Part shown: positions 1 through 64,000 of the stretch, piece by piece
Layout: the number at the start of each line of letters is the position of its first letter
Position numbering within the stretch: the stretch's first letter is position 1
Assembly: GCF_030684315.1 (NCBI RefSeq)
Contig: NC_081401.1
Span: 2,676,582-2,740,581 of the forward strand
From: Stegostoma tigrinum
Lineage: Eukaryota
Length of the DNA stretch: 64,000 bases
Direction: 5' to 3'
Notes under the pieces: model-generated
Told to the model about the DNA's origin: nothing
The model's database searches: none
Seen by the model: only the letters and a program-made list of their open reading frames with translations
Position numbers and translations under genes: made by a program

Positions 1-1140
1 ACCTGCAGGCCTTTTTTATAAGCACAACACGGAAAATGGTGGATGAAACCATGGTAGGTGGTGACATGAACAGGGAGGAAAGTATTCAGAAATTGCAGCA
101 ATTTCTTGATTAGCTGGGGGAGTGGGTCGAGGAATGGTAAAGCAGTTTAATATAGATAAGTGTGAGGTGTAATATTCTGGAAAGTCATATCACGGTACGA
201 AAGTCAAGTTGAATGGCAGGGCCTGAAAGAGGGTAGGGGCACAGAGGGAAATTGGAGTTCAAGTAGCCAGTTCTCTGATAGTGGAGTCACAGATAGACAG
301 GGTAGTGAAGAAGCCTTTTGGCACAGTGGCCGACATCAGGAAGGGCACTGACTGTAGAAGGTGGGAAGTATGTTGCAAATGTATGTTGGTGAGATTACAC
401 TCATAGTGTTGTATACAGATCTAGTCACCTTTCTGAAAGGAAGAATGTTCTTAAACTGGGAACAGCGCACAAGGAATTTATGAGCATGTTGCCAGGCCTC
501 AAAGAATTGAGTTATCTGGAGAGGATGGACAAGCTAGGACTTTTTTTCTTTTGAGCAGAGAACACTGAAGGGGAAATCTTGGAGGAGTGCATAAGATAAC
601 GAGGGGCTTGAAAAGTTCAAGGCACTCAACATTTTTTTTTCAAAGGGTTGGAGAATCGATAACGAGAAGAGGGAAAAAAGATAAATGAGAGCCTGAGGGG
701 GATCTGTTTTCCAGAGACGGTGATAAGAATACGGAAAGACCTGCCAGTGGGTGTGGTTGAAGCAGGTAAATCAACAACATTTAAAGGGCATTTGAATGTG
801 TGCGTGGGCAGGAAAGATTGAGAAGAACATGTGTAAAGTGTAGGAAATTGAAGTTGTGTGGTTGGACGTTTTGGTCGGCATGGAGAAGTTGGGGACTAAA
901 GATCAATCTCTGTGCCGTTGGACACCATGACAATAACTCTGTGACAGAGTGATTCCTTAGGAATTTGGAGATACGGATACAGTTACAATGTTTAACAGAA
1001 ATTTAGATAAGCACATCAGTAAGAAATGCTTGGAGGAATATGGGGCATGTGGAGGCAGTTGGGAATAGCTTAGTTTGACATTTTGGTCAGTTTGGGTGGC
1101 TTGCACTGAAAGGTCTGTTTCCGTGCTCAGTAAATTTGCA
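1..1140 (+). mobile_element. Degenerate CR1-type LINE 3' fragments (RT C-terminus and 3' tail, probably two adjacent pieces)
   Basis: Decayed matches to the CR1 ORF2 C-terminal region (e.g. cagtttaatatagataagtgtgaggtg = QFNIDKCEV; gagaggatggacaagctaggactttt) and CR1-like 3' tails. Many frameshifts. Paralogous to 33613-34520. Confidence 0.75.
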
Positions 1141-2171
1141 ATCCTGCTCTACTTTCTGCGTGCAGATCAACGGTTACTGAGGACTGTACTGCAGACTAGA
1201 ATCGAACTGAAGCATTCAGGCATGATCTATATTTAAAAATAATACTCCAGATACTCTGGAGTCAGCATTGGGATCTGCTTGAAAGCTTCATATTTGACAA
1301 TGGGCCTTTGTCATGTATCGGAAGTTTGTTCTACATTCCAGATGCCCATTCTCCATAAATTTTCTTAATAAGGAACTATCTCACAATGTGCCATTCGACC
1401 GCATCAGAGCGAGTGCTGTGTCAAACTCAATTGTGAGAAGGACGTGCAATCCAACACAGAGAGCAAGTCTCGGATGAAATCTCACAGAGTTTTACAAGAA
1501 TGGATCAGGATCTGGGAACAACACTTCCTCTGGTTACAACATTGGAAAAGGGTTTTTCCTATCAGCGTAACGACATTTATGAGAATCATAAATAGATGAA
1601 CACAGAATCATGTATATATTGGACTGCGTTGTATCTGCAAAATTGTAATAATCATGTTCTGGCTATTGTTCAGATCCAAATTAAGTGTTTTTAGTCAGTG
1701 ATTGATGCTGTAAAATGTGCAAGAATACTCGTATCAATTTCTGCCCCTCCTGCTGGGGTTTGTGGTTTTTGAGAAGGATCTGTATGTAACAATGAAACGT
1801 ACTGACCACTGAAAGCTGTGCTACTGTTCTTTTAATGCACTCGCGCACAATGTTTCAACCAGGAATACTAAACTAATCTAAACCAAGCCACATAATACTT
1901 GAATTTGTAAGGCTGTGAATTTAGTCTTACATGCACAATTTCGTAAGTGTTCGGAACAAGACTTAGTGAACACTAAAAAGTGGACACTAAGGTCATACAT
2001 TTTAGAAAATTTTCAACTTTTTATTCATATGGCACCTTTACCAGGAGAGAGATAAACTGCATTAATATTCATGATTTAATTCTGCACTTTTTGATCACAG
2101 ACAGACAAACAGACAGACAGAAAACAACAGTAAAACAAAAAATCAAAAATGAAAAATGAAAACAACGCAGC

Positions 2172-2338
2172 CGTGATAATTGGGGGGTTATGGGAACTGC
2201 AGATGCTGGAGAATCTGAGAAAACAAATTGTGGAGCTGGATGAACACCCCAGGCCAAGCAGCATCAGAGGGGTGCCTAAGATGCTGCTTGCCCTGCAGTG
2301 TTCATCCAGCTCCACACTTTGTTATCACGTGATAATTG
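2172..2338. repeat. Inverted (fold-back) pair of Penelope-derived tail repeats flanked by direct repeat CGTGATAATTG
   Basis: Left arm tgtggagctggatgaacaccccaggccaagcagcatc (~2229-2265) is the near reverse complement of right arm gatgctgcttgccctgcagtgttcatccagctccaca (~2280-2316). cgtgataattg occurs at 2172-2182 and 2328-2338. Confidence 0.85.
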
Positions 2339-2439
2339 AGGAGGCTGTTTCTTTCTTTGAAAAAATAACTTTATCTCGTTTACAGACATCAAATTTACGC
2401 TGAAACAAGACATGGGCTCTGTAATATCGAGTGCCTCCA

Positions 2440-5290
2440 TATAAAGAGATGAATTAATTAATGATTATAAATCTGTCAAATGCATGTCCTCAGTCTGATA
2501 CATCAGACGAAATAAAAGGGAAAACCCAAGAGAAAACAAGCCCTCATACATGTGAAGATGGCAGGCCGCCGATGCCAATCCGCCAAACGCCGACTTCAAC
2601 CGGCCCACTGCCGACAGCTCTCCAGCCACCATCGATGCCACTCCGCCCACTGCCCCAACAGCCATCAGCTCAACAGGAAACACCAGCCCCCAGGCTTGCC
2701 GGACATTCACCTGCACCGCCCCAGGCCGCCCTCTCACCGGGCACGAACTGTCAGTCCTCAGTGAAGAACTCACCTTCATCCTCCTCCAGCCGAAGATCAA
2801 TGATACTGCTCATGCCTGAATGTTGAACAGTTTTTCTGCAACCTTCACCTCCACGCTTATTATTCATGAATCTAATCCTCCCTCTACTGACCCCTTGTCC
2901 CTTCTTTAATTTATCCTATCCTCCTGGACACCACCTCAAGGCCGACTACCATCCCTCGTTCTATACATCTCGAACTGCCATTATTTGTTGCAACCTCTCC
3001 ACCCCTCGCACACACTCCAATCCCTCACCCCCGAAACAGAACAGGCTTCCCTCTGCTCCCTCCGCTCCATCCCTAACCTCACCATAAATCATGCACGCAC
3101 GGGAGGTGCAGTTATGGTATGGTGCACTGACCTCTAAATTGCCCAGATCATTTGCCAACTCTCTGACAACTCCTTCTAACGACCTTTGATCATGACGCCT
3201 CCCGGATCATTAAAACATCATCTCCCAAACCATTCATAACCTCATCATCTCAGGTTCCCTCCCACCCATCATCTCCATCCTCATCATTCCTCAGCATCAC
3301 ACCACCCATTTCTATTTCCTTTCCAAAATCCATAAATCCATTGCCCTGGCCGACACATTGTCTCTGCCTGCTGCTGCAGCAACGAACTTTTTTCCACATA
3401 TTTTGTCTCCATTTTCTCCACTGCACCAACCGGTCCAGGAACTGCCCATCTACATCCAGGACACCACCCATGTCCTCCACCTCCTCTAAAACTTCTGATT
3501 CCCTGGACCTCAACACCTCACCTTCACCAAGATCATCCAGTGTCAATGTATTTGCATTCTAAAATGCATAAAAACCCTTCGCTTCTTCATCTTCTGCAGG
3601 CCAGACCATTCGTCCTCCACTGACACCCTTATCCATCTGTGCTAACTCGTCCTTAGACTGAACGTCTTCTCCCTTAACTCCTTCCAATTCCTGCAGAATA
3701 AACCGCTTGTCATGTGTGCCTGCATGGACCCAGGCTACGCCTGCCTCTTTGTCGGATACATGGAACAGTCCCTCTTCCACAGCTACTCTGTCACTATCCC
3801 CCATCTCTTCCTCTGCTACATCAATAACTGTATCGGCTGGTGATCCAACAAAGAGCTCAAATAGTTCATCTACTTTACTAACAACTTCCACCCCAACCTT
3901 AAGTTCACCAGGATCACCTCAGCTACCTCTTGTTCTTCCTGGGCCTCTCTGTCTCCATCTCTGGTAACCACCTGGAAAATGACATGTATTTCAAACCCAC
4001 TGTCTTCCATCGCTACCTCTACTACACTTCCTCTCAGCGACATTCCTGCAATAATGCGATCCCCTTTTCGCAATTCCTCTGCATTCACTGCAGCTGCCCC
4101 CACGATGAGGCATGACACTCCTGGACATATCAGATGTCTTTGCTTTTCAAGGAATGCAATTTTCCCTCCAACAGTGGTAAAAAACAACCTCAAACACATC
4201 GCTTACATTTGTTGCACCTCAGCCCTGACACCCTCACCCTGCAACAAAAACAAAGGTAGATTTCCCGTGTCCTCTTTCATCACTCTATCAACCTCCGGAT
4301 TCAACGTATCCATCTCCGTCACTTTCACCACTTGCAAACTGGTCCAACTGGAAAGGATATATTTCCCTCAGCACCCACTGCTGCCTTCTGGAGGGTGTGC
4401 TTATGGTGCAATTCACTCATCTGCTCCACAGACCGCACGAGCCCTATTACTTCCAGCACTATTCATTCCCTGCAAATGCAGGAGGTGCCACACCTGCCCC
4501 GACACCGCCCTCCTTCCCTTCATTCCAGGCACCAGGAAAACCTCCACATGAAACAGATGTTCACCTGCACATCCGCTAATGTGCGATATTGTATCCGCTG
4601 TTCCCGATGTGGACTACTTGACATCAGGCAAACCAAGCGAAGGCTCGGAGTCCACTTTGTGGAGCACTAAAGCTTGGTTAGTGACAAATGACAACCCCTC
4701 CCAGTCGCGAAGCACTTCAGATTTCCCTCCCACTCTTTGGATGATATGTCCATCCTGGGCTCCTCCCAAGTCACAACAATGTGACTCGACAACTGGAGAA
4801 ACAGCACCTCGTATCCCGCCCTAGAATCCTACAAACCAATGGTCTCAACGCGGGTTTACAAGCTTCAAATTCTTTCCTCCTCGGACCGTATCTCAAAATC
4901 AGCCCAGCTCATACCCAGCTCCCTAACTTCTCCACCCACATATCAATTCATCCCAACTCAAGCCCAAGTCCCATTTCCCACCTGCAAGCCTCATCCTGCC
5001 TCTTCTACCTGCTTGTCCTCCCTGGCGCAACCTATCCCTCCCTAACTCCTCACCTACACTCACCTTTACTGGCTCCCAGCCTACCTCTTTGGCCTGTCTG
5101 TATCCTCACCACCAATCTTCTTCTTTATCCAACTTCTATCTGCCTCCTCGTCTCTCCCTATTTATTTGAGAATCCCCTTCCCCATCCCCACTTCTGAAGA
5201 AGGGTCTAGACTCAAAACGTCAGCTTTCCTGCTCCTCTGATGCTGCTTGGCTTGTTGTGTTCATTCAGCTTCACACCATGTTATCTCATG
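2440..5290 (+). mobile_element. Penelope-like retroelement (degenerate RT plus GIY-YIG endonuclease, 3' tail with hammerhead-like motif)
   Basis: ORF 4332-4670 has FTCTSANVRYCIRCSRCGLLDIRQTKRRLGVHFVEH (GIY-YIG of PLEs). Upstream are decayed RT motifs (FFLGLSVSISGNHLENDMYFKPT). C-rich 3' region ends in ctgaagaagggtctagactcaaaacgtcag (5194-5223). Confidence 0.85.
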
Positions 5291-6461
5291 AATCATTCAG
5301 TGATGTTTTGTTTCAAACATATGAGAAATTTGGAAGTTTTCAGTGATAGAACCATTGCAGATAAGAGAGAAGATTCGTTATATGGTGCTTGAGGAAGTCA
5401 AAGTGTCTCATTTATTTCCCGAATAAAATGTTATTATTAGATAATCTCCCTGGTTCGAAGAAATCTCGGTCAGCTCATTTTAACCCTTTTCAGCAGCTAA
5501 TTCTGGCATTGAAGACCTTTACTCAGAACTGAAAATAGCAGGAATCATTCTCCGATTCAGTTTAATCCTGTCAGATTCCTAAACTAATTCCAAATAGGAA
5601 TTTTCCCCCTGCATTGCTTCCTGCATAAATGTGTGATATCAAATGAATATATCCATCCAATCAGGTACAAGAACTTTGTGTCTGAAATTGTTAAACACAA
5701 TGTTGATTGAGACACAATAAAGTCAATAAATGAAAGTCAAGGGAATAATGCTGAAGCTTACTTTGAGCCTCAATGGAACAGTATAGTGAGTCCAGGACAG
5801 AGATGTCAATGTGAGGCCAACGTATGGAAAGCTAAAATAACAGAGAGATCCTGATAACCGAAGATCGTGTGATAAAAGAATGGAGGTGTTCTGCAAGCGG
5901 TAACTCTTGACGATGGGCAGTCACCTTTACCTACAAAACGGCATCCTGTGGAAGACGAGAGATAGCAATCAGCAGGTGAGAACTCCGATCGTGTATTTTC
6001 CATATAGTTGCATGAGATCAGAGTTTGTATCTGATCTTCCCCACCCTCTCCTCACCAGGCGCTTTACACCTCTTCCTCCCTCACAACGAAGCCTTTGCAC
6101 ATCCTTATTGCATGCAGGGTATGCCAGGGGAATGAGGGGATTTTGTCCATGAATGCAAAATGCCCGTCCAAGATGTCTCTTTTTCTATCTTGTCTTTTGG
6201 GACGTTAGGAATAGTTCGTCCATGAAAAGAGCCTTCTTCAGATTAGGGGGAAGTGCATTTTTTTTTGTTGGCTTTATTGCTACTTCTGGATCACCTTGAG
6301 CATCATCAGCTCTCGGAGGATGTGAATGTGGTTGTGGGGATAGGGTAGTAGTGATCACGTATATTTCAGTGAGCATGAGGACGTTGGAGTTGCAGGGTAA
6401 TGACTTTTTTCCTCCTACGAGTTGACCACCTAAACAACGACTCGCCACACCGCAGCTTCGT

Positions 6462-6612
6462 NNNNNNNNNNNNNNNNNNNNNNNNNNNNNNNNNNNNNNN
6501 NNNNNNNNNNNNNNNNNNNNNNNNNNNNNNNNNNNNNNNNNNNNNNNNNNNNNNNNNNNNNNNNNNNNNNNNNNNNNNNNNNNNNNNNNNNNNNNNNNNN
6601 NNNNNNNNNNNN
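6462..6612. other. Assembly gap (151 N)
   Basis: Run of N. Confidence 1.
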
Positions 6613-7116
6613 CCATGGGTCAAGTAAATGGTAATTATCATGTCAGCGATCGGGCAGCAAGTGAGAATTATCAGAGGAAACTTGTGACAGAGCCAGAGAC
6701 ATTTCTCGCAGCTGCCATGTTATCTTTCATTGGCATATTTATCCGGCAACACTTCAGAAAGCGTGTGCAGTTTCGTGGTGTGACTCCTAAAAACTCAGAC
6801 AGGATTCAATTCAGCAGGAACCTCCAATATTCCAGCATTCTTATGGTGGAGATCACGACAGAAAGAATCCAGTTCACTATTGTCTCTCTTGTGGCCAAAT
6901 CCATTGCAGCTGGCTTTTGTCAAGATCAAAATCGTACAACATGCTGGAGGTATGGTCTAAAAATATGTCTATGAAGACCAAAACCATGCAGAGGGCATTA
7001 AGCCTCGTCTAATCGAGAGACATGAATGCCAGAAACGTGCAGTGTTCCGAAGTGTCGACCAAGTGGGGGAAAGGAAAACCAGAATTGTACACATGCTTCA
7101 AGTTCCATCAAGTAAA

Positions 7117-7344
7117 TGTCAAATACCAGCACAGAAGTCAGTATTGCAGCACCATGTTACTCTGTATTTACACTTGCATAGTTATTGATGCTGATCCACC
7201 TCCTTCAGAACCATGCCTCAGAGTGAACAGAAATTCTGCTACACCTGAACATCTGTCAGTTAGGGTTCCCTGATTGGATCAGATTAATACACTCCAAACA
7301 TTGATCTCAACTTCTATACCGGCTACCTGACTGATCTCGTTACA
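7117..7344 (-). repeat. Putative 3' LTR of the Gypsy element
   Basis: Minus strand reads tgtaacgagatcagtcagg...actatgca...atactgacttctgtgctggtatttgaca, similar in length and motifs to the 5' LTR but clearly diverged. No clear PPT or TSD. Confidence 0.55.
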
Positions 7345-8049
7345 ATTGTTAAATCCATTCTCGTCTAATTCCAGGAGCTGAAGCTGATTCTTTTTCTTGT
7401 AGACTCTCATGGAGCATCATGGCACCAAGTCCTGTTTTTCCATCTCCAGCTCAAGTACTGTGTGACAGACCATTAACCGCTTCAGGTGATGCAAGTGCTT
7501 GTTTGGGACCACATCACTGACTAGAACTGATTACGTAACGAGACCAGAGCTTGCATCAACCCTGCACCTTATCCATGCTGGGACCACGTTTCTTTGGTTT
7601 TGACATTTGACACAAAACTTTGTAATTTGAAGTAAACTGTCTCTCTCGCTTCTGTTCATCATCAAAGTTTGGACTGCACTGCCGTGCAGACCGATTTGAC
7701 AATGGGTGGTATGGAACTGTCCTTATGTGCGAAGTGCCATATGGCTTGAAGAAATATTGGAATTGCTTGCTGCTAAGTGATGACCCGTTTTGTGTGACAA
7801 ACCTTTCTTGGGGTCTATGTATATCAAGTGATGCTCACAGCCTTTCTATTGTATTCCCCGAGTTTGAAAAATGGACTGTTTGCACGTCAAACTACTTTGA
7901 GTCTGACTGAGAGTACTGGGGCCAATGACAGAGAGGACATAGTCAACATGTAACAGACTCCAAAGTTTACCCGACATTTCCCATGAATATGAAGAAGCTG
8001 CAAAATGTAATTTATGCCCTTGCTAGCACTCTGGGTACACTCTTACCAA

Positions 8050-8142
8050 GATAACAAAGTGTGAAGCTGGATGAACACAGTATGCCAAGCAGCATCGCAG
8101 GAACACAAAGACTGACGTTTTGGGCCTCGACCCTTCATCAGA
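8050..8142 (-). mobile_element. Short Penelope-derived repeat with hammerhead-like core, inserted in Gypsy integrase
   Basis: gataacaaagtgtgaagctggatgaacacag...ctgacgttttgggcctcgacccttcatcag. GAAA core mutated to AAAA. Confidence 0.8.
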
Positions 8143-9621
8143 AAAACATTATGGTTATGTCTGTGTCCAGTCCTGGACACCAGATATTACTTTGTGCTTC
8201 CATCATCATTCTGGAAACGGCTGTGTGATCCTGGTAGAGTTGAGCCAATATCTGACAGCGTCCTTTGCTCGGGTCAATTACTCTTGTTCCCCATATTAAA
8301 ATGCTATCCTTTCCAGTGATCGGATTTCCGCAGATCCAAAAAGGTATCAATATTAGTTGTTGGAACTATCTTGTTTCCATCATTAACACCAGTTGTTTTA
8401 CTTTCACAGGACATCCAGATTTTGCTTCTGAAGTCTGACATTATCAGCGCTTACCTGAAGGGTCTTCAGAAACCAGAACAGATTTTTCCAGGTGTGGTAC
8501 CACCGCTAGTGCATCTACCAGCAGCTGGGAGCTCAATTACCCTGAGTTGCTTTTTGGCCTCCTTGCATAGTGTTCCCAGTCGCAGTTGTGCACAGTTAGA
8601 ATGAGACCCTATCGCTTCATTTGTCATAAACTATGAACAACACGGCCTTGTCTCCTTTGAGAAGACCGATCAGATATTTGTGGTCTGTTACTATTGCAAC
8701 TGGGCGTCCACGAACGTATTGCTAGAGCTTTCTCACATCATAGATGGCTACCAAACCCTCTTTCTCTATCTGTGCATATTTGCATTCTACAACAGCCAAA
8801 GTCTGGGAAGCAGACATTTTTGGGTGTTTCTCGCCATTGAATCATGAGTGAGCCAACACTACTTTGACACAGGACAGGGAGGCATCACATGTTGGCACCG
8901 CATCTCGCTTGGGATTGCAGTGTGCAAACAATTTAGATGATGAAAAATGCTTTTTCACTTCCTTAAAGGCTACTTCTTGTCTGTGAGACCACATCCACAC
9001 CGAATTCTCTTTCAATATGGGATGTAAATTTGTCAGGTTGGAAGCCAGATTATACCTAAGCGTTCTGCATTAATTCACCAATTATTGGAAAAACCTAAGT
9101 TCTGCTTCAGATCGGGGCGCCTGGGCACATTTGACCCGACTTACGTTAGCTTCCAAACAATGCATTCAAATCTTGTCGACTCTGCGTCCCACATAGGTAA
9201 ATTGTGATGCCTGGAACACACATTTATCACTTCTAATATGTATGCACAACTTGGAGAAAAGTGTCAGGAGTATGTCGCAGGATTCTTTCTGCTCATTATT
9301 GGTCTTCCTTGTTATTAGCGTATCATTTAGGTAAACAGTGAACTGGGGTAGATTTTGTAAAATGTTTACTCTGCTTCACTGCAACATGTCACAAACTGAT
9401 TGTACGCAAAATGATAGTTTGGTGCATTGGTGAAAACCCTTATGCATCTTAAATGTGGCATAATTCTGGAAAATCATGTCGTACAACAAGTGAAGACCTG
9501 CCCGCTACGTCTTCACCACGCCAACTTTATGTGCAAGATCTGTATGCGAGGGATTGGATATTTATCGAGGTGCAAGAAGTGCTTTTCCTTTTGTCTAAAA
9601 CCCCACCAAGGCAAACAAATC

Positions 9622-10295
9622 TGTTAGACTTTCCAATGGCGAAGAACAATGTTGTCAATTCCACAAACTTGTGACAACACTCATAGCTTTAAAAGGTTAT
9701 TTGTGTTTTTTAAAGGACTTTGGAAGACGGAGTTCGACCAATAGAATAGACAGTTTGTGACGCCTTGCCAATTGTTCTCAAAATCGAACACATCGAACCA
9801 GCCTAGCTCGGTGTAGCTAGGACTCAAAGACAAGATTTTCTCGTTTGTTGTTTAGCTTTATGTTTAGCTTTAGCTGTTGCTGTTCTTGTCTTGAAGAAAT
9901 AAAATTTACCCCCCTCTCTCTCAGTTACAACAAGAAGGTGTAGTTTCTCTGATGTTGGGTCATATACGGGATGTTTCATTTTGAAGAATTTTCTTTTTTC
10001 CCAATGGTTGTGTTAATTGGATGTCCCGTTTTGGGACAGTCAATTATTAATAGTCACTGTATCTACAATATTCTCAAGTTACCTAGGAGAGTTAAGTTAT
10101 TCTAAATTCCTGTCCTTTTGTTCATGTTTTAAATATTATGTTTAAATAAAGTATGTTTTGCATAACGTTAACTAGTTTGGCCTGTTACATTGCATCTGGA
10201 AGTCGACACTTCACGTGTGCCTTTAAAATAAGAAAATGTTGGATCTTGGCTTCGTTTTTTACAGACATTGTGTGGGTTTGATCTGGCCTCTAACA
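9622..10295 (+). mobile_element. Solo LTR nested in the Gypsy pol region
   Basis: Termini TGTTAGA (9622) ... TCTAACA (10295) form a 7-bp inverted repeat. Flanks AAATC/AAGTC are a near-perfect 5-bp TSD. AATAAA at ~10145. Confidence 0.8.
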
Positions 10296-11681
10296 AAGTC
10301 TACTGCTTTGGCGATTACTTCACTTTCCAGCCTTCTGATGTACTCCTCTACTTTTGCACTTGAAGCCATTGACATTAAGAGAGTCTTGCAGAATCTTGAA
10401 ATTGCTTCCTGGTCAACCTGTAAGGTGGCCAAAATCCGTTTGGAATTCCAATGACCATACTGAAAAATCTTGCGGGAATTTAATTTTGATTTCAATTCGG
10501 CAGCGGTTTTCTATTTGAAAACACAGTGTGAATTTCTCAACCAGTTCCGTCCATCAAGCTCGGGCGTTACACTTTTACTGCAATCAGAAGTAACCGATTC
10601 ATTGTTCCTCATATGGCAGCAGAACTGAACTTGCACTGTTAAGTCTTCTCTGGTATAGTCCAGCTATATTCTTACGCCAACTGAAGGGTTGGAGCCCAGA
10701 GTTTCCGCTATCACTTCTATACTATACTCTTCCGGTATCAACCTCGATTAGAACCAGGTGACCATTTAACTTGACGTGTATTTTCGATGGATCTGAGTTG
10801 GAAGGTGCGAAGAAACATCACTGTTCCAAACAGGAAACAGGTGAAACCGATCGGGCATGTACTGTACTGGACACAGATCTGTGAGTTATCATACAAAATT
10901 TTGAACGAGTCGGACGGTTCTGCTATCTCAAACACACATAATGGCAGAACTCTGAACAGCCTGTTGGCCTGGATCCTTAAAACAATGATAACAGTTTGAC
11001 CAAGGCTTGGTTTTGTTTTGACTGCCCTGAGTGAGGCTTTGCATTTCCTGCTCACAATTATTGTCTCCCAAAACAACTCTTCCTGTCCAGTGTGTCTATT
11101 TCCATCAAAACACCCCATAACTCATCGTCATGCTCCTGCAAATTCTCATTACAAAACCAGTTTTGATGTTTTTTTTGAATTCAAGTAGGCTTCAGCTATT
11201 AAGGGGTTTTCACTGTTACATCATTAAACCAACAGACCAAATGGCATCTCATGAAGCATTAAACCAGAGTTACATTCCTCTGCAAGTCCTCTCTACCTCG
11301 GCAAAATTCCAGACACAGACTCCCCTGCAACTCAGTCAGCCGAGTAAAACGGAAAATGTCTCGGAATTTAAGGTGGCGTCGGATGTAGTATTGCTTAACT
11401 AAATCCGTCAACTCTTGAAATGTTTTGACATCTGGTGCCTCAGGAATCAATACGCTACTGGTAACCAAAAAATGCCGCGGGTTCACAAGCTGTCAGTACA
11501 ATTATGTATTGTTTTTCATCTGCATAAATATCATTTGCCCAGAAAACTATGACATTTTTTCCACACACTGTGCCCAGTCTTTTCGGAAGCTTCAAAATGA
11601 AGGCATGATGCCAGAAATGTGCACCACAGCTCCTCAATGATACTTGCAATGAAATTTTGTCGTGAATGCATTTGCTTTTCT

Positions 11682-11691
11682 CTCGTCACCA
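11682..11691 (-). promoter_or_regulatory. Primer-binding site of the Gypsy element (tRNA-Ser(GCU)-like)
   Basis: Minus strand ttatttca-c-TGGTGACGAG immediately after the LTR end; resembles TGGCGACGAG. Confidence 0.6.
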
Positions 11692-11692
11692 G

Positions 11693-13040
11693 TGAAATAA
11701 CACCACGGAGGCCAGTATCCCATCAGAAAGTCACCCTTGGTTTTAGCATGCATAGTAATTGTCTACATTGTATCTTTCTCAGAGCCAGCTTGCAAGGTGA
11801 ACACAATGTCTCACCATCTGGTCACTATCTGCAAGGCATGGCTCCCTGCTTGTTGTGGTTAGAACAAAGAACATAGAACATTACAGCACACTACAGACCA
11901 TTCGGCCCTCGATGTTGTGCCGTCCTGTCATACCAATCTCAAGCCGATCTAACCTACACTATTCCATGTACGTCCATATGCTTGTCCAATGATGACTTAA
12001 ATGTACCTAAAGTTGGCGAATCTACTACCGTTGTAGGCAAAGCGTTCCATTCCCTTACTACTCTCTGAGTAAAGAAACTACCTCTGACATCTGTCCTATA
12101 TCTTTCACGCCTCAATTTAAAACTATGCCCCCTCGTGCTCGCCGTCACCATCCTAGGAAAAAGGCTCTCCCTATCCACCCTATCTAAACCTCTGATTATT
12201 TTATGTTTCAATTAAGTCACCTCTCAACCTTCTTCTCTCTAACGAAAACAGCCTCAAGTCCCTCAGCCTTTCCTCATTAGACCTTCCCTCCATACCAGGC
12301 AACCTCCTAGTAAATCTCCTCTGCACCCTTTCCAAAGGTTCCACATCCTTCTCATAATGCAGTGACCAGAACTCTATGCAATACTCCAAGTGCGGCCGCA
12401 CCAGAGTTTTGTACAGCTTCACCATAACCTCTTGGTTCTGGAACTCGATCCCTCTATTAATAAAAGCTAAAACACTGTACAGCTTCTTAACAGCCCTGTC
12501 AACCTGCGTGGCAACTTTCAAGGATCTGTGTACATGGACACCGAGATCTCTCTGCTCATCTACACTGCTAAGAATCTTACCATTAGCCCTGTACTTTGCC
12601 TTCCGGTTACTCCTACCAAATTGCATCACCTCACAGTTGTCTGCATTAAACTCCATTTGCCACGTCTCAGCCCAGCTCTGCAGCTTATCTATGTTTCTCT
12701 GCAACCTACAGCATCCTTCGTCACTATCCACAACTCCACCGACCTTAGTGTCGTCTGCAAATTTTCCAACCCATCCTTCTACGCCCTCTTCCAGGTCATT
12801 TATAAAAATGACAAACAGCAGTGGACCCAACACCGACCCTTGCTGTACACCAGTAGTAACTGGTCTCCAGGATGAACATTTCCCATCAACTACCACCCTC
12901 TGTCTTCTTTCAGCAAGCCAATTTCCGATCCAAACTGCTATATCTCCCACAATTCCATTCCTCCGGATTTTGTACAATGTTACTCTGGTTCAATCAGGCA
13001 ACTCGTATTCTCTGAGGTCTAGCCGTCTGACATTGTTGCA
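11693..13040 (-). repeat. 5' LTR of the Gypsy element, interrupted by a CR1 insertion
   Basis: Minus strand tgcaacaatgtcagacgg...gatactggcctccgtggtgttatttca. The uninterrupted counterpart is in unit B at ~43320-43511. Confidence 0.7.
11861..12977 (-). mobile_element. 5'-truncated, relatively young CR1 (HER1-like) LINE
   Basis: 258-aa ORF with GVQQGSVLGPLLFVIFINDL, KFADDTK, WQMEFN, RPHLEYC. Frameshifted C-terminus FFTQRVVREWNALP. (gaacata)-type tail at 11861. Absent from unit B (empty site ~43450). Confidence 0.95.
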
Positions 13041-14944
13041 ATTGCTACACTAACGTTAAGCCGTTCACACTGTGACTCTTATCCGAGCTGATGGATAGAC
13101 TCCACTCATGCTGTGTGGCCGATGCACAAATGGAGTTTAAATTCACTCGTGCGCATGAACATCTGACTTGGCCAGGACTTATTACCCTTCCCTCATTTCT
13201 GTACATCCATTGTCTACATGTACAAACATGTCAAAGCATATTTAAATGTATTGGTGCTGTTGTTCTCAACACACTGTGTTAACATGTAACATTACAATCA
13301 CATCGTATTTTAAAGTTTCATCTTTGCTTGCAAACTGACAAATTGATGGGTGGTTGTCTATTGTTCCCTGAACGTAAAAGATCAATGAGACAAAATCCTT
13401 AACAGTGCATTTGTATTTCTATTAATGCGACAGAATGCAAGATAGTGGTGGCAGGGGAATGGTGTTGGCAGTGGTGATGGTTAGAAGGTTTGTATTCTTA
13501 ATCGGACCAAAGAACTAATGTCAGAATCTCAAATAAGCCCAACAAACTGTCCTAGTCAAATGTTATGGACTGGAAATTTCACTTCTTTCTTTCCCTTCGA
13601 TGAAGCTACTGGAATTTATGAGTATGACCTCAAATTATGGTTTGGGTTTCATTTGTAACATGTCGGGAGATCATGTCCAAATCCAACGCACATCTCTGGT
13701 TACCTGAGGTATTAATGCATGTTTGTCTTCCTGGCCTTACTCACCGCAAGGTATAAAGGATCCAACCATTTTGTACTGACTGCTTTGTCCCTGTGTCTCT
13801 TGGTTAGTCTCTCAGTATGACAGAAAGATAAAGGAAGGCACATGTACAGTGAGCCCTAGCTTGTACTTGCCTCGTCTTCCCTAACTGCCTTTGGAAAGAT
13901 TGAATGCATTTTCAAGAAAGAGATTTCTTATTTATTTAACCCTCCTCTCCATTTGACTTTGAGTGCTTGTGAAGGCTTTCCCCAGTGCGTGTAGAATTTC
14001 GAGCTTGGTGCCAACACAACGATGAATTTCAACGGATTCTTTACTCTTCTTGAGTTGTAGGTGGAAGGTGGAGGGCGGTTGTGTTGCAGCTCAATGTAAA
14101 TATTTAAAAAGTTGCTTAAAATTCATTCCATGCCTTTACTAACATAAATATAATCAATCTAATCCTAGAGTTTGTGTTCGTAATATCCTTGAGTTCGTAG
14201 TGGAGCGATGATTTGAGTTCTTCAATAACGACAGACTGCTTGTGGATTGCCAGTCACATCAATGCAAATAGTCCAAGTCTAAAACTCTTGATGAAGGGCT
14301 TCCCAATGCCCTGATCAGTATTTACCTGCGAAACAATAATAGAAGAGAACAACAAAACAACAAGGGAGACAGATTATCTGCTTATTATCAACCCTCTTTT
14401 GTTCGAAAGTGGTGTCTGCATATTGTGCACAATTTGGCACTGTAACGGTAGTTTCAATTAGAATAAAACAACCTAAGCGACTGAACTTAGAGACTGCATA
14501 CAATTCTTTCAGTAAGAACTGGCTTGTGTAGTTTTTCATTCACGATGACTTGAACGACTCCATACATGTGTTGGTGGGGCAGTTATTTGTGGAGAGGTTG
14601 GATCATTACGATTATGTTCATTGGAGTTTGTAAGATTGCATGGAGGGATCTGAAGAAGCCTTTAAAGTTCTTAAAATGTTTGGTAGTGTAGATACAGAAA
14701 GACCACACCTGAATGGTAGGTACAGCGGAACCAGGGGGCCACTGTATAAAGATAAGGTTTAGATCACTCAGGACTGAGATAAGAAGATGTTACATCACAC
14801 ATTGAACGGTGACCTATTGGAATTCTCTACCATGTGAAACTCTTAAGTCTAAAATATTAAAGACTTTCAAGAAAGATGTAAACATTTTAAGTACAAAGGA
14901 GATGAAAGTGTATAGGCAGAAAGCAAAGTCATAGGACAGAATTG

Positions 14945-15060
14945 GAAGACCTGTTTTGAGGAAGGGTCATTGGACCCGAAACTTTAACATTTTTTTCCCC
15001 TTCACAGCTGCTGCCAGGCCTTCTGAGCTTTTCCAGCAACTTAGTTTTTGCTCCTGACCC
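14945..15060 (+). mobile_element. Short Penelope-derived repeat, different family, hammerhead-like core
   Basis: ttgaggaagggtcattggacccgaaacttta followed by cagctgctgccaggccttctgagcttttccagcaac. Paralog at ~45575-45680; related copy at ~39105-39240. Confidence 0.6.
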
Positions 15061-15113
15061 TATATTCTCCTGTTATTTGTTTTGAAGATATAGTGCATGT
15101 TTTTTTTTCTCTG

Positions 15114-15340
15114 TCCCTGGGAGGTTCTTTCACGCAAGGTTTAAATGATTTGCTGCTTTTTAAGATTCCTCAAATAAAAAAAATAAATTATTCAACGCAT
15201 GATAAAATTTGGAGTCAGTGCATTTGATTATCTGAACCAAAAAAACTGCAGACGCTGCTTGATTATCTCCTGCTCACCCTGCTCTAATTGAGTAATTTGT
15301 TATTCAACTAGATTTGTAGTCTCACTGGAGTTTTAGTTCA
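15114..15340 (+). promoter_or_regulatory. Conserved upstream block of GPCR copy A (candidate promoter: O/E-like TCCCTGGGA, homeodomain CTAATTG, GATA-like motifs)
   Basis: Block 15195-15340 is nearly identical to 45815-45960 in unit B. TCCCTGGGA at 15114-15122, CTAATTG at 15284-15290, TGATAA/TTATCT motifs. Confidence 0.45.
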
Positions 15341-15431
15341 ACGTCATTTTGCATTGATTATATGTCAGTCTTATGCATGTCTTTCAGCTGGAAGACTCAT
15401 TGAATCCACAACATCACAGCTTGTTAGGAAA

Positions 15432-15501
15432 ATGGAGTACCCGATGATCTTACAGATCGAGTGCATTTACTATCCCATACTTGCAGCTGTTGGTGTAATT
15501 G
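15432..15501 (+). CDS. GPR139/GPR142-like class A GPCR copy A, coding exon 1
   Basis: aaaATGg start; MEYPMILQIECIYYPILAAVGVI+G; donor G|GTAAGA at 15502 (phase 1). Confidence 0.9.
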
Positions 15502-16440
15502 GTAAGAGTGTCATTCCAGTGTTTTTAAAGAAAGATAACACTTAACTGTACTCTTATGTTTCTGTTTGAAGTAAAACATATTGCTGGGCATTAACCATTT
15601 CTGACGCAAACCTTTCTGTCAGAGACTGAAGCAAAATTTCTTGATTTTGCTTATATCTACTAAAGAAAGTCGAGTTTATAAGCATTCTACACGACGTTAA
15701 ATTCAGAAATAAAGCATTTGTTCTGAGAACTCCCCTTTGGTTGATACTGCAGTGGGAATTGGATGAAAATTATTTGAATTGGAAGATAAATATCCTTCAG
15801 GGATCCATGAATTTTCGATTGAAATTGCATGCATGACGTGACGAGATGGCAATGTAACCCACGAAATGATTATCTTTTTGGGTAATAGTATTTCGTATGT
15901 CTTGCGATTGCGATACGCTCATGTACCTATCTGTTGTTTGTGATCCACTGAATATGTTCTCATGTGGCACAGTTTTGACTGACTCAAATCTGAATACAGT
16001 GAACAGCACAGCATTATTATTCTTTATTGTGTCTTCATAAACTGTGATACAGAGGAGGTTAAATTCACAAGCATCAGGCAAGCAATTTCATCTTTCTTTT
16101 CCGCAGATGCAATTGATGATTTGTGTTGTTATGTTCGTTACGTTAATATTCAGTCTCCACACTATAAGTTGCTTGGTACAATTTAATTATATAAAATAAT
16201 AGTTGGAATTATCTTCTGCAAGGTTAATAAAAATCTGAGGAATTGGGTCGACAGTTGATTGCATGCAGAAGCTAACATTTTGTACAATTGTCATTTGTGG
16301 TTAATAATACTTGCTGCATTTCACATGAGGCTTATAAAAACACTGTCATGTTGTTTGATTTTGTGCCCCTGGGCTTTTTAGCTACCAGAAATTTTCATAT
16401 GATTTCCACTCGAATATTGATAAAGTAGGCTGAGCAAATA

Positions 16441-17572
16441 CAACAGGCTAGGAAATCAAAAAACTGGGAAGGCTACAAAAACAAACGGAGTATAACAAAG
16501 AGAGAAATAAGGAAGGAGAGGATGAAATTTGAAGGTGGGCTAGCCAGTAATATTAGAAACGACAGTAAAAGTTTCTTTCAATACATAAGAAACAAACAAG
16601 AGGCAGAAATAGATATTGGGCTGCTCCAAATTGATGTTGGAAGGCGACTGATAGGAGATAAGGAAATAGCTGAATAACTTTAAAAGGACATTGCATCAGT
16701 TTTCACAGTGGAAGACGTGAGTAGTATCCCAAAAATTAAGGAGAGTCGGGGGCAGAGGTGAGTATGGTAGGCATTACAAAAGAGAGAGTGCTAGAAAAGC
16801 TAAAAGTTCCAAAAATTGATAAATCTCCTGGCCCCGATGGGCTACATCCTAGAGATATGAGGGAGGTGGCTGAGGAAATTGTGGAGGCTTTGGTTGTGAT
16901 TTTTCAAAAGTCACTGAAGTCTGGAAAAGTAGCATTGGAAAATCACTGTTGTAACACTCTTGTTTAAGAAAGGATCAAGATAAAAGATGGAAAATTATAG
17001 GCCGATTAGCCTAACCTCGGCTGTTGGTAAAATTCTAGAATCCATTGTTAAGGATTAGATTTCTAAATTCTTGCAAGTGCAGGGTTGAATTAGAACAAGT
17101 CAGCATGGATTTAGAAATGGGACGTCGTGCCTGGCAACCTCTTAGAATTATTTGAAGAGTTAACATATAGATTAGACCAGGAAAACAGAGTGGATGTTAT
17201 ATATCTAGACTTCCAAAAGGTTTTTGATAAGGTGCCCCATGGGAGGCTGCTTAGTATGGTGAGGGCCCGTGGTGTTCAAGGTGAGCTACTGGCTAGGATT
17301 AAGAAGTGGCTGTCTGACAGAAGGCAGAGAGTTGGGATAAAAGGCTCTGTTTTGGGATGGAAACAAGTGGTGTCCCGCAGGGTTCAGTGTTGTGGCCGCA
17401 GCTGTTCACTTTATATATTAATGATCTGGATGAAGGGACTGGGGGTATTCTGGAGAAGTTTGCCGATGATACACAGATAGGTGGACAGTCAGGTAGTACT
17501 GAGGAGGTGGGGAGGCTGCAGAGAGATTTAGACAGTTCAGGAGACTGGTCCAGGAAATGGCTGATGAAATTC
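16441..17572 (+). mobile_element. Internal CR1 ORF2 fragment in the GPCR A intron
   Basis: KSPGPDGLHPR, NYRPISLTS-like, VDVIYLDFQKVFDKVPH, GVPQGSVL, KFADDT; ends at WLMKF with no 3' tail. Confidence 0.9.
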
Positions 17573-17763
17573 ATCTGCTTGCTGTTTTTATATTTATATT
17601 CATTTTGTTTTCTTAGATTTGTGTTGTTTATGCTTGGATTATATATCACAATAACGTTGTTTTGATTGATGTATAGCAATTGGTGTGTTCTTGTTATCAT
17701 TGATATATGCTTTGTAGCAGCAGCCTAAAACAATGCGGTAATGTTCTGAAATTTTTCTTTCAG

Positions 17764-18668
17764 TTAATGTAGTGGCGATGATAATCTTGAGTCGAAGAAA
17801 CTGTGGCCTCTCCAAATGCATCACTTGCTACTTGTTCGCAATGTCAGTATCAGATCTAGTGCTCGTCATTTTTGATGTTTTACTGAACAGAATTAACAAC
17901 ATTCATTTCCCAGTTACATTCTTGCACATCACTCCTTTGTGTGCTCTCAGAATTTGTCTGCTCCTTATGGCCCTGGACAATTCTGTTTGGTTCACAGTTG
18001 CTTTCACCTTTGATCGGTTTGTAGCTATTTGCTGTCATAATCTTAAGTCAAAGTACTGCCACAAGAGAATGGCGACCACGGTTATAGGAGCCATAAGCAT
18101 TGTCAGTTGTTTATGTTCAGTTCCCTGGTACTTTGTATTTGCTCCTTCTTTTGTTGAAGATAATGTGCCATGGTTTTGTATCTTAACACCAGAATACCAT
18201 AACGCACTGTTTTGGAGAGCTTATGAGTGGATTCAAAGTATTTTAACACCTTTGCTTCCAATCATATTGATTCTGGTGTTCAACATTCTCACTGTCAGGA
18301 ATGTGATCGTGAGCAATCGTGCGCGCCTGCGTCTCCGGGATTATGGAAATGGAGAGAGCAAAATCGATCCAGAAATTGTAAACCGTAGAAAATCCATTAT
18401 TTTACTCTTCACTTTATCTGCTAATTTTATCGTGTTGTGGATGCCAAATATGGTACATTCTTTTGGCTGGCAAAATGTAAATTATAACTATGAAGACAAG
18501 ACAAATAGTGATCCGATATTTGTTTTTCAAGAATTTGGATTCATGCTGCAACTTCTTTGCTCTTGCACAAACACATGCATTTATATACTGACCCAGTCAA
18601 AATTCAGGGAGGAGTTAAAGAATGCACTGAAATATTCATTTCATATAATTGTTAATTTATGCAAATAA
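17764..18668 (+). CDS. GPR139/GPR142-like class A GPCR copy A, coding exon 2 (spliced product 324 aa, 7TM, intact)
   Basis: Acceptor ttttctttcag|TT completes V before N1.50. TM2 LFAMSVSDL, TM3 SVWFTVAFTFDRFVAIC (DRF), TM4 SVPWY, TM5 LLPIILILVFN, ICL3 RLRLRDYG, TM6 FIVLWMP, TM7 CTNTCIY, helix 8 SKFREEL. 70+905=975 nt open frame. Confidence 0.93.
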
Positions 18669-18744
18669 ACAAAGTGAACTGCCCTGCAGTTGGAGCTGTG
18701 TTCATTCCTAAAAAAAAACAGCCATTTCATATTTTATTTGAATG

Positions 18745-19470
18745 TATCTGTCGTGCTTGTTGACGGATACTTGAACGTGGCAGCACAGATTAGAAGGATG
18801 GCTAAGAAGTCCCAAGAGGCACTTTCCGTTAACATTTGTAACTTGGATTCTAAGAGCAGCAAGGATACGTTAGAGATGAACAGGACTTTGGTTAGGCTAC
18901 AGCTGGAGAAATGTGCATTGTTCTGGTTACTGCAATATTGGAAGGATATCATTGAACCAGAAGGTGTGCAGAATAGACTCACCAGGATATTTGTTAGTCT
19001 GAAGCATTTCAGCTTTAAATAGATGTTGGAAAAAAAACTCAGTGGTTCTCATTTGAGTAGGCAACGTTGAGGGGGCACATCATTGTCCTGTAGAAGATAA
19101 CAACGGGCATTGTCAGGATGAATATAAAAAAAAACTGTTCAATTGAGATGGAGAGTTAATAATGAGGTCAATTAAATTTTAAAAAGATTTTTCTCTCCTG
19201 GGATGGTGTGAAGCACGAATTCACTGCCTAGGATGGCACTTGATGTGTAAAACTTATAACACCTAAGATTTCCTTGAATAAGCACTCTAAGTTGCAGAAC
19301 TTTGAAAGAAAATAAAAGAAAATAAATGTCAGTAGAATTCGAAAAAAGAACATTGAAAGAAAAAAATTGGGTCAAAATGAAAGTGTATCTCGTGTCGTTA
19401 GAGATGTATTGTCGGCACACACATGTTGGGTCGATTGGCCCATTCTATTCTGTATGATTCTATGATTCTC
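18745..19470 (+). mobile_element. Old CR1 3' fragment downstream of GPCR A
   Basis: RTLVRLQLEKCALFW...KDIIEPEGVQNRLTR; decayed tail. Paralog at ~49325-50020. Confidence 0.75.
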
Positions 19471-19586
19471 AATCACTGTTCCGTCTTTGTGACAGGAAAA
19501 AAAAAATATTTAATGATATTGCTGTGTGATTTTCTGAATGGTTTCTAACTGTTTAAATCTCTGACACCTTTCTTAAAATTTAACTG

Positions 19587-20357
19587 CATGACCATTTCAA
19601 CTCCCCCATCCATTCTTCAGATGACATGTCCATCCTGGTCCTCCTGCAGTGCCATAATGATGCCACCCGTAGGTTGCAGAAACGCTACTCATATTCCGCT
19701 TGGGAACCCTGCAGCCCAATGGTATCAATGTGGATTTCACCAGCTTCAAAACCTCCCCTCCCCACACTGCATCCGAAAAGTAGCCCAGCTCATCCCCGCC
19801 TGCCTAACCTGTTCTTCCTCTGCCCTATCCCCTCCTCCCACCTCAAGACGCACCTCCATTTCCTACCTACTAACCTCAACCCGCCTGCTTGACCTGTCTG
19901 TCCTCCCCGGACTGACCTATCCCCTCGCTACCTCCCCACCCATACTCTTCTCTCCACCTACCTTCTCCTCGATCCATCTTCAGTCTGCATTCCCTTCTCT
20001 CCCTATTTATTTCAGACCCGTCTCCCCATCCCACTCTCTGATGAATTGTTCCGGGTGCTCCAGTTTCCTCCCACAGTCCAAAGATGTGCAGGCTAGGTGG
20101 ATTGGCCAATGCTAAATTGACCCTAGTATTCCGGGGTGTGTGGGTTATAGAGGGGTGGGTCTAGGTGGTATGCTCCAAGAGGGCGGTGTGGACTTGTTGG
20201 GCCGAAGGGCCTGTTCCCACACTGTAGGGAATCTAATCTAATCTAATCTAAAACGTCAGCTTTTGTGCTCCTGAGATGCTGCTTGGCCTGCTGTGTTCAT
20301 CCAGCTCCACACTTTGTTATCTTGGATTGTCCAGCATCTGCAGTTCCCATTATCTTT
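19587..20357 (+). mobile_element. Penelope-like 3' fragment specific to unit A, split by a SINE inside its hammerhead motif
   Basis: catttcaactccccc...ttgggaaccctgcagcccaatggtatcaatgtggatttcaccagcttc, then ctgatgaa|SINE|aaacgtcagcttttgtgctcctgagatgctgc. Empty site at ~50145. Confidence 0.85.
20046..20250 (+). mobile_element. 5'-truncated HE1-type SINE
   Basis: ccgggtgctccagtttcctcccacagtccaaagatgtgcagg...gggcctgttcccacactgtaggg with (aatct)n tail; same family as 22232-22553. Confidence 0.85.
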
Positions 20358-20869
20358 GCATAACTCTCTCGTTGGTTTGTGAATCCCAACTGATAATCAA
20401 CTGTCAGCCCAATTCATACATAGCATGTCATTCTTGGGTCTGCCATCGATTCTCTCAGATAAAGATTTTGTTAAATTATGTCGGGATAATTTACTTTTGA
20501 TCCGGAAATTTGTCGTATTGTCGTGTTCCTCTATTTATTTCTTCAACTTCAGATTTGCTGCATAGCATTTGGAAGGTTATCCCATCCCATGCGAACTGGG
20601 ACCTGTAACTTTTGCGGACACATCAGTCAGTTGTGATGCTGACAGATTGAACGCTTATGACGTTTATTGTGACAAGATCAATTTCCAATTCTTCAGCCAT
20701 GCATTTCAGCTCTGGCTGCCAAATGCAAGAGTCTGTGAAGCCTGAATGTTTGAAATAGGAAGGAGCAGAAGAAACTGGCTGTGATCTGGTGTACAGATGC
20801 AACTGGTCACGAATCTGGCTTCTCAATACATTAATGGATCATTACATATGTGGGTGGTCCAAATGGATA

Positions 20870-21170
20870 GAGTCGTAGACTAATACAACACAGAAACTAA
20901 CTATCCAGTCCAAACAGTCCATTTCGACCATACATATAAACTAAATCAGGCCCACCTATCTTTGTTTGATCTCTATAACTACAAAACATACTTATACCTG
21001 CATTTATCCAAACATCTTTTCATTGTTATAGCTATATCCACAACTATTACTTCCGCTGGAAGTTTATTCCACTCCCAAAACTCTTGTATATATATATATA
21101 AAAAATCCCCCCATGGTCTTTATAATTCTTAGTCTTCTCACCGAAACCATATGCTACCTTGGCTTGAAAT
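20870..21170 (-). mobile_element. Decayed CR1 3' end
   Basis: atagagtcgtagactaatacaacacagaaac...ccaaacatctttt...ttccgctggaagtttattccac resembles a minus-strand CR1 tail. Confidence 0.55.
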
Positions 21171-21439
21171 ATTGATAGGTTGGTGAGTTGGCGAGGATTT
21201 ACAAATTACCAAGTATTTTACATTATCCAGTGCATTAGCTGCAGTTGCTGGTAATCGAATGAAGTAGTCACTTGCCTGAGTTATATTCGCGATTACCCAG
21301 TCATGGTGGTGACTGCATATTTTGCTGGGAGGAGATATATGGTTGTTTAATAGTTGCGCAGTGCAATGACATGCTCTATGAGTGATATCAATGGATAGTC
21401 AGGACTGGTTAGGAGTGAAGACAGATAATTGGGGAGGGG

Positions 21440-21530
21440 TAACAACGTGTGGAGCTGGATGAACACTGCAGGCCATGCAGCATTAGAGGAGCATGAAGAC
21501 TGACTTTTCAGGCCTAGACCATTCTTCACA
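21440..21530 (-). mobile_element. Degenerate short Penelope-derived repeat
   Basis: taacaacgtgtggagctggatgaacactgcaggcc...gactgacttttcaggcctagaccattcttcaca. Confidence 0.7.
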
Positions 21531-22231
21531 AATGAATTTCAGAATTTGGGGTGAGTGCTGGTGGTAAATTGGAGGATTAACATCCGTTGCATTGTAGTTT
21601 TTATGAGGAATGCGACAATTTATTCATTCTGATCGGAGGACAAACATTTCAGATCAAGCTGCTCCCCATGTTCACTTGATAAGGAAGTTAGAGAGCAGAT
21701 GGTTTGTTTAGCTGCTTTCATTCTCTCAGCAACATCAATTCAAAACTTCAGATATTAATATGTGTAATATTTCAAAGTTAAAAACTTAGTTAATCATAGA
21801 ATCGCCACAATCTGACAACAGGCCCTTTGGCCAAACAAGTCCACACCCTCCCTCCGAGAGTATCCCACGCAGACCCATTCTCTACCCGCTCCCCCACCCC
21901 CGTGTATTTTCAAATGTCTAAGCCACCTAACTTGAACTTCCCCAGGCCCAGACGATTATTTGAAATAGGGTTTCCGGTAAAATGCATGCTTCAGCATAAT
22001 GAATCAGCTATAACTTGATTGACAGGTAGGGGGATGCCATTTGTAAAAGGCAAATTTATGTTGGCTATAATGTTATTCCATCGACTCTGGATTGTATGTT
22101 ATCAGCCTGAAATATAACATCAGACAGAGAACAACTGTCTTTGTTTGAAGAATTTATATGCCGGAACATTAAAGGCACCAGCATTATTCAAAATCTCACC
22201 TCGTTTAATTAGAGGAATGGATTCTAATGAT

Positions 22232-22553
22232 CAATTAGATTAGATCCCCTACAGTGTGGAAACAGGCCCTTTGGCCCAACAACTGCACACCGCCCCTTGA
22301 AGCATTCCATCCAGACCCATCCCCCTATCACCCACACACCCCTGAACACAACGGGCAATTTTAGCATGGCCAAACCACCTAGCCTGCACATCTTTGGACT
22401 GCGGGAGGAAACGGGAGCACCCGGAGGAAACACATGCAGACACGGGGACAATGTGCAAACTCCGCACAGACAGTTACCTGAGGCTGAAATCAAACGTGGG
22501 TCTCTGGCGCTGTGAGACTGCAGCGCTAACCACTGAGCCACCGTGCCGCCCAC
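22232..22553 (-). mobile_element. Full-length tRNA-derived SINE (HE1-type)
   Basis: Minus strand gggcggcacggtggctcagtggttagcgctgcagtctcacagcgccagagaccc (A-box, decayed B-box), body tctgtgcggagtttgcacatt, CR1-like tail with (atcta)n. Absent from unit B. Confidence 0.9.
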
Positions 22554-23850
22554 AATAGGTTGTATGAATGTAAAATGAAATTTAGTTTAAAATAGTATGA
22601 ATGCTGTTAAAACACGAAATTTACTTGTCTTATTTTGAATAGGTTTTGTTAAACGTTTCACATGCAAGAATTTTTTAACTTGCTCGTGTAAATCATTCAT
22701 AGCAAAATTTGTCTGTGTTACAATCAGCGCTTGTCCAGAATTATTTCCAATACAATGCCACTCAGCTTTACAACATATTTTAAGCCTGCAATTAACTTCA
22801 GTGCCAATGGGCTTCATAGGAAAAAAAATATCAGATTCCACTGCTTTATTTACCTGAAAATCTATCCAGAATTCTGTGCTGATGGAATGTCAGGTAAAAA
22901 TCATCATTTAAAGAAGGGAGGGAATTTAACTAAAATTTACCAATATGTCAATATCGGGAGAGTTTCGTGTGGAGTTGCTGGTTGTGAACTCAACCTCACA
23001 CAATTTTGGACTTGTCACTTTTTTTAGGATCATGGCCACTTCAACGACTTACCATTTATACCAGGTTGTCGTGAAATATTACATCACAAATTGCTGATGT
23101 GTCAATTTCAGGGGTGTTCCATGGAGTGGTTGCTTGCTGTGAGCCCTGTCTCACATAATTTCGCACTCTACACCTTTATTTTGTGCATGCTCGCACTACT
23201 ATACAGTACTGACCTTTCGTGGGATTTCCAGTCACAGAAATCTATTTAAAGCCCAACTCTTAATTCATTGCAAAGACAAGGTCAGGTTCGTACGTGTATT
23301 GCGTCCTTGCAGCACTGCCTGCCTGTTAAACTGTCAATATAAACACAGCTCTGAAGATGAAGCTGCAGAGGCATGACTGAATGTTTGAAAGATAAATGAT
23401 TTTTATGAGACTTGTGCTCTGAAAGACGTTTTCAACATCGGTCACATTGTATGTGTGGCATGATAATTCTGCACCACAATGATGTGCTAGATTGCAACTA
23501 TCTTGTTACAGCAGAACCACCTATATGTCATGATTTAAAATATTTATGGTGAAATCATTGGGCTGAATGTCCTTCTTCGCATCCCACATCTCATTGTCTT
23601 ATGATACAAAACGACATCTGTGTGGCTCTGTGTGATCACCTGTCGTGTGTATGAACTGTTCAAAAAGAAGAGGAGTCTCAGTGGTGGGGAGGAACTGTTA
23701 GAATAAAGGATCTGTTTCCGTGCTGAATGATGCAATGTTTCTGAAAGGACATGAACCACACCACAAAATCTTGCGTAAGACAAAATGACAGTATCCCCTG
23801 AGCAGTTCCTACAATGCAGGGCATCTTCCCACATATTCATTCAGTCTGCG

Positions 23851-23950
23851 ATAATAAAATGTGAGGCTGGATGAACACAGCAGGCCAAGCAGCATCTCAG
23901 GAGCACAAAAGCTGACGTTTCGGGCCTAGACCCTTCATCAGAGAGGGGGA
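23851..23950 (-). mobile_element. Short Penelope-derived repeat with intact minimal hammerhead core
   Basis: Minus strand CTGATGA-A-GGGTCTAGGCCC-GAAAC-GTC-AG at 23912-23941. Absent from the unit B counterpart (~56740). Confidence 0.85.
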
Positions 23951-25064
23951 TATCTGCAGTGGGTTCTAACTGCTAGTCACAGCATCAGATCGCCAGGTCG
24001 TTGGAACAATGCAGTGATTCTCAACAGATGGAATAGGAATTCAACTGGTAACTCTTCTGTCAAGTTCAATTTTAGAATAAGAGCCAGATTCTAACTAGAA
24101 TTAGGTCATTTTAAATAGTCGAGATAACATGGCATTCGCTGATAGAGCAGTAATCCACCTGTCAGGGGAAACCACTCATCTGCATGCAGTCTTAAATAGC
24201 ATCTTCATTAGGTTTTTGATTACTGAACGAAGAAGTTAACCTGAAGCATGACGCATGACAAGTCAAAACAAAGGAGATCTTCAAATGCACTGACAGTAAA
24301 GTGTAGCTTTTTTGGCATATTAGAGCCAGTGACAAAATAAGTCAAAATGTGAATGGTGACATTTGGGAATTGTTTCAGCAATTGCTCAAATTCCTCGAAT
24401 AACAGGGCAGAATGAAATTCATCAGGTTTCTGCTTTTTGGGTCTTTTCCTCGGGCATGTGCCATCTCTGCAGAGTTTAAGCTCCAACACATGTGCCAATG
24501 CTAGTCATACAAGGAATTGAGCCTACAATGAATGTAAAGAAGAAAACAATTAATTCTTTTCTGAAAGAAATTAACAATACTTCGGAGGCGGTATTCTTCT
24601 GGTGATGTCATTGAACTCAGAGTTCATAGGATGATGTTCTTAGGGCGCAGCGTGAAAGGTCAACAATGACATAGGCAACTCCTTCAGCTGTTTCCCCAAA
24701 ACGTCCCTTCCTAACAAATCCTGTTATTTCTGCTCAGAATCTGTGAAACACAATCGCTATGGCAATCCACTGTATTCTTCTTTTATTGCATTTGTTATTT
24801 CTGTACAAGTTTTGGTGTCAGCAAATCGTCCGGGGTCGCCATCTATTTCAAGTATTATTTGTCCATGTGTTGATCAGGTAATTTTAAGCCTGTTCTCAGA
24901 AACCCAAAAGAAATGCTGCTTCTGTTTCATTCAAAGCTACAACACTAAATCTTTAAAAACCTAACGAATGAAAAAAAGTTCTTTTTTTCCCCAAATCTTC
25001 TGCTTTTCACTGTGAAATCAACATCACTAAATCACAAAATGTATCTGTAGAAAATATGCTGAAA

Positions 25065-28000
25065 CTGTGGTTGTTGACTTTCTCGCCGAGCTGGTGTGTT
25101 TTCATTCAGAAATCTCATTACCATGCAAGGCGACATCATCAGCAGAGCCTCCGATGAATCGATGTTCTACGACTATGCATGGGGTTTATATTCTTGAGTC
25201 CAATATGTTGAGTAGTGTCATTTCTGGTTTGATCTGTAGGGTTTTGTATATGGGGTCCAATTCTATATGTATTTTGAATGCATTCTGGTTGGAAAATCAT
25301 GCCAGTAGGAATTTGCATGTGTCTTACAAGTCGTAATGTCAGTCCAGATGTGTTCTTGACTTACAGCAATTTCGCCGGTGTGCTGGGACGCACTGTGAAC
25401 TCCTGTTGCTGTCTGCTAATCTGTTGCATGCTGTAATGACAAACGTGTTGTCTACATACCGGATCTGCACTTTAGTTTGGAAGTGAGGAAGAGTGATGCG
25501 TTCTAGTCTTTGCTTGTCTTCTTCTGCAGTGAGTCCTGAGGTGGGTGAGCACATTTGCGTCCTGATGATCTGTTTGTGTACTTGATGATTAAATACGAAC
25601 TGAGTCGTGAAGCACATATCTTGTAGTTTCAGTAAGTTTTAATTCCTTATATTGAGCTTCTGGGCTGTGTTGTTACTTCCTCCAGTCATATGGCCACTGT
25701 TTCTTTGGCTCGTGGGATCTTGATTTATGTGAACAAAGCTGTGACAAGAAAAAATACCATAATTTCGTCATCTCTGATTTTTCTGATTTTGAGGGCATGA
25801 AGGAAATGGTGGGTTGAGGGGATGGAATGGATTGATCCGTGATACCTGTGATTCCATTCTCTTGTCGGTCCTTGGCCAGTTTGTATGAAGGTGTGTCTTG
25901 TCGGAAAACAATGAGTCTGATGGGAATGTCTGGCTTCTGTACTTTAGGAAGTCCAGAGAAGCGTGTGTTGTTCATGCCTTCCGGTTTCATTCTCATGTAG
26001 TGTGTCTTGGTTATCTGTCCTGCACCCATTGTCCCCTCAGAGTCTGGGAGATCCTTTTCATTGGTGAGGCGTTAGGTCTGTCACCAAATGTTCATCAATG
26101 TTTCTTTCTGCAAGCTATGCATGCAGGAAGGTGCTGATTGGTGATTGGGGTGAAGGCTTGCATCAGTGTAATCACCACTAACAAACAGTGGTTTGTGGAG
26201 GGTGAAGGCATTAGAAGTAATGTTAGCGAATTTGCTGATGACACAAAGTTGGGTGGCAGTGTGAAATGCTAGGAGGATGTTATTAGAATACAGGGTGACT
26301 TGGACAGGCTAGGTGAGTGTACAGATGCATGGCAGATGCAGTTTAATGTGGATCACAACGAGATCTAGGTGTTCTTGTACATCATTCAATGAAAGAAAGC
26401 ATGCAAGTACAGCAGATAGTGAAGAAAGCTAATAACATGCTGGCCTTCATCACGAGACAAATTGAGTATAGAAGCAAAGAGGTCCTCCTGCAGCTGTACA
26501 GGGCACTGGTGAGACTGCAACTGGAGTATTGTGTGCAGTTTTGGTCCCCCAATTTGAGGAAGGACATTTTTTGCTATTCAGGGAGTGCAGCGTTAGTTCA
26601 CAAGGTCAATTCCCGGAATGGCAGGACTATCATATGTTGAAAGATTGGAGCGACTGGGCTTGTATACTCTTGAGTTTAGAAGGATGAGAGGGGATCTGAT
26701 TGAGACGTATAAGATTATTAAGGGTTTGGACACAGTGGAGGCAGGAAGCATATTTCCGCTGATGTGTGAATCCAGGACCAGAGGACACAGTTTAAAAATA
26801 AGGGGTAGGCCATTTAGAACAGAGTTGAAGAAAAACTTCTTCACCCAGAGAGTGGTGGATATATGGAATGCTCCGCCCCAGAAGGCAGTGGCGACCAACT
26901 CTCTGGAGGCTATCAAGAAAGAGATAGGCAGAGCTCTTACAGATCGTGGAATCAAGGGTTATGGGGATAAGGCAGGAACAGGAGACTGATTGTGGATGAT
27001 CAGACATGATCATAACGAATGGTGGTGCTGGCTCAAAGGGCCGAATGGCCTACTCCAGCACCTATTGGCTATTGTCTATTGCCTATGTGCTTTCTTATTA
27101 CAATCTGATTTGTTCACAATGATAGTCATGCACCATTTCGTCTCTTGTAAGATTATGACAATTTGTTTTTCTTGGGATTATTTGTTGCTTTTCTCTCTGA
27201 TGTGATTATATTGTCCTCTTTGTTCTTTATCTGTCGTGTGGGGACTATAGTTTGTTGGATGACTTGTTGTGTTTTGTTCGTGAGTCCGTTGTCTTTGAAT
27301 GTAATCTCCAGGGCTGTCATGGAATCTGCTCTGTTCACATCCTTGCAGTCATATTTCAGCCCATATAATCGGGCAGCTTTCTCAGTTTCGGTAAATTTTG
27401 TGCTGGATAGTTTTCTTGTCCAAGTGCCCAGCTTGTTGTTGCTCTTGTCATTGTGGTGGTTCAGTTTGGTGAGTTTCTCCTGTAACACGTGTCTCTTCTT
27501 CTTTTTGGATTTGTGTTGATTGATGATGATGTCCTGATCTGGGGTTGTAGTACACTACTAGTCAGTCGTGTTCAGATACATTGATTTTGGTCAAGCGTTT
27601 CCCATTTGTTCCTTAGGTATCAGTATGGGCATCATGAATCATTGTCTGTTCACGCTGCGCCTGTTATGTTCTGCTATTTTATTTGCCAGTGGGTTGTTGA
27701 ATGGATCATGTATTTGGGGCAGTACCTGGTTCCTTCGGCATTTTTGGAAAAAGTGATGATTTCACGGGTAGTGCTCAGTAGGTTGGGGAAGGTATGCCAT
27801 TGTCGGGCAATTATTACTGTGTTGTTCCTGCAGGTGTTTAAAGTTGTGGTAAAATTGTGCGGCTCGGTTGTGGCTGACGTTGTTGTCTTGATAGCCGAAC
27901 TGGCTTGTTCTCGTTCAGACTTTTCGTCATCATGCTAGGCGATATGATCAGTGGAGCCTCTGTTGGAACAAAGTTATTCGACTTTACTTTGAATCTTTAT

Positions 28001-28885
28001 TGTTTTGTCTATTTTGAGTTGAATTGTGATTTGTACGGGTGTGTATAGGGGGTCCAACTCAAAGTTTTTGTTGCTGGCATTACTTGTGGAGAACCATGCC
28101 ACTAGGATTTCCTGTATGTGCCTATAACTAGCTTGGGTTACTATGGTGACTTTGTCCCAGTTCACCTGACAGGCTTCATTGCCTGAGTTTACTGATGCTT
28201 CAGGAGACTTTGTCATGCCATTTTTCTGCTCATTGATGTTCATGTATTCTGTTGGCTATTTTGCTTCCAATCTGGCCGATACAATGTTCGTGGCAGTTGC
28301 TGTGTGACAATTTGTAGGACACCTTGTTTCTGCATGTTGTTGGAGTGTGGTCTTTAATCCTTGTAAGTGTTTGTCTTGGAGTGATTGTGTTCTTGTCGGC
28401 TAACATGATTCCTAGTGGCCTTCGAGGTCTAGTTGTCACTTCCAACATGTTCTTGAAATAAGCCAGTGTGGCTAGTCTGTTGGAACGTACTGTACTGCCT
28501 TGTTGCCTGTTTATTAGGCATCTATTGCTGAGTTGGTGGGAATATCAGTTTAAGGCAAGAATTTTGTGTCTTTTTTTTTTCTCTCTCTCTTGCGCATTTC
28601 TGGAGTGTTGCATTTGCCCTGACAGTTTTAAGCTGTGGCCTAATGCAGCTTTGTTTCTGGGTGTTGAGATTGTTATTTTGGAAGGTGAGGATTTGATCAG
28701 TATGGTTTGCTTTTCTGGATTCTCAAGGTTGGAATGGTCCATTGGTCATTCTGGTTTCATGCTCATGCAGTCCACCTTGGTTATCTGTCCCAAATCCTGT
28801 CATCTGTTCTTTGTCCAGGTGGTTGTATTACCTCACTGCGGTGTTGGGTCTGTCACCACCAATTCGTAAGTCTGTGGGTTACCAC
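25065..28885 (-). mobile_element. Penelope-like element, second family, partial tandem with repeated hammerhead-bearing ends
   Basis: RT-like RFSGLPKVQKPDIPIRLIV and IRYVDNTFVI; GIY-YIG-like VSYKLSHSNCHEHCIGQIGSKIANRIHEHQ. Similar end segments at ~25070-25300 and ~27880-28110. Confidence 0.85.
26125..27084 (+). mobile_element. 5'-truncated CR1 inserted in the Penelope-like element (unit A only)
   Basis: FADDTK, LQLYRALVRLQLEYCVQFWSP, RGDLIETYKI, FFTQRVVDIWNA; (ctattg)-type tail. Empty site at ~54400. Confidence 0.92.
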
Positions 28886-28889
28886 TGAC

Positions 28890-29890
28890 TCAGAAACTGT
28901 ACTGGACATGTTATATCATTATAATGGCTAGGATCATGTTCGAAGAGCGAATTCTGCAACGAGTAACACACTTACAGCCTATCCCCAAAGTCTGAGCACC
29001 ATTGACAGGCACGTCAGGGATGTGAAGGAATATTCTGCACTTGCTGGGATTTGTGCATCTCCAAAATACGTCAGAAGGTCAAGACCATCCACGAGGAGAG
29101 AAAGAACAAAACAGTAGTTTGAATTTCAAAATGCCAAAAAAGTCAATTTCTTCCACGACTACAGGTCAGCAACAGTAATCGGAACTGTCTGCAAGTTAAG
29201 GATATTAAGGAGGATGTTAAGGCACAAAAAATACACTGAAGATCTTTAGACCGCACTTTAGACAAACTAAAAAACGCTATTAGTTGCAAGGGCAAGGGCG
29301 TGATGGGAGGCAATGGCGTAATATTATCACCAGAGTTTTAATCCAGGGACCCAGGTAAAGTTCTGCCTCCTGGCGTTCAAAACCTGTCACGGCAGCTGAT
29401 AGAATTTGAACTCAATAAATATCCGGTATTAAGAGTCTCATGATGACTATGAATTCGCTATCGGTTGTTGGAAAAACCCACCTGATTCACTGATGTCCTT
29501 TGGAGAAGGAAACTGCCATATGTACCTGTTCTGACCGACATCTGTTTCCAGAACCACAGCAATATGGTTGTCTCATAACTGGACTCTGGGCAGTTAGTAA
29601 TGGGCAATAACTGCGAGGCTAGCCAGCGATGTCCTCATCCGCTGAATTAAATTAAAAAAAAGGAAACTTCAGACATTGCACGTCACCCTCCAACTCATTT
29701 ATTTCCCTGACTTAGGCAAATATCGCTTCTCCTTTGGTATTGCTGTTTCAAAATCCTGAAACTCCCTCCTATTGTGGGGCATTGTGTGCCTACCAAAAGT
29801 ACATTGACTGCAGCAGTTCAAGAAGCAAGTGCACGACCACCTTCTCAATGACGGAGCTAGGAACGGGCAAAAAATGCTGAGAAACCAAGC
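28890..29890 (+). mobile_element. Old LINE (L2/CR1-clade) 3' fragment interrupted by a Deu-type SINE
   Basis: ccccaaagtctgagcaccattgacaggcacgtcagggatgtgaaggaatattctgcacttgctggg ... tcctgaaactccctcc...gactgcagcagttcaagaagc. Inverted paralog at ~51640-52620. Confidence 0.6.
29305..29662 (+). mobile_element. SacSINE1/DeuSINE-like SINE
   Basis: aaaaacccacctgattcactgatgtcctttggagaaggaaactgcc...ccacagcaatatggttgtctcataactgg...gggcaataa...A tail. Inverted paralog at ~51870-52225. Confidence 0.7.
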
Positions 29891-30439
29891 GCGCTGAAAA
29901 AAAATTGAGGGCCATGTAACAGACGAGATTGGTTGAGATTTTTCAACACATGACATCGTATATAGTTTCAGTGTGCAATCTGATCGCTGAGAGAAAACTG
30001 CAGTAGTACGTTCCGGAGAAGCAGGACATCGTTCAAAGTCAGTCAGAGCATGGAAGAGAGCACAGCAGAGCAGAGCTGATTCCAGAGGCCAAGCTCCAGA
30101 GGTGATATTAAAACTCAAAGTGTAATAGAGGATTGAATGCTTTAGGATTAGTTCTAGAGCCTGAGTGAATAGGATCCCGAGGGAAATAAATGATAATATC
30201 TGTATATATGGTTTGAAGTTGGACAGATAAATCCAGTACGATAAGAACAGATGGCACCTGAATTGGAGATGCACAATTATACTTACAAGTGGGCTTGTTA
30301 GTCAAACTTTTGTGGGTTTAAACAGTGTGGAAGAGGTTTGGGAAATAGCAGTAAATCAGCATCTGGTGCGATTGAAATGATCGAAGTTGAGTCAAGAAAG
30401 TGTACGAAGAAGAATTGGCAGTGCCGGGTTAATAAGCAC

Positions 30440-31115
30440 GACAGAATGAATAGCCTGAAGGCGGAGTCTTGTGGACCGCTTTGCAGAACACCTATGCTTG
30501 GCTCGCACTGAACAACTGCAACTCCCAGCCACTGAACCATTTCAACTCCACCTACCATTTCTCAGACGGCATGTCCACCCTGACCCTCCTGCAGTGCCAC
30601 AACAATGCTCCCCGAAGGTTGCAGGATAAGCCACTCATTTTCTGCGTGGGAGCCCTGCAGCCCAATGGTGGATTTCACAAGCTTCAAAATCTCCCCTCCC
30701 TCTAATGCATCCCAAAACCAGCCCAGCTCGTCCTCACCTCCCTCACCTGTCCTTCCTGCCATCTATCCCCTCCTCCCATCCCAAGCCCTACCCCCATCTC
30801 CTCCGTACTAACCTCATCCCGCCCTCCAAATCTGTCCGTCCTCCCGGGACTGACCTATCTCCTCCATACCTCCCCACCTATACTCACATTTACTGGCTCC
30901 ATCCCTTTCTCTTTGACTTGTCTGCCTCCTCTCTACATATCTTCTTCTCTATCCAACTTCTATCCGCCTCCCCTCTCTCCTTCTCTATTTCAGTACCCCA
31001 TTTCCCCTCCCCCATTTCTGAAGATTGGTCTAGGCCCAAAATGTCAGCCTTCCAGGTCCTATGATGCTGCTGGGTCTGCTGTGTTCATCCACCTCTACAC
31101 CTTCTTGTCTTGGAT
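30440..31115 (+). mobile_element. Penelope-like 3' fragment (GIY-YIG end plus tail)
   Basis: gaccgctttgcagaacacc...catttcaactcc...ctgaagattggtctaggcccaaaatgtcag. Paralog at ~58245-58925. Confidence 0.8.
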
Positions 31116-31119
31116 AGTC

Positions 31120-34100
31120 TGAAGCGTGTTCTTTTAATGGAATGAGTACAATGCAGCAGATTATTTCAGAGCCTGGATGAGTACATGGGACAATAATGTG
31201 GTAGGCGTTACAGAAATTTATTTGCGAGAAGGATTGGTTGCGGGGTGCAGGGAAACTTGCAGCTCAACATTCCAGGGTTTAGATGTTTCAGGCGAACTAG
31301 AGGTGAGTGTGAAATCCATTGGGAAGCATGTTACTTATTCATGCGAAAGTCACATGCATACAAAGTGAAGGCACAACCTCGCTCAGCCAGCAATGCCATA
31401 TGACTAGATGTTAGGAATAAGAAAGATACAATCACTATAATGGAGTTACATGACAAGCCTCCCAGTAGACAGTGGTAGATAAAAAAAAACATGAAAAAGA
31501 TCATGGAAAGATGTAAAAACAGCAGATTTATTGCTGTGGGTAATTTTAATTTCCTCAACATTGACTAGAACGCCCATTGTTTAAACAGTTAATATTCGGC
31601 AGAATTTGTTCGATGCATCCAGAGAGGTTTCAGGAAACAGTTTGCAGATACTCCAACTTATGGAAAGGTTGCATCAGAAATTCAACTGGGGAGTGAGCCC
31701 AGCCAGATGATCACAGTTTCAATGGAGAAGCATTTTGGGAGCAGCAATCATAATTCTAAAAGTTTTAAGATAGTTTTGGGTAAGCTTATGTCTTGTTCTC
31801 AGGTTGAATGCTAAATTGGTGTAGGGTAATTACAGAATATGAAGCTCGAAGTAGAAAAAAAATAGAACGAAGGCGGCTGTTTGTGTGTAAATCCACAACA
31901 CACAAATGTGAATCTTTTAAAGACGGTTTGATAAGTGCTCATTATCTGTATCCTCCTATAAAGGTGAAAGATAAGGATCACAAGATTCTGGAAACTTAGG
32001 TGACTAGAGATATTGAAAGGTTATTCGAAAGGAAACAGAAAACACATGTCAGTTTTAAGAATCTGAGTTAAAACAGATCCGAGGGCGGTGATGGAAGCAG
32101 ATCTGAGTTTAATCAAGAAATTGTGAAGGATGGAAGTGGACATGAAATGTCAATGGCAAGTAGTATTAAGGTGTATCCCAAGGCATTTTATGCAAATAAT
32201 GAGAGCAAGGGGGTAGCCATGGAAAGTTTTTAATTATTGCGTGGAGCCACAGAAAGTGCATGAGGTCTTTGATGAATACTCACATTAATTCAAGAAGGAA
32301 AGTGACATGAAAGATGATAATGTTAGTGACGGGCATGCTGGTATTCTGGGGCATGTCGATTTTAACAATTACGTAGTGTTGGGTATCTTGAAAAGTATTA
32401 AGGCCTGATGGGATATATCTCATAATATTGAAAGTGATAAGGGAGTCAAGTGAGATGAGAGGGAACAGGTTATTTTATGTAGAGAGAGATAATGGGAACT
32501 GCAGATGCTGGAGAATCCAAGACAACAAAATATGAGGCTGGATGAACACAGCAGGCCAAGCAGCATCTCAGGAGCACAAAAGCTGACGTTTCGGGCCTAG
32601 ACCCTTCATCAGAGAGGTTATTTAAGTAGACAGGGCGTGTTACTGTTGGTTCCTGCAAACAGGGAAGTTGGTAGAAACAGATGCAATAGCAATGTTAAAA
32701 AATGCATTTAGGCACACACTTGGACAGCAAGGGAATAGAGAGAGATGCACCATCTGCAGGCAGGCGAGTTCAATTAAGAAACATATCATGATTGGCACGA
32801 ACATTATGAGCCAAGAGGTTTTTCTTTCAACTCAACGATAAAATGTACAAAACAACATTGACAATACAGCATTGACCATCTGTCTTCCACAGGGATCAGT
32901 GCTGGGTTCACCTTTGTTTGTCATTTATTTAAATGGTTTAGATGAGTGAATAGAAAGTATAGTTAATAAGCTTGTGGATAACACCATGCTTCGCGGTATG
33001 GTATAAATTAAAGAAGGTTAATGAATGTTATAAATAAATCTTGATTAACTGCCTCAATGGTCTGACGTTTGGCAGACAGAGTTTAACCTGGCTAACTGCG
33101 AGTCATTGTATTTTGATAAAAATCAACAGAGGCAAGAGTCACCCATTTAAAATATGACCTTGTATACTGTTTCAGTACAGAGAGATAGTGGGTAAGGCAC
33201 ATAGTTCGTTGAAGTTTGCAACTCCCATAGATAGAGTGGTTAAGACAACATTTAGCACGTGTACCTTTATTGCTTCGACCTTCGGTTATAGGCATTGTGA
33301 CTTTATGTTGTGTTTGTACAGTATAATGGCATAGCTTATCCTGGAGTGCTGTTTCCAGTTGTGGGCTCTGTGTTGTCGGAATTGTCATCTTTAGCTGGAG
33401 AGGGTTCAGAAGAGATTTACCAGAATGTTGCTGGGAATTGAGTTTTTCAGTCAGATGGATAGGCGGAGACCTTTTTCATGGCAACGTAGGAGGGTGCGAT
33501 TTGACTTAATAGAGCTTTTTTTTTAAAAATTGTGAATGGTACGCATAAGTGAATGGAGCATGTCTATTGCCTCAGGTGGGGACGTTTTATAAGTGTTTTC
33601 TTTCGTTGGAGAGGAGTTCGTCTGCCCAGTCCTCTGAAAGTGAAGCCACAGGTAGACAAGGTAGTAAAGAAGCCTTTTGGCACAGTGGCCTACAATCAGC
33701 AAGGGCACTGACTGTAGAAGTTGGGAAGTTAAGTTGCAATTGTATGTTGGTGAGACTACATTATAGTGTTGCATTCAGTTTTAGTCAACTTTCTAAAAGG
33801 AAGAATGATCTTAAACTGGGAAGGGCACAAAAGGAATTTATGAGCATGTTGCCAGGACTCAAAGAATTGAGTTATCTGGAGAGGATGGAGAAGCTAGGAC
33901 TTTTTTTTTCTTTTGAGCAGAGAACACTGTAGGGGAAATCTTGCAAGAGTGCAAAAGATCACGAGAATCATAGAAAAGTTCAAGGCACTCAATCTTTTTC
34001 ACAGGGTTGGAGAATCAAGGACCAGAAGAAGGAACAAAGATAAATGAGAACCTGAGGGGCATCTGTTTTACAGAGAGGTTGATAAGAATACGGAATGAGC

Positions 34101-34520
34101 TGCCAGTGGAAGTGGTTGAAACAGGTACATTAACGACATTTTTTTAAAAAAGCATTGCGATGTGTTCACGGACAGTAAAGATTGAGAAGAACATGTTTGC
34201 AGTGCAGGGAATTGGAGGTAAGTGTGGTTGGACGTTTTGGTCGGCATGGAGCTGATTGGGATTTAGGACCTATCTCTGTGCTGTCGGCCACCATGACAAT
34301 AACTCTGTGACAGAGTGATTCGATCGGAATTTGTCGATACGAATACAGTTACACTGTTTAACAGGAATTTAGACAAGCACATCAGTAAGAAATTCTTGGA
34401 GGAATATGGGGCATGTGGAGGCAGATGGGAAAAGCTTAGTTTGACATTCCGGTCAGTTTGGGTGGCTTGCACTAAAAGGTCTGTTTCCGTGATATGTAAT
34501 TTTGCCATCCTGCTCTACTT
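31120..34520 (+). mobile_element. Cluster of old CR1 fragments (endonuclease, RT and 3' pieces)
   Basis: DNNVVGVTEIYL (endonuclease N-term), VGNFNF-like, cagggatcagtgctggg (QGSVLG), ERVQKRFT-like and tails. Heavily decayed. Confidence 0.7.
32488..32616 (-). mobile_element. Short Penelope-derived repeat with intact minimal hammerhead core
   Basis: gataatgggaactgcagatgctggagaatcc...ctgacgtttcgggcctagacccttcatcag (core 32583-32612), identical core to 23912-23941. Confidence 0.88.
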
Positions 34521-34822
34521 TCTGTGTGCAAACCAACATTTAATGAGGACTGTATTGTAGACGAGAATCAAACTGAAGTATTCAAGCACGATCTATTAAA
34601 AAAAAAACAAATACTCTGCAGTCAGCATTGGGATCTGATTGAAAGCTTCATATTTGACCATGGGCCATCATCGTGTATCGGAAGTTTGTTCCACATTCCA
34701 GGTATCTATCCTCCATAAATGCATATTGCAACATTATGATCGCATTTGACCCCAGTTGGTGTTGCACAGAAACTGTAATAAATGGCTTTTCACTGCTGTA
34801 GATAGGGGCCAGTGGCTCTCGA

Positions 34823-37800
34823 TCAGCAAAGGCAAAATTCATGGTCCGGCATATGGTTCAGCCTGTCACTGAACTGTGTGTGGGTGGTTCACCCGATCGA
34901 GGGGCAGCCTTAGGTTAGACACTGGACAAACACGCCCCACACCCGGAGTCTCACCAAATTGTTCACCACTCTGATGCTGTGAGACATGTGTCTCCGTGCA
35001 CTGGACGTTCACACCATGCCAGGGAGGATACATCGATCAACATTGAACCCCTCCTCCACTACGCAGTTTACCCAAAACTTACTCGATCACCCGCTTTAGA
35101 AGGTTGCCTGTGACAGAGAGAGACCGTGTGAGATAGAGAGAGATAGAGAGGGATGATGGCACAAAGAGAGAAAAATAAAGAAGTTTAGGCAGAAGGGGTG
35201 ATGGAAAGAGGGTTGAGAGGGAAGGAGCTATAGATGAGGACTGGAGAGGCTGAGAGTCATTTGGAGGCAGAATACAGAGGTAGGGTGAGAAAAAAGAAAC
35301 GAGAGAAAAGAATGACAGAGCATGAAGATTGAGGTAGGAAAGGCGAGAAGAAAGAAGAGTGCATCAAAATAGAGAATTTAGGTTTGGAAAAAAAAGATGC
35401 AATGTTATTGGGAGAGGCTGAGATAATGACGTTAGTTTGGGAATGGATGTCGGGTAGAACGGGGATAGGAGGATTAGTTTGTAATTGATACAGGACAATG
35501 GGGTTCGATGGGGATCAATAGAGAGCTATGGAGAGGATACAAAACATTGGGATCACTTTGTCAACTGAGACGGGGATGTGAGAAATTCAGAGGACTCATC
35601 ACCACATGAGTATTTGTTAGAATTCATCAAAACTACAGGTCTTTGCTGTAATCTTCTGGGGAGTGGTGGGGACAGTTAGTAACCTCCCCACGGGCACCAT
35701 GGCCTCAGAAACGACCTGCACTCTGATTTTGATGGGATTTATTTGGACCAGCTTCAGGCTTCTGTCTTCTTCTGTGCCAAAGAGGGAGTGATGGAAAGAG
35801 AGAGGGGAAGGAGAGACAAAGAGCCTCAAATGGCACCAGTAACTGCCACAGTGATGAAAAATAGGACACTAAGAGGTGCAGGAAGTGAGAGAGGAAGTAA
35901 GACTGAAAAACAGGCAAAGAGAGAGAATGTTGATATAGCTTCCATGATAGACAGGAGTAGTATGAGAAAGAGAGTGCAACCGTGAATGTGTGTGAGGGAC
36001 ATTGACACTGAATCAAAGAGTCAGTGACAGACAGAAGCACAATGAATATAGAGCAAGTACAAAGCTCAAAGCGATGATTAATTTATCACAACGCAAGTGT
36101 GGCAGGTTTGTCGGGGTGACGTGTTGTGTGAGGAGGATAGAGAGGACGACTGGTTCCTCTGACCACTGGAGCCACAAAAACAAAATGTAGCAAAATCATC
36201 CATTCATGTGACCATCCGCAACTCAGCAGGTCCATCTGTCCCATTCAAAAAATATGTGCCATTGTGTTAACGAGACGGGAATGGGACCCAGCACAAGGGG
36301 CCAGACAAAAAGACAACTGTGACAGCACAGTCCGACACGTGGGTAACTAAGATTGTGTTGTTAGTCAGTGATGGAACAAGAGAGTGGTGGCAAATTGGAT
36401 GTTTGGAATTGGATCTTGGAACGACAATAAAAGTGAGAGTGCAGCAGAGAGATTGGGGACTTGGAAATATTGGGTCGAGAGAGAAAGAGTAGAAGAGAGA
36501 GAGAGAGCGCAGAGGGGTGGGGTGTTGTGGGAGAATGAGATGGATGGGCCAGACAGACTCGTGCAACGACTCATTGAAAGGGAAGGAGTGTGTCTGACAG
36601 ATGAACGATGTCATTAAACACAAAAATTCAAGTCTACATCTTGCTTTGAGACAGAATTCAGACCCCAAATATGGACCCTTTTGGAAAGGCATTTCGTTTT
36701 CCTATGTCTTCTGCTCTCTGCCTCGCTGTCTCCATCTGGATTGTTCATGGCATCTGTGCCTGAGCAGCCGAGGCGTTCAGGCTATCTCCTCAATGAGGAG
36801 GGGAACGAGAATGTGACAGTCATGAAACATGACACCTGCATCATTGAACAGTCATGCACACTCAGAAGGAAACGTAGACTCGTCGGGGAGTTCGTCCTGA
36901 TCTCATTGCCTAGTGCCAGTTCTCCAAACGAAGAAACAATAGGGCTCGGTGGGAAGCGGTGGGAGAACAGGGGCTGATTGAAGTTGCAAATGGAGAATCG
37001 ACACTGGCTGTAATGAATGAAACGGTTTCCTTGTGTGCTATAAAAATCCAACTGCAGCCACAAACTAGAAGTGGAACAGTTGGCGTCCTGAAATTAAATA
37101 GCTCAGTAACACTAACGGGTTAGAGAGTGTGTGGGCGGGTTGGGGTGCGTTCCAGAGGGGTGAAGGGAAGCGTCAAAGCAGGCATGGAAAATGTTACTCT
37201 GGGGACTCTTTCCAGTGGAGTATATGTTATAGCAGCGGCAGCTACGTTACAGCCGGGGGAGTACATTCCTGTAGGGTGGCACGTTATAGCAGGTGTCATT
37301 CCAAGCAGTTCTTCGCTGCCCATTCCCGGGTTCAGGCACCAGATAATGGAGCATCTAGTGCAGTTCTCTGGTTTTCTCCTCGTACATAACCAATGTCCAA
37401 CCATGCTGTTAAGGGAGACAAGAACCAAAACACAAAAACGGCGCAAAGTGGAGAGATGAGAGTGTTGTCCCCTGGTCAGTCAGGTACAGAATCACACGAG
37501 GAAGGGGAAAGAACAGGGCGCGTCTGTGTGTCTGTGGAGGGGTGGTATGGAGCAGTGATCAATGCCAGTGCTGGGGGTGGTGTTTGGGAGAGACAGAGAG
37601 ACACAGGGAAAGACAGAGAGAAAGAGTGAGGTAGAATGAGAGAGGTAGAGAGATGTATCAATGAAGAAGGCAGGTTCACTGGATGACTCGGTGGGGCGAG
37701 CCGAATGCGAATGGCCGGGTTGTCAGTGGGCGAGTGTTGCGGAGCTGGGGAAGGGGCAACCTGACGGCATCTGTCTGTCTTTGTGTATCAACAAGTCTGC
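34823..37800 (-). pseudogene. Unidentified compact multi-exon pseudogene (minus strand)
   Basis: Repeated minus-strand pyrimidine-tract+CAG acceptors (exons starting at ~37796, 37405, 36166, 35771, 35107, 34976). The 25-nt exon 35083-35107 ends in GA|GTAAGT and joins 34976 in phase: NLLKRVIDIRVVNNLVRLRVWGVFVQCLT*GCPSIG*TTHTQFSDRLNHMPDHEFCLC*. Exon 37198-37405: HGWTLVMYEEKTRELH*MLHYLVPEPGNGQRRTAWNDTCYNVPPY... Confidence 0.5.
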
Positions 37801-38049
37801 AGCAGCAAAAACTCTCTCTTTCAGTTCTGTGTGCTCAGCCACTTTAAACTCAAGGAGAACAAGATTGAGCCCCCCTCAGCAGGTGCTGCAAGTTGTGACA
37901 TTGATAAGTTAGAGACCATAAGTGAGAGAACATACTTTCAATCACCCCGTGACTTTTGCAACCCAGATGAATAACTCAGTACAAAAAAGAACTATTGAGG
38001 AGAAACTTTCAAATCTGCAAGAAGGAATGCAAGAATTCTTGCAAACAAA

Positions 38050-38300
38050 GAATTGTTTTCGCCATCCTCCCTCCACACAGCTATTGGTTTGTTGGATGAA
38101 GTGCCAGAGGAGGTGCCAGATGCAGGCTCAGTTCCAGAGTTTAACAGACGTTTGGATAAGCATATTAATAGGAAACGTTTGGAGGGAAATGAATCAAACG
38201 CATGCAAGTGGGCCTTGTTTAATTTGCAACAATAGTAAACAAGGACTGCTTGTACCGAACTGTCTGTTTCCATACTGTACAACTCTCTGTCTCTATCACG
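38050..38300 (+). mobile_element. CR1 3' tail fragment
   Basis: LDEVPEEVPDAGSVPEFNRRLDKHINRKRLEG and ctgtttccatactgtacaactct tail. Confidence 0.65.
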
Positions 38301-38869
38301 GCTGGAGACAACAACATCAGGGTTCACATCTCATCAACAATCACTGTGTATCCCAGAAGGATGTCAGAAAACAAATAGAAAGACCATGATACACCCCCAT
38401 GCACCCGCTCAGCAACACTTCGTGAGGTAAAGTATAAATAATGCAAATATACTTATCACTTACTCTTTCTGTCGCTGATTTCAAAACTTCATCGCCTTTT
38501 CGTTCCAATGGTCTGTGAGACCCAACAATACCAGCTCAGTCCTCGCCCCCTTCTTTTTAAAAATTCCAAGCCCCATCCCATCATAAAGAATTGTTTCGTC
38601 AATTCACTTCGACTGGCGATTTCAACTGTCCATCGGCCTGTACGACCAAACCCCTGCTTTAGTATGATCAGTTTCCTGCAAATGATGTGTATCACCCTGT
38701 AACTCCATACTTGCAGTCCTCTAACTTGACTATTAACATATGCCCACCAAACCCTCGCTACTCTCTTGCCCATTGCTCAAACCCTAGCGTCCAGTCCAAA
38801 TGTAGCTCACAGCTCGATCAGGAGGCTTTCCCTCATTGATGGTCCACTGTGCTTTCAACCTCAACCTAC

Positions 38870-38940
38870 TGTTCGCTCTTCATTGGTGCGGCACCTCCTG
38901 CCCCCCGCCCCCCGGTACTCTCTCTCCTGATTGGGTGCTG
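38870..38940 (-). promoter_or_regulatory. Candidate promoter (two CCAAT boxes flanking a GC box) upstream of the minus-strand pseudogene
   Basis: Plus strand ATTGG at ~38882 and ~38930, CCCCGCCC at ~38903. Confidence 0.35.
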
Positions 38941-39836
38941 CACCTCTTCTCTCCATCCCTTTCATTGCCACACAATGGCTTCTGTTAGCACCCTAATGTT
39001 CTGCATTGTTTATTCCCATCGATCATCCCCTATCAGTCAAATACTATTCCACGATGATTGACCTCATAGGGCGCAATTCACTCCTCCATGTCCCATCTTT
39101 CTTGCAGTTCGAAGGATGGATTGCTCTGCCCGAAACTTAAACTCTGATTTATTTCAGAAATCCTGAGAGACCTGCGAACTTTTCGAGCAATTTCCACTTT
39201 GGACCATGATTTACAGCGTCTCTCCTTCCTTCAGTTTCTATCCTGCCAAGCAACATCTGACTGTTTCCATGCATTGACTATCAGGGAAGTGCTACCATTA
39301 AGCTGAGACCAACTCTGTGACTCTGGATTGCCTCATCACCAATGATCCCATGAGAGTCGACTGTCGAGGCAGAAGTGTGGCAGCAACATGTTTACTGTCA
39401 AGGCAGGTTAGATAGTTCTCAGAATCATTCCCAATAACTGTCTCCCCGTGAGAAGTAGTATATATCAGCACAAGACAGTCACTGTTTACACACTCTCACC
39501 CACAATCACCAGATTGCATGTTTGAAGCAATTTGTCGAAGCCAATATGAACTCGAAAAAATTGGCTGCACCATAATCATCTTACTTTCTCTGAAAAACAA
39601 AGTTGAGAAGAAAAGCCATACCTCCAGCTTCTGTTAACACTTCCGTTACAGCCTGAACGCCTTGAGCAAGAAAATATTGTCAGTTTGCTGGGACATTAGA
39701 TCCAGGCTCCATATAAACCAACTGAACTACATTGCAGAGGCTGTTTGATGCCAGAAAAGATAGGGAGGGTCAATAGAAATGAATGTGGATTTACAACATG
39801 AAGGGTGGGAAGATTTCATCTTACTCCCTCACTTTT

Positions 39837-40471
39837 AGAACATAGAACATAGAACATAGAACAGTACAGCACAGAACAGGCCCTTCAGCCCACAATGTTG
39901 TGCCGACCATTGATCCTCATGGATGCACCCTCAAATTTCTGTGACCATATGCATGTCCAGCAGTCTCTTAAATGACCCCAATGACCTTGCTTCCACAACT
40001 GCTGCTGGCAACGCATTCCATGTTCTCACAACTCTCTGCGTAAAGAACCTGCCTCTGACATCCCCTCTATACTTTCCACCAACCAGCTTAAAACTATGAC
40101 CCCTCGTGCTAGCCATTTCTGCCCTGGGAAATAGTCTCTGGCTATCGACTCTATCTATGCCTCTCATTATCTTGTATACCTCAATTAGGTCCCCTCTCCT
40201 CCTCCTTTTCTCCAATGAAAAGAGACCGAGCTCAGTCAACCTCTCTTCATAAGATAAGCCCTCCAGTCCAGGCAGCATCCTGGTAAACCTCCTCTGAACC
40301 CTCTCCAAAGCATCCACATCTTTCCTATAATAGGGCGCCCAGAACTGGACGCAGTATTCCAAGTGCGGTCTAACCAAAGTTTTATAGAGCTGCAACAAGA
40401 TCTCACGACTCTTAAACTCAATCCCCCTGTTAATGAAAGCCAAAACACCATATGCTTTCTTAACAACCCTG
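39837..40471 (-). mobile_element. Young 5'-truncated CR1 LINE
   Basis: Uninterrupted 170-aa ORF2 C-terminus (LYKTLVRPHLEYCVQFWAP...FFTQRVVRTWNALP) and (agaacat)n tail at 39837-39863. Confidence 0.95.
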
Positions 40472-42639
40472 TTTACTAACTTTCTCTCTCCCCTTTTCTC
40501 CCTCCCCTTTTTCCTTGCCAGTCATTTCCCTCAAACTCTATCTCGTCTGACTGTTTATCCTTTTTTGATTCTTTCTTTTTCATATGACCGTCACACCCAC
40601 GACAGTCCCACTCCTTTCTGTCTTCAGACCCGCTACTATTTTAACCCATACATAACTCTTCCTTCTCTCCTTCTCTCTCCCTCCCCTTCTCTCTCTCTTC
40701 CCCCTTGTCCATAAATGTTTCACCAAGGTTAGGTTTCGACTTTTTGTTGGTTCCTATTAGTGATCTCCTCAAAAGCCCGTCTCCCAGTATCATCAAGGGT
40801 CTGGTTGAGGCGTGCAGCAAAATTAACCTGTCGACTGAGGACTGTTCCGAGTTAGCTCTGCCCAGGCGCTTTGCTGAATCATTGCCTAAACGGGAGGTAG
40901 GCTGCCTCACGCGTTGGAGATGCTGAAAGTGATGACGCCACTTGGGAGAGGTTGTATGCACCCTGTCCCACTAATCAACAAATGCCACATTCCCAGTTGA
41001 TCAGCACAGCCCCAGCCTTAGGAATTGGTGGAGATCAGGCTAAATATCATTTTCTTCTGCACTGAAATCATTTGGCACAACAGGGGCAGGGATAGTATTG
41101 GACTGGAGGAAAGACTGTCCCCATCACCAACGGGGACAGAATGGAACTAGATCCAGAATAAATCTCTCTCTAACCTCCTTGTGTGACATTGTCGTAAAAC
41201 AAGACAACACAGGGTTAGATGCACAGTAAAGCTTCCTCTCTCCTGACCACATTGTTCACTTCCAGGACACAACAGCCCATGGTTAGACATAGAATAAAAG
41301 TACCTCTGCAGTGTCAACACCAATCACTCCCGTGACATTGAAAGGATAGCATTAGATATCGAATATATTTACCTATACCCTGTCTCCATCTATCACGGAG
41401 CTTTATACTGGTTAAAGCAAACAAGCATAAAACCTTCTTCACCACGTTGTCTACTCGTGCGGACACTTTTAAGGAACCAGGATGTGTGAGTTAATCTTTC
41501 GGCATACCAAACAACTTCATGTCGATGGACTAAACAGCTTATAGAAAGCATCGTTTGTGCAATTGCTGGTTGATCCCGTTGGCTGACCATTCTTTTCTTT
41601 GCAGCTTTCCTCCCGTATCTTCAGGAAGCCAGAGAGCATTTTTTACAAACTTTGGTTTGGAACTGTAGTTTAATAATCTCTGAGTGGAAACTGAACCTAA
41701 TTCACATGAAGTAGCAATTAACTGCAGCCTCTGGGGGAGTGACATTATCTCACTTATATGTTGCCTGTTTTGCTTAAGAAGGATTTATCTCACAATGTCT
41801 TATCTGAGCGGAACAGGGCGAGCGCTGTGTCAAACCCAATACTGAGAAAGACTTACGATCCACCACAGAGAGCAAGGCTCGGATGAAATCTCAGAGAATT
41901 TTACAGGAATGGATCAGGACCTGGGAACAACACTCCTCTGGTTACAACATTGTATGAGAGCTTTTCCTACCAGCTGAACAACATTTATGAGAATCATCAA
42001 TAGATGAACGCAGAATCATCTACATATTGAACTGCTTTGTATCTGCAAAATTGTAATAATCGCCTTCTGGCTATTGTTCAAAACCAAATTAAGTGCTTTT
42101 CGTCAGTGACTGATGCTGTAAAATGTACAAGGTTTGTGGTTTTTGAGAAGGTTCTGTATGTAACAATGAAAAGTACTGACCACGGAGAATGGTACTAATG
42201 TTCTTTCAATGCACTCGTTCACAATGTTTCAAACAGGAATACTGACCTAATGTGAAGCAAGCCACATCATTCTTGAATTTCTAAAACTATGAATGTAAGT
42301 TTGCATGCGCAATTTTGTAAGTGTGTTGAACAAGACATAATCGAACACTATCACGTGGACTCTAAGATAATAAATTTTACAAAGTTTTCAACTTATTATT
42401 CATATGGCACCTTTACCAGGAGAAAGATAAACTGCATTAATATTAATGATTTAATTCGGGACTTTTTGATCACACACAGGAAGACACAGTAAAACAACTA
42501 ATCAAAAGGAAAAAAAAATGGAAACATCACAGCCATGATAATTGAGTAGATAACAAGGACTGCAAGTGCTGGAGAATCCGAGATTACAAAGTGTGGGGCT
42601 GGATGAATCCAGCAGATCAAGCAGCATCTTAGGAGCTCT

Positions 42640-43511
42640 AAACAGGTGAAATCGATCGGGTGTGTACTGGACTGGGTACAGGCCTGTGAGTCATCTTACA
42701 AAATATAATGACAGAAACCTGAACGGCCTGTTGTCTTCGATCCTTTAGACAATGATAACTTATTGGCCAAGGCTTAGTTTTGTTTTGTCTGCCATGCGTG
42801 AGGCTTTGCATTTCCTTCTCACAGCTATTGTCTCCCAAAACAACTCTTCCTTTCCAGGGTGTCTATTTCCATCAGAACACCTCGAACCGCATCTTCATGC
42901 TCCTGCATATTCTAATTACAAAACCAGTTTTGAACTTCCTGACACAGATTCCCCTGCAACTCCATCAGCCGAGTAAAACAGAAAATGTCTCGGAATTTAT
43001 GATGGCGTTGGATGCAGTATCTCTTAACCAAATCCGTCAACTCTTGAAATATTTTGATATCGGGTGCCTCAGGAATCAATAGGCTACTGATAACCATAGA
43101 TTTCCACGGGTTTACAAGCTATCAGTAGAGTTAGGCATTGTGTTTCATCTGCGCAAATGTCATTTGCCCAGAAAAAAAAAATAACACGTTATTTACACAC
43201 ATCGAGCCCATTCATTTCGGACGCTTCAAAATAATGGCATAATGCTAGAAATGTGCACCACCAGTCCTAAATGATTCTTCCCAGGGAATTTCATCATAAA
43301 CACATTTGTTTTTCTCACAAAGTCACCCTTTGTTTTAGCATGCATAGTACTTGTCAACAGTCCGTCTATACCAGAGCCAGCTTGCAAGGTGAACAGAACA
43401 TCTGAGAGTCCTGTCACTATCTGCAAGGTATGGCTTCCCGATCATGGCGGTTATTCTTAATCAATCAGGGAACTCACATTCTCTGAGGCCTGGCCGTCTG
43501 ACATTGTTGCA
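42640..43511 (-). mobile_element. Remnant of the Gypsy element in unit B (gag plus 5' LTR)
   Basis: LIPEAPDIKIFQELTDLVKRY; matches 10832-11860 and 12978-13040 without the CR1. Confidence 0.85.
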
Positions 43512-44026
43512 ATTTCTACACTAATATTAACCGGTACACACTGTGTCTGTTGTCCGAACTGATGGACAGACTCCACTCGTGCCGTGTGGCCGATGCAAGG
43601 GATTTGTGCCCTGCCAGTCAAAGAGGCGACTGACACAGCGTTACAGAATTACAGCGCAGTAAGGCCCCATCAGGAGGCCATTTGGACCATTGTTACAGCG
43701 CTGAGTCTATCCCCCAGAGCCAGCCTCTTGCCTTTTCCTCCAGTCCTCGCTAAATGAATATGTTTCCCCCCGTATCATCCTTACAGTTTTTGCAACGCTT
43801 TAAATCTTTGCCCATCTGTCGTTATGATTCATTTTACGGGCTGGAGAAGCTTTTCCCTGTCGAGTTCAAGTTCAAGCCACCGAGTTGACTATGTAAGATG
43901 GCAATTGGAATATTGGCCTCTATGCCAAAGAGAACAGTGTGAAAAACTAAGCTCCTCAAAGTACACAAAATACTAATGAGATCACTGCTGAAATTTATCA
44001 ATAGTTTAGCCCAATGATCAATGGAT

Positions 44027-44060
44027 GTATACATACATATATACATATACATATATACAT
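44027..44060. repeat. (TACA/TATA)n microsatellite within a unit B-specific block (~43597-44150)
   Basis: gtatacatacatatatacatatacatatatacat. Confidence 0.8.
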
Positions 44061-46043
44061 GACTCACGCGGATGATTTGTAGGCTTAATCAAGATTACTT
44101 GGAAATAAAGGGGTTAAGATCGGATTCGTGGAAAGAGATGTATGGAAGAGTTTTTTTTGTCAAATTCACTCGTGGGACATGGACATCTGTCTGGGCCAGG
44201 AGTTATTACCCATCCCTCATTTCTATACGTCCATTGTCTCCAAGAAGAAACATGTGAAACCATATTTAAATGTATTGGCACAGTTGTTCTGAACACACCA
44301 TGTTAAAATGTAACATTACAATCACATTGTATTTTTACGTTGCATCTTTGCTTGCGAACAGACAAATCGGTGAGTGACTGTCTATTGTTCCTTGAGTGTA
44401 AAAAGTCAATGAGACAAAATCTTTATCATTGTACGTGTGTTATTTTTTAATGCGAGAGAATGGAAGATAGTGCAGACAGGGGAGTGGTGTTGGCCGTGGT
44501 GGTGGTTGGAAGGTTTGTATTCTTAATCTGTCCAAAGAACTAACGTAAGGATCTCAAAGAAACCCGACAAACTATCCCAGTCAAATGTTATGAACTGGAA
44601 GTTTCACTTCTTTCTTACCCTTCTATGAATCTACTGGTCTTCATGAGTATTAACTCAAATTGTGGTTTGGGTTTCATTTTCAACATGTCGGTAGATCATG
44701 TCCAAATCCAATGCATTTCTCTGGTTACCTTAAAAATTGCTTAAAATTATTTCATTTCTCTACTAACATAAATATATTCTATCTAATCCTCGAGGCTGTA
44801 TTCTTAATATCGTTGAGTTAGTAGTGGAGCGATGATTCGATTTCTTCAATAATCATAGACTGCTTGTGGATTTCCAGTCACATCGATGCAAATCGTCCAA
44901 GGCTAAAACTCTTGGTGAAGGTCTTCCCGATGGCCTGATCAGTATTTGTCTGCGAAACTACAATAGAAGAGAACAACAAAACGACAAGGCAGACCGATGA
45001 TCTGCTTATTATCAACCCTCTTTGTTAGAACGTGGTATCTGCATATTGTGCACAACTTTGCACTGTAACTGTAGTTTCTATTAGAATAAAACAACCTTGA
45101 TGACTGAACTTAGAGACTGTGCAACAATTATTTGAGTAAGAACTGGATTGTGTAATTTTTAATTCACTATGATGTAAACAGCTCCACATATGTGATGGCG
45201 GGAGTGTTATCTGTGGAGAGATTGGGTTATTAGGATTATATTCAGTGGAGTTTCTAAGATTGTGTTGAGGGATCTGAAGACACCTTTAAAGTTCTTACAA
45301 TACTTAATAGTGCAGATACAGAAAGACCGTGCCTGATTGGTGGGAACAGCTGAACCAGGGGGCCACTGTACAAAGATAAGTTTTAGGGCGCTGAGGGCTC
45401 AGATGTCAAGAAATTACTTCACACAGGAATGATGAGTCACTGGAATTCTCTACCACGTGAAACTGTTAATCCAAAACATGAAAGACTTTCTTGAAAGATG
45501 TAAACATTTTAAGTACGAAGGAGATGAAAGTGTCTGGGCAGAAAGCAGTTTCATAGGACAGAGTTGGACAAATAGTTCTGAGGAACTGCCATCGGGCCCA
45601 AAACTTTAACTAGTTATTTTTTCCTTCACAGATGCTGCCAGGTCTTCTGACCTTTTCCAGCAACTTAGATTTGCTCCTGGCTCTATCTTCTCCTGTTCAT
45701 TGTTTTGAAGATACAGCACATGTTTTTTACTCTATGTCCCTGGGAGGGCCTTTCGACACAAGTTTTAAATAGTTTTCTTTTTTATTTCCACAAATTACAT
45801 ATAAATTATTCAATACATGATAAAATTTGGAGTCAGTGCATTTGATTATCTGAACAAAAAGAACTGTGGATGCTGCTTGATTATCTGCTTGCTCACGCTG
45901 CTCTAATTAAGTAATTTGTTATTCGACTAGATTTGTAGTCTCACTGGAGTTTAGTTCAATATAATAGGTAATTGCATTGACGATATGAATGTCTTTCAGC
46001 AGAAAGAATCATTGAGTCCACAACATCACAGCTTCTCCGGAAA

Positions 46044-49000
46044 ATGGAGTACCCGATTATCTTACAGATAGAGCGTATTTACTATCCTATACTTGCAGCT
46101 GTCGGTGTAGTTGGTAAGAGTATCAATCCACTGTTTTTAAAGAAAGATAATCCATGACTGTACTCTTATATTTCTGTTTGAAATAAAACACACTTGCCAG
46201 GCTTTATTCATTTCTAACGCAAATCATTCTGTCAGAGACTGAAACAAAATTTCTTGGTTTTGCATATGCCTACTAAAGAAAGTCAAGTTTATAAACATTC
46301 TACACGATGTTGAATTCAAAAATAAAGCAGTTGTTCTGAGAACTTCCCATTTGCAGATACTGCAGTAGAAATTGAATTTAAACAATCGTTGAATTGGATG
46401 ACAATTATCCTTAAATGATCCACGAATTTTCTATTGAAAATGAATGCATGACGTGACTGGATGCCAATGTTAGCCAATAGATGATTCTTTTTGGATAATA
46501 ATATTTTACAAGTCTTGTTATTGCGATACATTCATGTAGCTTTCTGTTGTTTGTGATCCACTGAATATGTTCTCATGTGGCACAGTTTCGGCTGACTCAA
46601 ATCCGAGTACAGTGAACAGCACAGCATTATCATTCTGTTTTGTGATTTCCTGAATTGTGACACAGAGGAGGTTAAACTCACAAGCATCAGGCAATTTATT
46701 TAATCTTTCTTTTCTGCTGACTCAATTAATGATTTGTATTGTTTCTTGGGTTAATATTCAGTCTCCACACTACAAGTTGTTAGGTACAATTTGATTGCAT
46801 GAAATGATTGTTGGAATTATCTTCTGGAAGGTTAATAAAGATGTGTTGAATTTGCTCGATGGTTGATTGCATGCAGAATCTAACATTTAGTGCAATTGTC
46901 ATTTGTGGTAAATAATACTTGCGTCATTTCACAAGAGGCTGACAAAAATGCTACATTTTTGACTGTCATTCAGTATGAATTTGTGTCCCTGGGTGTTTTT
47001 GCTGCCATCAATTTTCATACGATTTTCCACTAGAATATTGATAAGGCAGGCTGCGTAAATAAATAATGATCGTCATATCACTTTTTGAATTTACGATCAG
47101 AGTAAATGAAGGTTAATTCATGAAAGAGAATAGATTAATGAACACAGTAAGTGAATTTTCTCACAAGATTTGAGTTAAATATCTCAGTTTACGCCCTTCC
47201 AGAATTACAGTAATCTATGATAAAGTAGTCTTTATTTAATTAACACTTTTTTGTGTTTTCCTACGTTTTCTTTTCTATTCAGCAGATTTTCCCTGGCGCC
47301 GAAATAAAATAAAATTCGTTAATGCAGCAACGTTGATTTCTTCATCCAGAACTTTGGTGCATTTTACTTGGAAATCTGGTTCTTTGATTTCCTCCCAAAT
47401 AAAAAAAACAAAATGTCAGATCCAGCATTTTGCCCCAACAGGATTAGAGAATGGCTCTTTTATTTGATAATTGAAATCAAAAATAAAAAATAAATTGTAC
47501 TACAATTACTTTAATTTGTTCATTACCACGTGTCCTTTTATTCGGTAAGTTTAAGTTTTGTCCAGCTGGAGGTTTTGTTGCACTTTTGTATGTCTTATGA
47601 ACTATTAGGCATACCCATCTCCGCATTGCTGTGCACATGTTTCTGTCATTCCCCGACTTCCTGTCTGTCATTTCCAAAATCGATTCAAAACATATGGCGA
47701 ACATAAATGATGAGTTGTAAGCAGGGATCCTGGTCTACGACACAACTGATAAACAACGTAAAGATGTATTTCTCTTTACTGATACCTTTTAAACATGTTT
47801 CTTACTGTATTTGGTTCTGAAAAAATATGCTTATTTGATCATTAGATGAATATTCTTAGCATGCATGACATTTTACTCTCTTCATTTACATACAAATTGG
47901 GAGTTTGGTAAACATTAAAAAACAAACGGACAATTGTTTTCAGTGAAAACATAAAGCCTATTTTCAGCTTCTATCGGTGCAATAAAAGTTCTATTCTATA
48001 AGACTTTTGTACTTTAAGAAATTGTTTGGGATATGTTTCAAAATTTCAACAATCGACATGTGAATCAACAAGTAATGACACATATCTTTCCAAATTAAAA
48101 GTCAACACCTTTTGGATGTGAATCACTTGTCACATTCAATTTATTTGCTCTTTTCATATTTGCAATCATTTTGTTTACTTACCTTTGTGTTTTTAATTAC
48201 AAGTGAGGATTGGATTATATGTCAAAATAAAGTTGTTTTGACTGATGCATAGCAATTGCTGTGTTTTTGTAATCATTGATGCTTGCTTTGTAGCAGCAGC
48301 CAAAAACAATGTGGTGATGTTCCAGTTTTTTTTCTTTCAGTTAATGTAGTGGCGATGATAATCCTGAGTCGAAGAAACAGTGGCCTCTCCAAATGTATCA
48401 CTTGTTATTTGTTGGCAATGTCAGCATCAGATCTAATACTCGTCATTTTTGATGTTTTACTCAACAGAACTAACAACATTCATTTTCCAGTTACATTCCT
48501 GCACATCACTCCTCTGTGTGCTCTCAGACTTGTTCTGTTCCTTATGGCCCTGGACAATTCTGTTTGGTTCACAGTTGCTTTCACCTTTGATCGATTTATA
48601 GCCATTTGCTGTCATAATCTTAAGTCAAAGTACTGCCACAAGAGAATAGCGATCACAGTTATAGGAGCCATGAGTATTGTCAATTGTTTACGTTCAGTTC
48701 CCTGGTACTTCATATTTGCACCTTCTTTTGTTAAAGATAATGTGCCATGGTTTTGTATCTGAACACCAGAATAGCGTACAACACTCTTTTGGAGAGTTTA
48801 TGAGTGGATCCATAGTATTATGACACCATCGCTTCCAATCATATTAATTCTGGTGTTCAACATTCTCACTGTCAGGATTGTGATTGTGAGCAATCGTGCG
48901 CGCCTGCGTCTCCGGGGTTATGGAAATGTAGAGAGTAGAATCGATCCAGAAATTGTAAACCGTAGAAAATCCATAATTTTACTCTTCACTTTATCTGCTA

Positions 49001-49245
49001 ATTTTATCGTGTTGTGGATGCCAAATGTGGTACATTCTTTTGGCTGGCAAAATGTAAATTATAACTATGAAGACAAGACAAATAGTGATCCCATATTTGT
49101 TTTTCAAGAATTTGGATTCATGCTACGACTTCTGTGCTCTTGTACAAATATATGCATTTATATACTGACCCAGTCAAAATTCAGAGAGGAGTTAAAGAAT
49201 GCACTGAAATATTCATTTCATATAATTGTTAATTTATGCAAATAA
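46044..49245 (+). pseudogene. GPR139/GPR142-like GPCR copy B (exons 46044-46113 and 48341-49245) with two nonsense codons
   Basis: Exon 1 MEYPIILQIERIYYPILAAVGVV+G|GTAAGA; acceptor tttctttcag at 48340; exon 2 is 905 nt, as in copy A. TTA>TGA at 48760-48762 and TAC>TAG at 48772-48774; no frameshift. Confidence 0.92.
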
Positions 49246-52200
49246 ACAAAGTGAACTGCCCTGCAGTTGGAGCTGTGTTCATTCCTTAAAAAAAACAGCT
49301 ATTTCATATTTTAACCTGAAATGTCTGTAGTGCTTGTTGGGAGATCCCTGAACGTGGCAACACAAATTACAAGGATGGCCAAGAAGTCTCAAGAGACACT
49401 TGTTTTTACATTCATGGCTTGGATTCTAAGAGCAGTAAGGATACATTAGAGATGAACAGGACGTGGTTAGGCTGCAGCTGAAGTAATGGGCATTGTTCCG
49501 GTCACTGCAGTATGGGAAGGATATGATTGCACCAGAAGGTGTGCGGGGCAGCTTCACCAGGATATTTGTTTGTCTGACGAATTTCAGCTTTGAATAGACG
49601 TTGAAAAAAACTCGGTGGCTCTCTTTTGAGTAGACAAGGTTGAGTGGTGCATGCTTGTGCCGCAGAAGACAATGAGGGGCACGGCCAGGATAAATATAAA
49701 ACAACTATTCAATTGAGATGAAGAGTTAACAATAAGAATTTAATTAAATTTGAAGTGAAATTCTGGAGATGTGTATGGAATTTTAAGATGAAAAAAAGAT
49801 TTTCCACACCTGGGATGGTGTGAACCTCGAATTCACTGCCTGAGAAGGCAGTTGATGCTTAAAACTCAGAACACATAAGATTTCCTTGAACAAGCACTTT
49901 CCATTTTATAACATTGAAGAAAAAGACCAAAAGGAAAGTGCAACTCATGTTGATTGAGAGATGTATTGTCGGGGTGGACATGTTGGGCCGATGGCCCTAT
50001 CCTATTCTCTATTATTCGCTGATTCTCAAACACTGTTTAGGCTTTATGACAGAAAAGAACTAAAATATTTACTGGTTTTGCTGTACGATTTTCCGAATGG
50101 TTTCTAACTGGTTAGCTCTCTGGCACCGTCCTTAAAATTTAACTATACGACTCTCTTGTGGTTTGTGAATCCAAATCAATAATCACCCATCAGTTCAACT
50201 CATGCATTGTAAGCCAAGCATATCGTTCTCGGGACTGTTATCGATTCTCTCAGATGAAGATTTTGTTACATAATATCAGACTAATTTACTTCAGGTCCAG
50301 CAATTTGTAGTATTGCTGTGTCCCTCTATTTATTTCTTCAACGTCTGGTTCTCTGTAAAGCATTTGGAAGCTTATCCCATCAGACAGACAACAACCGTCT
50401 CATTCGAAGTATTTATAGGACAGAACATCAAAGGCACCAGCATTATTTAAAATTTCACTTCATTTAATTTGAGGAATGAGCTCGAGTGCTGAATAGGTTT
50501 TACGAATGTAAAATGAAGTTTAGTTTAAAATAGTATGAGTGCTGTCAAAACATGAAACTTACTTGTATTATTTTGAATAGGTTTTGTTACATATTTAACA
50601 TGCACTAATTTTTGAACAGGCTCATGTAAATCATTCATACCAACATTTGTCTGTGTTACAACCAGCACCTGTCCAGAACTATTTTTAATACAATGCCACT
50701 CAGCTTTATAACACATTTAAAACCTACAATTGACTTCAGTGCCAATGGGCTTCAGAGGAAAGAAATGTCAGATTCTGTTGCTTCATTTACCTGAAAATGT
50801 ATCCAGAATTCAGTACTGATGGAATGTTTGGTCAAATCATCATTTAAAGAGGGGAGGGAATTTCACTAAAAATTGCCAAAATGTCAATATCTGGAGAGTT
50901 TCGTGTGGAGCTTCTGGTTGTGAACTCAACCTCATACAATTTTGGACTGCTCACTTTTTTTAGGATCATGGCCACTTCAACGACTCACCACTTTTCTCAG
51001 GCAGTCATGAAATGTTACATCGGAAATTGCTGAAATGTCAATTTCAGCGGAATTCCATAGAGGGGCAGCTTGATGTGAGCTCTGTATCACATAATTTCCA
51101 CCTCTGCACCTTTTTTTTGAGCATGCTCGCACTACTATACAGGACTGACCATTCATGGGATTTCCAATCACAGAAATCTATTCAAAGTTCAGCTCTTACT
51201 TCATTGCAAAGACAAATAGCAGAACTCCCTATATGTCATGATTTCAAATATTTATGGTCAAGAGTCATTAGGCTGAATGTCCTTCTTCCCATCCTACAAC
51301 TCATTGTTTTATGGTACAAAGCTACATTTGTGTGGTGATGTGTGATCACCTGCCTCGAGTTTGGCCTGTTCAAAAGAGAAGAGGAGTCTCAATGGTGGAG
51401 AGGAGCTAATCATTTCTGATGGACAAATGAAACAGGAAATTAACGTGTGTAGGACCAGACCAAGGTGAGAGTGGAAACAATGAAATGAAGTCCTGCTCCT
51501 CCAGAACCTGCTCATGCAGTTTCCTCCCAGCGATCAGATTGCACACTGGAACTATATACGATGTCATGTGTTGAAAAATCTCAACCAGTCTCATCTGTTA
51601 CACGGCCCTCACTGTTTTGATTTGTTCAGGCAGTCTGGTTTCTCAGCATTTTTTGCCCGTTGCTAGTTCCGTCATTGAGAAGGTGGCGGTACACATCCTT
51701 CTTGAACTGCTGCAGTCAATGTGCTTTTGGTCGGCACACAATGCCCCACAATAGGAGGGAGTTTCAGGATTTTGAAACAGCAATACCAAAGGAGATGTGA
51801 TATTTGTCCAAGTCAGGGAAATAACCGAGTCGGACGGTGGCGTGCAATGTCTGCAGTTTGCTTTTGTTTCATTTAATTTAGCGGATGAGGACATCGCTGG
51901 CTAGCCTCGCATTTATTGCCCATTGCTAACTGCCCAGAGTCCAGTTATGAGACAACCATATTGCTGTTGGTCTCGAAACATATGTCAGCCAGAACGGTAA
52001 GTATGGCAGTTTCCTTCTCTAAAGGACATCAGCGAACCAGGTGGGTTTTTCCAACAACTGACAGCGAATTCACAGTCATCATGAGCCTCTTAATTCTGGG
52101 TATTTATTGTGTTCAAATTCTATCAGCTGACGTGGCAGGTTTTGAATGCCAGGCGGCAGAACTTTACCTGGGTCTCTGGATTGACACTCTGGTGATAATA

Positions 52201-52619
52201 ACACTACGCCATTGCCTCCCATCATGCCCTCGTCCTTGAAACTAATAGCGTTTTTAGTTTGGAAATTGCTGTCTAAAGATCTTCAGTGTCTTTTAAGAAC
52301 CTTAATATCCTCCTTAATATCCTTAACTTGCAGATGGTTCCGATTACTTTTGCTGACCCGTGGTCGTGGAGGAAATGGACTTTTGTGGACATGGTGACAA
52401 TCAAACGGCTTTTTTTCACCTCGTGAATGGTCTTAATCTTATAATGTATTTTGAAGGTGCACAAATCCCAGCAAGTGCAGAATATTTCTTCACATCCCTG
52501 ACGTGCCTGTCAATGGTGCTCAGACTTTGGGGATAGGCCGGAAGTGTGTTACTCGTTGCAGGATTCCGATCTTCTAACATGATCTTACACAAAATAATGA
52601 TATAGCATGTCCAGTACAG

Positions 52620-55455
52620 TTTCTGGTTCAGTGGTAACCCACAGAATTACGAATTGGTGGTGGCACACCCAAAACCGCAGTGAGGCAATACAACCACCGA
52701 GTCAAAGTAGAGACAACAGAGTTCTGGACAGATAACCAAGGTGGACTGCATGAGAATGAAACCGAAATGACAAAAGTGGTGTTCCAACCTTGAGTATCCA
52801 GAAAAGCAAACTATACTGATCAAATCCTCACTTTTGAAAACAACAAACTCAACACCCAGAAACAAAGCTTCATGAGGACACTACTGAAAAGTGGCAGGAC
52901 ACAATTCAACACACCAGAAATACACAAGAAGGAGGAAAAAAAATACACAAAATTCTTGCCTTAAACTGATATCCCCAGCAGCTCAGCAACAGATGCCTAA
53001 TACACAGGCAACAACAAGGCAGTACAGTATGTACCAAAACATTAGCCACACTGGCTTATTTCGAGAACATGTCGGAGCTGGCAACTAGACCCCAAAGACC
53101 ACTAGGAATCATGGTAACCCACAAGAGCACAACCACTCTCAGATGAACACTTACAAGAACACTTAAAGACCACATTCCAACAACATGCAGAAACAAGGTG
53201 TCTTACAAATTATCACATAGCAACTGCCACGACCGTTATATCGGCCAGACACGAAGCAAAATAGCCAACAGAATGCATGAACATCAATGAGCAGAAAAAC
53301 GCATGAAAGACTCCTGAAGTATTCATACACTCAGACAATAAAGCCCAACGGTTAAACTGGGACAAAGTCACCATCTGAGACCAAGCCAAACATAGACACA
53401 TGCTGGAATTCCTAGTGGCATGGTTCTCTACATGTAATGCATTTCACAAGCATTTCGAATTGGATTGCATATACAAACCCATACAAGTCAAAACCCAAAT
53501 TTTCACAACACAACACAATCGACAAAACAACATAAATTTAAGTTGATTTGTCCCAACAGACGCTCCACTGATATTATCGGCGATCAAGTCACCAACATTA
53601 GCCACAACCCAAGCCACAGAATTTTGCAAAGTCTTTCCACAGCTACAGTTTTAACACACTAAAATTGCCCCACAATGGGAATCCTTCCCCAACCTACTGA
53701 GCACTATTCTTGAACAACTTCACTTCCTCCAAAAATGCCGAAGGAACCTAGTACTGCCCCAAAACATGAAATACATGATCCATTCAACAACTCACGGGCA
53801 AAACAAAACAGGACATAACAGGCGCAGCATGCGAAGGCTATGGTTCATGATGCCCATACTGATACCACAGGTACAAATGGGAAACGTCTGACCAAAATCA
53901 ACCGATCTAAACACTGCTGACTAGTAGTGTACCACAACCCCCAGAACACGACATCATCACCAGTTAACACTAATTCAAAAATAAGCAGAGTCACGAGCTT
54001 CAGGAGAAACTCACCAAACTGATCCACCACAAAGGTAAGTGCAACAACAATCTGGGCAATTGGACAAGAAAATTACCCAGCACACAATTTACTGAAACTG
54101 AGAAAGCTGTCCTATTATATTGACTGAAATATGACGACAAGGATGAGAACAGAGCAGATTTCACGACAGCCCTGGAGACTACATCCAAAGACAACAGACT
54201 CACGGAGAAAACACAACAAGTCATCCAACAAACTATAGTCCCCACACGACAGATAAAGCACACAGAGAACAATCTAATAAGATCAGAGAGAAAAACAACA
54301 GATAATCCCAAGAAAGACAAAAGTATCAGCATCTTACAAGAGGCCAAATGCTGTATGACTGTCATTGTGAACAAATCAGATTGCATTAAGAAAGCACATG
54401 CATGGCTTGCAGATAGAAACACTGATGAACGTTTGGTGATAGGCCGAACACCTCATCTACGTAAAAGGATCTCTCAGTCTCTGAAGACAATAATGGATTC
54501 AGGACAGTTAACCAAGACACACTATATGAGAGTGAAACCCGAAGGTATGAAAAACACATGCTTCTATGGACTTCCGAAAGTACAGAAACGAGACATTCCC
54601 ATCAGACCCATTGTTTTCCGACAAAGCACACCTTCACACAAACTGGCAATGGACCTAGCAGAGAGGTTGAATCACGGGTGTCACGGATCAATCCATTCTA
54701 TCCTCTCAACCCACCATTCCCTTCATACCCTCATGAACAGAAAAATCAGAGATGACAAAATTATAGTATTCTTTCTTGTCACAACTTTATTCACATAAAT
54801 CAAGTTCTCATGAGCCAAAGAAACAGTAGCCATATTACTGGAGGAAGTAGCAATGCAACCCAGAAGCTCAATAAGGAAATAAAACATAGTAAAACTACAA
54901 GACATGTGCCACGCTACTCACGTCATCTTTAATCACCAAGTACACAAACAGATCAACAGGACACGAATGTGCTCACACATCTCAGGACTCACTGCAGAAG
55001 AAGACATGGAAAGACTAGAACAAACCACTCTTCCTCACTTCCAAACTAAAGTGTGGATCAAGTTTGTAGACAACACGTTTGTTGTCATAAAATACAAAGG
55101 GTTAGCAGACAGCAACAGAAGGACACAGTACGTGCTAACACATCAGCCACATTGGCGTAAATCAAGAACACAGCAGGACTGACATCAAGACGTGTAAGGC
55201 CCATGTGAATTCCGAATAGCATGGTTCTCTGCCCAAAATGCAATCAAAATACATATAGAATTGGATCCCATATACAAAACCCTACAGATCAAACCAGAAA
55301 TGACACTACTCAACATAGTGGACTCAAGAATATAAATCCCAAACATAGTCGTGCAACAGCGATTCATCGGAAGCTCCACTGATGATGTCGCCTCACATGG
55401 CATGAGATTTCTTAACGAGAACACGCCAGCTCAGCGAGAAAGTCAACAACCACAG
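52620..55455 (+). mobile_element. Penelope-like element (inverted paralog of 25065-28885, without the CR1)
   Basis: ORF 54355-54798 CFYGLPKVQKRDIPIRPIV; 54904-55182 WIKFVDNTFVV; hammerhead-like ctgatgatgtcgcc at 55379. Confidence 0.85.
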
Positions 55456-56844
55456 TTTCAGCATATTTTCCACAGATACATCTTGTGATTTAGTGATGTT
55501 AATTTCACAGTGAAAAGCAGAAGATTTGGGGAAAAAAAACTTTTTTTCACTCATCAGTTTTTTAAAGATTTAGTGCTGTAATTTTGAATGGACCTGAAGC
55601 AGCATTTCTTTCAGGTTTCTGAGAACAAGCTTCAAATTATCTGACAAACCCATTGAAAAATAACAATCGAAATCAAGGGCTACCCCGGAAGTTTTGCAGA
55701 CACTGAAACTTGTACAGAAATATCAAATTCAATAAAAGAAAAATACAATGGAATGCAATAGTGATTATGTTTCACAGAGTCTGAGCAGAAATTACACTAT
55801 TTGTTGAGAAGGGATTTCTTGGGGAAACATTTGAAGGAGTTGCATCTGTAATTGTTGATCTTTCATGCTACGCCCTAAGAACATCATCACATGAACTCAG
55901 TTCAAAGACATCGTCACAAGGCTACCGCCTCCGACGTGTTGCTAATTCCTTTCAGAAGCAAATTAATTGTTCTCTACTTTACACTCATTGCAGCCTCAAT
56001 TCCTTGTGTAACTAGAATTGGCAGATGTGTTGGACCTTAAACTCTGCTGATATACCACATTCCCTCGGAAAAGACCCAAAAAGCAGAAACCTAACGCATT
56101 TCATTCTGCCCTATTATTCGAGGAATTTGAGCAATTGCTGAAACGTTTTTCTGTTTGCTCGCATGAGTACCTCGTGCAGGGGCATGGCACTGTGATGTCA
56201 GGCAGGTATGGGGATGGTCATCCTGAACGTAACTCTCCACTGAACACACTTTTACCAATTATTGCCATTACTGAGTGAATCGTGCCCTCTCCCACTGTCC
56301 ATAATTCACAGTATGAAACAAACCCAAAATGTCATCGTTCAAATTTTGACTTAATTTTTCCACAGGCTCTAATATGCCAAAAGGAAACTGCCCTTTCCTG
56401 ACAGTGCATTCGAAGATCTCCTTTGTTTTGACGTGTAATGCATCATCCTTTACGATTACTTCCTCGTTCAGTCATCAAAATGTATTGAAGATACTACTTC
56501 AGACTGCATGCGGATGAGTCGTTTCCCACGATAGATGGATTACTGCTCTATCAGTGAATACCTGTTATCCAGACTATTTTAAATGATCTCATTCTAGTCA
56601 GAATCTGGCAATTATTCTAAATTTTAACTTGACAGAAGAGTTACCAGTTGAATTCCTGTTCCATCTGTTGAGAATCTCTGCATTTTTCAAAAGGCTTGGC
56701 TACCTAATACTCTGGCCAGCAGTTACAGCCACTGTGGACACCATTGACTGAATATGTGGGAAGGTGTCCTGCATTATAGGAACTTCTCATGGGATAGACA
56801 TTTTGTCTTAGCCAAGATTTTGTGGTGTGGTTCATGTCGTTTCA

Positions 56845-57240
56845 GAATCATAAAGTCATTCAGCACAGAAACAGATCCTTTACGCTAACTGTTTCCACAC
56901 TGTAGGGATCTATCGTCTATTTACAATAAAAATACGAACCAGACTCTTTGTGTTAACGTTGTCACAGCCCCATTCCAGGTCGTTCTTGAATCTTACCACT
57001 CACATGTTAAAATAATGTCGTCTCTTCATTAACCCCTCTGTGTTAGGTGAATAGACGTTATCTGTGCCCCTCATGAATTTTAAAATATCTTTATATGAGG
57101 TCACCGCTCAATCTTCTGTGCTCCAGTGAAAATGATTCCAAAGTATTTAAACTCTCTTTATGGTTTGAACTTCTCGGTCTCAGTCACATTCTTTTAATTC
57201 ATTTCTGCAATCTTTCCAATTTAATAACATTTGCATTGGA
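56845..57240 (-). mobile_element. Decayed CR1 3' fragment continuous across the inversion boundary in unit B
   Basis: cataaagtcattcagcacagaaacagatcc ... aggtcaccgctcaatcttctgtgctccagtgaaaa. Confidence 0.6.
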
Positions 57241-58244
57241 CCAGCCCCACTGGTTCTTGAACTAACGTGTAAAACATAAGAATAATTTAAGCTGAGAAAA
57301 ATGGGCTTCATGTGATTGTGTATGTCGAATCAGAGCACATTTTTTCTAATATCATCACGAAAAGAGCATTGTTTCATTAATTCATATCATACAGTCAATG
57401 AAGCTCATGCAGTTTTAGTCAGATTTATCACCTTCACAGCAGCAGAGAAACAAAAATGACGATAGATTGACGAATCGTACATATCCTGTGCAAGTATTAT
57501 TCCAATACTGGGAGGTAATATGAATTGGGTATGATTGGGCTGCTCATTGCTATTATTCCGCTGTTCGGGAATTCTGTGCGCTGTTCAAGAGGAGGCCTTT
57601 GAACACAGATTGTGTGGAACATCTGAGAATGCTGTATTCTGAATTTTATCTGGCAGTTATCACTAAATCCATAAACTATTTAAGAATGTGGACAATTATT
57701 TGCTTTCTTTTTGAATGATGAGAATTGCCTTTGGGAAGTGAAACAGCAGGATCCTGCCCCAAGGCACAATCTGCGCTATCAATCTTTGTGAACAAAGCCC
57801 AGATCAATCCAACAGAAAGTTTTTGCTTTTAAAGTCGATCTTTCCACATCTGTTTAAGATTGCTTCATAGCAGAGCGGAGCTGATTCCAGAGGCCAAGCT
57901 CCAGAGGTGATATGAAAACTCAAAGTGTAACAGAGGATTGAATGCTTTAGGATTAGTTCTAGAGCCTGAGTGAATAGGACACCGAGGGAAATAAATGATA
58001 ATATCTTTAGATGTCGTTTGAAGTTGTCAGATAAATCCGGTATATGAACAGATTGCACCTAAATTGGAGAGGCACAATTATCCTTACAAGTGGGCTTGTT
58101 AGTGAAACTTTGGTGGGAACAAACAGTGTCGAAGAGGTTTGGGAAATAGCAGTAAATCAGCATCTGGTGTGCATGAAAAGATCGATGTTGAGTCAAGAAA
58201 GTGTCAAAAGAAACATTGGCAGTGCCAGGTTAATGAGCACTGCA

Positions 58245-58925
58245 GGACGAATAGTCTGAAGGCAGAGTCTTGGGGACCGCTTTGCAGAACACCTTCGCTC
58301 AGTTCGCACTTAGCAACTGCACCTCCCAGTCACTGAACCATTTCAACTCTCCCTACCATTCCTCAGACGGCATGCCCACACTTGGCCTCCTGCAGTGCCA
58401 CATCAATGCTACCCGAAGCCTGCTGGACCACCAACTCATATTCCGCTTGGGAACCCAGCAGCCCAATGGTGTCAATGTGGATTTCACAAGCTTCAAATTC
58501 TCCCCTCTCCGTACTGCATCCTAATACCAGCCCAACTTGTTCTCACCTCCCTAACTTGTCCTTCCTGCCATCTATCCCCTCTTCCCATGCCAAGGCCCAC
58601 CCCCACCTCCTATCTACTAACCTCATCCCGCCCTCTTGACCTGTCTGACATCCCTGGACTGACCTATCTCCTGCATACCTCCCCACCTACGCTCACCTTT
58701 ACTGGCTCCATCCCTTCCTCTTTGACCTGTTCTGCCTCCTCTCGACATACCTTGTCCTCTATCCAGCTTCTATTCGCCTCTCCCTCTCTCCCTATCTATT
58801 TCAGCACCCCGCTTCCCCTCCCCCATTTCTGAAAATGGGTCCAGGCCCAAAACGTCAGCCTTCTAGGTCCTATGATGCTGCTGGGCCTGCTGTGTTCATC
58901 CAGCTCTACACATTTTTGTCTTGGC
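58245..58925 (+). mobile_element. Penelope-like 3' fragment (paralog of 30440-31115)
   Basis: LNHFNSPYHSSDGMPTLGLLQC...LIFRLGTQQPNGVNVDF; tail ctgaaaatgggtccaggcccaaaacgtcag. Confidence 0.8.
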
Positions 58926-59199
58926 TAGTCTGAAGTGTGTTCGTGTAACGGAATGAGTACAATGCGGCAGAATATTTCAGAGCCCGGATGAGGACAAGAA
59001 TGTTGCAGCTGTTCCAGAAACTTGGTTGCTAGAAGGATTGAGGTTGGGGTGCGGGGATACTTGCAGCTCAACATTCCAGGGTTTAGATGTTTCAGGCGAA
59101 ATAGAGGGGAGTGTGAAAGCCATGGGGAAGTATGTTACTTATTAATGCAAAATCACATGTGGACGAGGTGAAGACACAACCTCACTCATCCAGTGATGC

Positions 59200-59983
59200 T
59201 GAGATGCGAATGTGATAACATCCTATTGATTTCTATACTTCTATAAATTTAAGTCTTATCTGCATTTGATTCCTATACAGAGACTTTAATTTATAGAAGT
59301 GAACTCTCATCTACCTACACATCGGTATGCAGACACTGCCCTGAAGCTTCCTGCCCAGCTAGGAACTCAGGGTAAAGCTTTTGTAACTCCTTAGCTTCTC
59401 GCACATCGGTATGCACACACTGTCTTAAGCTTCCTGACTGAATTAAAATTAGAATCAAACTGTTTCCAATAGGGTTAAGTGGGGAAAATTTGTAAAGGTG
59501 TGAAATCTCTAAAGCATGTAACTTCTGTCGCTGACAAAGGGGCCAGGGCACTGACTTTGTTCTAGCCAGACACACTGGCAACTTGAAATCAGAATCTGTC
59601 CCGGACAACAACTCAAAATCGCCTCCTGCCATTAGCAGCTACTTCACTAGCAATCGATACTATATCCTGGTCTTTTATGTTGTTGATGTAATAATTGTTT
59701 GGTATCCTGTTTTTATCTGTTATCGTAATTGTTTTATGTATCATGCCATTGTAAATTGTGAAATCGTTTTATGTATCATGTCTTGTGTAAAGTCTAAAAA
59801 GCGGGCACTGTCTGCTGCTCGGGGAGAGTTGCTTGCGAGGCTCTGCGCTCTGTGCCGGGTTGAGTAGAGTGACTCTCCACAGCTTGTGCTTGCTTGGGGA
59901 TAAAGGGATTTGTGTTTTTCTAAACAGGTCAGTGTCTTGGTATTGCAGCAAGTCCGTGAGGGTCTCCAAAAATGAACTTGACT
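59200..59983 (+). repeat. 5' LTR of endogenous retrovirus
   Basis: Begins TG exactly where homology to unit A stops; ends just before the PBS. Internal ~35-bp direct repeat at 59318-59353 / 59402-59436. Confidence 0.7.
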
Positions 59984-59985
59984 TT

Positions 59986-60003
59986 TGGCGCAACGAGCAG
60001 GGT
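59986..60003 (+). promoter_or_regulatory. ERV primer-binding site complementary to tRNA-Ser(UGA)
   Basis: TGGCGCAACGAGCAGGGT vs TGGCGCAGCGAGCAGGGT, the complement of the vertebrate tRNA-Ser(UGA) 3' end as recalled; 17/18. Confidence 0.8.
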
Positions 60004-61796
60004 TCCAACATCTACAGCAGTCTCACATGGAGGCCTAAATAAGCGATCGTTCGAGTGTCAGTGGAGTGAGATGGACGGGCCCGAAAGGTCTGAATCTCCT
60101 TGGCCTCTCTCACTAACCTGCCATCCATGCGACCCCTGGTCCCTGCATGGCTCTGTAGTGACGGAACCCGAGACAACTCACGGTCTTGAACACTGCTAAA
60201 TCCTAACGCCTGGAGGTTCGATTCCCCAGGTGAGTAAAGAAATCCGGGAGTTTCGAGTCCTCCGGTGGCCAGGGTTAGAGTCCCCAGGTCAGATAACTGG
60301 CAATTTTTAAAATCCGTGAGGATAGGTTTCCACCGATGACCGGGGGTGAAACCCTGTGTCGGGCATTAGGGAAAAGGGAGGGGGGTTAGTATAAGACCTA
60401 GGTATAGAATACCTTCAGTTTCTGTCTGTTTCAACCAACCGGCCTTCGACCGATTGTTAAGAGGGGAAATCTCCCACGCGAAGTTCAGGACCCTGATGTG
60501 GGTGATGAGACTGGGGAAACTGCTATAGTATATAGAGATAGTAAAAAGTGAAATAGAGATAGTAAAAAGTGAAAGCACTAATAAAAAAAAGAGCAAAAGG
60601 TAAAAAAAAGGGACAAACACTAGATAAGTCGGATGTCGGCACTCCTTTACATCGGTTATGCCGGGATGACCCCGAAAATGACGTACAGTACAGTCGTCTG
60701 TCAGCATGCTTAAACAAAAAATTGGGAAATGAGAATTGCCCATTGCGGGGAACGTGGGAAATAGATCTATGTACTAAAGCAGAAGAGGCACTGGAAAGGG
60801 TTAATGTCATTCTGGAGAAAGAGAGCTGAGGAGCTGACTGAAAAATCAAAACTGGCCAGTTGGGTGGATCATGCGTGTAGGTGAGGGAGCAGTGCCTGTG
60901 ATAACGAGGGGAAACCAAAAACTTGGGAAGCTTTAAAACTGCAGTGTGGGGATCATGGGATGAATAAAAGGGAAAGAATTAACCAAGAAAGGCAGGAGTG
61001 AGAACACTGAGATATAGAATGGTGGCTTGATCGGCAGGCCGCGTTGACAGAAAACAATAATTGGAGTTACCTCCTGACATATCTGGCATGCCAATGTTGT
61101 TCCAAATTAATGACACAGATGAGCAAGACGAGAAGGACTGGGGAAGGCATCCGTCTGCCCGCATCGGGCCCACTACCCCCTCCACAATCCTACCCATCCT
61201 TGCCCAATCTACATCTGCAGGCATCCCAACATTGTCATCAGTCCCAGCAACCGCCAGCATACACTGACCAAACTAAAGCTCCAATAGAATCTCCAAGCCC
61301 TTCAGTAGTCAGCCCACATGAATAACCTGACAAACCCACGGCTTGTACAGATCCTGTCTCCTGTCGCACCAGATCTAAAACAAAACAGACAAACAGGAAA
61401 CAGGATGCTGACCAGGAAGACATAAGTCCCGGGTGCAGCCTACTTGACCCTCTAACACCTGTTTACTGTTTCCTGGCGACTCCACAAGGAGCGAAGAATA
61501 AGATAGTCCCAACTCACATGCAGAAGATAGTGAATGTGAGGACAGAGTTTGGAAGAGACCCTCGAATAGCCATCCCCTAAAGAAGGACCCCTGTAAGAAG
61601 AATCACCAGCAATTCCTGAATTGCATGGTTCCTCACCCGAGCCCAACACAAGGGGGTCAAAATGCAATGCAAGTCTATACCCCTTGGAAGCCAAAAATGA
61701 TGTGCTTAATTATGTCAGGGGTCCCTGATCGAAAGACTAACCCAGAAGATTTTATAGATTACATCCTGGGCACTGTTCAAATGTACCATGCCACCC

Positions 61797-62200
61797 TATA
61801 GGCTCTCTTTAGCCTGTGCTGCATCTACGCTGCGCTCTCCAGCCCTCGGGGTCAGTCCCAAGAACTTGACCTCCCTCAACCCTATCTGTGCCTTCTTAGG
61901 GTTTACCTTCAACCCGCTCTTGCACTGGAGTTAGAACAACTCACTAAGGAGAGGGCCATGTTCCTCACTATTGTCTGTGAACAACAGGATGTCGTCCACG
62001 TACTGTACAAGCCTGTGAGACTCACTGAAATCTTTTAAACAGTCTGCCATACACTGGTAGAGAATGCTGGGGCTACAGTGGAAACCCTGTGGTAGAAAAC
62101 TACATGTGTACCGTTGTCCTTTAAAACTAATTTGTATTGGTCCTCCTGCCGAACTGGGATAGACCAGAAATCATTCGAGATATCCAGCATCGTGAAATTC
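61797..62200 (-). mobile_element. Antisense retroviral reverse transcriptase fragment inside the ERV
   Basis: Minus-strand translation: FTMLDISNDFWSIPVRQEDQYK/(frameshift)/FKGQRYTCSFLPQGFHCSPSILYQCMADCLKDFSESHRLVQYVDDILLFTDNSEEHGPLLSELF*LQCKSGLKVNPKKAQIGLREVKFLG. YVDD at 61991-62002, LPQG at 62084-62095. Confidence 0.85.
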
Positions 62201-64000
62201 CACCCCCGCCCACCACCGACCCCGCTTTAAGGCAGGAGAGCGCCTTTCCATCAATGGCACACGCCATTGTTTTGAAATTCAATCCCACTTCTCCAGGTAA
62301 TCGATACCTCTTGAAATTGCTGGCTGCGGTTTCTCCCACGGCTGTGGCCTGGGGGCGGGGTGGGGGGGAGGGGATGGTCACCACCACTTATCCAGGTAAT
62401 GGATACCTCTTGAAACTTGCTGTTTCTCCCACAGCTGTGGCTCTGCTGGGTCCTAGAACCCACCTGCAACATTAATTCTTTTTTTCCCAAGAATTTCTGA
62501 TTTTTGTGTATGGTAAATTTGTTTTTTTTTAGCATGTATAAATCCAACTCTTGCTTGGTAATTTTTTTAAACGAACTAGCGTTTTCTTCGCCTCCTGCCA
62601 CTCTCTCTGTAAGTTCAGGGCACCATTGCAACGTTAGTGCCCGTACTGCCTCCCTGGTTCAGTTTGGTAAATGGGATATGGTGACACTGTGCAAGTGAGA
62701 CGTGATGCAGAGCAGAGATTCCTCCTGTGCACTCACCCTGTTGCCCTTCCTCCTGACTGATAGCAATCATCATGCGGAGTGGGTATTGAAACTGCCCTAC
62801 CCCGTGTGGTACTGCATCACTTGCACACGCACATACATCGTACTGAAACTGACAGGTTTACAATAGGCCCTTTAAACTTGAATTATAACAACCAGTTGCC
62901 TACTGCTCCACTCGCCTGGACACTGTAGCTCAGGGATTACCCCGCTCTACCCAAATTCTCCTCCCTGCGATTTGTTCCTTATCTCTTCCTGCTCCAGTAT
63001 TAATCCAGTCACATTTCCGAGCGAACCCCCACATGACTTCCTGCTGAGGAACCAATTCCTGACCTCTCCCCACCCGGCCCTTACTGATGCTCCAGTCCTT
63101 TCTCCGGACCTAGTGTGGATTTTTAACGTCCTCAGATACACCCATCCAGGATTCCCTGTCTGTTGAAAACCTCCAGGCAATCCTCCTCCCTAAACAGTTT
63201 CAGACTTAGAATTAAACAATTGGCTATTCTCAAATGCGCTGCCCATGTCTCTGTAGATTCTATAGTTACTTGGGGCAACGCTCGGGCTGGTCTGGCTGCT
63301 AAACAGGCTGCTGCAGATCGCATTTTTATTGTATCCTCGATGAACAACAGGTAGTAAATCGCAAGCCTTCTGACAAGACGGGCATGCCAGATATAGTCAC
63401 TGTTTGGCGCTTAAAGGGGGACGCCCCTGCTTCTGAAAAGAGTATTTGGAAGGTGCATGGATATTTGCATTCTGTGTCCTCAGACCTTGGGTTACCCGAG
63501 TCGGCCAAGTGTGTGTACCTGATACTTTGTTACCGATGCTTGTGACCTGTCTGCATTCTGACACCCGCCTTGGCAAGGAGGGAATGAGTGTTATTCTGCT
63601 CGGTACCTGGTCGCACCCCAGACTGGCTGAGGCAGCCCAGTCTCGTACAGTATCTTGTCCCACATGCCAGCAAAACAATGTGAGTCAGGGGGTAAGATGC
63701 TTACCAGGAAAACAGCCTTGCCAGGTGGACCGTTTGAATGCATTCAACTAGATTTTGTTGAATTGCCATGCGTAAAGTGTTACAAATATTATCTTGTCAT
63801 TATCGATGTATTCAGTAGGTGGACAGATGCTTTCCCAACGACAAACAACAAAGCCTCAACAGTAGTAAAACTGTTATTAACCGAAATAATACCAAGGTTT
63901 GGAGTACCGTGACAAATTAGTTCGGACAATGGCCCTCAAGTTGTAGGGAAAATTAATAAGGAACTGTGTGATACATTACACATCCAACAGCAATTCCACT

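What the first reader, a model, noticed from the sequence alone, without database searches (positions are those of the whole stretch)
15432..49245. Tandem birth-and-death array of minimal GPR139-like receptors: candidate undescribed chemosensory/amino-acid receptor family
Seen: two tandem paralogs, one intact and one pseudogenised. They have almost no extracellular N-terminus (about 10 residues before TM1), a very short C-tail, DRF instead of DRY, NTCIY instead of NPxxY, and a phase-1 intron in the codon before N1.50. YYPIL, SVWFTVAFTFDRF and RLRLRGYG recall GPR139 (YYSLL, SIWITVPLTIDRY, FRLRGYS; from memory). Established: mammalian GPR139/GPR142 are single-copy and respond to L-Trp/L-Phe; amino acids are major aquatic odorants; cartilaginous fish have few canonical OR genes. 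Inference: tandem duplication, pseudogenisation and compact structure are what chemoreceptor families look like, so this could be a lineage-expanded sensory repertoire rather than a GPR139 orthologue.
Basis: partly seen in the sequence, partly recalled or inferred. Interest (0 to 1): 0.8.

Follow-up and report, generated by a model that had tools for sequence, protein, structure and literature searches.

The report
Shark-expanded orphan receptor gene family
These two genes belong to a large, apparently unstudied family of cell-surface receptors that multiplied in sharks and rays from an ancestor that amphibians seem to keep as a single gene, and their fast-changing binding pockets make them candidate chemical sensors, although where they act is unknown.

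Summary
Observation confirmed. Gene A (15432-18668) encodes an intact 324-aa class A GPCR; gene B (46044-49245) is a 93%-identical copy with two in-frame stops. Both lie in a ~30-kb tandem duplication; the window holds only these two.

They are unlikely to be GPR139 orthologues: human GPR139 scores 33.5 bits, against 115-130 for other GPR139-related vertebrate genes. All 220 named family clusters seen are chondrichthyan (20 species; at least 61 distinct paralogues each in Heterodontus and Heptranchias, a lower bound; the known olfactory total is 20-62 per genome). The sister group is an apparently single-copy amphibian/sturgeon gene (98/93 support).

That gene keeps GPR139-type pocket residues and is almost invariant there. 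The shark paralogues keep the G-protein face but diversify the pocket (16% of differences versus 0.6%) and turn it acidic. This fits a ligand-diversified sensor repertoire but argues against Trp/Phe sensing by gene A.

No expression or ligand data were reachable, so a chemosensory role is inferred; an immune/MRGPR-like role remains open. RefSeq labels the genes 'probable GPR139'; ten literature searches found no paper on the expansion.

The parts
15432..15501 (+). Gene A exon 1 (start codon, short N-terminus, most of TM1; ends in phase 1)
   Evidence: matches the N-terminus of the full-length Stegostoma homologue P0002
15502..17763 (+). Gene A intron (GT-AG), carrying a LINE-type insertion at about 16441-17578 that B lacks
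   Evidence: weak RVT_1 hit at 17115-17477, E 0.0065
17764..18668 (+). Gene A exon 2 (N1.50 to stop); intact 324-aa class A GPCR
   Evidence: 91% identical to a 324-aa Stegostoma tigrinum protein
46044..46113 (+). Gene B (pseudogene) exon 1
46114..48340 (+). Gene B intron (GT-AG intact)
48341..49245 (+). Gene B exon 2, with in-frame stops at 48760-48762 and 48772-48774 (ECL2) and no frameshift
254..31396 (.). First unit of the tandem segmental duplication (holds gene A); approximate limits
   Evidence: self-blastn
33613..59199 (.). Second unit (holds gene B); 51484-56893 is inverted relative to 23693-30033
   Evidence: self-blastn

Best explanation
The two genes are a living and a recently dead member of a chondrichthyan-wide repertoire of compact rhodopsin-type GPCRs. 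The family grew by repeated tandem duplication from one jawed-vertebrate gene of the GPR139/142-related group, which survives as an apparently single conserved gene in amphibians and sturgeon. Mechanism: each paralogue binds a small ligand in the pocket between TM3, TM5, TM6 and TM7, since there is no N-terminal domain. W6.48 acts as the switch, and the nearly invariant ICL1, TM3 end, ICL3/TM6 junction and helix 8 couple all members to one shared G-protein pathway. Ligand tuning differs between paralogues. The pocket moved from basic in the sister gene to acidic (D/E3.37, D/E5.42), so the likeliest ligands are amines or basic amino acids/peptides from outside the body, read combinatorially by chemosensory cells (nose, taste buds, skin or gut). 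Shown: gene structure, expansion, sister group, pocket pattern. Inferred: ancestral pocket state, shared signalling, ligand class, external source, sensory cell type.
For: Expansion: 1751 clusters at E<=1e-5 among 2624 candidates (taxa seen only for the best 120, of which 118 are named chondrichthyan and 2 unnamed). 120 of 120 listed are chondrichthyan. Distinct named clusters total 220 in 20 species, with 64 Heterodontus and 66 Heptranchias (62 and 61 after merging at 95% core identity). Clustering: up to 9 and 7 clusters share one contig length, spread over 26 and 29 contig lengths (a proxy); single-species clades and 12 disjoint shark+ray clades, 4 of them at support >=0.94. Sister: 20 amphibian clusters from 20 species plus one sturgeon; family+sister 98/93; the alternative sister P0224/P0230 is rejected, p-AU 0.0004. 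Pocket (28 positions): entropy 2.22 versus 1.59 bits at other outer-TM sites (p=0.001), against 0.06 versus 0.49 in amphibian orthologues. In pairs 70-95% identical, 16.1% of differences between same-species paralogues fall in the pocket, 0.6% between amphibian orthologues, 9.6% expected if uniform. 54 different 8-residue pocket cores among 64 Heterodontus genes, 1 among 20 amphibian genes. Median pocket charge -2 versus +2. ICL1, ICL3 and H8 motifs kept in 195, 212 and 220 of 220. A/B dN/dS 0.31. Known olfactory repertoire of cartilaginous fishes: 20-62 genes despite many sensory neurons (PMC10869828, passages).
Against: No expression or ligand evidence at all. The catshark top-50 'brain and olfactory epithelium' list held no GPCR (PMC11979771, passage); this is weak, because V2Rs were absent from it too. 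Catshark olfactory neurons appear to be all TRPC2/Go microvillous cells with robust V2R expression (PMC10116579, passages), so the nose does not need another family. Putative Heterodontus-Heptranchias orthologue pairs show 10.1% pocket differences, about uniform (16 pairs), which relaxed constraint could also give. Pocket positions were assigned by helix numbering, without a structure model. Pair counts are not independent. Monophyly of the family alone is only 88/90. Immune and somatosensory GPCR families such as MRGPR and FPR show the same evolutionary signature (own knowledge).
Confidence: 0.48

Rival explanations
1. Innate surveillance repertoire (MRGPR- or FPR-like): receptors on leukocytes, mast-like cells or somatosensory neurons that detect microbial, parasite or damage-derived cationic peptides and amines.
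For: The same signature (short N-terminus, clusters, variable pocket, fixed G-protein face) marks rodent Mrgpr and Fpr families (own knowledge). An acidic pocket suits cationic peptides. The whale shark paper notes that cartilaginous fishes lack MAS1 and its relatives (PMC8455134, passage), which leaves that niche open.
Against: Ancestry lies in the GPR139/142-related group, whose characterised members answer to aromatic amino acids and W/F-amide peptides (PMC8557429, passages), not among chemoattractant receptors. No GPR139 term in the one small supplementary file (4,750 characters) of a nurse shark spleen single-cell paper, which is a very weak negative.
Confidence: 0.25
2. Internal metabolite or peptide receptors (gut, endocrine, sperm or reproductive tract) that diversified alongside endogenous ligands, as the protostome MIP/proctolin/FMRFamide receptor group did.
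For: The closest characterised relatives are endogenous-ligand receptors (PMC7318219, PMC8557429, passages). Several subclades are shared by sharks and rays.
Against: Over 60 paralogues with over 50 different pocket cores per genome, plus species-specific turnover and pseudogenes, exceed any endogenous ligand family I know of. An endogenous ligand should freeze the pocket among orthologues, as in amphibians (0.6%), whereas shark orthologue pairs show 10.1%.
Confidence: 0.13
3. Mostly non-adaptive: copies multiply by repeat-driven segmental duplication, and pockets vary because constraint is relaxed.
For: The duplication unit is about 30 kb of LINE-rich DNA. B died. Orthologue pairs show a uniform share of pocket change.
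Against: Coding exon 2 is mostly 91-99% identical per 100 nt between A and B (one window 85%) while flanks average about 84%; dN/dS 0.31. Intracellular motifs are kept in 195-220 of 220. Paralogue differences are enriched in the pocket above uniform (16.1 versus 9.6%) and above neighbouring lipid-facing sites (ratio 1.22-1.65 in 200 of 200 subsets). The family is present in holocephalans, sharks and rays.
Confidence: 0.1
4. Plain GPR139 orthologue duplicated locally, as the RefSeq name suggests; a Trp/Phe sensor.
For: Human GPR139 is the best PDB hit, and databases name the homologues 'probable GPR139'.
Against: 33.5 bits to GPR139 versus 115 and 130 bits to other vertebrate genes. GPR139 is 70% identical between human and zebrafish (PMC7318219, passage). 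Gene A keeps 1 of 4 key residues; C3.25 and the ECL2 cysteine are kept in 212 of 220 but not aligned in GPR139.
Confidence: 0.02

Closest known systems
GPR139 / GPR142 (human; PDB 7VUG)
   Same: Best solved-structure match (97 bits with the family profile, next 76). Short N-terminus, two coding exons (PMC7318219 says GPR139 has two exons), no P7.50, W6.48, similar TM1 and TM3 motifs.
   Different: Far more distant than other vertebrate relatives. Single-copy and conserved, against dozens of copies. F3.33, H5x43, R6.51 and N7x38 are not kept in gene A. The family has the TM3-ECL2 cysteine pair that the GPR139 alignment lacks, DRF rather than DRY (199 of 220), and an acidic pocket.
Amphibian/sturgeon GPR139-like gene (P0229 group; also named 'probable GPR139')
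   Same: Sister group (98/93); 31% identical to gene A exon 2; shares the ICL3 DPE motif, the disulfide cysteines and the short N-terminus.
   Different: One cluster per species in 20 amphibians; pocket invariant and basic, with F3.33, W6.48, K6.51 and N7x38 in 20 of 20.
GPR210A/B and a third subtype of Rinne et al. 2019 (PMC6504862)
   Same: Orphan subtypes beside GPR139/142 in coelacanth, gar and teleosts; they may be the bony-fish relatives found here (P0224, P0248 or P0229 groups).
   Different: The species table shown lists no cartilaginous fish ('shark' and 'cartilaginous' 0 hits) and no expansion is reported in the passages seen. Identity with my sequences could not be checked.
Vertebrate chemoreceptor families OR, TAAR, V1R/ORA, V2R, T2R
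   Same: Works like them in evolutionary pattern: clusters, pseudogenes, variable pocket, fixed intracellular face. An acid at 5.42 (152 of 220) recalls the non-classical amine site of teleost TAARs (recalled, not from a call).
   Different: Not members by sequence: no OR, V1R or T2R Pfam hit in 130 proteins scanned, D3.32 in 0 of 220. Sensory expression untested.
Nematode srw and other invertebrate expansions from peptide-receptor ancestors
   Same: Precedent for a chemoreceptor family arising among peptide-type rhodopsin receptors (PMC3963977, abstract and passages). Atlas neighbours carry Srw.
   Different: Srw hit in only 2 of 130 proteins; an independent expansion.
MRGPR and FPR families (rodent expansions)
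   Same: Compact class A receptors, tandem expansion, exogenous ligands (own knowledge).
   Different: Different branch of class A; neither is among the best 60 PDB matches.

Membership tests
Class A (rhodopsin-like) GPCR | 7tm_1 domain; N1.50, D2.50, R3.50, P5.50, W6.48, N7.49/Y7.53 | tested here: met
GPR139 orthologue | High sequence conservation with human GPR139 and closest relative to it | tested here: not met
   33.5 bits to GPR139 versus 115-130 bits to other vertebrate genes; those score 53 and 70 bits to GPR139
GPR139 orthologue | Trp/Phe site F3x33, H5x43, W6x48, N7x38 (PMC5430874) | tested here: not met
   Gene A has L, Q, W, F (1 of 4). Counting R/K6.51 too, 0 of 220 family members have all five and 4 have four
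GPR139 orthologue | Single copy | tested here: not met
   At least 61 distinct paralogues in each of two sharks
GPR139 orthologue | Tree placement with true GPR139/GPR142, and synteny | not testable with these tools
   No GPR139/142 sequence was returned as a usable protein; no other intact host gene was found in the window
GPR210 (Rinne 2019) | Groups with the named coelacanth Ensembl proteins | not testable with these tools
   Those records could not be fetched; P0224, P0230 and P0248 stayed unnamed
OR / V1R / T2R | Family Pfam domains (7tm_4, V1R, TAS2R) | tested here: not met
   0 of 130 proteins at E<=0.01
TAAR / aminergic | D3.32 | tested here: not met
   0 of 220
Chemoreceptor repertoire (functional class) | Many clustered paralogues with birth and death | tested here: met
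   clustering in other genomes rests on a contig-length proxy, and pseudogenes were seen only in this window
Chemoreceptor repertoire (functional class) | Pocket hypervariability with a conserved G-protein face | tested here: met
Chemoreceptor repertoire (functional class) | Positive selection on pocket codons | tested here: inconclusive
   No homologue DNA available. 4 of 15 A-specific changes lie in the pocket (p=0.035, post hoc), 1 of 17 for B
Chemoreceptor repertoire (functional class) | Sparse expression in sensory cells; activation by external chemicals | not testable with these tools
   No expression resource reachable
Nematode srw | 7TM_GPCR_Srw profile match | tested here: not met
   2 of 130 proteins, gene A not among them

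The most novel reading that the evidence does not exclude
An unrecognised vertebrate chemoreceptor family, independently recruited from the GPR139-related peptide/amino-acid receptor lineage, that in many sharks and rays equals or outnumbers OR, TAAR, ORA and V2R together. It would be expressed one receptor per cell in olfactory or other chemosensory epithelia, detect amines or basic peptides through an acidic pocket, and resolve the paradox of large shark noses with tiny known repertoires.
Probability: 0.35. Interest if true: 0.92.

Novelty: new variant of a known kind. Interest (0 to 1): 0.72.

Why it matters
Cartilaginous fishes are described as having the smallest olfactory repertoires among vertebrates (mean 43.8 genes, 20-62; PMC10869828), rare chemoreceptor gene births (PMC6368271) and a general paucity of GPCRs (PMC8455134). 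A family with at least 61 paralogues per genome in two sharks, hidden under an automatic 'GPR139' label, shows the GPCR-paucity view is incomplete whatever its function. If sensory, it adds a new chemoreceptor family to vertebrates; if immune, it is a shark counterpart of MRGPR/FPR. Either is testable at once with existing catshark and bamboo shark RNA-seq. The single amphibian sister gene also offers a tractable ancestor-like receptor for finding ligands.

Tried and rejected
Third copy in the window: none. Non-coding RNA: 0 Rfam and 0 tRNA hits. Frameshift in B: rejected, there are two substitution stops; sequencing error cannot be excluded without reads, but two separate stops make it unlikely. 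Sister relationship to P0224/P0230, which score higher by raw phmmer (130 versus 115 bits): rejected by AU test. Olfactory-type promoter motifs: an O/E-like palindrome at 15114 and 45737 and homeodomain-like sites are conserved upstream of both genes, but the strict EBF pattern is absent, the loose patterns occur 39 and 68 times in the window, and a possible splice acceptor just before the ATG could make them intronic; not used as evidence.

Left open: no structure model was obtained, so pocket positions rest on helix numbering checked against the GPR139 alignments. Species and accessions of the unnamed 50%-identity representatives are unknown except where later searches named them. No tree includes true GPR139/142.

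Literature: ten searches gave no paper describing the expansion; two searches were loose and listed only 30 of 6,910 and 15 of 2,043 papers. Supplements: whale shark paper, only an orthogroup labelled GPR142 with 70 proteins in 35 taxa (file 19 cut when stored); skate genome, no hit in 3 files, one of them a picture PDF that could not be searched; nurse shark spleen, no hit in 1 file. The catshark 'Sensory Shark' supplement could not be read and Hara 2018 is not held; both may hold expression data that bear on the claim. Subscription journals were not searched, so 'undescribed' is provisional.
Full report
Observation. The window is repeat-rich vertebrate DNA (about 42% GC, CpG-poor). Two related ORFs lie at 17742-18665 and 48280-49242. 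Splicing by canonical GT-AG sites gives gene A (15432-15501 + 17764-18668), 324 aa and intact, and gene B (46044-46113 + 48341-49245), of the same length, without indels, with stops at codons 164 and 168. The intron is phase 1 in the codon before N1.50. The genes sit in a tandem segmental duplication of about 30 kb with an internal inversion. The aligned upstream, exon 1 and intron segment is 84% identical, and exon 2 mostly 91-99% per 100 nt; dS 0.16, dN 0.049. Against the Stegostoma homologue, A and B carry 15 and 17 private changes, so B was under constraint for most of its life and died late (inference). No third copy is in the window.

What it is. Exon 2 matches Pfam 7tm_1 only. The homologue search found 1751 clusters at E<=1e-5 among 2624 candidates; of the 120 shown, 118 are named chondrichthyan 'probable GPR139' and 2 are unnamed. 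The best is a 324-aa Stegostoma protein at 91%, so the window is probably a carpet shark (inference). A profile of eight divergent proteins listed 120 of 120 chondrichthyan hits. Together this gives 220 distinct named clusters from 20 species, including Callorhinchus: 64 Heterodontus, 66 Heptranchias, 23 Pristiophorus, or 62, 61 and 21 after merging at 95% core identity. These are lower bounds, since only the top of each list was visible, and the taxa of the unlisted hits are unknown. 143 of 220 are 315-330 aa long. Median paralogue identity is 56-59%. A FastTree of all 220 shows both single-species clades and 12 disjoint shark+ray clades, 4 at support >=0.94: old lineages plus continuing turnover.

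Origin. The exhaustive search of 50% representatives put other GPR139-related receptors well above GPR139 itself: P0224 130 bits, P0229 115, P0253 86, P0268 70, against 33.5 bits for the human GPR139 chain. P0229 is a newt protein, with one cluster in each of 20 amphibian species and a sturgeon fragment (a word-seeded search, so other bony fishes may be missed). An IQ-TREE analysis of 54 chosen rows places the amphibian/sturgeon gene as sister to the family (98/93); the family alone has 88/90. Forcing P0224/P0230 as sister is rejected on a 25-row set (p-AU 0.0004). True GPR139/142 could not be included, so non-orthology rests on scores, copy number and residues. Rinne et al. (PMC6504862, passages) name orphan subtypes GPR210A/B beside GPR139/142 in bony fishes, with no shark among the species shown. 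Thiel et al. (PMC8557429, passages) place GPR139/142 as sister to protostome MIP/proctolin/FMRFamide receptors and infer an ancestral ligand with an aromatic C-terminus.

Pocket. Mutagenesis showed F3x33, H5x43, W6x48 and N7x38 to be needed for GPR139 activation, with R6x51 modelled as a polar contact (PMC5430874, passages). The amphibian gene has F, Q, W, N and K in 20 of 20. Gene A has L, Q, W, F and N, and no family member has all five. Over 28 pocket positions chosen from standard class A numbering, family entropy is 2.22 bits against 1.59 at other outer-TM sites and 0.80 at inner-TM sites; amphibian orthologues show the reverse, 0.06 against 0.49. At matched divergence (70-95% identity), 16.1% of differences between same-species paralogues are in the pocket (512 pairs), 0.6% between amphibian orthologues (170 pairs) and 10.1% between 16 putative shark orthologue pairs, with 9.6% expected if uniform (pairs not independent). 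Pocket charge is +2 in all amphibian proteins, median -2 in the family and -3 in gene A; D/E occurs at 3.37 in 178 and at 5.42 in 152 of 220. The intracellular motifs and the TM3-ECL2 cysteines are kept in 195-220 of 220.

How it likely works. One signalling output with many inputs: a repertoire. The lack of an N-terminal domain points to small ligands, and the acidic pocket to amines or basic peptides; the parallel with D5.42 of teleost TAARs is recalled, not tested. A pocket that is not frozen even among shark orthologues points away from a fixed endogenous ligand. I put chemosensory use at 0.48, immune or somatosensory surveillance at 0.25, endogenous signalling at 0.13, drift at 0.10 and plain GPR139 orthology at 0.02. 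Nothing here shows expression. Against a nasal role, catshark olfactory neurons are accounted for as TRPC2/Go cells expressing V2Rs (PMC10116579, abstract and passages), and no GPCR was in the top-50 olfactory list of PMC11979771 (passage).

Known or new. The genes are annotated automatically under a misleading name. Ten searches and term searches inside PMC11979771, 10.1101/2022.10.17.512540, PMC8455134, PMC10869828, PMC6368271, PMC12208981, PMC5207463, PMC7318219 and PMC3963977 (passages only) found no description of the expansion; PMC10529500 and PMC10115646 were seen only through supplement searches. Published surveys give 20-62 olfactory receptor genes per cartilaginous fish, rare gene births and GPCR paucity; those counts come from partly different species than my lower bounds. 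Unread supplements and subscription papers may already mention the family.

Verdict. A real feature. A new variant of a known kind: a lineage-wide expansion of an orphan GPR139-related receptor with the evolutionary marks of a sensing repertoire. Interest 0.72; 0.92 if sensory expression is shown (probability about 0.35 for the full novel case).

Noticed in passing
window 59300-64000 (+): Decayed endogenous retrovirus running off the window end: LTR-like stretch, primer-binding-site-like motif at 59986 (resembles a tRNA-Ser 3' end, recalled), broken gag/pol-like region, integrase core hit at 63631-63909 (rve, E 4.9e-9).
   Followed up: partly
window 12204-12989 (-), 39934-40521 (-), 16441-17578, 26347-26986: LINE (CR1/L2-like by recall) fragments; RVT_1 hits at 12204-12989 and 17115-17477. 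The copy in gene A's intron is absent from B.
   Followed up: partly
window 23693-30033 versus 51484-56893: Inversion between the two duplicated units; the segment looks like a decayed Penelope-type retroelement (by eye; no Pfam hit).
   Followed up: no
window 15114-15390 and 45737-46000: Conserved upstream block (92% over 15204-15303) with an O/E-like palindrome, homeodomain-like sites and a possible splice acceptor about 44 nt before the ATG, suggesting a non-coding first exon further upstream.
   Followed up: partly
P0229, P0271-P0290 (amphibians, sturgeon): A conserved, apparently single-copy amphibian receptor mislabelled GPR139, with an invariant basic pocket that keeps GPR139's F3.33, W6.48 and N7x38: an orphan worth deorphanising; not seen in amniotes or teleosts.
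   Followed up: partly
P0224, P0230, P0248, P0256, P0269, P0253, P0265: Further unnamed GPR139-related subtypes outside the family; several lack W6.48 but keep R6.51 and D7.36. Possibly the GPR210 subtypes and amphioxus relatives (guess).
   Followed up: partly
gene A, residues 90, 181, 253, 286: 4 of 15 changes private to the intact copy lie in the pocket (p=0.035, post hoc), hinting at retuning after duplication.
   Followed up: partly
P0018, P0021, P0023, P0025, P0295-P0297, P0370: Long database models (412-556 aa), some with profile scores above full-length members, suggesting mis-joined neighbouring genes; some members carry other names (CCR3-like, GPR15-like, uncharacterized), so counts by name will undercount.
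   Followed up: no
window 6462-6612: Assembly gap of 151 N.
   Followed up: no
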